Shown here: piece after piece, positions 1-32,000 of the stretch
Layout of the letters: every line of letters begins with the position of its first letter
How positions within the stretch are numbered: the first letter of the stretch is position 1
NCBI RefSeq assembly: GCF_000525995.1
Contig: NZ_AODL01000007.1
Location: 347,252 to 379,251 of the forward strand
Direction of reading: 5' to 3'
DNA: 32,000 nucleotides
Source: Listeria riparia FSL S10-1204
GTDB taxonomy: Bacteria; Bacillota; Bacilli; Lactobacillales; Listeriaceae
The notes under the pieces: model-generated
The model's input: only the letters and a program-made list of their open reading frames with translations
Databases searched by the model: none
What the model was told of the DNA's origin: nothing
Made by a program: the position numbers and the translations under genes

Positions 1-1399
1 TAGTACCGCAATGATTTTTGCTGTAGTATTGCCATCGCTATCTGTTACTGCATACGTAACGTGATAAAGGCCTTCTTTGCTTGTATCTACATCATTGGCT
101 GTGATTTGGATGGCTTTCGTTAGGTCGCCGTCTTCTTTGTCTGTGGCACTTACTTCTGCTAACGGGTCGAATGTACCGCCTTTTTTCAGTGTATGGTCTG
201 TTGCTGTAATTGTTGGGGCATCATTGCTCGTTACTGTTACTGTAATGGTTTTCGTCGTCGTGTTGTTATCACTATCTGTAACGGCATACGTGACGTGATA
301 GGTGCCTTCTTTGCTTGTGTCTACGTCATTGGCTGTAATTTGAATATCTTTTGTTATATCGCCATCTTCTTTGTCTGTTGCGCTCACATCAACTGTTGCA
401 TCGAATGCTCCGCCTTTTTTCAATGTATGGTCTGTTGCTGTAATAATTGGCGCGTCATTACTTGTCACCGTTACTGTAATCGTTTTTGTTGTTTTATTAT
501 TGTCGCTGTCTGTAACGGTATACGTAACATGATAGGTGCCTTCTTTGCTTGTGTCTACATCATTGGCTGTGATTTGGATATCTTTTGTTATGTCACCGTC
601 TTCTAAGTCTGTTGCACTCACATCCGTCAGTGGATTAAAAGTATCCCCTCTTTTTAATGTATGATCTGTTGCTGTAATCGCTGGAGCGTCATTACTTGTC
701 ACTGTTACTGTGACCGTTTTTGTTGTTTTGTTGTTATCACTATCTGTAACGGCATACGTAACATGATAGGTGCCTTCTTTGCTTGTGTCTACATCATTGG
801 CTGTGATTTGGATGTTTTTTGTTAAATTACCATCTTCTTTTATCTGTTGCACTTACGTCGGCTAGCGGATCAAATGTACCACCTTTTTTCAATGTATGGT
901 CTTCGGCTATGATGGTCGGAGCGTCATTACTTGTCACGGTTACTGTTATTGTTTTTGTCGTTTTATTGTTGTCGCTATCTGTGACGGCATAGGTAACATG
1001 ATAAGTGCCTTCTTTACTTGTGTCTACATCGTTGGCTGTGATTTGGATGTTTTTTGTTAAATTACCATCTTCTTTATCTGTTGCACTTACGTCGGCTAGC
1101 GGATCAAATGTGCCGCCTTTTTTCAATGTATGGTCTTCGGCTATGATAGTCGGAGCGTCGTTACTAATTACTGTTACAGTTATACGTTTAGTCACTACAT
1201 TCCCATCACTATCTGTGACGCTGTATGTGACATGGTACACGCCTTCTTTCGTTGTGTCCACATCATTTTCTGTTATTTTTACACTAGTTGTAAGATTGCC
1301 GTCTTCTATATCTGTAGCACTAACTCCAGTTAATGGGTTAAATGTTGCACCTTTTTTAAGTGTTTGATCAGATGCTTCGATGGTTGGTGCATTGTTTGC
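1..1399 (-). repeat. Tandem 234-bp (78-codon) coding repeats, at least 6 copies; the array runs off the left edge.
   Basis: The marker motif (a/g)gtgcc/aaggcc/cacgcc ttctt recurs at 67, 301, 535, 769, 1004 and 1238. Spacing is 234 bp every time except 235 bp across the extra T at 838-841. Confidence 0.95.
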
Positions 1400-2416
1400 G
1401 ATGACACTTAGCGTGACATCATTCGAGTAATTTGTATATTGTTCATCTGTAAAGCCTTTGTCTTGATGTGTGACAGTGGCTTGTGTTGTAATATTATTCG
1501 CTACAGTAGCACCTTTGACGTCAAATGTGACATGTTTTGTTGCATCTTTTTCAATGCTTCCAAGTGGAATAGACAAAATACGTGTGTTGCTATCGTAGGA
1601 ACCTGTTACAGATACGCCATCAACCATTGCCGTCGGTGAATCTAATGTTACTTCTTGTGGGATTGGAATAGTTAATGTTGTATTTTGGGAAGCCATGCCG
1701 CCTTCGTTTTTAGCATCAAAAGCGTAGGTTGCTGTTTTGTCTTTTTTCACGGATGTTTGATTTACTTGTCCAGCTACTGTTATAAAAGACTGCGTTGAAA
1801 AGACGATATTATCTAGCAAATTACCATTTGTAGGGTCCCCACCAACTGCTTCAAATTGGAAGCGTGTCGTTGTTTGACCTGCTGGAATGGTATAAGTTCC
1901 CGAATATGTTTTCCACGCATCCACAGATGTTGTCATGGTATCTATTAATTTCAAATCGCCAGGAGCACCAAATTTAACGGTAGCTGTGTCAGTAGTATGT
2001 CTTCCTCGGTGTTCTACTTGCCATCTCACCGTTGCACCTGGAGTTGTTGGGATGTCTTGATACAGTGCTGAAGCTTCATATGCATTTAATTCTGCATATT
2101 GCTCTCCGTCTGCAGCGTCTCTGTTTTCATTATGATTTTGAATTTCGATTAAGCCATCGGATGCCGTCGTCTTCCAACCTGGAACTTCTGATTGATCAAA
2201 CGTTTCCCATGTTCCATATTTAACTGCTGGCTGTTCAAAACTACCATTTTCCAAACTGATTACTTCGATAGGTGGCTTTGGTACTCCGTGAACGTTCGTT
2301 GTCGCTGCATGTGCAATCGGCTCTTTTAGTACGTTATACGGTAATGATGTGTTTCCAGTGAGAACTACTGATGCTATCATGGTTCCTGCTGCAATTTTAA
2401 CGATGTTTTTATTCAT
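1..2416 (-). CDS. Large secreted repeat surface protein/adhesin. Partial: the 3' end lies beyond the window, and the frame is broken by a 1-nt indel at 838-841.
   Basis: ATG at 2416 is preceded by GGAGGGG. The N-terminus MNKNIVKIAAGTMIASVVLTG...AHAATT is signal-peptide-like. It is followed by a jelly-roll/CBM-like domain (ENGSFEQP...GNLLDNIVFST) and a DUF11-like segment. Then come 78-aa Ig-like (DUF5011-type) repeats with the pattern SNDAPTI..DHTLKKGGTFDP...SATDKEDGNLT...DVDTSKEGTYHVTY.VTDSDNN. The track ORF (827..2416) stops at 827-829 only because GAT AAA GAA GAT GGT of the neighbouring repeat (1066-1080) reads GAT AAA AGA AGA TGG TAA here, with T4 at 838-841 instead of T3. The repeats continue in frame on the minus strand to base 1. 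Confidence 0.85.
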
Positions 2417-2607
2417 TAAATTTACCCCTCCAATTTTCTTAATTTATGTTTCATTGTTAATTTATTAGGAAAAACCGTCTATCGGTGGTATTTCGTCATA
2501 ATATAACAAATAAACTCCTTCTATGTGTATACAGAAAATATAGCCATATCAATGAAGTATCACTAAAATTTCTCGTTATACCTATGAAAAACCGTAGTTT
2601 CTCAAAA

Positions 2608-2898
2608 TCACACGCATGCATTAATCAGCATTATTCCTTTAGAACGAACGTGTTTATTTATTTTAGAAATTAATGCTTGTCGACTAATAACAACGGGTTT
2701 GCTTATCTCTCGTTCTCCATCTATACCGTTGTATTCTCTAGTCACCAAAAAATTAATATGATCCACTTTTCGAATGACGTATTCTTCTCCTTCAAATTCA
2801 CCACATCGAATATACAGTGAAGCCACGAAGTGTAACATTTCTGTGTATGACGCTTGATCTTGTAGCTCTACTTGTAAAAAATGCTCCATGGTGTCCAT
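2608..2898 (-). CDS. Hypothetical 96-aa protein, co-transcribed with the upstream GT2.
   Basis: ATG at 2898 is preceded by AAGGAG at 8-nt spacing, and this SD overlaps the stop of the upstream GT2 gene. I recognise no motif. Confidence 0.55.
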   Translation of the reverse strand: MDTMEHFLQVELQDQASYTEMLHFVASLYIRCGEFEGEEYVIRKVDHINFLVTREYNGIDGEREISKPVVISRQALISKINKHVRSKGIMLINACV

Positions 2899-2910
2899 TT
2901 GTATCGCTCC

Positions 2911-3876
2911 TTATCCAATTTTCCTTGATTCATCATTTCGGTAAACAACGCCATCTACTTGCGATTCTACAAAATAAAGCGGACGATTTTTTGTCTCCAT
3001 AAAGATGCGTCCAATGTATTCGCCTAATAAGCCGATGCTCACAAGTTGAATAGCGCCTATAAACAATACAACTGTAATAATACTCGTTGTACCACTCGGT
3101 GACTTACCAAGAAAAATGCTTTCAAAGAAAAAGAACAATAGCATTAGAAGACAGAGAACTATAATACTCGCACCAGCAATGGCAGACAAACGCAACGGTG
3201 CCACAGAAAATGATGTAATTCCATCAATAGCCAACTGTACCAATTTTCGATAATTCCATTTTGTTGCACCTGCAACGCGTGCATCTCGTTCAAATAAGAT
3301 TTCCTTCTTCTTAAAGCCAACGAAACAAAATAAACCTTTTGTATAGCGTTGTGATTCTCGCAATTCTTTCAATGCTTCAATACATTTTTTATCTAGTAAG
3401 CGAAAATCTCCTGTGTCTTTTGGGATATCAATGGTCGATATTTTTTGTAATACCTCATAATATTTTTTGGAGGACCATTTTTTAAACCAAGTTTCCCCCT
3501 TGCGCGAAATTCGTTTGGCGTAAACGTCTTCATAGCCATCTTCCCAATATTCCAACATTTGGACAATCAGCTCTGGTGGGTCTTGTAAATCTGCATCTAG
3601 CAAAATCGTGGCATCTCCACAAGCATGATCAAATCCTGCTATCATGGCTATTTCTTTCCCGTAATTCCGCGACAAATTAACAAATCCCACGCGCTGATCC
3701 TGCCTTTGAAAGCTATGAATGATGTCTAATGTTGCATCTGTACTACCATCGTTCACAAACAAGAATGAAAAGCGGTAAGTGGCTAACTGGCTCGCTATAC
3801 GCTTCAAACGCTCATAAAGATACGGCAACGCTTCTTGTTCATTATAAGTTGGTATCAAAATACAAATTTGTTTCAT
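2911..3876 (-). CDS. GT2 polyprenyl-phosphate glycosyltransferase (GtrB/CsbB-like).
   Basis: Family hallmarks are present: ILIPTYNEQEAL, FVNDGSTD, LDADLQDPPE and DTGDFRLL. The C-terminus has two TM helices followed by LGEYIGRIFMETKNRPLY. Length is 321 aa. Confidence 0.9.
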   Translation of the reverse strand: MKQICILIPTYNEQEALPYLYERLKRIASQLATYRFSFLFVNDGSTDATLDIIHSFQRQDQRVGFVNLSRNYGKEIAMIAGFDHACGDATILLDADLQDPPELIVQMLEYWEDGYEDVYAKRISRKGETWFKKWSSKKYYEVLQKISTIDIPKDTGDFRLLDKKCIEALKELRESQRYTKGLFCFVGFKKKEILFERDARVAGATKWNYRKLVQLAIDGITSFSVAPLRLSAIAGASIIVLCLLMLLFFFFESIFLGKSPSGTTSIITVVLFIGAIQLVSIGLLGEYIGRIFMETKNRPLYFVESQVDGVVYRNDESRKIG

Positions 3877-3890
3877 TTGACAAACTCCTT

Positions 3891-4451
3891 TTATGAATTA
3901 GATATCTTTTTCATTGCGTACTCATCTAATTTTTCCATATTTAAAATCATCCATGGTTTTGGCTTTACGCGAATAATGCCAGCCTCAATCATTTTTCGTA
4001 ATAATAAGGAGACGTATTCTCTTTTTAGGTTACAGTAATCTGCTAAATCATATTGTGTAAATGCAGGTGCTATTTGTATACCTTTTTCCACATGTGTGCC
4101 AAATTTGTTTGCTAATTGTTTTAAGCACAGGCAAAGTCTCATTGGTGCGCTCCACTTATATTCATCCAGCCGTTCTAACAACTGTCGATTATAAATTTTG
4201 ATGCACGATTCCATACTGATTTGGCTGATGCGCTGTTTCTCCAATTGGACTTCTGTTTTGGCGTAGAAAATAATACCCTCATTCACCAAATTTGTTAGGA
4301 TGAAATCACCTGCCGCTAAATAGCTAATGATGCTCCCCGAATTGCTTCTCATGACTACAATGCCACGTTTAATGATAAAAAAGTTATTACTACTATGAAA
4401 AGCCATATCTTGTTTTTCTGAAAATGTCATTTCCGACCAATCGTGGTACAT
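3891..4451 (-). CDS. Crp/Fnr (PrfA-like) family transcriptional regulator.
   Basis: An N-terminal beta-roll-like region is followed by a C-terminal HTH (YDLADYCNLKREYVSLLLRKMIEAGII). I chose the ATG at 4451 (MYHDW) because GGAGGAGGAAG lies just upstream. The track start at 4469 is a TTG inside that SD. Confidence 0.75.
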   Translation of the reverse strand: MYHDWSEMTFSEKQDMAFHSSNNFFIIKRGIVVMRSNSGSIISYLAAGDFILTNLVNEGIIFYAKTEVQLEKQRISQISMESCIKIYNRQLLERLDEYKWSAPMRLCLCLKQLANKFGTHVEKGIQIAPAFTQYDLADYCNLKREYVSLLLRKMIEAGIIRVKPKPWMILNMEKLDEYAMKKISNS

Positions 4452-4483
4452 CCCATCTTCCTCCTCCAACTATTCCAAGCAGT

Positions 4484-5562
4484 CTACTCTTTTGAAGCGA
4501 AAGACTGGATAATCTGATCTGTTGTATATTTTTCTTTGCTCACCAATTTTCGCACTGCTATTTTTTCATAAAATGCTGCTTCCGTTAATAATCGTGTTAG
4601 CCAGTCTATAATCTGTATCTTTGAAGAACCTATAAAAACGCTTGGGCCATGACTTCCACCCATAGCCTTTACTGAGGTTTCTTGAACGACCAAGACCGGT
4701 GTATGCAATGCTTCGGCAACTTCTAAGCAATCACTACTATCAGTGATAATTAGCCATGCTCGATTCACGAATTGTTGTTTTTCTAATATGTGAAAAGGTT
4801 GCACAAAATAAATCTGTTGTTGTCCTTTCAAAATCTCATTTGCTAGTTCCATAATGGTCGCTGTCAATTTTATCGGAATTACGACAATCACTTCTTTGTG
4901 GATGTCTGTAATTTGTTTAAGTCCTTGAAATATTTTTTTAAGCACTTTTTTTTTTGATCTGTTTTACCTTGGTAGTCTACTAAAATCATCTTTTTGTGCG
5001 CACTTTCTTCAGCAAGGAAAAGGGTGTCATGTCTAGTAACAATCGTTTGTAATGATTCTTCCAAGCCTAAAATCATTTCTTGTTTCGCTAATGACCCTAT
5101 TAAATCTTTACTTGTACTCCCCAAGAAAGCATTTTCGTCTTCTTGGTATATCGCTGGCCCCTTGACTTGGGTGACTGGAATACCATTGTAATAAGAGGAA
5201 AGCGTTGCTGCAAAAGCGATTCGTGTATTACCGCAAACAATTGTCGAAACTATTTTTTCACGCTTGACGATTTCAGTTAAGTCGTTCAATGCCCAACCAG
5301 TAAGCTGATCTAAGTTCTGATGCTCATCTGCGGTAATTGGTAATGTGTAATGGACCTTCACTTGAAATAATGCTAAAATGTCTTGCATCACTTGAGCCGT
5401 CTCCAGTTGCTCGGAGATAACAATGACTGGTATGACATTTTCTATACGTTCTAGTTTCTGAATCACGGGACATATTCGCATCGCTTCTGCAGGTGTATCA
5501 AATACCATCATTATTCTTTTCGTGTGGGAAACTCCATTTGTTTTCTTTAACATTTTTTTCAT
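4484..5562 (-). CDS. Degenerate UDP-N-acetylglucosamine 2-epimerase (WecB/MnaA)-like protein, split at a T10/A10 homopolymer.
   Basis: The two track ORFs (4888..5571 and 4484..4945) together span about 359 aa. Both are collinear with MnaA from memory: IMMVFDTPAEAMRICPV against VFGTRPEAIKMAPL, IVCGNT against VHGDT, and LIITDSSDCLEVAEALHTPVLVV against [22 protein letters not shown]. The frames switch inside the run 4946-4955, and one extra A on the coding strand would fuse them. The ATG at 5562 has GAAGGTG 7 nt upstream. Confidence 0.6.
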
Positions 5563-5579
5563 GATGGTCACCTTCTTTT

Positions 5580-6467
5580 TTAGTTACTTGATATTTGGCG
5601 ATCATTTAGTTTTTGCTCTGGGCGATTGTTGCCGTCTAATTGTTTTGTCAAATCGCTTAGTTGTTGTTTCGACATTGTGATTGGTTTTTCGTATACGAAC
5701 CATGACACGCCTTCTGTTGTTGCTGGTGTTGTCAATGAGCCATCATATTCATATATTTTGCTATCCGCTGTAATAAGTCCAAGTGTACTGATAGCTTGTT
5801 TCATTGCTACTGTTTTACCATTTTCAGAAGATGCAACGACACTCGTCAAATCACCTATTGCTTGATTTTTCTCGCCTTCTTTAACAAAAACGCTGATGAT
5901 TGCCACTTTGTTGTCTGCCGAAACGTGTTTTAGTTGTAATTCAGCTGCGTAATTTTTACCGTCTAGTTGGTGTTCGCTAGGTGTATGAATATTGATTTCT
6001 TTTAGTGTGTAGTCTTTTTTAGCGACTGTAATTTTACTGTCAGCTCTTCCTTTTGCTGGCTGAGCGACCACTTGTACCATCTTATCTTTACGTGTCACTT
6101 TAAACATTGTTGGTTGATATTTATAGCCAATGCTTACTTTTGCTTTGTCTTCTTTAGCATCTTTTGTTTCGATATTGATTGGTGATTGCTTTTTACCTGT
6201 GTCACTAATTTTGTATTCTGGTTTGATAGAACCCCAATGTGTCGGTCCTGTGCTACCTGAATAAGACCAGTCCAGTAAAGCTTTTTCGTCCGTTTTTGCA
6301 GTATCTTTTGTTGTATCCTTTGTTGTGTCTTTTGTTGTCTCCGTTGTTTTTGTATCTTCTTTCTTTTTGTCACTGCTAGCTGTGTCTGTGTTACCACAAG
6401 CTCCTAAAACTAATAAACTACTTGTTGCTACTGCTACTAGTGATACTGCCATACTTTTCTTTACCAT
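5580..6467 (-). CDS. Alpha-carbonic-anhydrase-like lipoprotein, predicted non-catalytic because zinc ligands are substituted.
   Basis: ATG at 6467 lies after GAGG. The lipobox is LLVLGAC, followed by a T/K/D-rich linker (KDTTKDTTKDTAK). The alpha-CA hallmarks are THWG, KKQSPINI, PSEH, YAAEL, GSLTTP, TEGVSW and NNRPEQKLNDR. However, FHFH reads INIH and ELHLVH reads ELQLKH. Confidence 0.8.
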   Translation of the reverse strand: MVKKSMAVSLVAVATSSLLVLGACGNTDTASSDKKKEDTKTTETTKDTTKDTTKDTAKTDEKALLDWSYSGSTGPTHWGSIKPEYKISDTGKKQSPINIETKDAKEDKAKVSIGYKYQPTMFKVTRKDKMVQVVAQPAKGRADSKITVAKKDYTLKEINIHTPSEHQLDGKNYAAELQLKHVSADNKVAIISVFVKEGEKNQAIGDLTSVVASSENGKTVAMKQAISTLGLITADSKIYEYDGSLTTPATTEGVSWFVYEKPITMSKQQLSDLTKQLDGNNRPEQKLNDRQISSN

Positions 6468-6490
6468 AAATAAAAACCTCACTTTTTTTA

Positions 6491-7779
6491 TTACTCGGCG
6501 ACACGTTCTGTTTTCGCCCAAGCTTCTTTTTTTGTTGTTTGTCTCCAAAATGCGAGCCAAATACTCGGAATCGCTAATAAATTATAGATTGGCATGAACA
6601 AACCTGCGCCAATACATTGTAAAAGGGAAATGCCATCCTGATCTTTACGACCTAGTTCATAGTGATAAATGCACCACACCAACCCTGGTCCAAAAATCAA
6701 ACCAACGATAACCAATAAGGCACCCCAGTCTTGCGGTGTATTTGAAAATCCTGCACCCCAATCGACTGATCGGAAAAAGATTAGCATCAAGGCCCATGAA
6801 ATAATCATGATGATACTACCTAACAAGTTAATCCATGGCTGCGCCAAAAAATAATAAATGTCCAGCTTTGAAGCGCTACTCAATGTATCGGATTTTCTTA
6901 TTTCTTGCAGTCGCTTAATAGACTGAATGTTGCCTTGTACCCATCGTGCTCGTTGGCGAATAAATTTTTTGACAGATGTTAGACCTTGTTGGTACACTAC
7001 TGCTTCACCAATATACTTACTTTTCCAACCTTTCAGTAAAATAGATAACCCAAGATCAAAATCTTCTAACAAACATTTCGACCATGGTGTACTGCCTAAT
7101 TCAATTAGTGCGCTTAGTCGTGTAAACTGTCCGTTTCCGCCCAAGCCTACACTTTCTGTATATTCGCGACTATTTTGGATGGCTGCAACGGTAGAATAAA
7201 ATTCAATATCTTGCATCATCGGCAAAATACTTCTGCGATTTGTAATGCGAATCCGTGCTTGTGCTGCACCAACAGCTGTATCTCGAAATATCCGATTTGC
7301 TTCTGTTAGCAAATTATCACTTGGACGTCCGTCGCCATCAATAACAGTAATAATAAGGTTATCCGGATTTCTATTTAAACGTCTTGCTGCTTTTGTTATT
7401 TTTGTATAGGCATAATTTAATGACTCACCTTTTCCTAATTGCGCATTTGGTTTTTTGCGTTCAATCACTCGAACATTAGGAAGTTTCATTTGACGAACAG
7501 TTGCCACTGTACTATCATCCGAATCATCGTCTATGACAATGACCATCTTCTTTTTATAAGATAAGGCTAAAATTGAACGAATTGTCTTTTCAATTACCAC
7601 TTCTTCATTCAAGCAAGGAATTAAAAATACATATTCTAATTCGCTATCGTCTTCTTCACTGATTTTTTTTCTTTTTTTCCTGCAAAAGGTGGGAGTAGTA
7701 AAATTAAGCTCGTATATGAAAAATAAATAAATATGAGAAACACGCTCACTCCTGCCATAATTGCTAATAAAGCATTCAT
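6491..7779 (-). CDS. Processive family-2 glycosyltransferase (polysaccharide-synthase type, QxxRW), with the frame broken in an A7-G-A8 tract.
   Basis: ATG at 7779 follows GGAGG and encodes an N-terminal TM helix (MNALLAIMAGVSVFLIFIYFSYTSLILLL). This frame stops after the poly-A tract (7663-7670 and 7672-7678 on the plus strand). The -1 frame continues ..KKISEEDDSELEYVFLIPCLNEEVV into the track ORF 6491..7612. Motifs present are VIDDDSDD, VIDGDG, LEDFDL (TED-like) and QRARW, plus C-terminal TM helices. The reconstructed protein is about 429 aa. Confidence 0.85.
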
Positions 7780-7811
7780 ATATTTCCTCCTTCAGGTTCT
7801 TTGTGACCGTT

Positions 7812-8427
7812 TTACTTTGTCACAGGTTGAAGTATTACAACTTCACGACTTTGATAGCCGTCTTGTGACCTATCAAATGAGCCTGTACATGAGATGAGCG
7901 TGACTTTATTTCCTTTTGTTGTGTCCATTAACTCTTGTGGAAAGTCTTTAACTGCGTAAGAATTTTTTGGATTTTACTTGAAATTCTTTTTTTGTATTAT
8001 CGGCATATCCAATCGTTACTTTTTCACCTACAGAAATATCCTCCAAGTATTTAAACAAACCTAGCTCACCACCCCAATCACGGTGTCCAGCAATGATTGC
8101 ATTGCCTTTATCCCCTGGTGATGGTCCATATTTATACCAATACACGGCATCAATTCCATCAGGTACTTCCATCCTTCCATCTTTGTCCGTACCTACTGGC
8201 CGAACTGGATTTTGGATTTGTGTTTTTGTTCCTTGACGAAATGTTATTTGCACTGGTGCTATACTTTTTTGTTTCGTTTTTGGCTGATTTTGAGGGATTG
8301 TTGCTATTTCTTTCGTTTGGTTGCCTTTTGGAAGCGTTTCTGAGTTAGCATTAACATAGTCAAAAGCGATAATAGCACTGACTAAAAGTAATAGAACACA
8401 TGCCGCCGCAATAATCCTTTTCCTCAT
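7812..8427 (-). CDS. Sortase-family transpeptidase (accessory; class not assignable by eye), with the frame broken at a T6/A6 run.
   Basis: There is an N-terminal TM anchor (RIIAAACVLLLLVSAIIAF) and the His motif IIAGHRD. The track ORF ends at 7948. Shifting frame at 7963-7968 gives ..SYAVKDFPQELMDTTKGNKVTLISCTGSFDRSQDGYQSREVVILQPVTK*. That tail contains the catalytic TLxxC cysteine and the conserved Arg. The stop is at 7812-7814. Confidence 0.85.
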
Positions 8428-8678
8428 TCGCCTTCCCGTCCTTTCACAGACTGATCTTTATAGAAAGCAACAAAAGCACCATGGTAAGGCAACATTCGAA
8501 TGTAACCTTCACCGCTTAATTTCGTAATCGCCGCACGAATTGGTGTGCGACTCATATTTAATTCATGCGCTAAATCTTGCTGACTAACGAAATCCCCCAT
8601 CTTAAATCGATTCTCTTTAATGCATTTCAAAACATGTGCATATGCGACTTCTTCCAGTCGTGGTCTTTTATCTTTCAT
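8424..8678 (-). CDS. GntR-type winged-HTH protein with the DNA-binding domain only (84 aa).
   Basis: The sequence VSQQDLAHELNMSRTPIRAAITKLSGEGYI matches the GntR N-terminal HTH pattern, and there is no effector domain. Its stop overlaps the sortase ATG (ATGA), which suggests translational coupling. Confidence 0.7.
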   Translation of the reverse strand: MKDKRPRLEEVAYAHVLKCIKENRFKMGDFVSQQDLAHELNMSRTPIRAAITKLSGEGYIRMLPYHGAFVAFYKDQSVKGREGE

Positions 8679-8711
8679 AACATTTATTCACTCCATAAAA
8701 TGAATTCCTTT

Positions 8712-10208
8712 TTATTGTCTTAGTCCGATATCATCTAAATTCATAGATGCTTCCGTCTTTTTCTTACCTTTTCTTGCAAAAAGCCGGTATGCTTGCCAAC
8801 ATCCCCACGCAGCAATGACTGAGTAGCCGATAATTAAAGGCACATGATATCTACCTTGTACTTCTACGAGAAGCCCTGACAAAGTAAATCCGACTTGTAG
8901 CAAGACGAATAAATAAATATCCGCTATCTTTCTTAAATAAAGTGCCAGTACGACAGTCAGGAAGTTAAGCCCTAACAAGATGTACATAAACACATTGCAA
9001 ATCGTTAAAATAAGACCTGAATGGTACCAAATGAATGGTGCATCACTGTAAATATTCCAGTCGTATCCGTAACTCTCGTTGCTATAATTTTTCATTTTAT
9101 TAACAAAATGCTCTCCTAATTTTCCATTCTTCGCCATTTCCTTGTAGCGATCTAAGCCTTGTTGCAACATAGCGCTGTCTGCTTTAGATGTATTTGTTTT
9201 GTTTGCATTGTAAAGTTTCCAAAATGTATCGGAATCTTCTTTGCTCCATTGCCCACCTGACTTTTCGTTTGATCCCACAAGTACGTTATAACCGACAGTA
9301 CTATTGGCAGTTGGAATGTGGTAAACCAATTTATTGATAGTCGATTGACCAGCAAGGAAAACAAGAAATAGTACTACTACAAAGGCATATCTTTTAAGTG
9401 TTTCTTTACGATTCGGTCGAAGTAAAAATGAAGTTATAACAAAAGCAATTAGCAAAACTACTGCCAATGGTCGAATCATATTTAATGCTATCAGCGCAAC
9501 TACTAGTAGTAATGACCAGAAAAAACTCGGTGCTCTTTGTTCCACTTGTTGGTATAAGAAAAGTGCCAAGACAAATAGGAACATGAATAGGGGCTCGGTC
9601 GCTAGTAACGTACTGTACATAAAGTATGCCGGCCATAATGCGAAAATAAGGCTACTGCCTACTGCGACTCCAAGTGGAAACCAGTTTTTCACGACTCGGA
9701 AAAGTAAAAATGTACCCGCTAGCATTAAGACACTATTGAATAACTGACCTGCCAAGTAACTATTTCCAAAGATATTGTAAACAACAGATAATACATTGGA
9801 AAAATTGAGAATGTGTGTAAAGTATGGTGCATAAAATAAAATTCCTTGATCGTACAACGTTTCCCAACTGTTGTTATCCGCGACATAGCTTGCAATAACA
9901 TGGTAGTAATAAAAATCGGAAACAGCATGTGTTGGTATCCAAACAATCCATACGATTCTTGGGATTAAAATCAATGCAGCTAGTGCTACGTAAAAATAAA
10001 CCTTTTTCCATTGATAGAGCCTAATAAAGGCCCAAGTGCATAAAGCCAAGATAAGCAAAATTCCGGCACCAATCGCCAAAAGCATCCAAATTGAGGAGAA
10101 ACTTTTGTCAGACGGTTGCTGTAGTAGAATTGCTGTACTGACTAGAAAAACAATCATAATAAGTGCTGGAATCCATAAGGCAATTCCCGTTAAGCTTTTT
10201 TTAAGCAC
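8712..10208 (-). CDS. Polytopic GT-C-fold glycosyltransferase (PMT_2/ArnT/GT39-like).
   Basis: This is a 498-aa protein with about 12 predicted TM segments. The first external loop carries an acidic motif (HAVSDFYYYH), and there is a large extracytoplasmic loop (TANSTVGYNVLVGSNEKSGGQWSKEDSD...). It starts at GTG after GGAGGAG. The family assignment is by overall pattern only. Confidence 0.65.
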   Translation of the reverse strand: MLKKSLTGIALWIPALIMIVFLVSTAILLQQPSDKSFSSIWMLLAIGAGILLILALCTWAFIRLYQWKKVYFYVALAALILIPRIVWIVWIPTHAVSDFYYYHVIASYVADNNSWETLYDQGILFYAPYFTHILNFSNVLSVVYNIFGNSYLAGQLFNSVLMLAGTFLLFRVVKNWFPLGVAVGSSLIFALWPAYFMYSTLLATEPLFMFLFVLALFLYQQVEQRAPSFFWSLLLVVALIALNMIRPLAVVLLIAFVITSFLLRPNRKETLKRYAFVVVLFLVFLAGQSTINKLVYHIPTANSTVGYNVLVGSNEKSGGQWSKEDSDTFWKLYNANKTNTSKADSAMLQQGLDRYKEMAKNGKLGEHFVNKMKNYSNESYGYDWNIYSDAPFIWYHSGLILTICNVFMYILLGLNFLTVVLALYLRKIADIYLFVLLQVGFTLSGLLVEVQGRYHVPLIIGYSVIAAWGCWQAYRLFARKGKKKTEASMNLDDIGLRQ

Positions 10209-10235
10209 GTTGCTCCTCCTTGATACAATTTATAA

Positions 10236-10282
10236 AAGCTGTGGCACTCGTGATGCCGAATGTGAAGGTCCGGCCACAGCTT
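10236..10282 (-). terminator. Hairpin downstream of the 1301-aa adhesin gene.
   Basis: A perfect 10-bp stem pairs AAGCTGTGGC (10236-10245) with GCCACAGCTT (10273-10282). The loop is 27 nt, and the minus-strand transcript continues TTTTAT. Confidence 0.5.
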
Positions 10283-10356
10283 CTTTTTGATTACTTTGCG
10301 TGTTGTTTATAATGAATATAGCATTTTATAAATCAGCTATATTGGCCTTGATAATA

Positions 10357-13300
10357 TCAGTCGCTCCAAACATGTGTTGTTTGATATTGAAGTATATTTC
10401 CTGTTAAATCGTCAAGAAGTAAATATCTTACTCCTTCATACGTAGCATATACTTTTACCTGCATAGTTGGAGTTGTCCAGATACCAGAACTATCGCTCAC
10501 CATTTCTTGATGATATGTTCCATTTGAAGTACCAATGACTTTAGTAAACTGGAACGTACCGTATTGGTTATACGTATCTACAGAGTATACTACGCCTGCT
10601 GGTACATCAGCTACATGTGGATAAAGATAGAAATCAATTCCACGTACTCCGCTTCCACTATCAGGGTATGCACCGTCCCTACGATCATTTACAAGCTCAA
10701 TATCAACACTTCCTACACGATCAGCGATACTCTTATTAACAGTGACATTGATTGTTTTCGTGATGTTTGATCCGTCTGTTGTTTTCACTGCAATTGTTGT
10801 TGTTCCTGATTTTTTCGCTGTCCAGTTTCCGTTAGCATCTACTGTAATGATGCTTGGGTCTGCTGGTGTGTAGCTCAATGTTTTGTTTGTTGCATTGGAT
10901 GGTGCTACTGTTGCATCGATTTTACCTGTGTCATTTACGTTTGCTGTGATGTTTGATGCTCCTAGTGTAAGATCCGTTGCTAGAACGTCTGTTGCTGTAA
11001 CTGTAAATGTGAATGAACGTACAACATTTCCTGCTGCGTCACGGATTGTTACATTCGTGCTACCAGCTTTGTCGTTATGCACAAGTGCAATTAGGTTTGG
11101 ATCTGATTGGTCTGCTGCTGCAATTGTTGTGTCTGAGAAGGAAACTGTATATCCTTTTGGTTGAACCAATGTGCCAGCACTGTTGTAGAATTGAAGATCT
11201 ACATGTGGTTTGTTAAATTCATTCAAGTATGTGTTTGGAATTTCAAGGATGCCGTTGTTATTGACTGGACGTGAAACGCCATCTTTATTGAAGTTCCATT
11301 TTACACTAGTGATAGCATTCGGATCTGTAACAGTAACATTGACAGTTTTCGTGATGTTAGAGCCATCTGTTGTTTTCACTGCAATTGTTGTTGTTCCTGC
11401 TTTTTTCGCTGTCCAGTTTCCGTTAGCGTCTACTGTAATGATGCTTGAATCTGCTGGTGTGTAGCTCAATGTTTTGTTTGTCGCATTCGATGGTGAGACA
11501 GTTGCATCGATTTTACCTGTATCATTGACGTTTGCTGTAATGTTAGATGCTCCTAGCGTAAGATCAGTTGCTGGAACGTTTGTCGGTGCTGTAACTGTGA
11601 ACGTGAATGAACGTACAACATTTCCTGCTGCATCACGGATTGTTACATTCGTGCTACCAGCTTTCTCATTGTGAACAAGTGCAATTAGATTTGGGTTAGA
11701 GAAGTCTGCTGCTGCAATTGTTGGATCTGAGAATGATACTGTGTATCCTGTTGGTTTTACAAGTACGTTTGAACTATTGTAGAACTGAAGATCTACATGT
11801 GGTGTGTTAAATTCATTCAAGTATGTGTTTGGAATTTCAAGGATGCCGTTGTTATTAACTGGACGTGAAATGCCATCTTTGTTGTAATTCCATTTAACAT
11901 CTGTTACTGCTGTTGGATCAGCGGTAATTGTGATTGTAAATGTGCGTACTACTTTGCCTGATGCGTCTTTTACAGTTACTAATGAGCTTCCTGTTTTCTC
12001 TGTATGTGTAAATGCGATGTGTGTTCCATTAGCTTTTACAGCAGAGAATAGGTCTGGATTAGATAGCGTTGTTGTATACGAGCTAGGGTCTACAATTTTA
12101 TCTTCGCTATTGTAGAATGCAACGTCTACGTTGTTATTGTTGTAGCCATCTTTGTATGTGTTCGGTACAGAAATCTCGCCACCTTCAGCTAGATTAGTAT
12201 CTGGTGTAAAGCCTGTGTGATAAATCCATTTTGCATTAGCTACTGCTGTTGGATCAGCTTGTGCTACAAGTGATGCGTTCATATCTGTACGTGTTTGTTC
12301 TGCATCGATATTGATGTACCCAGATACGCCATCATCACCGAATGCTGCATTCGCTAAGTTGTCATATCCTGCTGGTGGTGTTACTTTCACATAGTAAGTT
12401 CCTGGTGTGATTGTTTCGAATTTGTACAAGCCGTTAGCATCTGTTGTAGTTGTTTCGACAACAGCACCTGTGTTGCTGTAAAGTGTTACTGTTGCTCCAG
12501 CAATACCAGATTCGCCTGCTTCTTGCGTACCGTTTTTGTTCAAGTCATTGAAGACTGTAGAACGGATTTGGCCTGTTTTTTGTGCTAGTGTTAGACGTAG
12601 ATTTGAGATATTGCTTGTGCCGTCAGCTTGCAAGTAGTAACTGTTTCCGTCGCTACCAAAACCTGCTGAAGATTCGAATGTGTAGCCTTCTGGAATGGAA
12701 GCTTTCACATAGTAGTTACCTTCTGAAATTCCGTCAAAGCTGAAGTTACCTTGGCTGTTTGTTGCAACAGTTTTCACAAGTGTACCGTCTACGTTGTAAA
12801 GTGATACGTTTTCGCTGACACCTTGACCACCTGGTGTGTTAATAACGCCAGAAATCGTTGTGTTGGCTTGTTTTTTCAGTGCAATCATGTAGTTAGATGA
12901 TGTGTTTTGACCATCAAGTTGGATGTAGTTACTGTTACCGTCACTACCGAAACCATTACTGCTTGCAAATTCATAGTTGTTTGGAATAACTACTTTTGTA
13001 TAGTAATTTCCTGCTGCTAATCCTGTGAAGTTGTAGTTACCGCTTGCGTCTGTTTGTTTTGCGTCAACTAGGTTTCCTTGTACGTCATGTAGTTCGACAC
13101 GGATGTTTGCAAGTCCGTTACCTGTTGTTGCGTCTTTTACTGTTCCGCTAACTGCAGAGTTGTCTTTTACTTGTTTTTTCAGTGCAATCGTGTAGTTAGA
13201 TGATGTGTTATCGCCGTTTAATTGGATGTAGTTACTGTTTCCATCACTACCAAAACCATTACTGCTTACAAAGTCATAGTCGCTTGGAATCACTACTTTT

Positions 13301-14262
13301 GTATAGTAGTCTCCTGCTGCTAGTCCTGTAAAGTTGTAGCGACCACTTGCATCTGTTTGCTGTGCGTCAATTAAATTGCCTTGTACGTCATGTAGTTCGA
13401 CACGTGTGTTCGCAAGTCCGTTGCCTGTTGCTGCATCTGTTACAGTTCCGCTAACTGCAGAGTTGTTTAGTGTGCTTAGGCCTAAATTCAACTCGTTATG
13501 AAGCGTTTGTTCGCTAGCTACAGAGAAGTAACCTGTTGTTCCATCAGCGCCATAGTATGTGCTTGATTGGTATTTGTAGTTGGCAGGGATGTCTGCTTTT
13601 GCGTAGTATTTACCAGGTTTTACAGCCGTGAAGCTATATGCGCCTGAGCTGTCAGTTGTTGCGTCGGCTACTTTAGTTCCTGATTCGTTGTATAAAGCAA
13701 TATGAACGCCGCTGATTCCAGCTTCTCCGCTGTCTTTTTGACCATTTTTATTAGTATCGTTATATACAAAGCTTTGAATCGCGCCTTGTTGTGGATAGAA
13801 ACCGAAATGGAAGCCTGTGATTGTATTGCCATTCGCAATCGTGAAGTAGCTTGAGTTACCGTCTGCACCGTTGATACCTTGTGATGTATAAAGTTTCTCA
13901 TCGGATGGCAATGTTGACATATCTACATGTAAATAGTATGTGCCGTCTGGAACGTTTGAAAAAGTATATCTGCCGTCTGTTCCTGTTGTAGATGTGCTTA
14001 CTAGTGTTCCTTGGTCGTTGTAAAGCTCTACTTTAATGCCGGCTACACCTGTTGTTTCGTTGTTATCTTGTACGGAATTTCCGTTTAAATCTTCAAACAT
14101 AACATCGCTAATAGTACCTTGACCAGATGCTTTTAATTGTTTGATTGTGTTTTCTGCTGCAGATACAGTCATGTAGGGTTGGATAATTGGTGTTAGGCTT
14201 CCTAATACCAATACGCCTGTGATAGCGCCAAGTCCCCATTTCTTCATTGTCTTCTTATACAT
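10357..14262 (-). CDS. 1301-aa secreted adhesin with SdrD-B/Cna-B-like repeats and Big_2 domains; no recognisable cell-wall anchor.
   Basis: ATG at 14262 follows AGGAGGAA, and the signal peptide is MYKKTMKKWGLGAITGVLVLGSL...VSAAEN. About 7 modules follow the pattern V(F/Y)xDxNxNGxQDxxExGxxGVxVxLYNxxG...TDxxGxYxFxxVxPGxYY. Two tandem copies of a roughly 197-aa unit each end in a Big_2-like segment (ATDLTLGASNITANVNDTGKIDATV.PSNATNKTLSYTPAD.SIITVDANGNWTAKK). The C-terminus ...QYQTTHVWSD has no LPXTG, hydrophobic tail, or GW, LysM or WxL pattern. Confidence 0.9.
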   Translation of the reverse strand: MYKKTMKKWGLGAITGVLVLGSLTPIIQPYMTVSAAENTIKQLKASGQGTISDVMFEDLNGNSVQDNNETTGVAGIKVELYNDQGTLVSTSTTGTDGRYTFSNVPDGTYYLHVDMSTLPSDEKLYTSQGINGADGNSSYFTIANGNTITGFHFGFYPQQGAIQSFVYNDTNKNGQKDSGEAGISGVHIALYNESGTKVADATTDSSGAYSFTAVKPGKYYAKADIPANYKYQSSTYYGADGTTGYFSVASEQTLHNELNLGLSTLNNSAVSGTVTDAATGNGLANTRVELHDVQGNLIDAQQTDASGRYNFTGLAAGDYYTKVVIPSDYDFVSSNGFGSDGNSNYIQLNGDNTSSNYTIALKKQVKDNSAVSGTVKDATTGNGLANIRVELHDVQGNLVDAKQTDASGNYNFTGLAAGNYYTKVVIPNNYEFASSNGFGSDGNSNYIQLDGQNTSSNYMIALKKQANTTISGVINTPGGQGVSENVSLYNVDGTLVKTVATNSQGNFSFDGISEGNYYVKASIPEGYTFESSAGFGSDGNSYYLQADGTSNISNLRLTLAQKTGQIRSTVFNDLNKNGTQEAGESGIAGATVTLYSNTGAVVETTTTDANGLYKFETITPGTYYVKVTPPAGYDNLANAAFGDDGVSGYINIDAEQTRTDMNASLVAQADPTAVANAKWIYHTGFTPDTNLAEGGEISVPNTYKDGYNNNNVDVAFYNSEDKIVDPSSYTTTLSNPDLFSAVKANGTHIAFTHTEKTGSSLVTVKDASGKVVRTFTITITADPTAVTDVKWNYNKDGISRPVNNNGILEIPNTYLNEFNTPHVDLQFYNSSNVLVKPTGYTVSFSDPTIAAADFSNPNLIALVHNEKAGSTNVTIRDAAGNVVRSFTFTVTAPTNVPATDLTLGASNITANVNDTGKIDATVSPSNATNKTLSYTPADSSIITVDANGNWTAKKAGTTTIAVKTTDGSNITKTVNVTVTDPNAITSVKWNFNKDGVSRPVNNNGILEIPNTYLNEFNKPHVDLQFYNSAGTLVQPKGYTVSFSDTTIAAADQSDPNLIALVHNDKAGSTNVTIRDAAGNVVRSFTFTVTATDVLATDLTLGASNITANVNDTGKIDATVAPSNATNKTLSYTPADPSIITVDANGNWTAKKSGTTTIAVKTTDGSNITKTINVTVNKSIADRVGSVDIELVNDRRDGAYPDSGSGVRGIDFYLYPHVADVPAGVVYSVDTYNQYGTFQFTKVIGTSNGTYHQEMVSDSSGIWTTPTMQVKVYATYEGVRYLLLDDLTGNILQYQTTHVWSD
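10745..11926 (-). repeat. Two tandem 591-bp (197-codon) near-identical coding repeats inside the adhesin gene.
   Basis: The string gttttcactgcaattgttgttgttcctg occurs at 10781 and 11372, a 591-bp offset. The protein copies differ at only a few positions. A more diverged half-copy follows at about 11927-12260. Confidence 0.9.
12846..13451 (-). repeat. Two tandem 303-bp (101-codon) coding repeats inside the adhesin gene.
   Basis: The string ccgctaactgcagagttg occurs at 13145 and 13448. The peptide copies are AVSGTV.DA.TGNGLAN.RVELHDVQGNL.DA.QTDASG.YNFTGLAAG.YYTKVVIP.... Confidence 0.9.
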
Positions 14263-14319
14263 GTTAATAATTCCTCCTGATTCTTTGAAACACTTATGAT
14301 GTTTTGTACAAATTATGTC

Positions 14320-14502
14320 TTAGGATACTTGATTGTGTTGCTTCCGTTTATTCTTCGCAAATAAAAGAACGGCTGTTACTGCTGCTATTCCAATGCCTAT
14401 GGTTGCTGCCATGAGCGGATACCCTTGGAGCATTGCCGCACCAATAATAGGACCACCTCCAGTCATTGGGACCAATGGATTTAAATTACCACCTTGACTC
14501 AT
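14320..14502 (-). CDS. 60-aa Gly-rich membrane mini-protein resembling a stand-alone cell-wall sorting signal.
   Basis: ATG at 14502 follows AAGGAGG. The sequence is MSQGGNLNPLVPMTGGGPIIGAAMLQGYPLMAATIGIGIAAVTAVLLFAKNKRKQHNQVS. It consists of a VPMTG motif, a hydrophobic segment and a basic tail. It lies 57 nt upstream of the adhesin start with no intervening terminator. Confidence 0.6.
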   Translation of the reverse strand: MSQGGNLNPLVPMTGGGPIIGAAMLQGYPLMAATIGIGIAAVTAVLLFAKNKRKQHNQVS

Positions 14503-14639
14503 TGTTTAGCCTCCTTACTACAGTTTGAGTTTTTTAACCTAGAACTTCCGGACTTAGCTGGAATCAGGTCGAGAATTGATTGTCATTTCTTAGCCTCCTA
14601 GTTAATTGTGTTTTAGATTGATTTTTCAATAAATATATT

Positions 14640-15318
14640 TTAGTATGGTATGCTTATGTCAGCTTTATTTAGAATGAATTGGTTTGTGTCTGCTTCGAAA
14701 ATCCCGTTGTTTTCGAAATCTTTGCAGAGGTATGTCATGTGTTGTCTTGTCATGCCTAGATAATTCGAAATTATCTTTTTTGTAAAAATTTTCGGTAATA
14801 TTATTTGATATTGATTTTCTTCACCGTATTGTTGTCCTAGATGTGTGAGGGTGAGGAGAAGTTGTTTTTTTTGTTTCTTCGGTTTGGAGAAGTTGTTTTT
14901 GTAGGAGATTAGCGTTGACTAGTTTCATATATTGGTAGAGGTAGAACGCGCCTTCTTGAGAATACATTAGCTTGCTCATGACTTCTTCTTTGGAAAAGCG
15001 CCAAGTCACAATGTCGGTTAGAGCGATGACACTTGTAAATGATGGTTCGTTTCCTAGTATTTCGTTGAAACCAATAATGTCGTTTTCGCCGATGAAGCTA
15101 TTAATATGCTCATTTTTCCATACGCCACAAATACCAGATTGGATGAAATAGATGTAATCGTGTATTTCGTTTTCAATCACTATATAATCTTTTTTTCGGA
15201 ACACTTTTCTTTCTTTATCTATAGGAAAAGATGTTTTGTCTGATAAAACGTTTAGTAATTCTGTGCTGCTAAATTCTTCTTCCATAACATCCTTATCGAA
15301 TAATTCCATGTAGCTCAT
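14640..15318 (-). CDS. Crp/Fnr (PrfA-like) family transcriptional regulator, with the frame broken at a T8/A8 run.
   Basis: The track ORF 14821..15318 carries the cNMP-binding-like beta-roll (YFIQSGICGVWKNE...). Removing one A from the run at 14865-14872 extends it. The extension reads ..EETKKQLLLTLTHLGQQYGEENQYQIILPKIFTKKIISNYLGMTRQHMTYLCKDFENNGIFEAD...SIPY*, with the stop at 14640-14642. This is a typical Crp-family HTH, and the total is about 225 aa. Confidence 0.8.
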
Positions 15319-15653
15319 GTTAACAAGCTCCTTTCTCTATCGCCTTTCGATATACATATCATATCACGGTGATGTTTTTCCAGACGGAAACTATACGTCA
15401 CAAAGCTCTCTTTATTTCAGAGAATTTGTGAACAATATTCGTGATACCAAAATGTTTTTTTGAACAGGATTAGTATACATTCTTTTTGGGTTTCCCTACT
15501 TTTTGAGGTGTTGGCTTGTCGTGGTACGTATGGGTTGAATATATGCTTGGGGTGTTACAAAAATCGGATTATGGTATTCTTAAATAGCTAAAAAGGTGGT
15601 TATAGAGGTTGTTTATGAACTTTTTGTGAAGAGTTAAAAAACACGAAAAAACG

Positions 15654-15705
15654 TAAAAAAAGACTAATCATGGTATAAAGAGGCTTTATGTATACCATGA
15701 TTAGT
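15654..15705 (-). terminator. Strong Rho-independent terminator (15-bp stem plus U8).
   Basis: ACTAATCATGGTATA (15663-15677) pairs with TATACCATGATTAGT (15691-15705) as a perfect stem with a 13-nt loop. On the minus strand it is followed by T8 (A-run 15654-15661). Confidence 0.7.
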
Positions 15706-15713
15706 ATATAATT

Positions 15714-15754
15714 TAAAAAATCGGCAGGCGCCAAGTTGTTGGCTTTCCTACCGA
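15714..15754 (-). terminator. Rho-independent terminator of the small membrane-protein gene.
   Basis: TCGGCAGG (15721-15728) pairs with CCTACCGA (15747-15754); the single non-Watson-Crick position is a G-U pair on the minus transcript. It is followed on the minus strand by T6. Confidence 0.6.
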
Positions 15755-15768
15755 CTTTCTCGTATTAC

Positions 15769-16108
15769 TTAGGCATTTTCTTCTGATAAATCGTCTGCAG
15801 TACTAAGTCCGATTAGACCTGCTACTGAACAAAAGGACAATTGGAAGTAGGAACATCATAGAAACGCTCATTGTGCAGGCTACTGCCGAGGCAATTAGCA
15901 TAACGCCACCTTTTAGCGGAGCTTTATGCATAATCATTGCGCCGAATAAACCGACAAATGACATCGCTAGTGTTGCGAAATTAAGAATCGTAAACACTAA
16001 TGAGTCTTCTTCCAAAACGCGTGCAATACTGTCTACGGAAATAACGGTTAGGCTAAGTCCCATCGCTAGCAATGCGCCAATAATCCCCAATGTTTTCTCA
16101 AAATTCAT
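15769..16108 (-). CDS. Small multi-TM membrane protein (DUF4064-like pattern); a possible 1-nt indel at 15831-15834.
   Basis: The sequence is MNFEKTLGIIGALLAMGLSL... with 3-4 TM helices. The track ORF ends at 15803 with ..LLFSSRSNRT*. Removing one base from the run at 15831-15834 gives ..PIVLCSVAGLIGLSTADDLSEENA*. That version ends at 15769, 14 nt before the terminator. The extension is tentative. Confidence 0.6.
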
Positions 16109-16212
16109 CGTAAAAACTCCATTCGATAGACATATTTATCCGTTTTCGCGTATAAGCTAACGCAAACGTGTGGATACTTTTATGTTACCATTTTTACATG
16201 CAATTTGGCAAC

Positions 16213-17334
16213 TCAATGAAACGGACAACCGCCACGTTTTACGGGAACAATGTCTTCCCGGTGAAAAGGCGCTTCTTGATAGAAAAAATTAGGTTTGATA
16301 ATTTTATTTGGATAGCGTTGATGGAAAATGTGTGTCGTGGCTGGTGAAACTGGTGGGATGAGCCATGCCCATTCTCCGGTGACTTCACGTCCTGCTTTTT
16401 GCTCGTTTGTTTCGAATTGGCCAAATTGACGGGCCGCGGTGTGATGGTCTACGATTTGGACTTTAGCTTTGTGATAGGAATCGAGGACGGCGACGTTTAG
16501 TTCGACTAATGCGCGATCCTTCCATAGAGAGTCGAGCCTCTTCGTGTTGAGACCGATTTTTTCTGCGACGGCGGTGAGTTGGTTGTAACGTCCTTCGTCA
16601 GCAAAATTGCGGGCGCCGATTTCGGTTTCCATATACCAGCCGTTGAATGGTGCGGCTTGATAGGTTAGCCCACCGATTTCGAGCTTCATTTCGGAAATGA
16701 TGGGCACGGCGTACCAGCGCAAACCAAGTTCGGCGATTCCTGGATAGTCTGGATGCGCGATGGGGACTTCTAGTACAAGCTTGGGTGGGATTTCGGTGTA
16801 TGTCGGAGATGACTCGTGACTTTCCTGAAAAACGAATGGCAAAATATCAAACGGTGTCCGGGCGCCACGCCAGCCAAGTTGTTCGCAGATTTTGGTGAAT
16901 GCGACGGAGGCTGGGTCACCAATCACGCCTTGTTCTGTCTCGTAACCTGCGTACCGTATTAATTGGTGATTCCAAATACGAGGTCCGTCCTCACCCGGTT
17001 TAAAAATCGTGATGTATGGCCGTATTTGCCCGCCATTCGTTGCTTTTTCGATATGGGTGAACAATGCGGATTGGATTTCATGCGCCGTCACAGCATCGCG
17101 GGCATCAACGACTTGAATCCGATCCCAAAAAAGCCTACCAACACAGCGATTACTGTTTCGCCACGCCATTTTTGCCCCGATGGTTAGTTCTTCTAACGTA
17201 TGCGTGTATGTACCAGTTTGCGTGATTTCTTCGTGTATCTCATCGATTCTGCTTTTGATTTCCGAGTTACTTCTGGAAAGCTCGTTATAAGCTTGCGTAA
17301 TAAATTGTTCTGCTTCTTGCATATTTACTTTCAT
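16213..17334 (-). CDS. nos: Bacterial nitric-oxide synthase, oxygenase domain.
   Basis: The heme-thiolate motif [13 protein letters not shown] is present, along with strong collinear NOSoxy signatures ([42 protein letters not shown]). I chose the ATG at 17334 ([11 protein letters not shown], 373 aa) with an upstream GGAAAGGAAG. The longer track ORF (to 17469) would run through the upstream terminator. Confidence 0.92.
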
Positions 17335-17378
17335 CGCTCTGCTTCCTTTCCGTTCGGTATTTCCTTTATTGTACCACG

Positions 17379-17411
17379 AAAAAACAAGAGAAGTTCTCTT
17401 TGCTTCCCTTG
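17379..17411 (-). terminator. Rho-independent terminator downstream of the lipoprotein gene.
   Basis: The minus transcript reads CAAGGGAAG-caaagagaa-CTTCTCTTG, a 9-bp stem with one G-U pair, followed by TTTTTT. Confidence 0.6.
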
Positions 17412-17425
17412 TTTTAAAATTAGAA

Positions 17426-18035
17426 TTAGTGCGATACACGCAATTGTCCGAGACGCTTAATTTCAGCAATAATCGCGTTTCTTTCTGATTGTGTTAAGTT
17501 AGGATTATTCAGTTTTTTCTTCTCAGTAGCAATTAGACGACCTTTTTCTTCTCCCGTAATCGTGCCAGATTCTTTGTTTTGGCTGAGATTGTACGGTCTG
17601 CTTTTGTTCCGATTGTTTTGGGGCTGGTGTTGTCGTTTCTGCTTTCGGTGTTTGTTTTGGGGCTGTGCTTGTTGTCTCTTGTTTCGCTGGTGTCTTGGTC
17701 TTTGGTGTTTCTGTTTCCGCACTGGCTGTAGTTTGTTCCTGACTACTTTCTTCTTTGGCCTCAGCTTTTGCCTTGGTTTCCGCTTCTGCCCTCACTTTAT
17801 TTTCCGACTCTACTTTCGCCTTTGCGTCTGCTTCAGCTTTGTGCAATGCGGCCAAATTCGCGTTAGCATCTTTCAATTCGGTGTTTTCTTCTTTGATTTT
17901 ATTGACTTCTTTACTCAGCGCCTCAATCTTTTCTTCGGCTTTCTTCAAGTCTGCATTGTCCTTCTCTGCGGTGTTATCGCCACATCCAGCAAGTGCAAAC
18001 GATGCTAAAAGCGCAATTCCTAGTAGTTTCTTCAT
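17426..18035 (-). CDS. Coiled-coil/low-complexity lipoprotein, with the two halves in different frames.
   Basis: ATG is at 18035 and the lipobox is [18 protein letters not shown]. An E/K/A-rich coiled-coil and a P/T/K/Q-rich region follow. Frame A stops at 17523. The overlapping frame B continues ..[50 protein letters not shown] to 17426, right before a terminator. Dropping one A at 17577-17580 would join them. The exact indel site is not determinable, because 200 nt are open in both frames. Confidence 0.7.
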
Positions 18036-18091
18036 ACATGTAACACTCCCTTTATATTTTCCTATAGCTATTATAGTATATATAGTAGAAA

Positions 18092-18129
18092 AAGTAAACA
18101 AAAAGACCAATCTGCTAAAACTGGTCTTT
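18092..18129 (-). terminator. Rho-independent terminator after the DUF1295 gene.
   Basis: AAAGACCA (18102-18109) pairs with TGGTCTTT (18122-18129). The loop is 12 nt, and the sequence following on the minus strand is T-rich. Confidence 0.55.
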
Positions 18130-18137
18130 CAATCCGT

Positions 18138-18911
18138 CTAATTCTCCCGCTTTGGTAATGTTGGGATGAACTTCGACGTTCTTTTAGCGTAAGCTTGGAA
18201 GTCAGCACGGTCTTTGTATTTCTTCTCAAGTAAAGGCACGCCTGAAACAAAGAGGAGAAGTAGCGTAATAATAAGCGGACCAATGAATCCCCAAAGGGTT
18301 GCGGCGCTTGTTATCGTAATTAGATAAATACCCCACCAGCTTAGCGCTTCGCCAAAATAATTGGGATGGCGCGTATATTGCCAAAGTCCAGTCGTCATCA
18401 GCTTTCCTTTGTTCTCTGGCTTCTGCTTGAAGCGACGCAATTGCTCGTCCCCACCAACTTCAAATATAAAACCAACAAGCCAAACTACAATCCCAACATA
18501 ATTCCACCATAAAAATTCCGTTGCCGCAGTTGTATTCACAAGTAAAATCGGCAAGCTAATAATGTACAACAAGACACCTTGCAAAACAAAAACATTCAAA
18601 TATGTTTTCAGCTTAACAGCTTTTGTACCCCAACGCTTGCGCATATTAACGTAGCGATAATCTTCGGGTTTACCGATATTCCGTTTTGCTAAGTGGAAAA
18701 ATAAGCGCATGCCCCATATAAATACGAAAATGGTAACAAGCAAACCTTGCGTCGTCATTTGTCCTCCCCAGAAATACGTGTAAATAGCGACGATTACGAA
18801 GCCCGGTCCCCACGCCAAGTCAACGATGGAGTTGTTTTTTAATTTCTGTGCCCAGATGAAAATGATTGTGAAATAAATCCATAATAATAATCCTGCGATT
18901 CCATATACCAT
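18138..18911 (-). CDS. DUF1295 / steroid-5-alpha-reductase-like membrane protein.
   Basis: This is a 257-aa polytopic protein. It has [12 protein letters not shown] near the N-terminus and the characteristic [14 protein letters not shown] motif. Confidence 0.8.
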
Positions 18912-18915
18912 TGTG

Positions 18916-20686
18916 TTAATTCTCCTCCTCTAATTGTATTGCGATTGCGACACAGCCACTTCCTGCATTCATTGCGATGATAGACGATATTCCCATTACA
19001 TAAGCCGGTGCTTTACCAACCAGATTTGTGAAAAGGGCGGTGTATTCTGCTGCCCGTTCTGGTGTGTTGGCATGGACAATCGCGTAATCCGCCACGCTTC
19101 CTTGCGCCATCATTTTTTTTCACGCGCTTCACAATTTTGTTAGTGCTTCCAGTTAAGCTAAACGCAATGTCACTCACTATTCCTGCACCAGTTTCCGATA
19201 AAGACACGACTGGTTTTAAATTTAGCGTATTGCCAATCGCGCCACCCTTCTCGCCGAGTCGCCCGGAACGGATCATCGCGTCCAAATTTGGAACACTAAC
19301 AAAAATTTTCGTTCGTGTAATGCTTTGTTTCACAAAATGTTGAACTTCGTCAAATGTTTTCCCTGCCGCGATTTGTTCTGCTGCCGCTTTTACGATCAGA
19401 CCTTGCGCACCAGAGTTTTGCATCGTGTCTATTACAGCAACATTCGCTTTTATTCCCGTCGCTGCACGCTTGATTGTTTCATACGTACCACTAAGCTTGC
19501 CCGCTACCGTCAAAACAAGGATATCATCATAATGATTCGCCAAAAACGACAGTTGATTCGCAACCGCTTTTTCGTTTGGCTGCGAAGAACTTGGATACGT
19601 CTTGCTATCACTAATGTTTGTAAGCAATGTTTCCGTCGTCATCGTCAGTTTATCTAAATAAACATTGTCATTCCACGAAATCGGCAACGGAATCATCTGA
19701 ATTTGGTATTTCTCGAGTAAACTTGGTGGTAAATCAGCTACGGAATCAGTCACTAGCGCAATGCGATGTTTTCGGTGATGTATAACATCGTATTGATTTT
19801 GCATATCATCGACTTTTTGCTGAATCATTGTCCCTTGATTGCTTAAAAACTCCGACACGCTCTGCGGCTCATTTGTATGAATATGCACACGAACTTTCGT
19901 TTCATTTCCTGCTACAATTAGCGAATCTCCAAATTGCTTCAAATGTTCCGAAACGGCGTCCTGTGAAATCCCTTCTCCGCGAACTAATACTTCCGTGCAA
20001 TAACGAAATGTCGGCGGCTCGTCCAATTCCTCCTGAACCGAAAAAGCTGGCAAACTTTCTACTTTTGGAACATACGCTTTATTCCCAAGTGCCAGCGTAA
20101 ACCCTTCTACAAATGTGAAGAATCCTTTAGCACCAGCATCCACAACGCCTTTATCTCGTAGAACCGGTAACATTTTCGGTGTATTTTCCAATGTTTTTTT
20201 GGCATAATCCAAGGCATTCATCAGTGCATCTTGGAAGGCGATTCCTTTATTTGCAGCCTCGGAAATAGCTTCGGACCAGACTTTGATGAGCGTAATCATC
20301 GTTCCTTCGACTGGGTTTTCCACCGCATTATATGCATAATTCGCACCACCCGAAACACTTTTTGAGAAATCGCGTAAAGACATTTGTTTATCATCCGATA
20401 GATGAAAATGCATACCGTTAATGTACTGCGCGAAAATAATCCCTGAGTTCCCACGAGCGCCGAATAGTGCTGCTTCTGAAATCGTGTACAGCGTTTCTTT
20501 TACCGTGTTACCTATTTTTGAATCTTCGACAATCGAGTGCATCGTCTGCGCCAAGTTGCTCCCCGTATCCCCGTCTGCCACAGGAAAAACATTGATGGCG
20601 TTCAAGCCATCTTTTGCATGAATAACAGCTCTTGCCCCGCCTAAAAAAGCATGGTACAGCCGTTTACTATCTAAAAAATCTGTCAT
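18916..20686 (-). CDS. DAK2 (DhaL-like) domain - DegV fatty-acid-binding domain fusion protein, with the frame broken at a T8/A8 run.
   Basis: ATG at 20686 ([12 protein letters not shown]) follows GGGGGA. The DAK2 motif is [11 protein letters not shown]. The DegV part is [27 protein letters not shown].... The track ORF 19013..20809 diverges into nonsense at 19113-19120. ORF 18916..19113 (..[24 protein letters not shown]..) is the natural DegV C-terminus, and removing one A joins them into 589 aa. Confidence 0.85.
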
Positions 20687-20706
20687 ATCGATTCCCCCTA
20701 CTATTC

Positions 20707-21108
20707 TTAAATATGCCAAATCTTTGCTAACCAAAATACAATACCCGATGTTGCTGCTGTAACAAATGCGCCCCATACCAAATCCAGTACCGTAATCAAC
20801 ACAGGCCAATCTTTCAATGTCGCTAAATTAGTCAAATCATATGTCGCATAGCAAAGCAATCCTAAAAAAGCGCCTGCAAAAATCGCAAATGAAAGGCTAT
20901 CTTTAGCTAGTGCAGGTTCTATTACAAAAAATACAATCCCGCAAACAAACAATACATAAAACAATAACGCTGCACCAAATCGTACATTTCCAGCCATCAA
21001 ATCCCCTAGGTAATTTCTATACAAATTTTTAGCAATCAGGCCTAGCCAAATGGCATCAATTAGCAGGAAAACAACGAAGGCGATTCCAGCTAGCTTAGCA
21101 AAGTACAT
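20707..21108 (-). CDS. Small integral membrane protein (DUF2177-like).
   Basis: The 133-aa protein has 4 TM helices and starts MYFAKLAGIAFVVFLLIDAIWLG. It is preceded by GGAAAGG and by an extended -10 element TGTTATAAT (reverse complement of 21152-21160). Confidence 0.65.
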   Translation of the reverse strand: MYFAKLAGIAFVVFLLIDAIWLGLIAKNLYRNYLGDLMAGNVRFGAALLFYVLFVCGIVFFVIEPALAKDSLSFAIFAGAFLGLLCYATYDLTNLATLKDWPVLITVLDLVWGAFVTAATSGIVFWLAKIWHI

Positions 21109-21373
21109 AGTACCACGAACCTTTCCTATTTTATTTTCTTATGCTTGGTTTATTATAACAATCTAAAGGGGTGTTTAGCTATTTTTTTGATTTATGCGCA
21201 AACAAAGATCGGAACAAAACTCAAGACAAAGCAAAACTACCCAGCCATTTACTTTGGGCAGGACGAAAAATCTTGCTTTACACAAATTGAGAGAGAGCGT
21301 TTTCATTTAGGAAATTTGAAAAGGAATAACCGTTCACTTTGTTCGTGCTTATATTTGGGCTATGTTTCAAACT

Positions 21374-21401
21374 AAAAAAGACCAGTCAGGGGAAACTGGT
21401 C
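21374..21401 (-). terminator. Rho-independent terminator.
   Basis: GACCAGT (21380-21386) pairs with ACTGGTC (21395-21401). The loop is 8 nt, and the minus strand continues TTTTTT. Confidence 0.7.
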
Positions 21402-21555
21402 TAAAAAAAGGGAGTTTGTTAAGGGACAACACAATTAGAAAAAGGGGGGGGAAACTAATTGCTGTCCTTGCTTTACATTCTCTATAATACATGGCTTCGA
21501 TGAGATTATGCAGGGGCATTCATTAGAATTTCATGATAGTTTACGATGTTTTCAC

Positions 21556-21858
21556 TCATGTAAAGCTGTATTTCACCGTTCCTTGTAGTGTTACATCCTG
21601 AATCACTAAGTTTCGATGCGATATATTGTTTATATCACCGATTGCTTTAATTATAATGGCGCTTTCTGTATTTAAGTACGATAACATGATTTTTCTGTCA
21701 GATGGTTGTATTTCAAAGACAATATCCTCTGACTCCCCAATAGCTAGTTTTTTGACCGCTACTGTGGTTTTTTGCCCCTCAATATATAAAAATAATTTCT
21801 GCGCCAGTACTTGTGTTGCATTATTTTTCACTGTGATTGTGAACTGCATCTCTGCCAC
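21556..21858 (-). CDS. Hypothetical 100-aa protein.
   Basis: The ORF overlaps the 3' end of the upstream peptidase gene by 31 nt. No motif is recognised, and the sequence has beta-strand-rich character. Confidence 0.5.
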   Translation of the reverse strand: MAEMQFTITVKNNATQVLAQKLFLYIEGQKTTVAVKKLAIGESEDIVFEIQPSDRKIMLSYLNTESAIIIKAIGDINNISHRNLVIQDVTLQGTVKYSFT

Positions 21859-22703
21859 TCCTTATCATTAAAATTACTCCCAAACGGACAAGGTTTCGCA
21901 TTTTCATAATGTCCAACCACCGTAGTTCTCACTAGAAAAGTGTCGTATTTTTGCGTGTAAGCCAGAACCATGTCAGGAACTTCCTCCGCCAAACCCAATT
22001 TCTCCATTCCTGTAAAAGTACCTAAAATAATCCCGTTCGCCTTCTCAAAATAGCCTATTTGATCAAGTTGGGCTAAAAAAGTCGCAATCTTATTCCGATT
22101 ACCACTCATTGCCTCTAACAAAATCACCTCGCCATCAGGTTCTGGCAAATACTGCGTACCAGCGAGTTTCAGCAGACAACGAATGTTCCCGCCAATCACT
22201 GTCCCCGTGATATCCTGATTTTCTGAAACTATTTCATAAGGAATCTCTGCATTTTCACCCCTTACAAAAGCATTTTCAAACTGGCGTAATTGCAATTCCG
22301 TCTCATTTCCTGCCAAATGCAACAACTGATAGTTCCAGCCAGCAACTCCCGTTTTCGCAAAAATCGCGTTCAAAACTACCGTCAAATCACTATACCCAAC
22401 AAACGGCTTACCCGCCTTCTCGATTACAGCAAAATCCAAATACGGCAAAATCTCATTTGCCAAATCGCCACCTGAAATATCAAAAATCGCCTTGATTTCT
22501 GGATTTTGATACATCTCCATCAAATCCAACGCACGCGCACTAGCCTCTCTATCTTCATCTTCAAAAATCGAAGTCGACCGTATCGTTTTAATCCCGAATC
22601 GCTCCAGTAATAATCGTTCCACACACACCACATCCGCCTCACGGTCTCGCGTCCGAGCGTCCGAACAACCCACCAAACCAATTACATCTCCATTATGTAA
22701 CAT
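21828..22703 (-). CDS. S66-family LD-carboxypeptidase (LdcA/MccF-like).
   Basis: The sequence begins GDVIGLVGCSD. The nucleophile motif is GYSDLTVVLNAI, and there is a C-terminal GH..E pattern. I chose the ATG at 22703 (MLHNGD) after GGAGGGG. Confidence 0.8.
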   Translation of the reverse strand: MLHNGDVIGLVGCSDARTRDREADVVCVERLLLERFGIKTIRSTSIFEDEDREASARALDLMEMYQNPEIKAIFDISGGDLANEILPYLDFAVIEKAGKPFVGYSDLTVVLNAIFAKTGVAGWNYQLLHLAGNETELQLRQFENAFVRGENAEIPYEIVSENQDITGTVIGGNIRCLLKLAGTQYLPEPDGEVILLEAMSGNRNKIATFLAQLDQIGYFEKANGIILGTFTGMEKLGLAEEVPDMVLAYTQKYDTFLVRTTVVGHYENAKPCPFGSNFNDKEWQRCSSQSQ

Positions 22704-22848
22704 ACAAATCCCCTCCAAATCATGATAAGTGTAGCACATTTCACCTAAAGAAAATACCGATTATCGTTCCGAGACTAAATTTTCAGGAAGGTTAGCGCGT
22801 CTTACACGAGCAGGCTGCAAAACTAATTCCATCGTTATTTATATAATC

Positions 22849-22889
22849 CAAAAAAGTACACGCTCAATTCGAAAACTTGGGCGTGTACT
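22849..22889 (-). terminator. Rho-independent terminator of topB.
   Basis: AGTACACGC (22855-22863) pairs with GCGTGTACT (22881-22889), followed on the minus strand by TTTTTT. Confidence 0.7.
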
Positions 22890-22895
22890 CTTATC

Positions 22896-25040
22896 CTATT
22901 TTAGTTTTAATTTGGCAAGCGCTTCTGCCATCGGATTGTTGAATGGCTCATCTTCTTGTTTATTCTGCTTCTTCATATAATTAGCCACTTCTTTTTTGGA
23001 AACGTTTTTGTTCTTTTCGTTTCCGCGTCTGGCGTTGAATGAGGAGAGCTTTTCGCGGTAGCCGCAGGAACATGTGAAAATTTGTTTGTCACCTTCGCCG
23101 CGTAATTCCATGCGTTTATGACAATTTGGACAGCGGGCGTTTGTTGTTCTGGCAACAGCTTCACGGTGTCCGCATTCGCGATCTTGACAGACGAGCATCG
23201 TGCCTTTCTTGCCTTTGACGCGTAGCATTAGTTTGCCGCAGTCTGGACATTTTGTAGATGTGATATTGTCGTGTTTGAATTTCTTGTCGTTTTGCTTGAT
23301 TTCATTCACGGCTTTTTTGGCGTAGTCGCGCATTTCGGTAGTGAATGTTGTTTTATCCAGCTTGCCATTGGCGATTTTGGATAGTTTTTGCTCCCAAATC
23401 GCGGTTAGCTCTGGGGATTTCAAGTCTGTTGGCACGAGATCAAGCAGTTGACGGCCCTTAGAGGTAATCATGATGTCTTTGCCTTGCTTCTCGATGGAAA
23501 AACTGTTGAAAAGTTTCTCGATGATGTCCGCGCGTGTTGCGACAGTTCCTAATCCGCCGGTTTCGCCGAGTGTTTTGGCAAGGTCTTTTTTGCCGCTTGT
23601 TAGGCTCGGATTTTCCATTGCGGAAAGTAGGGTTGCTTCGTTGAAACGGGCTGGTGGCTTTGTTTTGCCGGTGTGAATCTGGATGTCGCGGACTTTGATT
23701 TGCTCGCCTTTTTTGAGTTTGGTAACGGTGTCTGTGTCGTTGTCTTCATTATAGACGGCTTTCCAACCGAGTGATTTCACGACTTTGCCTTTAAGACCGA
23801 ATGTTTCGTCGCCGATTTTAGCTTGGACGGCTGTTTCTTCGTACGTGAATGGTGCGGAAAGTACGGCCAAAAAGCGCTTCACAACAAGGTCGTAAATTTT
23901 GCGTTCGCGGTCGTTTAGATCGGACAAGCTTGGCGTTTCTTCGGTCGGGATAATGGCGTGGTGATCGCTTACTTTGCTATTATCGACGAACGATTTGTTG
24001 GCTTTGATTGGCTTGGATGCTACGGCACGTGCGGGTTTCGCGTAAGGACCGACACCACAAGCTTCGACGCGTTCTTTTAACGTCGGCACAATGTCATCCG
24101 AAATAAAGCGCGAATCGGTACGCGGATATGTCAACACTTTATGGCGCTCATACAAAGTTTGCATGATATTCAATGTTTCTTTTGCGGAAAAATCATAGCG
24201 CTTATTGGCGTCACGTTGCAATTCCGTCAAATCATACAAGCCTGGTGCATGTGTTTTCTTTTCCTTCACGGCCACGTCTGTAATAATCGCATCTTTGCCA
24301 CGTAAGCTCCGCGCCGTTTTCTCAGCTTCCGCCTCATCAAATGTCTGCCCTTTACTCCACGAAAAACTGCCCTGTTCCGTCACAGCTGTTAACTGATAAA
24401 ATTCTTTCGGCTTAAATTGGCGAATTTCTTCTTCACGTTGCGCAATCATCGCAAGTGTCGGCGTTTGTACACGTCCACAAGAAAGTTGGGCATTATACTT
24501 TGTCGTTAAAGCACGGGTAGCGTTAATGCCGACCACCCAATCTGCCTCAGAGCGAGCTTCAGCGGAACGATATAAGTTTTCGTAAGCTTTGCCTGGTTGC
24601 AGACGATTGAAACCTTCACGAATCGCCTTGTCGGTTACAGACGATATCCAGAGGCGTTTTATTGGCTTTTTGACTTTGGCATATTCAATAATCCAGCGAG
24701 CCACAAGTTCCCCTTCACGCCCAGCGTCCGTTGCAATGACGATTTCACTGACATCTTTACGCGTCATCAAACTCTTCACCGTTTCGTATTGCTTCCGTGT
24801 TTGCTTAATTGGCACGAGTTTCATTTTTTGCGGAAGCATTGGCAAATCTTCCATGTTCCACGATTTATATTTAGTGTCATAATTCTCTGGATCGGCGAGC
24901 GTGATCAAGTGACCGAGCGCCCATGTAACAATATATTTCGAGCCTTCCAAGTACCCGTTCTTCCCTTGCTTACAACCAAGAACGCGCGCAATATCTTTCC
25001 CAACAGAAGGCTTCTCTGCTAAAACTACTATTTTTGTCAT
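22896..25040 (-). CDS. topB: DNA topoisomerase III.
   Basis: The TOPRIM N-terminus is MTKIVVLAEKPSVGKDIARVLG. The active-site tyrosine motif is LTYPRTDSRFIS. Two C-terminal Cys4 zinc ribbons are present (CPDCGK...CQDRECGH and CPNCHK...CSCGY). Length is 714 aa. Confidence 0.95.
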   Translation of the reverse strand: MTKIVVLAEKPSVGKDIARVLGCKQGKNGYLEGSKYIVTWALGHLITLADPENYDTKYKSWNMEDLPMLPQKMKLVPIKQTRKQYETVKSLMTRKDVSEIVIATDAGREGELVARWIIEYAKVKKPIKRLWISSVTDKAIREGFNRLQPGKAYENLYRSAEARSEADWVVGINATRALTTKYNAQLSCGRVQTPTLAMIAQREEEIRQFKPKEFYQLTAVTEQGSFSWSKGQTFDEAEAEKTARSLRGKDAIITDVAVKEKKTHAPGLYDLTELQRDANKRYDFSAKETLNIMQTLYERHKVLTYPRTDSRFISDDIVPTLKERVEACGVGPYAKPARAVASKPIKANKSFVDNSKVSDHHAIIPTEETPSLSDLNDRERKIYDLVVKRFLAVLSAPFTYEETAVQAKIGDETFGLKGKVVKSLGWKAVYNEDNDTDTVTKLKKGEQIKVRDIQIHTGKTKPPARFNEATLLSAMENPSLTSGKKDLAKTLGETGGLGTVATRADIIEKLFNSFSIEKQGKDIMITSKGRQLLDLVPTDLKSPELTAIWEQKLSKIANGKLDKTTFTTEMRDYAKKAVNEIKQNDKKFKHDNITSTKCPDCGKLMLRVKGKKGTMLVCQDRECGHREAVARTTNARCPNCHKRMELRGEGDKQIFTCSCGYREKLSSFNARRGNEKNKNVSKKEVANYMKKQNKQEDEPFNNPMAEALAKLKLK

Positions 25041-25174
25041 TTTAAAATTCCTTTCTGGATTTGAGATACGTTTATTTTAACATAGAAAAGGATTACATGC
25101 GCATTGAGATTCTAAATACGACGCCGTACAATATTCACACTCTTTCATTGTCCATTCTTTTAAAAATAAAAGAC

Positions 25175-25222
25175 TAGACATTTAAAATAAAATGCGTATA
25201 ATAAAAAACAGAAAACGTTTTC
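25175..25222 (+). promoter_or_regulatory. Putative sigmaA promoter of the PTS EIIC gene with a cre-like palindrome.
   Basis: TAGACA (25175-25180), a 16-nt spacer, then TATAAT (25197-25202). This is followed by the perfect 12-bp palindrome GAAAACGTTTTC (25211-25222). The palindrome matches the core of the CcpA cre consensus but lacks the outer T/A positions. Confidence 0.45.
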
Positions 25223-25250
25223 GCAATTTTAAAAATGGAGGATTTTTTTC

Positions 25251-26537
25251 ATGAATAAATTTATGGAGTTACTCGGAGAAAAATTAATGCCACTTGCAGC
25301 TAAGCTCGGTGAAAATCGCTATTTAGGTAGTCTACGTGATGCTTTTATGTTAGCGTTTCCACTAACAATGTTTGGCTCGATAGCCGTTGTTCTAATGAAT
25401 TTACCGTTTTGGAGCGATTCTACAAAGGAGACATTACAACTTTATTTAGGTAACGCGCAAAGTGCAACGATGAGTATTATGACAGTGTTTGTCGTTTTTG
25501 GAATTGGTTATGCGCTTTCTAATTACTATAAAGTCGAAGCTATATACGGCGGGGCTATCGCGCTTGCCAGTTTTTTGATTTTAACGCCATTCTTTTTCAA
25601 TAGTGAAAAGGGAGAACTGATTACTGGTGCGCTTTCGCTAGATCGTTTGGGCGCCAAAGGGATGTTCATTGGTATGATTACGGCTTTCGTTGCCGCTGAG
25701 TTATATCGCTTTTTTGTTGGTCGGAATTGGACAATTAAGATGCCTCCTGGAGTACCGCCAGCTGTTGCTAAGTCCTTTGCAGCCTTGATTCCCGCTATTT
25801 TAACTTTATCTATTTTTCTACTTATTAATATTTTCGTGCAGGTGCTGTTTAACACAAACTTGCATGATGTCATTTATACAACGATTCAAAAACCGCTCGT
25901 CGGACTAGGTTCTGGAATTGTGCCGACGTTGATTGCCCTGTTCTTCGTTCAAGTACTGTGGTTCTTCGGGCTTCACGGCCAAATTATTGTCAATTCCGTG
26001 ATGGACCCGATTTGGAATACATTGATGCTCGAAAATTTGGATGCTTACAAAGCTGGGCTACCGTTGCCGCATATTATTACTAAGCCATTTATGGAAGTTT
26101 TCACAGTTGGGCTTGGTGGTTCTGGAATGACACTTGCCGTTGTTATTACGCTCGCCTTCTTTATGAAGAGTAAGCAAAGTAAGGAGATTGGTCGTCTGGC
26201 GCTTGGGCCTGGACTTTTCAATGTGAATGAGCCGATTTTATTTGGGATGCCGATTGTTCTTAACGCGACGATTTTAATTCCGTGGATACTTGCACCGCTT
26301 GTTGTTACGCTATTTAATTATCTCGTTATGGCTGCGGGTATTGTCCCACCGCCGACTGGAGTTGCCGTTCCGTGGACTGTTCCGATTATTATTAACGGGA
26401 TTTTAGCAACGAATTCATGGCTTGGTGGCGCACTCCAAGTAGTCGATTTCTTCATTGTCTTCCTGATTTGGTATCCGTTCTTGAAATTGGTTGACCGCAG
26501 TAATCTTGCTCGTGAAAATGAAGCAATACAGGAATAA
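25251..26537 (+). CDS. PTS lactose/cellobiose-family EIIC permease.
   Basis: This 428-aa polytopic protein begins MNKFMELLGEKLMPLAAKLGENRYLGSLRDAF, the typical EIIC (cel) N-terminus. It also has LWFFGLHG and NEPILFGMPIV motifs, and GGAGG lies upstream of the ATG. Confidence 0.9.
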   Translation: MNKFMELLGEKLMPLAAKLGENRYLGSLRDAFMLAFPLTMFGSIAVVLMNLPFWSDSTKETLQLYLGNAQSATMSIMTVFVVFGIGYALSNYYKVEAIYGGAIALASFLILTPFFFNSEKGELITGALSLDRLGAKGMFIGMITAFVAAELYRFFVGRNWTIKMPPGVPPAVAKSFAALIPAILTLSIFLLINIFVQVLFNTNLHDVIYTTIQKPLVGLGSGIVPTLIALFFVQVLWFFGLHGQIIVNSVMDPIWNTLMLENLDAYKAGLPLPHIITKPFMEVFTVGLGGSGMTLAVVITLAFFMKSKQSKEIGRLALGPGLFNVNEPILFGMPIVLNATILIPWILAPLVVTLFNYLVMAAGIVPPPTGVAVPWTVPIIINGILATNSWLGGALQVVDFFIVFLIWYPFLKLVDRSNLARENEAIQE

Positions 26538-26561
26538 CTCGCCTTTCTGCCCATCATGCGC

Positions 26562-26589
26562 TATAATTTGTCTATGTTTGACTAGACAA
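26562..26589 (+). promoter_or_regulatory. -10 box plus an inverted repeat, a candidate HutC/GntR operator.
   Basis: TATAAT is at 26562-26567. It is followed by TTGTCTA (26568-26574), an 8-nt spacer and TAGACAA (26583-26589). The 9-mer GACTAGACA (26580-26588) recurs at 25172-25180, over the -35 of the EIIC promoter. Confidence 0.4.
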
Positions 26590-26609
26590 TTAGAAAGAGA
26601 GGCGCCAAG

Positions 26610-27324
26610 ATGACGAAATACGAAGAAATCTCTAAAGATATTCGGGACAAAATTCATTCCGGCATCTATCCTCCAGAATCATTACTGCCAGACCAGTTAA
26701 CCCTTTGCAAAACATACGATTGCAGCCGCATGACGATAAAAAAAGCATTTGATATTTTGGCGATGGAAGGCTTGGTTTACAGACAACGTGGTGCAGGAAC
26801 TTTTGTAATGAAAAATGCCTTAGCGAACAAGCAGGACGCGAGCTTGCGCGACTACGAAGGCTTGACCAAAATGATGGGAAAAAAACATATTTCAAGCCAA
26901 GTTATCGAATTTACGATTGGCTTCCCTAATGCAAAAGTACAGGAACAACTGCTAATAAAAAAAAGACGAGCCAGTATATTCTATTGTGCGGTTGCGACTT
27001 CTTGATAAGAAACCTTATGTTTTGGAGCACACGTTCATGCCGCTAAATGTTGTCACTGGTTTGAATGAAACGATTTTGCACGGTTCGATTTATGATTATT
27101 TAAAACAAGAGCTTGGACTAATTATGAGCGGTGCCTTCCGAAAAATTAATGCGGACAAGCCGTCTGACTACGACAAACTGTATTTGAATTGCGGTGAACA
27201 CGACCCGGTTCTTGAGGTGGAGCAAGTTGTGTATTCAAAAGATGGACGCCCGATTGAATATTCTCGTTCGCGACACCGTTATGATACGCGAAGTTTTATT
27301 ATGTTAGATCATCGTGAACCGTGA
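26610..27324 (+). CDS. GntR/HutC-family transcriptional regulator (wHTH plus UTRA domain), with the frame broken at an A8 run.
   Basis: The N-terminus is MTKYEEISKDIRDKIHSGIYPPESLLPDQLTLCKTYDCSRMTIKKAFDILAMEGLVYRQRGAGTFV. With A7 instead of A8 at 26957-26964 the frame reads ..LIKKDEPVYSIVRLRLLDKKPYVLEHTFMP.., joining track ORFs 26610..27005 and 26986..27324 into 237 aa. Confidence 0.85.
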
Positions 27325-27388
27325 GAGGAAGTTGGGGTGTCTTAAAACTAATAAAGACACGCGCCCGTGATAAAAGGCTTGTTGACCT

Positions 27389-27438
27389 AAAAAATACGTA
27401 TCAAAAATCTAAAATCAGATTTTTGATACGTATTTTTT
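27389..27438. terminator. Perfect 22-bp-stem hairpin, a bidirectional Rho-independent terminator.
   Basis: AAAAAATACGTATCAAAAATCT (27389-27410) pairs with AGATTTTTGATACGTATTTTTT (27417-27438) across a 6-nt loop. A and T tracts lie on both sides. Confidence 0.8.
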
Positions 27439-27559
27439 GTAACCAGACATAATTTCCAACTTCCTTTCCTTTTGTGTTTACTTGAGAACAATATACCATT
27501 TCATTTTACTGTCTACTACCGATAGTATACATCCAAAGCGTACATCTCTATAGATAGGT

Positions 27560-27588
27560 TTGACCAATATAGAAAACTATTGCATAAT
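27560..27588 (+). promoter_or_regulatory. Putative sigmaA promoter of the helicase operon.
   Basis: TTGACC (27560-27565), a 17-nt spacer, then CATAAT (27583-27588). A second TATAAT lies at 27593-27598. The 8-bp palindrome TCTATAGA (27547-27554) sits just upstream, and the SD GGGAGGA is at 27605-27611. Confidence 0.55.
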
Positions 27589-27618
27589 ATAGGTATAATA
27601 TAACAGGGAGGATTTGTT

Positions 27619-29508
27619 TTGATGAATATAAATTATTTTAGAGATATAGAAACTAATATTTTGGAAAATGAGAGCTTACGAGAGCCCCAAAAACAAGCAT
27701 ATTATGAAGTATATGAACATTTCATTCGAAAAGAAAGTGATAAGCATGCTATTGTAGTGTTGCCAACAGGCGTTGGAAAAACTGGGTTAATGTCAATCTT
27801 GCCGTATAATATTTCTTCAGGCAGAGTGTTGATAATTGCGCCTCAATTAACAGTTAAAGATACGATAGTGAAGCAGTTAGATAGTAGTTCTTCTCAAAAT
27901 TTCTTAACGAAGTTAGGGATAATAACGAACCCTCATAATTTGCCTCAAATGATTGAGTACGATGGTGAGAATACCCCTCAATCGATTTTAGATATGGCAA
28001 ATATAGTGATTACAAATATACAAAAATTACAGAGTAGGAATAATTCTTCACTGCTTAGGAGGTTGCCAAAGGATTACTTTGATATGATAATTATTGATGA
28101 AGGTCATCACTCAGCAGCGAAGACTTGGTTAGAGAATTTAGATCATTTTTCTAAAGCAAAGGTTGTGAAAATAACAGCAACTCCATATAGATCAGACAAT
28201 AAACCACTGAGTGGTGAATTAATATACAAATATAAGCTTAGTCAAGCAATGGCAAAAGGTTATGTTAAATCATTAGAGAAATTTGATTATATCCCCCAAG
28301 AATTGAGGCTAACAATTGATAAAAATGAAGATAAGACATATTCGGTTCAAGAAATATTAGACTTAAATCTTAAAGACAATGATTGGATAACCCGGACAGT
28401 TGCATATTCAGATGATTGCAAGAGGGACGTCGTACTTGAAAGTATAGCGTTATTAAACGAAAAAAGAAGAGGTACCACTGTGCCACACAAAATTATAGCA
28501 GTAGCTAGCAACATAGATGAAGCTATTAAGATAGAACAGATGTATAAGGATCAGGGTGTTGAAGCAGTCATTATACATAGTGATTTAGGTGAATTTGAGA
28601 AGAGGCGCGCATTTTCAGATATAGAGAATAACAGAGTCAAGGTAGTTGTAAACATAAATATGATGGGGGAAGGCTATGATCATAAATATTTATCTGTGGC
28701 AGCGATATTTAGAGTATTTAAGAATCTCTCACCCTATGAGCAGTTTATTGGCAGGATATTGCGGGTAATACCAGATAACGAGGTAGTTAAAGCGTCAGAT
28801 AATATAGGAAGCGTAGTAGTCCACAAAAACCTAGGATTAGACGAACTTTGGGAATATTATAAGAGACAACTTCAAGAAAGTGATATAATAAAAGAGCTAA
28901 AGGAATTTGATGATGAGATAATTCCAGAAGATCCGAAAAAGATTGGAGAGTTAAGTGAGGCTAGGGTTTTAGATGTGGGAGGTGCTTTTGACAATGGTCA
29001 GGGCGAGTTAAGGAAGAGCTCATACTTAACTACTGAGCTAATAAAAGAAAATCAACGCGAGGAAAAAGAACGGAATGAAAAGATTAAGTCTTTACAAGAG
29101 CTGCTAAACATTTCAAAGAACGAAGCAATTCAAGTTATTGATCAGGCTGATTCGAATAATTCAGTTCACAAGCGTCCAGATTTGTTTTATAATGAGAAAA
29201 GGAAAAATATCGATGTGGATATAAGGGAAAGATATGTTCCAGAAATATTGGTAGCGGCAAATTTGGAGTTAGATGGTAGTGAGCTAAAAGATAATCCCAT
29301 ATTCAAGGCTAACAATTATAGGTGGATTCCCCAACGTATTAAGGTAAACGGAGGAATGTTAGCCACATATTTTAATCATTATTTGAAAACACAAATTGGT
29401 GCGGCAAAAAAAGATTGGACTTTGGAAGATTACGATCAAGCATTTGGCTTACTAGACCAACAGGCGGAATATGTTAAGACATTTCTAGCGTGTGAAGGAG
29501 AGGATTAA
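27619..29508 (+). CDS. Stand-alone SF2 DExH helicase (ResIII / type III restriction Res-like N-terminus plus Helicase_C) with an uncharacterised C-terminal region of about 200 aa.
   Basis: Motif I is VLPTGVGKTG, Ia is LIIAPQLTV and II is IIIDEGHH. Motif III is ITATPYR, followed by YKYKLSQAMAKGYVK. Motif V-like is MMGEGYD and motif VI is QFIGRILR. The start is TTG at 27619 or ATG at 27622. No methyltransferase or recognisable nuclease gene is adjacent. Confidence 0.9.
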   Translation: MMNINYFRDIETNILENESLREPQKQAYYEVYEHFIRKESDKHAIVVLPTGVGKTGLMSILPYNISSGRVLIIAPQLTVKDTIVKQLDSSSSQNFLTKLGIITNPHNLPQMIEYDGENTPQSILDMANIVITNIQKLQSRNNSSLLRRLPKDYFDMIIIDEGHHSAAKTWLENLDHFSKAKVVKITATPYRSDNKPLSGELIYKYKLSQAMAKGYVKSLEKFDYIPQELRLTIDKNEDKTYSVQEILDLNLKDNDWITRTVAYSDDCKRDVVLESIALLNEKRRGTTVPHKIIAVASNIDEAIKIEQMYKDQGVEAVIIHSDLGEFEKRRAFSDIENNRVKVVVNINMMGEGYDHKYLSVAAIFRVFKNLSPYEQFIGRILRVIPDNEVVKASDNIGSVVVHKNLGLDELWEYYKRQLQESDIIKELKEFDDEIIPEDPKKIGELSEARVLDVGGAFDNGQGELRKSSYLTTELIKENQREEKERNEKIKSLQELLNISKNEAIQVIDQADSNNSVHKRPDLFYNEKRKNIDVDIRERYVPEILVAANLELDGSELKDNPIFKANNYRWIPQRIKVNGGMLATYFNHYLKTQIGAAKKDWTLEDYDQAFGLLDQQAEYVKTFLACEGED

Positions 29509-29509
29509 G

Positions 29510-29771
29510 ATGGATAAAAATGTAAAAAAAAATATACGACTTAATGTATAGTCCAATATTAACCCCATATAATTTATTGGAAAATATAAGATTGGACAAT
29601 TATGAATATGTAAATTACAGAAAAGAAAAGGAATTAGTGGTTTGTGAGATGAAAGTAAAAGTAGGTAAAGACACAGTTATTTTTGCATATTACTTTAATG
29701 AGGATAACCACTTGCAATTTGCTGACGCGAGTAATTTAAATGATGATAGCGTTATGGTTATTTTTGATTAG
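29510..29771 (+). CDS. Hypothetical 86-aa protein translationally coupled to the helicase, with the frame broken at an A9 run.
   Basis: ATG at 29510 lies 1 nt after the helicase stop, and GAAGGAGAGGA is upstream. With A8 instead of A9 at 29524-29532 it reads MDKNVKKIYDLMYSPILTPYN.., continuing into track ORF 29544..29771. No motif is recognised. Confidence 0.55.
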
Positions 29772-29896
29772 AGAGAGAAGTATTACAGATGCTGTTAATG
29801 AATTTGATAGCAATATGATTCGTTGCTTTTCGGTTGTATAAATTTTTTTAACCAATCAGCGGGGCGGGGGGCGAAACCCTCACAACCCATCATAGA

Positions 29897-29930
29897 GCCT
29901 CAACAGATTTCGTGTCTGTTGGGGCTTTTA
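29897..29930 (+). terminator. Rho-independent terminator of the helicase operon.
   Basis: GCCTCAACAGA (29897-29907) pairs with TCTGTTGGGGC (29915-29925), an 11-bp stem with one G-U pair and a 7-nt loop, followed by TTTT. Confidence 0.75.
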
Positions 29931-30068
29931 AATTTACCGGATAAATGACTTCATATCCGAACATCCACTCACCTAAAGGGATATTTTTCATTTTAATCAA
30001 ATACAAAAAATTTATGGGAATTGTAAAGAGAGCTTCTGTGTTTTACATATTGAAAAATACCTTTATTG

Positions 30069-30203
30069 TTAGGATTGCTGGCTAATCATGCCACTATTCT
30101 TATTATATTCAATAATGCCTGAAATTTTTTCATCAGGACCGTATTTATAAACGACTTTTTCCTCATTTTCGTACTCTTTTGTCATGATAATGAAAACAGC
30201 CAT
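30069..30203 (-). CDS. 44-aa ORF, possibly a truncated remnant of an immunity-type protein.
   Basis: It is not in the ORF track because it is under 60 aa. ATG at 30203 follows AGGAG at 6-nt spacing, directly after the stop of the 112-aa gene. The sequence is MAVFIIMTKEYENEEKVVYKYGPDEKISGIIEYNKNSGMISQQS*. Confidence 0.35.
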   Translation of the reverse strand: MAVFIIMTKEYENEEKVVYKYGPDEKISGIIEYNKNSGMISQQS

Positions 30204-30218
30204 TGTGTCACTCCTAAT

Positions 30219-30557
30219 TTACAAATCCCCTGACTCTGCCAGCTCATCAATTAGCTCTTTTTCAAAGGAGTCTAAACGTGTATATTCTTTGAGGGAAGCC
30301 AAATCAATTCCCAATTTTTTTAAAGTAGCTAAGGCAAAATCTCCGACTGTATAAAATCCTAACATTTTATTTTCCAATGTTTGCTCTCTTCTTCCAGAAA
30401 TACTAATAAGTTTTTGAATTATAATTGGATCAGTAATTTTTTTATCAATAATCTCATGCATCGTGTTGTAAAGTACGATGGCATTCCCTGTGCTAAGATA
30501 GTTCTCTAAATCACCTATCTCGTATTGACCATTATTAAGTTTTTCAATTATTGTCAT
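30219..30557 (-). CDS. Hypothetical 112-aa acidic helical protein (immunity-protein-like character).
   Basis: ATG at 30557 follows GAGGAAAC, an SD that overlaps the stop of the 41-aa ORF. The protein is predicted helical with an acidic C-terminus (ELIDELAESGDL). No catalytic motif is present. Confidence 0.6.
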   Translation of the reverse strand: MTIIEKLNNGQYEIGDLENYLSTGNAIVLYNTMHEIIDKKITDPIIIQKLISISGRREQTLENKMLGFYTVGDFALATLKKLGIDLASLKEYTRLDSFEKELIDELAESGDL

Positions 30558-30567
30558 ATTAGTTTCC

Positions 30568-30693
30568 TCACTTCAAATGATTTGTGATGTGTTGCCTTTC
30601 GACCAGATAGTTTTCGAATAGTTGATTCGCAATATCTTTTCTCCCTATACTATCTGCCCAATGTATTTCTTGCATATACACATCGAATTCCAT
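30568..30693 (-). CDS. 41-aa ORF.
   Basis: It is not in the ORF track. ATG at 30693 follows GAGG at 6-nt spacing. The sequence is MEFDVYMQEIHWADSIGRKDIANQLFENYLVERQHITNHLK*. Its stop overlaps the SD of the next gene. Confidence 0.35.
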   Translation of the reverse strand: MEFDVYMQEIHWADSIGRKDIANQLFENYLVERQHITNHLK

Positions 30694-30791
30694 TTTAAGC
30701 CTCGCTTTTGGTTATCTTTTTTAATTCGTCAATAATCATTGTGAATGCCACTACCATAAATAAAATAAATAGAATATAAATTGCTTTTCAT

Positions 30792-31433
30792 TCATGCAAT
30801 AAATTGAATATATTCTCCATCAGAAAACGGTTCTGTAATTTCTCCTTGATCTAGCAATTCTTTTTCTCTAGATTGCAGTAAAGATAAAAGGTAGGTGTTG
30901 GTAAAAGCGTAGAAAAGAGCGTCCATTCTATCTAAAATTTGGGACTCATCTAAAATCTGCATATTTGAGTTAACAAAACAAATTTTCCAGTCCGTTTCAT
31001 TTATATTATTTAGTAGAATACTCATTGGCTTTAAATTTATTACTCCGTTAGAGAAAAATTTCTCGATTTTTAGTCTTTCAATAGCTGCTATTAAAAGTGG
31101 TAAGTCAAATAACTCTCCACCAATGTCTAAATCATTTTGTTCCTGTATAAGCTTTCGGACATATTTTTTTGAATAAAACGATGAAAGACGATTTATATAA
31201 AAATATATTGCCGCAGAATCTTCTGAGGTGAATGTAGCTATTTGTTGGTGCACTGGTGTATTTTGATGGTCCACAACGACCAAATTAAGTATCCAATTAT
31301 CCCCTACTTTACAAATCTCATGATAGTTGCTATATGGAGGGAGTATTTCTTTTATTATTTCACCGTTGTAGCGTGTTTCTTTCCCTTCATCCGTTAGTAA
31401 TCTTGCTACTTGTTCCAAATTCATGCTTATCAT
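30792..31433 (-). CDS. Hypothetical 213-aa cytoplasmic protein (candidate immunity protein).
   Basis: This is a long ORF in very AT-rich DNA. The more likely start is the second ATG (31424, MNLEQVARLL), with AAGGA 8 nt upstream. A candidate promoter is TTGAGA-17-TATATT, inside the upstream remnant ORF. No motif is recognised. Confidence 0.65.
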   Translation of the reverse strand: MISMNLEQVARLLTDEGKETRYNGEIIKEILPPYSNYHEICKVGDNWILNLVVVDHQNTPVHQQIATFTSEDSAAIYFYINRLSSFYSKKYVRKLIQEQNDLDIGGELFDLPLLIAAIERLKIEKFFSNGVINLKPMSILLNNINETDWKICFVNSNMQILDESQILDRMDALFYAFTNTYLLSLLQSREKELLDQGEITEPFSDGEYIQFIA

Positions 31434-31440
31434 CCTTTTT

Positions 31441-31617
31441 CTATTTTATTTGACGAATATAATTATTGGCCAGCAAATTCTCAACTGTAGCATCAATAAG
31501 TTGCCCCTTTTTATTGAGTATTTTAGTCTCTCCAGAGAAATATTGAATACCTCCACCGACTCGATCAAACCAAGGAAAATAATTGCATTGTCTTCTAAAA
31601 AACGGGACATATAACAT
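31441..31617 (-). pseudogene. Possible 3' remnant of a toxin-type gene (58 codons, no SD).
   Basis: The ORF ..YFPWFDRVGGGIQYFSGETKILNKKGQLIDATVENLLANNYIRQIK* ends 7 nt before the 213-aa gene, so that gene's SD lies in its 3' end. It begins immediately after the terminator-like hairpin of the ABC-2 gene and has no ribosome-binding site. The interpretation is weak. Confidence 0.25.
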
Positions 31618-31671
31618 AAACAAAACCACAAAAACCCCACCTACGCCAAAACGCAAATGGGGCTTTTCATC

Positions 31672-32000
31672 CTAACTTCTCAACCCGCGGCCTCTCTCAA
31701 TCAAATACCAACAAGCAATATAAAGCACGAGGCTAAATAAAACAAGAATCGCGATGGAAACCATCACGGGAATGTCGGTCTTGCCAAGAAAACCGTATCG
31801 GAATCCGGAAACCATGTAAACAATCGGGTTTACTTTGGAAACGGCTTGCCAAAATGGTGGTAACATCGAAATGGCGTAAAATACTCCGCCAAGATACGTT
31901 AGTGGCTGCAAAACGAAGGTCGGAATAATCGACACGTCGTCAAAGGAACGCGCGAAAAGACCGTTTAGCAAACCTGCTAACGAGAACAGAATGGCTGTCA
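31672..32000 (-). CDS. ABC-2-type transporter permease, C-terminal part (5' end beyond window).
   Basis: The TM-rich sequence ..IIPTFVLQPLTYLGGVFYAISMLPPFWQAVSKVNPIVYMVSGFRYGFLG.. is typical of ABC-2 permeases. The frame is open to the window edge. Confidence 0.8.
   Translation of the reverse strand, partial: TAILFSLAGLLNGLFARSFDDVSIIPTFVLQPLTYLGGVFYAISMLPPFWQAVSKVNPIVYMVSGFRYGFLGKTDIPVMVSIAILVLFSLVLYIACWYLIERGRGLRS

Follow-up and report, generated by a model that had tools for sequence, protein, structure and literature searches.

What a regulator, a sortase, three glycosyltransferases and two large repeat proteins do together, and whether they form one system at all, is the question raised by a locus of Listeria riparia FSL S10-1204. 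The locus covers positions 1-15318 of the 32,000-nucleotide stretch analysed here (the window) and is filled by 14 co-directional genes on the minus strand. ORF lists, Pfam and NCBIfam agree with the gene order and identities previously assigned by a sequence-only reading. It is best read as a cassette dedicated to the assembly of surface glycans or glycoproteins, with a sortase that processes a mini-protein. Its genes, in the direction of reading, are:

14640..15318, minus: Crp/Fnr-family regulator, cNMP-binding domain plus HTH (Pfam cNMP_binding; the HTH part lies in another frame)
14554..14586, minus: uORF of 10 codons, MTINSRPDSS and stop, with a strong Shine-Dalgarno sequence
14320..14502, minus: mini-protein, 60 aa, a bare cell-wall sorting signal (translation)
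10357..14262, minus: giant repeat protein, 1301 aa, SdrD_B/Big_2, secreted (Pfam)
8712..10208, minus: GT-C fold glycosyltransferase, PMT_2/ArnT-like, ~12 TM (Pfam PMT_2)
8424..8678, minus: GntR-family HTH-only protein, 84 aa (Pfam GntR)
7812..8427, minus: sortase, 204 aa when corrected, closest to class F (Pfam, NCBIfam)
6491..7779, minus: processive GT2 synthase, 428 aa when corrected, membrane-integrated (Pfam, NCBIfam, motifs)
5580..6467, minus: alpha-carbonic-anhydrase (CA)-like lipoprotein, lipobox LVLGAC (Pfam Carb_anhydrase)
4484..5562, minus: UDP-GlcNAc 2-epimerase-like protein (Epimerase_2), 358 aa when corrected (Pfam)
3891..4451, minus: second Crp/Fnr-family regulator, HTH_Crp_2, 186 aa (Pfam; gene call on contig L002)
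2911..3876, minus: GtrB/ArnC/PgfS-like GT2, 321 aa (Pfam, NCBIfam)
2608..2898, minus: conserved cytoplasmic ORF, 96 aa, no family assigned (ORF list)
1..2416, minus: second adhesin, DUF642 and DUF11, then Bact_surface_Ig-like repeats, extending beyond the window (Pfam)

The GntR stop codon (TGA) overlaps the sortase ATG, with positions 8424-8427 common to both ORFs. Smaller elements also recur in related cassettes. The first Crp/Fnr regulator has an intact 238-aa orthologue (94% identical) on contig L015, and the uORF keeps its PDSS-stop ending on L015 and L005, the stop sitting within a small conserved consensus hairpin that lacks covariation support. The second Crp/Fnr regulator is found in the L015, L016 and L005 cassettes, as are copies of the 96-aa ORF (76-78% identical, annotated 'hypothetical protein'), which has no Pfam or NCBIfam match.

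Integrity and recurrence of the cassette

Five of the genes are interrupted by one or two extra A in a run of A: the first Crp regulator (extra A in the A8 run, 14865-14872), the sortase (extra A at 7963), the GT2 synthase (two extra A, about 7670-7672), the epimerase-like gene (two extra A, 4946-4947), and the second adhesin (extra A at about 847). Five broken genes in one locus would suit a decaying, pseudogenised remnant, but every break amounts to 1-2 bases within an A-run, and intact paralogues occur in many genomes. In addition, three of the five genes are whole on the 99.6%-identical public contigs L001 and L002 (sortase, 204 aa; GT2, 428 aa; epimerase-like protein, 358 aa), and outside the locus a core GntR gene (26610-27324) shows the same type of break. 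The broken frames therefore look like errors of this assembly rather than pseudogenes, so the earlier frame-corrected translations were right, and we regard decay as hardly credible.

The sequence-only reading also contrasted 30-37% GC in the locus with 42-57% in neighbouring core genes and suggested an acquired AT-rich island. Overall the contrast is smaller than that (38.6% for 1-15318 vs. 40.1% for the remaining window), and the flank also contains low-GC stretches. It is clearer at third codon positions, where GC3 is about 0.25-0.38 (~0.31) in locus genes vs. 0.40-0.48 (~0.44) in core genes. The case for a recently acquired island is weak, given this small GC gap and the fact that the type strain of L. 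booriae, a species that this genome resembles, carries the locus at the corresponding chromosomal position (flank 89% identical).

At least five divergent paralogous copies of the cassette are present at different chromosomal sites in L. booriae, and relatives are found in L. ilorinensis, Carnobacterium divergens, a Bacillus cereus megaplasmid, and a metagenome contig. All share a class-F-like sortase, a HAS/BcsA-like GT2, and a sorting-signal-only protein of 55-70 aa. Across the paralogues (GT-C identity 44%-93%), the order mini-protein, giant protein, GT-C enzyme, GntR, sortase, GT2, CA-like and GtrB-like gene is kept, and Carnobacterium has the same parts in permuted order. On the B. cereus megaplasmid and the metagenome contig, the core comprises the mini-protein, a GntR-like protein, the sortase, and the GT2. 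The GT-C enzyme and the lipoprotein pseudo-carbonic-anhydrase are extras of Listeria and Carnobacterium; Listeria further has a PgfS-like GT2, and some of its copies also a pseudo-epimerase. Every Listeria cassette has the GntR gene beside the sortase gene, as do Bacillus and metagenome contig L079; Carnobacterium lacks it. Carnobacterium has no GtrB-like gene within 10 kb, and none of the GT-C, CA-like and GtrB-like genes lies close to the core in Bacillus, so this pair of glycosylation enzymes may be an addition to the core.

This recurrence of the same set in L. booriae, L. ilorinensis and Carnobacterium, on Bacillus plasmids and on metagenome contigs, bears out the proposal that the genes are functionally linked, and the gene-neighbourhood co-occurrence check across genera indicates that their juxtaposition is not accidental. 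A search of the literature and curated families found no description of this system, and no characterised operon matches the locus gene for gene, as had been supposed. Conserved in several copies and genera yet unstudied, the cassette could represent a novel means of attaching sugars or proteins to the wall of Gram-positive cells. On the view that Listeria sensu lato has a conserved, self-contained cassette for surface assembly in multiple copies, of which this locus is one, taken jointly with the mechanism proposed below, our belief and doubt are about evenly balanced.

Glycosyltransferases and pseudo-enzymes

The 428-aa GT2 carries the motifs D, DGD (DxD), ED and QRARW, matches the TED/QxxRW pattern of BcsA, and has one N-terminal and 3-4 C-terminal TM segments. 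Its best NCBIfam model is 'XrtP-associated glycosyltransferase' (NF053846; 325 bits, cut-off 520), and it scores 92 bits against the PgaC/IcaA model (cut-off 422). An AF2 model of the 91%-identical GT2 P0012 (pLDDT 91) retrieves hyaluronan synthases, BcsA and chitin synthases as best folds, so that by its predicted fold the enzyme resembles the processive hyaluronan, cellulose and chitin synthases, as its QxxRW motif had already suggested.

Homologues of the GT-C enzyme are named ArnT family or GT39, and its AF2 model (pLDDT 85) matches STT3, AglB, PglB, ArnT and Pmt. GT-C enzymes carry a catalytic acid just past the third TM helix, and an invariant Asp98 lies just past the third predicted TM helix here. 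The 321-aa GtrB-like GT2, with a DAD motif and two predicted C-terminal TM segments, scores 284 bits against PgfS (cut-off 500) and 182 bits against ArnC, and is probably a polyprenyl-phosphate sugar synthase. The GT-C enzyme is apparently active. The proposed logic of a GtrB-like synthase paired with a GT-C enzyme thus stands, the former being closest to PgfS and the latter matching oligosaccharyltransferase-, ArnT- and PMT-type folds in its model.

Two further homologues had been called catalytically dead, which alignments support. The CA-like lipoprotein has an alpha-carbonic-anhydrase fold with Asn/His/Gln in place of the zinc ligands (His94 to Asn, His119 to Gln in PDB alignments); all 7 cassette copies checked, that of Carnobacterium among them, have these substitutions, and the Cys pair is missing. 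The epimerase-like protein lacks the HGDT, HVEAGLR, PFPEE and AHRREN motifs; three Listeria copies have lost these motifs for catalysis and UDP binding, which are intact in the GT2-adjacent epimerases of Actinoplanes and Lachnospiraceae. It is also only 49% identical to its L015 copy, compared with 74%-93% for its neighbours. Judged by these residues, both proteins are conserved pseudo-enzymes.

The mini-protein, the sortase and the giant protein

The mini-protein begins with MSQGGNLNP-LVPMTG-GGP and continues with a TM segment, within which a GYP motif lies, followed by a KNKRK tail. Those of the other cassettes likewise combine [LV]PxTG, a TM segment and a basic tail, with only 9-13 residues ahead of the motif, no passenger domain, and no signal peptide. 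The protein is annotated 'hypothetical protein' and has no Pfam or NCBIfam match; homologues occur in Carnobacterium, Bacillus and metagenomes, and no cassette sequenced across that end lacks the gene. Its N-terminal 18 residues are essentially invariant across Listeria copies, with synonymous sites saturated and silent variation in nearly every codon, a pattern that marks strong purifying selection. The sortase is anchored by an N-terminal TM segment; its His115/Cys180/Arg194 triad is intact and invariant across copies, and the enzyme is apparently active. It scores 102 bits against the NCBIfam class F model, below the cut-off of 166, while its L. booriae and B. cereus homologues bear the NCBI name 'class F sortase'. 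The mini-protein is its probable substrate. We consider this the key point that the sequence-only reading missed: the candidate substrate found in every cassette covering that end is the mini-protein, not an adhesin.

The giant protein comprises six SdrD_B/CarboxypepD_reg units and Big_2 units behind a signal peptide (Pfam), and its gene holds a 303-bp tandem repeat. Alignments of the N- and C-termini showed a signal peptide in all giants compared and an LPXTG-TM tail in none of those from ten cassette copies. The earlier description of 'Ser/Thr-rich adhesins' applies loosely to its composition (21% Ser+Thr), but not to its architecture: it is built of folded repeats without a Ser/Thr-rich disordered region, and the sole low-complexity Thr-rich linker of the locus follows the lipobox of the CA-like lipoprotein. 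The second adhesin carries 234-bp tandem repeats (Bact_surface_Ig-like), and its orthologues terminate in LP[TK]TGD-TM-RRKK. Where present, this LPXTG adhesin could be a, or the, sortase substrate.

These canonical anchors, and the fact that every enzyme falls within a known superfamily, would fit an ordinary juxtaposition of known modules, namely a Pgf/Gtr-type pair that glycosylates teichoic acids or proteins, a PNAG-like EPS synthase, and LPXTG or secreted adhesins, in which the sortase anchors the LPXTG adhesin and the mini-ORF is irrelevant. However, several cassettes without an LPXTG adhesin still keep the sortase and the mini-protein, the latter under the selection described above. The curated equivalog cut-offs for PgfS, PgaC/IcaA and class F sortase are all missed, the PNAG partners (deacetylase, IcaC/PgaA) are absent, and the two conserved pseudo-enzymes are left unexplained. 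We consider such a juxtaposition very unlikely.

In the mechanism that we propose instead, the mini-protein would insert N-out, C-in, and the dedicated sortase would cut it after Thr14 (Thr14|Gly15), so that the N-peptide, short and strictly conserved, is joined to peptidoglycan (lipid II) or another amine. The wall product would be a SQGGNLNPLVPMT-muropeptide or other adduct. The GT2 synthase would polymerise and export a HexNAc-type polysaccharide, while the PgfS-like GT2 would load sugar onto undecaprenyl phosphate and the GT-C enzyme would move it, outside the membrane, to Ser/Thr of cassette-encoded proteins, with the mini-peptide, the Thr-rich linker of the pseudo-CA lipoprotein and the giant protein as candidate acceptors. 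The wall-linked peptide handle, probably glycosylated, and the polymer may then retain or organise the anchor-less giant at the surface, under regulation by the GntR, Crp and uORF elements. Several observations run against this mechanism: the missing signal peptide of the mini-protein and the GYP motif in its TM segment, the lack of a Ser/Thr-rich disordered region in the giant, the glycosylation genes missing from Carnobacterium and Bacillus as described above, the sub-threshold class F score of the sortase, and the LPXTG adhesin as an alternative substrate where present.

The TM segment of the mini-protein invites another interpretation. Its G-x4-G-Y-P motif is conserved across genera, which is unusual for sorting signals; a sorting function alone would not call for GYP, which may point to a specific partner in the membrane. 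The mini-protein might thus be mainly a small membrane subunit of the GT2 synthase, like IcaD for IcaA or PgaD for PgaC; any sortase cleavage would be a regulatory or maturation step, the GGG-TM remnant the active part, and no peptide would be wall-anchored. The Bacillus triad of mini-protein, sortase and GT2 without GT-C or CA-like genes is consistent with this, as are two single-TM mini-ORFs without LPXTG directly upstream of a homologous GT2 in Lachnospiraceae, and the membrane remnant of a cleaved sorting signal is sensed in S. gordonii (PMC11326707). Yet the strongest conservation lies in the extracellular N-peptide and [LV]PxTG, not in the TM segment, and the gene nearly always adjoins the SdrD-B gene rather than the GT2. 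IcaD and PgaD have two TM segments and are not known to carry such a motif. We regard a subunit role as unlikely, if worth keeping in view.

The adjacency of mini-protein and SdrD-B genes, seen in 12 of 13 contexts from Listeria, Carnobacterium and metagenomes, and the consistent lack of an anchor in the giants raise the further possibility that the mini-protein is a sorting signal supplied in trans. The giant would capture the invariant N-peptide, non-covalently or by an isopeptide- or sortase-made bond to Lys, and the sortase would link the complex to peptidoglycan via the mini-protein Thr. Isopeptide chemistry is well known from the fold class that includes SdrD_B/SpaA-type domains. Against this, neither an incomplete domain nor a pilin-type Lys motif was found, the N-peptide with its two prolines looks like a poor beta-strand, and on the Bacillus plasmid the mini-protein, sortase and GT2 occur with no SdrD-B gene close by. 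We know of no precedent for a trans-supplied sorting signal, and consider this arrangement distinctly improbable.

Comparison with known systems

The nearest curated model of the 428-aa GT2, the XrtP-associated glycosyltransferase NF053846, is by name tied to a C-terminal protein-sorting enzyme, but the score lies under the 520-bit cut-off and no exosortase is present here; a literature search on XrtP found nothing. Synthase-dependent EPS systems (HAS, BcsA, PgaC/IcaA) resemble the cassette in the motifs and predicted fold of this GT2 and in its accompaniment by a small single-TM protein. They differ in that the locus has no deacetylase, porin, BcsB or c-di-GMP module, and that the partners here are a sortase, a pseudo-CA and a pseudo-epimerase.

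With sortase-dependent display, the locus shares the sortase fold with its His-Cys-Arg triad and the tripartite mini-protein of motif, hydrophobic segment and basic tail. In contrast to such systems, the putative substrate has neither signal peptide nor passenger, and the adjacent giant has no sorting signal. GspA of Actinomyces oris, a glycosylated, sortase-anchored protein (PMC6381275), provides a precedent, and the GspA-LcpA-SrtA system is conceptually similar in that extracellular glycosylation of a peptide carrier precedes its anchoring by sortase. In A. oris, however, an LCP phosphotransferase performs the glycosylation and the carrier is an LPXTG protein secreted in the normal way, and the locus has no LCP gene.

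The Pgf cluster of Streptococcus mutans (PgfS, PgfE, PgfM1/M2; adhesins Cnm/CnaB/CbpA) encodes its own adhesin substrates and glycosylates Ser/Thr-rich regions outside the membrane. It lacks a dedicated sortase, a mini-protein, a synthase-type GT2 and a CA-like protein, and the GT-C enzyme of the cassette is PMT_2/ArnT-like rather than YfhO-type, its epimerase homologue a dead 2-epimerase rather than a 4-epimerase. Still, among curated models the 321-aa GT2 matches PgfS best, albeit under the equivalog cut-off, and both systems combine a GT-A lipid-sugar synthase, a GT-C enzyme acting outside the membrane, an epimerase-family gene, and clustered adhesin genes.

Gene content, integrity, and setting of the locus

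The locus spans window positions 1-15318, and the gene order put forward in the sequence-only reading, uninterrupted and on the minus strand throughout from 15318 down to 1, was matched exactly by ORF listing, Pfam, and NCBIfam searches.

Genes of the locus in order from 15318 down to 1, with the source of each assignment
Gene 1, minus strand: Crp/Fnr regulator (Pfam, ORF listing)
Gene 2, minus strand: 10-codon uORF (ORF listing)
Gene 3, minus strand: 60-aa mini-protein (ORF listing)
Gene 4, minus strand: 1301-aa SdrD_B/Big_2 repeat protein, the giant (Pfam)
Gene 5, minus strand: PMT_2-type GT-C (Pfam)
Gene 6, minus strand: 84-aa GntR HTH protein (Pfam)
Gene 7, minus strand: sortase (Pfam Sortase)
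Gene 8, minus strand: QxxRW GT2 (Pfam/NCBIfam)
Gene 9, minus strand: alpha-CA-like lipoprotein (Pfam)
Gene 10, minus strand: Epimerase_2-like protein (Pfam)
Gene 11, minus strand: second Crp regulator (Pfam)
Gene 12, minus strand: GtrB-like GT2 (Pfam/NCBIfam)
Gene 13, minus strand: 96-aa ORF (ORF listing)
Gene 14, minus strand: DUF642/Ig-repeat adhesin, continuing past the window edge (Pfam)

No family was assigned to the 96-aa ORF by Pfam or NCBIfam. Five genes (sortase, 428-aa GT2, epimerase-like gene, first regulator, and second adhesin) are split between frames in the window. In two public Logan contigs with 99.6% identity to the window, the sortase (204 aa), the GT2 (428 aa), and the epimerase-like gene (358 aa) are all intact, and each indel between these contigs and the window is an altered A-run length. 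The breaks in the regulator and the adhesin are likewise extra A's, with an orthologue and a neighboring repeat unit as references, and the core GntR gene at 26610-27324 shows the same kind of break relative to a 98.7%-identical contig. All frame breaks (847, 4946-4947, 7670-7672, 7963, 14865-14872, and 26957) are extra A's in homopolymer runs, which are typical of assembly or basecalling error; they look like artefacts, and gene calls across the assembly need care. As the indels are changes in A-run length that also hit a core gene, all locus genes are treated here as intact, and a pseudogene reading was rejected.

The locus had been described as AT-rich (30-37% GC vs. 42-57% in neighboring core genes), which overstated the difference: GC content is 38.6% in 1-15318 and 40.1% in the remaining window. 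A contrast does exist at third codon positions, with a GC3 of 0.25-0.38 in locus genes vs. 0.40-0.48 in core genes. The nearest proteins are those of Listeria booriae (93% identity for the GT-C), and window positions 11932-18504 are 89% identical to a contig of the L. booriae type strain. The type strain carries the locus at the same site, with its distal two-thirds (2608-10284) only 76% identical, and the identity breakpoint at about 11932 falls within the giant gene. This pattern argues for mosaic exchange among variants of the locus instead of recent insertion, and suggests recombination inside the repeat protein gene. Given this synteny and the similar GC content, the proposal of a recently acquired accessory island was rejected as stated.

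Two features of the flanks deserve mention. Adjoining the locus, a bacterial nitric-oxide synthase oxygenase gene (16213-17469; Pfam NO_synthase, E 2.5e-165) is present in this Listeria sensu lato genome. Further away, ~4.3 kb of ~34% GC (27325-31664) are missing in the 98.7%-identical public contig, which fuses 27324 to about 31665. This segment contains three small ORFs and a 629-aa SF2 helicase/restriction-like ORF (27619-29508), which has only weak PADLOC matches (PbeA, type IV methyl-directed restriction enzymes). The segment may represent a small insertion of defence or mobile type.

Recurrence of the gene set in Listeria, Carnobacterium, and Bacillus

The four GT-C homologues compared (82, 60, 54, and 44% identity) are all found in L. 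booriae genomes, at differing chromosomal positions and with the same gene set, hereafter the cassette, around each. Constant in these four neighborhoods are a Crp- or Mga-type regulator, an ORF of ~60 aa, a giant SdrD_B protein, the GT-C, the GntR HTH protein, a ~204-aa sortase, the 428-aa GT2, the CA-like protein, and the GtrB-like GT2; optional are the epimerase-like gene, the second Crp regulator, the 96-aa ORF, and the DUF642 adhesin. In the type strain, at least three copies occur, and a fourth begins immediately downstream of one of them. A second mini-protein gene (L015:20334-20510) lies about 500 bp past the LPXTG adhesin of the type-strain cassette on contig L015; tandem cassettes can therefore occur, and the window may run on into another copy at its left edge. 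That single genomes hold several divergent, mosaic copies suggests that a surface structure has diversified in environmental Listeria.

The gene-neighborhood comparison proposed in the sequence-only reading also found co-occurrence beyond L. booriae, in the form of partial sets. L. ilorinensis encodes the sortase, the GT2, an SdrD-like protein, and the mini-protein. In Carnobacterium divergens, the GT-C, sortase, GT2, CA-like protein, mini-protein, and two SdrD_B proteins occur in a different order. Two Bacillus sequences, a contig of Bacillus sp. and a B. cereus plasmid of 448 kb, encode the mini-protein, a GntR-like protein of 85 aa, a sortase named "class F sortase", and the GT2 within a polysaccharide-gene region; a 548-aa neighbor in Bacillus lacks TM segments and was rejected as a GT-C. 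Three further mini-protein genes of the Bacillus type came from a motif scan of metagenomes; all lie beside an SdrD-like gene, and one also adjoins GntR-like, sortase, and GT2 genes. A profile search of genome contigs with the sortase alignment is unusable as a census, as its narrow peptide patterns missed Carnobacterium and Bacillus; it recovered only L. booriae, L. ilorinensis, unrelated class F sortases of Agromyces, and many proteobacterial class GN sortases.

The two enzyme clades also occur apart. GT2 homologues are found without a sortase in Actinoplanes, Lachnospiraceae, and Enterococcus, and class F-like sortases lack the GT2 beside them in Agromyces and a Virgibacillus Tad-like cluster. 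The core is therefore best defined as the mini-protein, the sortase clade, and the GT2 clade, usually together with an anchorless SdrD_B protein. In Enterococcus sp. DIV0242_7C1 (L075:10001-13173), the GT2 homologue is accompanied by a 183-aa uncharacterised protein and a collagen-binding LPXTG adhesin whose stalk is long and rich in Ser/Thr, a further pairing of this clade with an adhesin, without a sortase. The related class F sortase on Virgibacillus halodenitrificans plasmid NZ_CP033050 (L078; 34% identity) lies in a Tad/Flp-pilus-like cluster (CpaB, ATPase, TadB-like), a different and likewise uncharacterised class F setting in Bacillota. For the cassette genes themselves, parts list, integrity, and co-inheritance are established by these comparisons.

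The mini-protein, the cassette sortase, and the anchorless giant

In translation, the mini-protein consists of MSQGGNLNPLVPMTGGGP, a hydrophobic segment containing GYP, and a basic tail. It has all elements of an LPXTG-type sorting signal, namely the motif (LVPMTG, LLPFTG, or LVPATG), a TM segment at about residues 30-48, and a KNKRK-type tail. The signal peptide and passenger of a canonical sortase substrate are missing: just 9-13 residues precede the motif and there is no hydrophobic N-terminal segment. Across eight Listeria copies, residues 1-18 are almost invariant and nearly all codons have several synonymous variants, and thus selection acts on the peptide and the similarity is not mere DNA conservation. 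The versions of Carnobacterium (MSSPSSSVLLPFTGGG...GGYP...) and Bacillus (MSSNLGINPLVPATGFGP...DGYP...) retain [LV]PxTG at 9-13 residues from the start and the basic tail, with a fixed spacing of 16 residues from the motif Thr through the Pro of GYP. A search of 1.84 billion protein representatives returned five clear homologues, four of them full-length. All named members of the family are annotated as "hypothetical protein", and neither Pfam nor NCBIfam has a family for it.

Ahead of the mini-protein gene, the uORF (14554-14586, minus strand) has the same ...PDSS-stop ending in the window as in L015 and L005, two contigs with other Listeria copies, while its N-terminal part varies. A small hairpin within 14503-14600 spans the last uORF codons and the stop and is followed by an A-run; covariation in the three sequences gave no support for it. 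The uORF and hairpin may form a leader-peptide control element. Consensus scans for promoters and terminators did not outperform shuffles (63 vs. 48 and 16 vs. 12, respectively), and an Rfam scan yielded no match.

The sortase matches Pfam Sortase, and H115, C180 (TLISCTG), and R194 are invariant in seven cassette sortases. The corrected 204-aa protein scores 102.2 bits with the class F model NF033748, below the cut-off of 166 bits, with class F still the top sortase class; the L. booriae and B. cereus homologues are named "class F sortase" by NCBI. No PDB match was obtained with phmmer. No LPXTG-type sequence other than the mini-protein is shared by all cassettes whose sequence reaches that end, the DUF642 adhesin (orthologues of which end in LP[TK]TGD-TM-RRKK) being absent from several. 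For this reason, we infer that the cassette sortase has the mini-protein as its cognate substrate.

An N-terminal signal peptide is present in all ten giants examined, their C-termini vary, and none has a sorting signal; the absence of an anchor is therefore a conserved property and not a truncation. A sortase-assembled pilus locus was rejected because the giants lack an LPXTG-TM tail; the class C sortase model gives 29.6 bits only. The near-universal adjacency of the mini-protein and giant genes speaks for one of two main rival explanations, in which the anchorless giant receives its sorting signal in trans, from the mini-protein. Alternatively, this passenger-less peptide without a signal peptide may be glycosylated or be the attachment point of a synthase-made polysaccharide, and then be transpeptidated by the dedicated sortase onto peptidoglycan. 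That the cassette embodies an undescribed wall-anchoring principle of either form, peptide handle for a glycan or sorting signal in trans, is a possibility we regard as rather unlikely. If true, the handle form would represent a glycan anchored through a sortase, a minimal bacterial "proteoglycan".

Predicted glycan synthesis, pseudo-enzymes, and relation to known systems

The D, DxD, (T)ED, and QxxRW motifs of the 428-aa GT2 are invariant in 57 homologues, the protein matches BcsA across the catalytic core (ED and QxxRW region), and the nearest folds to its confident AF2 model (pLDDT 91) are hyaluronan synthases, BcsA, and chitin synthases (TM-score 0.6-0.68). It thus has the features of membrane GT2 synthases of the HAS/BcsA/Chs type, and based on motifs, BcsA match, and modelled fold we conclude that it is a processive synthase-translocase. 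Among curated families, the XrtP-associated glycosyltransferase NF053846 fits it best, with 324.9 bits against a cut-off of 520; ten other homologues score 276-333 bits, all under the cut-off, and the locus contains no exosortase. The PgaC/IcaA PNAG synthase model TIGR03937 (cut-off 422) gives 91.6 bits, and Pfam detected no deacetylase, IcaC, or PgaA domains among the locus proteins.

In Actinoplanes friuliensis (L014) and Lachnospiraceae (L076), members of the same GT2 clade lie beside a catalytically intact UDP-GlcNAc 2-epimerase. The Actinoplanes module adds a DUF2334 gene; that of Lachnospiraceae adds an acyltransferase and two non-LPXTG single-TM mini-ORFs upstream of the GT2. This pairing looks like the ancestral synthase module, from which the pseudo-epimerase of Listeria is probably derived, and it hints at ManNAc or GlcNAc chemistry. 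The Lachnospiraceae mini-ORFs, along with the conserved GYP motif in the TM segment of the mini-protein, favor the other main rival explanation, in which the mini-protein acts as a subunit of the synthase and its cleavage is regulatory.

The sequence-only reading had also regarded two enzyme homologues as apparently catalytically dead, which residue comparisons bear out. The CA-like lipoprotein aligns well with bacterial alpha-CAs, at E about 1e-39. It does not have the full set of three zinc-binding His of an active enzyme: the positions of His94/His96/His119 (CA II numbering) hold Asn/His/Gln in all seven cassette copies, including that of Carnobacterium (vs. His, His, His in the active bacterial CAs 6eki and 4xz5), and the conserved Cys pair is missing in all seven copies checked. 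Downstream of the lipobox, the Listeria copies have a Thr-rich linker that could plausibly be O-glycosylated, with streptococcal lipoproteins as the analogy. In three Listeria copies of the epimerase-like protein, HGDT is changed to CG[NS]T, HVEAGLR to Q[VA].., PFPEE to AF[LF]G, and AHRREN to DY[QH]GK; the GT2-adjacent epimerases of Actinoplanes and Lachnospiraceae retain all four motifs. The protein scores 117.8 bits with the UDP-GlcNAc 2-epimerase model TIGR00236 (cut-off 210) and diverges faster than its neighbors (49% vs. 74-93% identity). Because the catalytic residues are lost, the NCBI labels in the L015 and L005 cassettes, "carbonic anhydrase (family protein)" and "UDP-N-acetylglucosamine 2-epimerase (non-hydrolyzing)", are probably over-annotations. 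The locus thus offers two clean cases of conserved pseudo-enzymes still labelled active in public records, and in either form of the anchoring principle, if true, both would be non-catalytic assembly factors repurposed from enzymes.

The top match of the 321-aa GT2, which has two predicted C-terminal TM segments, is the PgfS equivalog NF047588 at 283.7 bits (cut-off 500), followed by ArnC at 182 bits. The GT-C matches Pfam PMT_2 only and has neither an NCBIfam family nor a PDB match with phmmer. An invariant Asp98 directly follows its third predicted TM helix, and its AF2 model (pLDDT 85) matches STT3, AglB, PglB, ArnT, and Pmt, in line with a predicted multi-TM GT-C fold whose first extracytoplasmic loop bears an acidic residue.

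In the favored mechanism, the sortase would cut the N-out mini-protein at T|G and move the N-peptide SQGGNLNPLVPMT to the wall or another amine, the synthase would export a HexNAc-type polymer, and the PgfS-like GT2 and the GT-C would decorate extracytoplasmic Ser/Thr. Together, sortase, polymer, and glycosylation would retain or organise the anchorless giant.

Sortases are known for anchoring proteins with a signal peptide and a passenger domain of their own, LCP enzymes are known for fixing polysaccharides to Gram-positive walls, and the biology of class F sortases is poorly known. In the cassettes, a dedicated sortase is always paired with a synthase-type glycosyltransferase and a bare sorting-signal peptide. 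If this peptide links a glycan or the anchorless adhesin to peptidoglycan, it would represent an additional anchoring route, the first defined function for class F sortases in Bacillota, and a very small natural sortase tag. The curated families, literature, and annotation searched contain no description of the cassette or the mini-protein, and, in keeping with the sequence-only reading, no characterised operon linking these modules.

The closest characterised logic to the pair of 321-aa GT2 and GT-C is the Pgf cluster of S. mutans, in which Ser/Thr-rich stretches of surface proteins receive glycans outside the membrane through PgfS and the GT-C PgfM1, and which also encodes adhesin substrates. 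The cassette does not belong to the Pgf system, as it differs in GT-C subtype and epimerase: PgfM1 is of the YfhO type and PgfE of the GalE type, whereas the cassette encodes a PMT_2 GT-C and an Epimerase_2 homologue without catalytic motifs. All cassette components fall in known superfamilies, and the known kinds of system concerned are sortase display, Pgf-like glycosylation, and synthase-dependent EPS.

Follow-up and report, generated by a model that had tools for sequence, protein, structure and literature searches.

Gene content of the locus

The gene considered here (5580..6467, minus strand of the window, by which we mean the whole 32,000-nucleotide stretch of Listeria riparia FSL S10-1204 DNA that was analysed) encodes a 295-residue protein that we refer to as pseudo-carbonic anhydrase (pseudo-CA). 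Its assignment draws on the open reading frame and ribosome-binding site, on Pfam family PF00194, and on AF2 and Foldseek. The gene starts at the ATG at 6467, preceded at a distance of 9 to 10 nt by the ribosome-binding sequence GTGAGG, and its stop codon occupies 5580-5582; a longer, TTG-started reading frame extending to 6560 was rejected, as it overlaps the end of the upstream glycosyltransferase gene and is not needed. As read from the sequence, the protein opens with a predicted lipoprotein signal peptide (6396..6467) bearing the lipobox L-G-A-C, in which MVKKSMAVSLVAVATSSLLVLGA-C24 fits the pattern [LVI][ASTVI][GAS]C. Leu21 and Cys24 are invariant in the alignment of the pseudo-CA clade, and two proteins of its sister group (P0162 and P0163) also have lipoboxes (LFSC and SIAC). 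The motif LVLGAC, from which the earlier note had inferred a lipoprotein, is present with a clade-wide cysteine, and we regard pseudo-CA as a putative lipoprotein. The signal peptide is followed by a Thr/Lys/Asp-rich linker (residues 25-63; 6279..6395) that is predicted to be disordered (pLDDT <50). The linker has a Ser plus Thr fraction of 0.36 and differs in length among paralogs, and its KDTT repetition, also remarked on in the earlier note, corresponds to a 12-nt unit present four times at 6301-6348 (TRF).

The remainder of the protein (residues 64-295; 5583..6278) is assigned to an alpha-CA-fold domain by Pfam, HMMER, AF2 and Foldseek. Residues 74-294 match PF00194 (E=1.6e-35); the alignment spans positions 2-252 of the 254 in the profile and scores 123 bits, where the cutoff is 27. 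The best solved relatives are the bacterial alpha-CAs 6EKI, 4XZ5 and 4G7A (E~2e-39). The AF2 model has a pLDDT of about 90 or higher over the CA domain, and Foldseek matched it to bacterial alpha-CAs with TM scores of 0.80-0.85 and probability 1.0. All of the motifs on which the earlier note had based its reading (THWG, QSPINI, SEH, YAAEL, GSLTTP, TEGVSW, NNRPEQKLNDR, EINIHTPS and AELQLKH) were found, and the structure prediction agrees with it; an alpha-carbonic-anhydrase fold is thus predicted with confidence. The fold-determining residues Tyr7, His96, Glu106, His107, Glu117, Thr199 and Trp209 (human CA II numbering) are retained. A tblastn search within the window revealed no second CA-like copy, Rfam and tRNA scans of the window gave no match, and a scan for promoters and terminators gave hits at chance level only.

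The gene lies within a cassette whose features, given here in turn, are all on the minus strand. Immediately upstream is a processive-type GT2 synthase (6491..7779; about 430 aa when intact; Pfam, NCBIfam), the stop codon of which sits 24 nt before the pseudo-CA start. It matches the PgaC/IcaA synthases and has the QRARW motif, bearing out the earlier note's identification of a processive polysaccharide synthase; it also matches the XrtP-associated glycosyltransferase of exosortase systems (293-318 bits), and this similarity is full-length. Beyond it are a dedicated, class-F-like sortase recognized by profile matches (7815..8427; about 204 aa when intact), a small GntR-type HTH protein (8424..8678), and a GT-C-fold (PMT_2) membrane glycosyltransferase (8712..10208) that is conserved in Listeria and Carnobacterium cassettes. 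These are followed by a 1301-aa secreted protein with SdrD_B, CarboxypepD_reg and Big_2 repeats (10357..14262; Pfam), in which inspection of the C-terminus revealed no LPXTG anchor. The last of these genes (14320..14502, with an AAGGAGG ribosome-binding site) encodes a mini-protein of 60 aa that amounts to little more than a sorting signal on its own: LVPMTGGG precedes a transmembrane segment, and KNKRK follows it. It is conserved in the Listeria paralogs, in Carnobacterium divergens and in loci L001, L017, L018 and L020; neither it nor a 96-aa open reading frame matched any NCBIfam or Pfam family. On the other side, a WecB-like UDP-GlcNAc 2-epimerase homologue (4484..5571) begins 9 nt after the pseudo-CA stop and is followed by a Crp-family regulator (3891..4469), a PgfS/GtrB-like GT2 of the undecaprenyl-phosphate sugar synthase type (2911..3876; 283.7 bits against the NCBIfam PgfS model, below its cutoff of 500), and the N-terminal part of a second surface protein (827..2416; Pfam and orthologue comparison), the orthologues of which, intact in L005 and L006, terminate in LPTTG, a transmembrane segment and RRKK.

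Three of these neighbours are frameshifted in the window: the processive GT2 in poly-A runs (A7/A9) just below 7680, the sortase in an A6 run near 7962, and the epimerase in an A10 run near 4955. The pseudo-CA gene is untouched. Given that all of the breaks fall in poly-A, that an unrelated GntR/UTRA regulator at 26610-27324 is also split, and that L005, L006 and other loci have unbroken copies of these three neighbours, homopolymer sequencing errors are the most likely cause, phase variation being the alternative. If the frameshifts are real, this copy of the cassette may be inactive.

The remodelled active site

The ligand columns were located by MAFFT alignment with 27 homologues and, separately, with human CA II, and the two alignments gave identical columns. 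His94 is replaced by Asn159 (codon 5991-5993, minus strand) and His119 by Gln178 (codon 5934-5936, minus strand), whereas the third zinc histidine, His96, is kept as His161. HMMER's pairwise alignment places "lkeinihtpseh" against "lkqfhfhapseh" and "aelqlkh" against "feahfvh". Profile, pairwise and multiple alignments therefore all yield an Asn159/His161/Gln178 triad, and the manual alignment from which the earlier note had deduced the loss of two zinc ligands holds. The same note had found the NGH(T/S) proton-shuttle region and the cysteine after LTTPP to be missing; at these positions the shuttle residue His64 is Lys129 and Cys203 is Thr250. Asn62 is Lys127, and the other disulfide cysteine, Cys23, is Ser88.

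The replacements also extend beyond those listed in the earlier note, in that proton-shuttle, second-shell and CO2-pocket residues are affected as well. The first degenerate ligand strand, E157-I-N159-I-H161 (5985..5999, minus strand), carries the second-shell change Gln92 to Glu157 alongside Asn159; the second, E176-L-Q178-L-K180 (5928..5942, minus strand), keeps Glu117 and carries the CO2-pocket change Val121 to Lys180; and the former proton-shuttle segment is K127-D-K129 (6081..6089, minus strand). The other CO2-pocket positions are kept or conservatively changed (Val143 is Ile190, Leu198 is Leu245 and Trp209 is Trp256), and the Thr199-Glu106 gatekeeper pair is retained as the invariant Thr246 and Glu165. 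Across the clade, the sequences depart from each of the 12 true bacterial CAs compared at seven positions of the catalytic site or cavity (N62K/Q/I, H64K/Q, Q92E/T/A, H94N/S, H119Q, V121K in most members, and V143I/M).

Bacterial alpha-CAs such as those of Thiomicrospira (4XZ5), Sulfurihydrogenibium (4G7A), Neisseria (1KOP) and the Bacillaceae share the fold at 30-39% identity and likewise occur in secreted or lipoprotein forms. However, they carry the His-His-His triad, His64, Gln92, Val121 and the Cys23-Cys203 disulfide, all of which are changed in pseudo-CA, and their genomic context is unrelated to that described below. The loss of two histidines, although real, is not unique to the window protein, since many database entries for alpha-CA homologues show an X-His-Gln triad. 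The sequence and structure searches both ranked another non-animal protein of this fold among their best matches, dioscorin from yam tubers (PDB 4TWL), in which, presumably, a ligand histidine is also changed to Gln; unlike pseudo-CA, dioscorin is soluble, serves for storage in a plant, and has neither lipid anchor nor gene module.

Clade, selection and conserved gene module

In a neighbor-joining tree, the degenerate sequences from Listeria and Carnobacterium, together with P0043, form one clade (bootstrap 89) that includes Listeria booriae, with at least four copies per genome, Carnobacterium divergens, with only one cassette, and further Bacillota. Its members share a GR/GK insertion and a K..STL(G/A)L motif as derived characters, and the Asn/Gln substitutions have become fixed, as seen both in about 40 L. 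booriae entries of the databases and in Carnobacterium. The sister group is P0162/P0163, with triads QHQ and QHE, and the clade nests among His-His-His CAs of Bacillota. As judged from the sequences, the clade has a single origin, and its position inside the Bacillota alpha-CAs makes that origin independent of animal CARP (CA-related protein) VIII, X and XI. Not every bacterial X-His-Gln protein belongs to it: P0288 from Alkalicoccobacillus (Ala-His-Gln) falls outside the clade and adjoins a CDF cation-efflux gene and an ArsR regulator. Three non-Listeria matches from a contig scan (two from Synergistales and one from Bacteroidales) were also set aside as ordinary His-His-His CAs that lack the disulfide.

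Over the CA domain, dN/dS lies between 0.05 and 0.3 in all 28 paralog pairs; for example, L005-L006 gave 0.10 at a dS of 0.77, and L002-L007 gave 0.05 at a dS of 0.16. Pseudo-CA is maintained by purifying selection and is not a pseudogene.

Nine types of pseudo-CA locus were compared, comprising, in Listeria, the window with L005/L006, L002/L007, L003/L004 and L008, and, in addition, C. divergens L012-14, L001, L017, L018 and L020/21. They share a module consisting of an LPXTG sorting-signal mini-protein of about 57 aa, a sortase, a processive GT2 of about 430 aa, pseudo-CA and an anchorless SdrD_B-repeat giant. The mini-LPXTG reading frame is present in all nine types, the SdrD_B-repeat gene in eight (none was called in L017), the GT2 in eight and the sortase in seven. 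The GT2 lies immediately upstream of pseudo-CA in seven of the nine and nearby in an eighth, its stop codon falling 16-32 nt 5′ of the pseudo-CA start in most cassettes. In L017, however, the GT2 is on the opposite strand, and the Listeria cassette L008 keeps pseudo-CA without a GT2 or sortase of its own, which argues against an obligate partnership with the GT2. The adjacent synthase that the earlier note had put forward as a partner is thus a usual neighbour but neither the sole nor the most constant one; the most constant companions are the mini-LPXTG protein and the anchorless SdrD_B giant, plus the dedicated sortase. The nearest His-His-His relative, P0041, has an unrelated neighbourhood.

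The Listeria cassettes additionally carry a Pgf-like O-glycosylation set. In the Streptococcus mutans Pgf operon, PgfS, an epimerase and GT-C enzymes are coupled to adhesin genes, and the disordered, Ser/Thr-rich regions that the system O-glycosylates include one in the lipoprotein PrsA (PMC12041528). The Listeria cassettes resemble this operon (PgfS, PgfE, PgfM1/M2) in clustering a PgfS-like GT2, an epimerase and a GT-C enzyme with adhesin genes. They differ in that the GT-C enzyme is of PMT_2 rather than YfhO type and that only the Listeria epimerase is WecB-like; moreover, the Pgf operon has no CA-like protein, processive GT2, dedicated sortase or mini-LPXTG protein.

Possible functions and wider meaning

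On balance, we favour the view that the CA scaffold has been reused as a non-catalytic, membrane-tethered binding or scaffold subunit of a surface-assembly module. The earlier note had suggested a non-enzymatic partner, and the substitutions, the selection and the module context point the same way, although the loss of CA activity is something that we infer from the residues. The CO2-hydration machinery would have been lost and the scaffold recruited into the module, where it would stand at the outer face of the membrane, lipid-tethered, on a flexible Thr-rich linker of some 40 residues. Most likely, it would bind through what was once the active-site funnel, whose remodelling is predicted to have made it polar and charged. 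Candidate ligands are the glycan extruded by the co-translated GT2 or, alternatively, part of either the cognate SdrD_B protein or the mini-protein; binding would hold or guide this partner beside the membrane during the action of the sortase and glycosyltransferases. The Pgf-like enzymes of the Listeria cassettes might plausibly O-glycosylate the Thr-rich linker itself. Several observations weigh against a pure binding role. Asn and Gln carboxamides can ligate zinc. Even the most divergent members show no change at Thr199, Glu106, His96 and along most of the cavity wall, a pattern that is also compatible with catalysis, whether retained or newly gained. The arrangements in L008 and L017 likewise do not favour a pure binding role.

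There are precedents for such a role. Animal CARPs and the CA-like domains of RPTPs are protein-binding modules (PMC5437132; PMC2873310), and CARP VIII, X and XI and RPTP beta/zeta and gamma likewise combine an alpha-CA fold under selection with the replacement of at least one zinc histidine. With two of the three replaced, pseudo-CA is a CARP in the sequence sense, namely, an alpha-CA homologue lacking one or more of them; in some animal CARPs, reverting such residues has been reported to bring activity back. The bacterial clade differs from the animal proteins in its independent origin, in being a lipoprotein and in its place inside a sortase/glycosyltransferase module. TgCA_RP of Toxoplasma gondii has a Phe-His-Gln triad, is GPI-anchored and has been proposed to have a binding role (PMC5437132). 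It resembles pseudo-CA in its X-His-Gln triad and lipid anchor (GPI there, a lipobox here) but is eukaryotic, eta-class related and associated with rhoptry biogenesis, with Phe rather than Asn as the first ligand. No bacterial CARP turned up in our literature searches, in keeping with the earlier note, and searches for a sortase-plus-CA cluster or for CA-like proteins of Listeria and Carnobacterium returned nothing relevant.

A less probable alternative is that the funnel has been rebuilt to catalyse a different reaction on the module's product, for example, as an esterase or deacetylase of the glycan that the GT2 makes. The gene lies directly 3′ of a PgaC/IcaA-like synthase, a genomic slot like that of IcaB/PgaB beside PNAG synthases. 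Conservation under purifying selection is strong among the cavity residues, whether original or newly gained (Asn159, His161, Glu165, Gln178, Thr246 and, for the most part, Lys180 and Glu157), and alpha-CAs have promiscuous esterase activity. However, such promiscuous activities need a zinc-hydroxide, and pseudo-CA probably has none; Lys180 and Glu157 vary within the clade; L008 has no adjacent synthase; and a change of this kind would be without precedent.

Returning to the binding-subunit view, a more specific and decidedly tentative version of it is that five genes (mini-LPXTG, sortase, GT2, pseudo-CA and SdrD_B giant) constitute an undescribed sortase pathway, with the mini-protein as dedicated adaptor and pseudo-CA as receptor. 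The sortase would cleave the mini-protein after LVPMT and transfer its N-terminal peptide of about 14 residues or, alternatively, use the new GGG-terminated membrane stub; in either case, the GT2-made glycan or the SdrD_B protein would be coupled to the envelope, and pseudo-CA would act as a receptor outside the cytoplasm, offering the glycan or the protein to the sortase. If this is true, pseudo-CA would be the first bacterial CARP with a defined partner, and the likeness of the GT2 to the XrtP-associated enzyme would suggest that protein-sorting transpeptidases and this glycosyltransferase family have long been partners.

It is unlikely, in our view, that pseudo-CA is still a working CA with an unusual Asn/His/Gln metal site, supplying bicarbonate or protons to the neighbouring enzymes or buffering pH at the membrane surface. 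His96, Glu106, Glu117, Thr199, Thr200, Leu198 and Trp209 are indeed conserved, and Asn159 and Gln178 stay carboxamides across Listeria and Carnobacterium. The human CA II single variants H94N and H119Q bind zinc weakly and retain some activity; 1H4N and 1H9Q, which we take to be relevant to these variants, are among the solved-structure matches of pseudo-CA. Here, however, two ligands are changed simultaneously, along with His64, Asn62, the second-shell Gln92 and the pocket residue Val121 (to Lys). Other clade members have Ser or Gln at the first ligand position, P0163 has Glu at the third, and ordinary His-His-His relatives were not found in the module. Known proteins with Gln in place of His119 fall on both sides: the Plasmodium eta-class CA is active with a His-His-Gln site, having kept the first two histidines, whereas TgCA_RP has no measurable activity (PMC5437132). 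Finally, the three frameshifted neighbours might suggest a decaying CA relic in a degenerating locus, a reading that is highly improbable and effectively refuted by the low dN/dS. Against it also stand the intact pseudo-CA frame, the fixation of the same substitutions across L. booriae and Carnobacterium, and the confinement of the breaks to poly-A runs in genes that are intact in other loci.

Catalytically dead CAs serving as binding modules have so far been reported for animals, poxviruses and Toxoplasma; the bacterial clade would be an independent, convergent example of the same route, again with an X-His-Gln site. Database records at present label pseudo-CA proteins "carbonic anhydrase", an annotation that would miscount them as CO2-hydrating enzymes or as targets of CA inhibitors. 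Pseudo-CA would provide a handle on an uncharacterised surface-assembly module that has been amplified in L. booriae to at least four or five copies. With its fixed gene context, the clade may also lend itself to genetic study of the ligands that a CA funnel takes up without zinc.

A carbonic anhydrase fold with a degenerate catalytic site

The pseudo-carbonic anhydrase (pseudo-CA) is encoded by an intact 295-codon ORF (5580-6467, minus strand) that begins with the ATG at 6467, 9 to 10 nt downstream of the ribosome-binding site GTGAGG. A longer version of the ORF, started at TTG, extends to 6560 and into the 3' end of the gene upstream, an extension we consider unnecessary. The product consists of a lipoprotein signal peptide (MVKKSMAVSLVAVATSSLLVLGA-C24), a Thr/Lys/Asp-rich stretch of approximately 40 residues that is disordered in the AlphaFold model (pLDDT below 50), and a globular domain (residues about 82 to 295, pLDDT near 90 or above). 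Within the linker lies a 12-nt unit repeated four times in tandem (6301-6348). Its copy number varies among alleles, the window protein having extra (T/K)KDTT units relative to its homologues P0002 and P0003, and tether length is thus polymorphic.

The globular domain is an alpha-CA fold, as the earlier note had held. Pfam PF00194 matches residues 74 to 294, nearly the whole model (E=1.6e-35); the top solved relatives by sequence are the bacterial alpha-CAs 6EKI, 4XZ5, 4G7A, and 4C3T (E~1e-39); and Foldseek places the model on the same structures with TM values of 0.80 to 0.85, dioscorin and human isozymes ranking next. All of the motifs quoted in that note were found in the ORF. The protein belongs to the alpha-CA fold family but does not show the features that define the enzyme.

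Pairwise HMMER, a 28-sequence MAFFT alignment, a phmmer-based census, and a human CA II-anchored alignment gave concordant residue maps. In the pairwise alignment, “lkeinihtpseh” stands against “lkqfhfhapseh” and “aelqlkh” against “feahfvh”, so that zinc ligands His94 and His119 of CA II correspond to Asn159 and Gln178, and only His96 is kept (His161). The proposed replacement of two of the three zinc histidines is thereby borne out by pairwise, multiple, and CA II-anchored alignments alike, the profile alignment not placing histidines in all three ligand columns. The degeneracy is in fact broader than first described. The proton shuttle His64 is Lys129 and the disulfide cysteines Cys23 and Cys203 are Ser88 and Thr250, and changes are also found at Asn62 (Lys127), the second-shell Gln92 (Glu157), and Val121 of the CO2 pocket (Lys180); the CO2-hydration apparatus is altered at seven positions. 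Retained, in CA II numbering, are Tyr7, His96, Glu106, His107, Glu117, Leu198, Thr199, Thr200, Val207, and Trp209. All 12 true bacterial CAs compared are canonical at every changed catalytic or cavity position, apart from isolated substitutions of His64 (Tyr in two) and Asn62 (Thr in three).

The gene is under strong purifying selection. Nei-Gojobori estimates over the CA domain for eight homologues, with DNA taken from the window and from other loci, gave dN/dS values of 0.05 to 0.32 in all 28 pairs. Pairs in which synonymous divergence is unsaturated include loci L002-L007 (dS 0.16 and dN/dS 0.05) and L005-L006 (dS 0.77 and dN/dS 0.10). The Asn/His/Gln triad is present in all of the roughly 40 Listeria booriae database entries, which share 56% to 95% identity with the window protein. 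Given these ratios and the fixed triad, we reject the reading that the gene is decaying.

A small clade among ordinary enzymes

The nearest database relatives of the window protein are all annotated L. booriae; below these, at about 35% identity, come ordinary His-His-His CAs of Bacillaceae. An exhaustive search of representatives, with cluster look-ups, added a Carnobacterium divergens member (Asn-His-Gln, 42% identity) and further degenerate relatives: P0043 and P0290 (Ser-His-Gln), P0162 (Gln-His-Gln), and P0163 (Gln-His-Glu). In a neighbor-joining tree, the Listeria and Carnobacterium proteins and P0043 are monophyletic (bootstrap 89) and share a G(R/K) insertion and a K..STL(G/A)L motif; P0162 and P0163 form the sister group, and the whole assemblage lies among His-His-His Bacillota CAs. 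A lipobox is found in all members, P0162 and P0163 included. A profile built from divergent members scored above 360 bits only for these degenerate sequences, with single-domain CAs at 272 or less and two tandem two-domain His-His-His CAs at 340 to 349; this gap indicates that the degenerate family is small.

Outside the clade, the alpha-CA superfamily has many further instances of X-His-Gln triads, both in long proteins with several CA domains and in a small number of bacterial proteins with one; the substitution pattern is therefore a recurrent solution rather than a clade-specific one. The change of His119 to Gln is strikingly recurrent across alpha-CA homologues. The long proteins (P0121-P0128, P0146, P0153, P0161, P0172, and others; 1,000 to 3,000 residues with 3 to 15 tandem alpha-CA domains), which may be eukaryotic, are among the best representative matches, and most of their domains read X-His-Gln or X-Arg-Gln. 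A single-domain Ala-His-Gln homologue outside the clade, from Alkalicoccobacillus plakortidis (L019, 8001-8834), is encoded divergently to genes for an ArsR-type regulator and CDF cation efflux, and may be a separate degenerate CA tied to metal homeostasis.

A fixed genomic module

Of all the results on the pseudo-CA, its gene neighborhood was the most informative. The window cassette, entirely on the minus strand, comprises, in order, a mini-ORF (14320-14502), an SdrD_B-repeat protein (10357-14262), a PMT_2 GT-C glycosyltransferase (8712-10208), a small GntR protein (8424-8678), a sortase (7815-8427), a GT2 synthase (6491-7779), the pseudo-CA, a WecB-like epimerase (4484-5571), a Crp-type regulator (3891-4469), a PgfS-like GT2 (2911-3876), a 96-aa ORF (2608-2898), and a second surface protein (from 2416 leftwards), intact orthologues of which end in LPTTG, a transmembrane segment, and RRKK. 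The pseudo-CA had been linked to the GT2, from which only 24 nt separate it in the window. That linkage holds, but the partnership is wider, extending to the mini-ORF, the SdrD_B protein, and the sortase, and the pseudo-CA co-occurs obligately with this module.

The arrangement of the module varies. The order is PMT_2, sortase, GT2, pseudo-CA, mini-ORF, SdrD_B in C. divergens; mini-ORF, sortase, GT2, pseudo-CA, SdrD_B in L020/L021; and mini-ORF, GT2, pseudo-CA, SdrD_B in L001. In L018, SdrD_B and mini-ORF are divergent from sortase, GT2, and pseudo-CA, and in L017 the genes are spread across 6 kb. Outside the module, the nearest His-His-His relative (P0041) lies between a tRNA-editing gene and ligD/ku, and the Alkalicoccobacillus Ala-His-Gln gene adjoins the CDF transporter; loss of the zinc site thus coincides with recruitment into the module.

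The L. booriae type strain carries the cassette at least four times (L005 to L008), with a varying tail, and another strain has two on one contig (L002 and L003; JAARWV010000001.1). Whole-cassette paralogs number at least four or five per L. booriae genome, two of them in tandem. In the tandem pair (NZ_JNFA01000011.1, ~320-353 kb), L008 follows immediately downstream of L005, which is complete; it keeps mini-ORF, SdrD_B, GntR, and pseudo-CA but has no sortase, GT2, or GT-C itself. Cassettes may thus be able to share these enzymes, with each pseudo-CA remaining paired with its own cargo.

The GT2 (about 430 residues) has transmembrane segments toward its C terminus and carries a QRARW motif. 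It matches two models, PgaC/IcaA and the “XrtP-associated glycosyltransferase”, the latter along the entire protein (318 bits against a cutoff of 520), which together mark it as a processive, membrane-embedded synthase type. The sortase is nearest to class F (100 bits, below cutoff). The SdrD_B giants, which carry SdrD_B/CarboxypepD_reg/Big_2 repeats, have a signal peptide, and no LPXTG or other recognizable anchor was found in those of the window, L003, L005, L007, L008, and L013; many (window, L005, L006, L008) share a conserved C-terminal ...YATYQGV.YL... domain. The mini-ORF, preceded in the window by a strong ribosome-binding site (AAGGAGG), is kept in every cassette (Listeria: L005 2061-2243 and 18375-18551, L003 5183-5374, L007 1651-1902, L008 5703-5879; elsewhere: L013 10846-11013, L001 5615-5794, L017 5076-5273, L018 4156-4413, L020 4216-4386). 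Its product of 55 to 62 residues, for which neither Pfam nor NCBIfam gave a match, starts with about 10 residues followed by (L/V)(L/V)P(M/L/F/A/V)TG, GYP, a transmembrane helix, and a Lys/Arg tail, and reads as a sorting signal with almost no passenger. The mini-ORF always lies near the anchorless SdrD_B gene, with other module genes between them in L001 and L020/L021.

The PgfS-like GT2, GT-C enzyme, and epimerase that Listeria cassettes additionally carry resemble the gene content of the Streptococcus mutans Pgf operon, which O-glycosylates adhesins and also membrane-associated proteins, among them the lipoprotein PrsA, in their disordered Ser/Thr-rich regions (PMC12041528). In Listeria, the Pgf-like enzymes of the cassette could plausibly act on the Thr-rich linker; that of Carnobacterium is short and not Thr-rich, so this idea does not extend to the whole family. 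Crp-like or cNMP-binding-domain regulators flank Listeria and Carnobacterium cassettes (L013 5791-6447 and 17557-18222; window 14821-15318, minus strand, a 165-aa cNMP-binding half only).

In the window, the sortase (~7962), GT2 (just below 7680), and wecB-like gene (~4955) are each frameshifted in a poly-A run of 6 to 10 bases. These are probably homopolymer sequencing errors, since their orthologues are intact and an unrelated GntR/UTRA regulator far from the cassette (26610-27324) is split too; slipped-strand phase variation or inactivation of this cassette copy is possible. The surface protein from 827 leftwards is also split. Just past the cassette lies a nitric oxide synthase oxygenase-domain gene (16213-17469, minus strand; Pfam NO_synthase, E=2.5e-165) with a higher local G+C of 0.48. 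Farther along, a ResIII/helicase-type gene (27619-29508, plus strand), followed by ORFs with no family match, sits in a stretch of low G+C (0.32 to 0.35) and strongly positive GC skew (28000-31000) that may be a foreign or defense-related insert.

Proposed function and alternatives

The pseudo-CA is a CA scaffold that a flexible Thr-rich linker joins to a predicted lipid anchor. We infer that it no longer hydrates CO2 and instead works by binding. By analogy with animal CA-related proteins (CARPs) and the CA-like domains of receptor protein tyrosine phosphatases (RPTPs), binding may occur through the former active-site funnel, now furnished with Glu157, Asn159, Gln178, Lys180, and Lys127/129. 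One candidate partner would be the glycan product of the GT2; the position of the gene recalls those of BcsB, IcaB, and PgaB, which adjoin other processive synthases. The other would be the cognate SdrD_B protein or the mini-protein, and is favored by L008, which keeps these genes with its pseudo-CA and lacks sortase, GT2, and GT-C.

A new catalytic function is unlikely, although it would likewise predict that His161, Glu165, Thr246, and the carboxamides are invariant, as they are. That the protein is still a carbonic anhydrase is more doubtful again. Carboxamide side chains can ligate zinc, and Lesburg and colleagues reportedly found in 1997 that the human CA II variants H94N and H119Q keep weakened zinc binding. 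A Plasmodium eta-class CA is active with His-His-Gln, and a Toxoplasma Phe-His-Gln protein is inactive (PMC5437132).

In form, and in its predicted function, the pseudo-CA resembles animal CARPs, the RPTP beta and gamma CA-like domains, and, most closely, the lipid-anchored Toxoplasma TgCA_RP; it does not belong with them by descent, as the neighbor-joining tree indicates. Open-literature searches turned up neither a bacterial CARP nor an account of the gene module, and a 2017 review of bacterial CAs mentions no bacterial CARP. The idea of a pseudo-CA is already established; a bacterial clade of them in a fixed sortase/GT2/SdrD_B context is, as far as we found, undescribed, and databases label its proteins “carbonic anhydrase”.

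What the first reader, a model, noticed from the sequence alone, without database searches (positions are those of the whole stretch)
27439..29930. Stand-alone ResIII-type DExH helicase plus a coupled 86-aa ORF in an AT-rich island: candidate novel defence module
A 629-aa SF2 helicase carries all core motifs: GVGKT, DEGHH, TATP and QxxGRxxR. It also has the post-motif-III YxYxLxQAxxxGYV signature of type III restriction Res / COG1061 helicases. It lacks any adjacent methyltransferase, and I can recognise no nuclease domain. Its last 200 or so residues are uncharacterised and partly coiled-coil (EEKERNEKIKSLQELL).

An 86-aa ORF starts 1 nt after its stop, using an SD inside the helicase 3' end. 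The pair has its own promoter (TTGACC-17-CATAAT) and terminator.

The DNA is about 28-35% GC in sampled lines against about 50% in the flanking genes. It lies between a regulator gene and a transporter gene, without mobility genes.

Helicase plus small-partner cassettes in variable islands are a recurring architecture of anti-phage systems. I cannot assign this pair to a named system from sequence alone.
Basis: partly seen in the sequence, partly recalled or inferred. Interest (0 to 1): 0.7.

Follow-up and report, generated by a model that had tools for sequence, protein, structure and literature searches.

The report
Mobile helicase plus small-partner defence candidate
A DNA-motor protein gene and a tiny partner gene sit on a 4.3-kb insert that a sister strain lacks; the same pair travels across bacterial phyla in prophages, plasmids and defence islands, so it is a good untested candidate for a new anti-virus system.

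Summary
The helicase is real: 628 aa at 27622-29508, with all SF2 motifs and a Pfam ResIII match (E 7.6e-26). The "86-aa ORF" is not. The true partner gene is 109 aa (29510-29841), broken in this window by two +1 insertions. These are probably homopolymer assembly errors like four others in the window.

The pair lies on a 4.34-kb, 33% GC insert (27325-31664). A 99%-identical strain lacks the insert precisely.

Helicase and partner are the only conserved genes across 74 genome loci and 50 viral contigs, and their divergence is correlated (r = 0.88). The pair also occurs in Leptospira, Pseudomonas and Pasteurella.

Contexts are accessory:
- prophage lysogeny modules, between ImmA/repressor or AimR and the integrase
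- a region beside a Tn7-like TnsD gene, and plasmids
- positions next to SIR2-HerA, type III R-M, DRT2 and Kiwa

PADLOC v2, NCBIfam and the literature I searched name no such system. The helicase C-terminal domain is all-alpha, with no nuclease fold. The partner has a confident alpha/beta model with no Pfam, PDB or BFVD match and no invariant acidic residue.

Verdict: a well-supported but untested candidate defence cassette without a nuclease. The mechanism is inferred, not shown.

The parts
27325..31664 (.). Accessory insert of 4,340 bp and 33% GC. A conspecific strain has a ~60-bp intergenic terminator here instead.
   Evidence: L142 is 98.9% identical over window 17247-27324 and 98.5% over 31665-32000. 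In L142 the GntR gene is followed directly by the ABC-2 gene. No flanking direct repeats were found.
27389..27438 (.). Perfect 22-nt inverted repeat flanked by A/T runs. It is probably the GntR-gene terminator, a diverged copy of the hairpin at the empty site.
   Evidence: Inverted repeat I2; sequence comparison with the L142 intergenic region.
27560..27588 (+). Promoter-like site TTGACC-17-CATAAT. An overlapping TAGAAA-18-TATAAT site lies at 27570-27599.
   Evidence: This is a consensus match only, and the AT-rich region gives many such matches.
27622..29508 (+). SF2 helicase/translocase gene, 628 aa, preceded by the RBS AGGGAGGA at 27605-27612.
   Evidence: The product is 100% identical to the L. 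riparia FSL S10-1204 protein WP_036100252.1. A full-length family with 50-60% identity to this protein is spread through Bacillota.
27673..28191 (+). RecA1 / ResIII domain with motif I GVGKT (27769-27783), motif II DEGHH (28096-28110) and motif III TATP (28174-28185).
   Evidence: Pfam ResIII residues 19-191, E 7.6e-26. The motif residues are invariant in 16 homologues.
28483..28767 (+). RecA2 / Helicase_C domain with motif V MMGEGYD (28660-28680) and motif VI QFIGRILR (28741-28764).
   Evidence: Pfam Helicase_C, E 3.2e-11.
28912..29016 (+). Variable linker predicted to be disordered.
   Evidence: AF2 model m54508e8708f4, residues 40-74, pLDDT below 50. The alignment is poorly conserved here.
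29017..29505 (+). All-alpha C-terminal region: a long helix, a small helical unit, then a compact domain (29212-29505, pLDDT above 90). It contains the invariant KRPD (29170-29181), W568 and W599. No nuclease fold is present.
   Evidence: no PDB fold match, best E 1.7; no consistent Pfam hit in 52 homologues.
29510..29841 (+). Partner gene, 109 aa when frame-corrected. It starts 1 nt after the helicase stop, with AGGAG inside the helicase 3' end. In this window it is broken by +1 insertions in the A9 run at 29524-29532 and at ~29768.
   Evidence: The family has 282 clusters of 64-194 aa and is never fused to another domain. It matches phrog_12848 at E 4.7e-16. The AF2 model of the 46-55%-identical homologue P0122 has pLDDT 86 and the topology alpha2-beta5-alpha.
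29894..29928 (+). Intrinsic terminator hairpin of the two-gene operon, followed by TTTTAAATTT.
   Evidence: dG -22.7 kcal/mol, z -6.2. The simple scan did not list it.
30219..31433 (-). Other cargo of the same insert: convergent ORFs of 112 aa (30219-30557) and 213 aa (30792-31433), plus smaller ORFs. They are not conserved with the pair.
   Evidence: No Pfam, PADLOC, NCBIfam or PHROG hit. They are absent from the conserved neighbour clusters. The only plasmid match is a Paenibacillus hypothetical protein.

Best explanation
The locus is a self-contained two-gene accessory operon carried on a horizontally acquired 4.3-kb insert. It encodes an ATP-driven SF2 DNA translocase/helicase of the ResIII/COG1061 branch, with a private all-alpha C-terminal domain. 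It also encodes a translationally coupled, acidic ~109-aa alpha/beta partner.

I read it as an anti-phage or anti-mobile-element immunity cassette of the kind prophages express from their lysogeny module (superinfection immunity). It also rides on plasmids, beside Tn7-like transposition genes and in defence islands.

**Shown**
- The genes and motifs are present.
- The pairing is conserved across phyla and the two genes co-diverge.
- The insert is present in some strains and absent in others.
- The genomic contexts are accessory.
- No recognisable nuclease or other effector domain is present.

**Inferred mechanism**
- The helicase and partner form a complex, probably through the helicase C-terminal domain.
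- The faster-evolving partner acts as the regulatory or specificity subunit. It either holds the motor inactive or senses a phage product.
- Once triggered, ATP-driven translocation on DNA blocks phage replication, either by clearing or stalling replication/packaging machinery or by becoming toxic to the infected cell.

The window copy has an intact helicase. Its partner gene is frameshifted twice, most likely by homopolymer sequencing errors.
For: **Conserved pair**
- The helicase (73 loci) and the partner (69 loci) are the only conserved gene families in 74 genome loci.
- In IMG/VR, 43 of 50 viral contigs have the partner directly downstream.
- Gaps between the genes range from -25 to +71 nt, and 10 loci have a 4-nt overlap.
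- Pairwise identities of helicase and partner correlate at r = 0.88 over 57 loci. Mean identity is 29% for the partner and 45% for the helicase.
- The same pair occurs on Leptospira and Priestia plasmids, on Pseudomonas plasmids beside TnsD, and in a Pasteurella prophage-like region just after a cI-like regulator.

**Mobility**
- A strain 99% identical in the flanks lacks 27325-31664.
- The helicase region differs by only ~0.25% between the window and L. booriae, while the flanks differ by 4-5%.

**Prophage context**
- Neighbours are XRE/CI-type regulators, ImmA/IrrE metalloprotease (16 of 125 neighbour ORFs), serine and tyrosine integrases, and endolysin.
- The order Peptidase_M78 - cargo - helicase - partner - serine recombinase - contig end was checked with Pfam.
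- A B. cereus group locus has AimR - pair - integrase.
- 36 of 50 viral contigs have the pair within 6.5 kb of a contig end.

**Defence neighbours**
- SIR2_2 plus DUF87/HerA plus a C5 methylase in L. monocytogenes.
- Type III REase with N6/N4 methylase in 3 loci, Drt2 in 3, KwaA with KwaB in 2, DrmD in 2, and an AAA ATPase plus HNH pair.

**Active motor**
- Motifs I, II, III and VI are invariant.
Against: - No phenotype has been tested, so defence is inferred from context alone.
- Only about 10-20% of chromosomal loci have a recognised defence gene among the two nearest neighbours on each side. This was a rough census, not a calibrated defence score.
- Neither protein has a recognisable effector such as a nuclease, NADase or membrane domain. 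The partner has no invariant acidic residue. The killing or blocking step is therefore pure inference.
- The helicase core is about as close to the repair helicase RadD and to XPB as to restriction R subunits.
- I could not run current DefenseFinder models. The pair may already be catalogued in a source I could not search.
- If the two frameshifts in the window are real, this copy lacks a working partner.
Confidence: 0.58

Rival explanations
1. Toxin-antitoxin or addiction-type module. The helicase is toxic when free and the small acidic partner neutralises it. The cassette mainly stabilises the mobile elements that carry it, with or without abortive infection as a by-product.
For: The architecture is tightly coupled: a large enzyme plus a small acidic partner (median pI 5.0), often with overlapping stop and start codons. 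It is carried on plasmids and prophages and sits next to RelE/ParE and Xre-type antitoxin genes. PsyrTA is a precedent for a helicase-type toxin (own knowledge). PADLOC PsyrT hits only weakly, at E 0.0014.
Against: The partner is encoded downstream, whereas most type II antitoxins are upstream. There is no significant similarity to PsyrT or PsyrA or to any antitoxin family. If the window's partner frameshifts were real, an intact toxic helicase would be hard to keep. That argument is weak, because the frameshifts are probably errors.
Confidence: 0.13
2. DNA repair, recombination or replication-restart helicase (RadD/XPB-like) with an accessory subunit. Mobile elements carry it to help their own replication, integration or survival of DNA damage, not for immunity.
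For: The best solved and curated relatives of the core include RadD (E 4.8e-14 by profile; NCBIfam 63 bits) and archaeal XPB. The helicase matches phrog_16 'DNA helicase' at E 4.9e-50.
Against: All scores are far below the family cut-offs (63 against 720 bits for RadD). In prophages the pair lies in the lysogeny/integrase region, not among replication genes. It is dispensable within a species. Phage replication helicases in INPHARED are only ~25% identical and lack the C-terminal domain.
Confidence: 0.12
3. Counter-defence or inter-element competition factor. A prophage- or plasmid-borne helicase protects the element from host immunity, or interferes with satellites or rival plasmids, rather than protecting the cell from phages.
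For: Many copies lie on phage, plasmid or other mobile-element DNA. The acidic small partner could in principle mimic nucleic acid.
Against: Many copies sit in chromosomal islands without phage genes, beside bona fide defence systems. The position in the lysogeny module implies expression in the lysogen, which is typical of immunity genes rather than early anti-defence genes (inference from established phage biology).
Confidence: 0.08
4. Decayed remnant of a type III or type I restriction-modification system: a solitary Res/HsdR-like gene with no current function.
For: The Pfam ResIII match and the UniRef name 'Type III restriction protein res subunit'. NCBIfam EcoAI R subunit scores 64 bits.
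Against: The full-length architecture of about 585-670 aa is conserved across three phyla with invariant ATPase motifs and a conserved private C-terminal domain. No Mod or HsdM/S gene is conserved next to it. The only conserved neighbour is the partner. No PD-(D/E)xK domain is present.
Confidence: 0.03

Closest known systems
Type III (and type I) restriction R subunits, Pfam ResIII / COG1061
   Same: The SF2 core is the same, with DExH motif II, the post-motif-III YxYxLxQA...GYV segment and QxxGRxxR. It is probably a dsDNA translocase. It occurs in accessory DNA, sometimes next to complete type III systems.
   Different: There is no C-terminal PD-(D/E)xK nuclease and no conserved Mod, HsdM or HsdS gene. 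The protein is about 630 aa rather than about 900-1000. It has a private all-alpha C-terminal domain and an obligate ~109-aa partner.
Hachiman (HamA nuclease + HamB helicase)
   Same: It is a two-gene helicase-containing cassette of defence islands and mobile elements. In Hachiman the helicase restrains and then releases its partner on sensing abnormal DNA (PMC12278908). That is a plausible working analogy.
   Different: No PADLOC HamA or HamB hit was obtained. The partner here is downstream, about 109 aa against about 250-300 aa (own knowledge), and lacks the DUF1837 nuclease and any invariant acidic residue. The helicase clade is also different.
Lambda rexAB-type prophage immunity cargo and other lysogeny-module defence genes
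   Same: The position matches: beside or downstream of the repressor, ImmA or AimR and next to the integrase, so it is presumably expressed in lysogens. In the Pasteurella region the pair directly follows a cI-like regulator.
   Different: There is no sequence or fold relationship. RexAB has no helicase.
RadD / archaeal XPB(-Bax1) repair helicases
   Same: These are the closest solved structures to the helicase core by profile search. XPB also works with a dedicated partner protein.
   Different: Scores are far below family thresholds. The C-terminal domains differ. The gene is accessory and mobile rather than core. Bax1 is a nuclease of several hundred residues (own knowledge), and the partner here is not.
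SauUSI-type type IV restriction enzymes and PbeA (the best PADLOC hits)
   Same: The helicase core shows weak similarity (PbeA E 5.7e-14; mREase_IV E 4.2e-13; PDB 7clg).
   Different: The matches cover only part of those much longer models (672-945 positions). No Pfam domain besides the helicase core is found in this protein. The PLD nuclease and target-recognition domains of SauUSI (own knowledge) therefore have no counterpart here.

Membership tests
Type III restriction-modification Res subunit | SF2 helicase motifs I-VI of the ResIII type | tested here: met
   Pfam ResIII E 7.6e-26 and Helicase_C E 3.2e-11. Motifs were located and are invariant in homologues.
Type III restriction-modification Res subunit | C-terminal PD-(D/E)xK endonuclease domain | tested here: not met
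   The C-terminal 237 aa are predicted all-alpha with no strands. There is no PDB fold match, no consistent Pfam hit in 52 homologues and no PDB sequence match.
Type III restriction-modification Res subunit | Adjacent Mod methyltransferase, co-conserved | tested here: not met
   There is none in the insert. Across 74 loci only the helicase and the ~109-aa partner are conserved. N6_N4_Mtase was seen in only 3 of 113 second neighbours, belonging to separate complete type III systems.
Hachiman (HamAB) | HamB-type helicase with HamA (DUF1837) nuclease partner | tested here: not met
   No HamA or HamB model is among the PADLOC hits for either protein. The partner has no Pfam family.
RadD DNA repair helicase | Score above the NCBIfam equivalog cut-off; core chromosomal gene | tested here: not met
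   NF053632 scores 63.1 bits against a cut-off of 720. The gene is absent from a conspecific strain.
PsyrTA (RecQ-like toxin plus antitoxin) | PsyrT-type helicase and PsyrA partner | tested here: not met
   PADLOC PsyrT E 0.0014 over 87 residues only, and no PsyrA hit.
Prophage replication module helicase | Located among phage replication genes (primase, loader, SSB, replication initiator) | tested here: not met
   The most frequent PHROG families among 125 neighbour ORFs are repressors, ImmA-type protease, integrases and endolysin; no replication family is among the 25 listed. This was confirmed by Pfam in four loci and in the B. cereus group prophage. Phage helicases in INPHARED are 28% identical or less and cover only the core.
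Anti-phage defence system (generic, operational definition) | Accessory, horizontally mobile cassette that recurs next to known defence systems or in prophage/MGE cargo hotspots | tested here: met
   The census is rough, not a calibrated enrichment statistic.
Anti-phage defence system (generic, operational definition) | Confers protection against phage on expression | not testable with these tools
   This requires cloning and phage challenge.
Any system in current DefenseFinder or later PADLOC releases | Match to a system model newer than PADLOC-DB v2.0.0 (2023) | not tested
   Only PADLOC v2.0.0 was available. Full-text literature searches found no description.

The most novel reading that the evidence does not exclude
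The pair is a previously undescribed, cross-phylum immune system that works without any nuclease, NADase or membrane effector. An SF2 DNA motor is gated by an orphan-fold ~109-aa subunit that recognises a phage product or DNA structure. Immunity comes from translocase activity itself, for example by stripping or stalling phage replication or packaging machinery. Temperate phages deploy it from the lysogeny module as superinfection immunity.
Probability: 0.3. Interest if true: 0.75.

Novelty: new variant of a known kind. Interest (0 to 1): 0.6.

Why it matters
Helicase-containing systems are a large share of bacterial immunity. The understood ones pair the motor with a nuclease or another obvious effector. 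This cassette has only a motor and a tiny partner that has no Pfam family and no PDB or BFVD fold match. Yet it is kept intact from Listeria to Leptospira and Pseudomonas, and it sits in the places where prophages and transposons keep their immunity cargo.

If it defends, it would give a compact (about 2.2 kb) system for asking how a translocase alone, or a very small effector, can stop a phage. It would also add a prophage-borne immunity function for Listeria, Enterococcus, Lactococcus, Bacillus and Clostridium strains of food and clinical interest.

If it does not defend, the strict pairing still defines a new helicase-cofactor family worth biochemical study.

Tried and rejected
**Hypotheses rejected**
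- **Type III Res remnant:** rejected. There is no nuclease domain and no conserved Mod gene, while the whole protein is conserved.
- **Nuclease in the C-terminal domain:** I considered that KRPD...DxDIRE might be a PD-(D/E)xK site. The AF2 model has no beta strand there.
- **Named defence systems:** Hachiman, PsyrTA, PbeA, SauUSI and Dpd give only weak core-only PADLOC hits.
- **Prophage replication module:** rejected by the neighbour census.
- **Partner as an enzyme or membrane protein:** it has no invariant acidic or histidine residue. No Pfam family is hit by more than 2 of 56 members. It is never fused to another domain in 282 clusters.
- **att-like direct repeats at the insert ends:** none found.

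**Searches that found nothing**
- Foldseek of the partner against the PDB and BFVD gave nothing significant (best E 0.13 and 0.024, TM below 0.45).
- A profile search of the partner against PDB sequences gave nothing.
- tblastn of the 75-aa fragment against INPHARED phages found no match.
- Accession and keyword literature searches found nothing on this pair.
- Plasmid searches for the other island ORFs were uninformative.

I modelled homologue P0122, which is 46-55% identical, instead.
- Exact look-ups of the L. riparia proteins P0121 and P0299 found no contig.
Full report
**What is in the window**

The + strand ORF 27619/27622-29508 encodes a 628-aa protein. It is 100% identical to the DEAD/DEAH helicase of Listeria riparia FSL S10-1204 and almost identical to an L. 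booriae protein. The window is therefore almost certainly that L. riparia draft genome.

Pfam matches ResIII (E 7.6e-26) and Helicase_C (E 3.2e-11), and nothing matches the last ~235 residues. NCBIfam scores are far below every family cut-off: EcoAI R subunit 64 bits against 550, and RadD 63 against 720. PADLOC v2 gives only weak core matches, the best being PbeA at 49.6 bits. By profile search the closest solved chains are RadD, a type I HsdR fragment, 7clg and archaeal XPB, all at 55 bits or less.

**The small ORF**

As given, the ATG at 29510 lies 1 nt after the helicase stop, with AGGAG 10 nt upstream. It opens only 13 codons. The listed ORF is 75 aa in another frame, at 29544-29771.

Two L. 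booriae contigs carry the same locus with a 109-aa gene that starts 1 nt after the stop. Alignment shows two +1 insertions in the window. One creates an A9 run at 29524-29532, and the other is a T at ~29768. Removing both restores the 109-aa protein over 29510-29841. "86 aa" is what results from correcting the first shift and missing the second.

Against a 99%-identical strain, every indel in window 17247-27324 is a lengthened homopolymer: T2 to T3, T7 to T8, G6 to G8 and A7 to A8. The last of these splits the GntR gene. A UDP-GlcNAc 2-epimerase gene is also split. The partner frameshifts are therefore probably assembly errors. The same premature stop is annotated in the L. riparia record (P0121), which is most likely the same assembly.

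**The insert**

GC is 34% for the pair and 33% for 27340-31660, against 43% for the left flank and 40% for the rest of the window.

A Logan contig (L142) encodes an identical PTS EIIC protein. It is 98.9% identical over window 17247-27324 and 98.5% over 31665-32000. In L142 the GntR gene is followed after ~60 bp by the ABC-2 transporter gene. Window 27325-31664 (4,340 bp) is therefore a presence/absence insert within the species. Its first ~110 bp look like a diverged copy of the empty-site terminator. I found no flanking direct repeats and no mobility gene.

Between the window and L. booriae, the helicase region differs by about 0.25% while the flanks differ by 4-5%. That fits recent exchange of the insert between the two lineages.

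The insert also carries convergent ORFs of 112 and 213 aa plus smaller ones. They have no database match and are not conserved with the pair.

**Operon signals**

TTGACC-17-CATAAT lies at 27560-27588. Such matches are frequent in this AT-rich DNA. A strong hairpin followed by a T-rich tail lies at 29894-29928 (dG -22.7 kcal/mol, z -6.2).

**Is the pair conserved?**

Yes. The helicase belongs to a full-length family of about 585-670 aa with invariant ATPase motifs and a conserved C-terminal region containing KRPD, W568 and W599. Members 50-60% identical to the window protein are spread through Listeria, Lactococcus, Enterococcus, Bacillus and Clostridium.

- In 74 genome loci, clustering all flanking ORFs left only two conserved families: the helicase (73 loci) and a ~105-148-aa protein directly downstream (69 loci).
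- Gaps between the two genes range from -25 to +71 nt, and 10 loci have a 4-nt overlap. Pairwise identities of the two proteins correlate at r = 0.88 over 57 loci. The partner evolves faster, at 29% against 45% mean identity, and is acidic with a median pI of 5.0.
- The pair also occurs on Priestia and Leptospira plasmids and on Pseudomonas plasmids (617-aa helicase plus 142-aa partner). It occurs too in a Pasteurella prophage-like region. All these partners match the partner HMM at E 1e-16 to 1e-38.
- An exhaustive HMM search found 282 partner clusters of 64-194 aa, none fused to another domain.

**Where does it live?**

*Prophages.* Fifty IMG/VR viral contigs carry the helicase. Of these, 43 have the partner directly downstream and 36 have the pair within 6.5 kb of a contig end. 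Among the 125 nearest neighbour ORFs, the most frequent PHROG families are XRE/CI-type regulators, ImmA/IrrE metalloprotease (16), serine integrase (13), tyrosine integrases and endolysin. Pfam confirmed the order Peptidase_M78 - other cargo - helicase - partner - large serine recombinase - contig end. A B. cereus group prophage has AimR - pair - tyrosine integrase. In the Pasteurella region the pair follows a cI-like regulator. This is the lysogeny-module cargo position, not the replication module.

*Other mobile DNA.* In Pseudomonas the pair lies beside a Tn7-like TnsD gene. In L. lactis it lies at the edge of an element next to core genes.

*Chromosomal islands.* In L. monocytogenes the pair is followed directly by SIR2_2 plus DUF87/HerA and a C5 methylase. 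The nearest-neighbour census of the genome loci found type III REase (3) with N6/N4 methylase (3), Drt2 (3), KwaA (2) with KwaB (2) and DrmD (2). It also found HSDR_N, HNH and DUF4145 proteins, together with resolvases, integrases and IS21 IstB. On the Priestia plasmid the upstream genes are an AAA ATPase and an HNH endonuclease.

This census is rough. It covers two neighbours per side, and the tool reports only the 25 most frequent families. Still, complete known systems adjacent in roughly one locus in six is far more than I would expect for random genes (own judgement, not calibrated).

**What the proteins look like**

*Helicase C-terminal region.* The AF2 model of residues 393-629 has mean pLDDT 75 and above 90 for the last ~100 residues. 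It is entirely helical, with a disordered linker at about aa 432-466. It has no PDB fold match (best E 1.7), no consistent Pfam hit in 52 homologues and no PDB sequence match. There is no nuclease fold.

The model is confident (pLDDT 86) with the topology alpha2-beta5-alpha. It has no significant match in the PDB or BFVD or in PDB sequences, and no Pfam family. It does match phrog_12848, of unknown function. Its invariant residues are P, L, N, Y, Y, L and R, with no catalytic-looking acidic residue.

**Interpretation**

The pair is a self-contained, horizontally mobile two-gene cassette. Its distribution matches that of immunity cargo. I consider an anti-phage or anti-mobile-element role the best explanation (about 0.58).

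The mechanism is inferred. The ATP-driven translocase is the only enzyme present. The partner is most plausibly a regulatory or specificity subunit bound to the private C-terminal domain, by loose analogy with HamB restraining HamA in Hachiman (PMC12278908). Here, however, no nuclease is present. The output would have to be translocase action itself, a toxic activity of the released partner, or recruitment of a host factor.

The rivals are listed with their tests: an addiction/toxin-antitoxin module, a repair or replication accessory helicase, a counter-defence factor and a restriction remnant.

**Novelty and limits**

I rate it a new variant of a known kind: a helicase-based accessory immunity cassette. 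It is notable for lacking any recognisable effector and for a partner with no Pfam family and no PDB or BFVD fold match.

Noticed in passing
window 17573, 19113, 21444-21445, 26957 (also 27403, 29525, 29768, 29843): Every indel relative to a 99%-identical strain lengthens a homopolymer (T2 to T3, T7 to T8, G6 to G8, A7 to A8). The GntR/UTRA regulator (26610-27324) is split into two ORFs as a result. This is a typical homopolymer sequencing-error signature, so apparent pseudogenes in this window should not be trusted.
   Followed up: yes
window 4484-5571 (- strand): A UDP-N-acetylglucosamine 2-epimerase gene is split into two overlapping ORFs covering Pfam profile positions 3-99 and 200-342. 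It is probably another frameshift artefact.
   Followed up: partly
window 27500-29500 versus L075 (L. booriae): The helicase region is ~99.75% identical between the window and L. booriae, while the flanking core genes are only 95-96% identical. The insert sits at the same site in both. This suggests recent exchange of the insert between lineages.
   Followed up: partly
window 29930-31664 (- strand ORFs 30219-30557 and 30792-31433; smaller ORFs of 44, 56 and 74 aa are called in L075): The right half of the insert carries a convergent set of small ORFs with no Pfam, PADLOC, NCBIfam or PHROG match. The 112-aa ORF has only a 40%-identical hypothetical protein on Paenibacillus polymyxa plasmids. 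Their function is unknown, and they are unrelated to the helicase pair elsewhere.
   Followed up: partly
L079/L080 (L. monocytogenes) 11384-16039: Directly downstream of the L. monocytogenes copy of the pair lie SIR2_2 (473 aa) plus DUF87/HerA (615 aa), a C5 DNA methylase and a 75-aa ORF. This compact defence island is inserted after a PTS operon.
   Followed up: partly
L138 (E. faecalis TX0645) 10402-13589: Next to the pair, on the opposite strand, lie an 847-aa DinG-like helicase (DEAD, ResIII, Helicase_C_2) and a 192-aa DUF6037 protein. A Tn916-like region (DUF961, FtsK) follows. This may be another uncharacterised helicase-plus-partner cassette.
   Followed up: no
L093 6699-7832; L089 6231-7865: In prophages, other cargo sits between the ImmA-type protease gene and the helicase pair. 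One is a 377-aa protein with an HSDR_N nuclease-like domain. Another is a 544-aa DUF4236 plus RNase_T (DEDDh exonuclease) protein. Both may be further lysogeny-module immunity genes.
   Followed up: no
L078 (Leptospira interrogans plasmid pLiSL41) 4716-5910: A caspase-family protein and a 151-aa hypothetical protein lie immediately upstream of the pair on Leptospira plasmids.
   Followed up: no
L137 (B. cereus group) 11117-11818: A pPIWI_RE_X-domain gene lies just outside the prophage integrase that flanks the pair.
   Followed up: no
P0069 (metagenomic homologue, 636 aa): One helicase homologue carries N-terminal HTH_3/HTH_19 Pfam hits. This suggests a fusion, or a mis-called fusion, with an upstream XRE-type regulator.
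   Followed up: no
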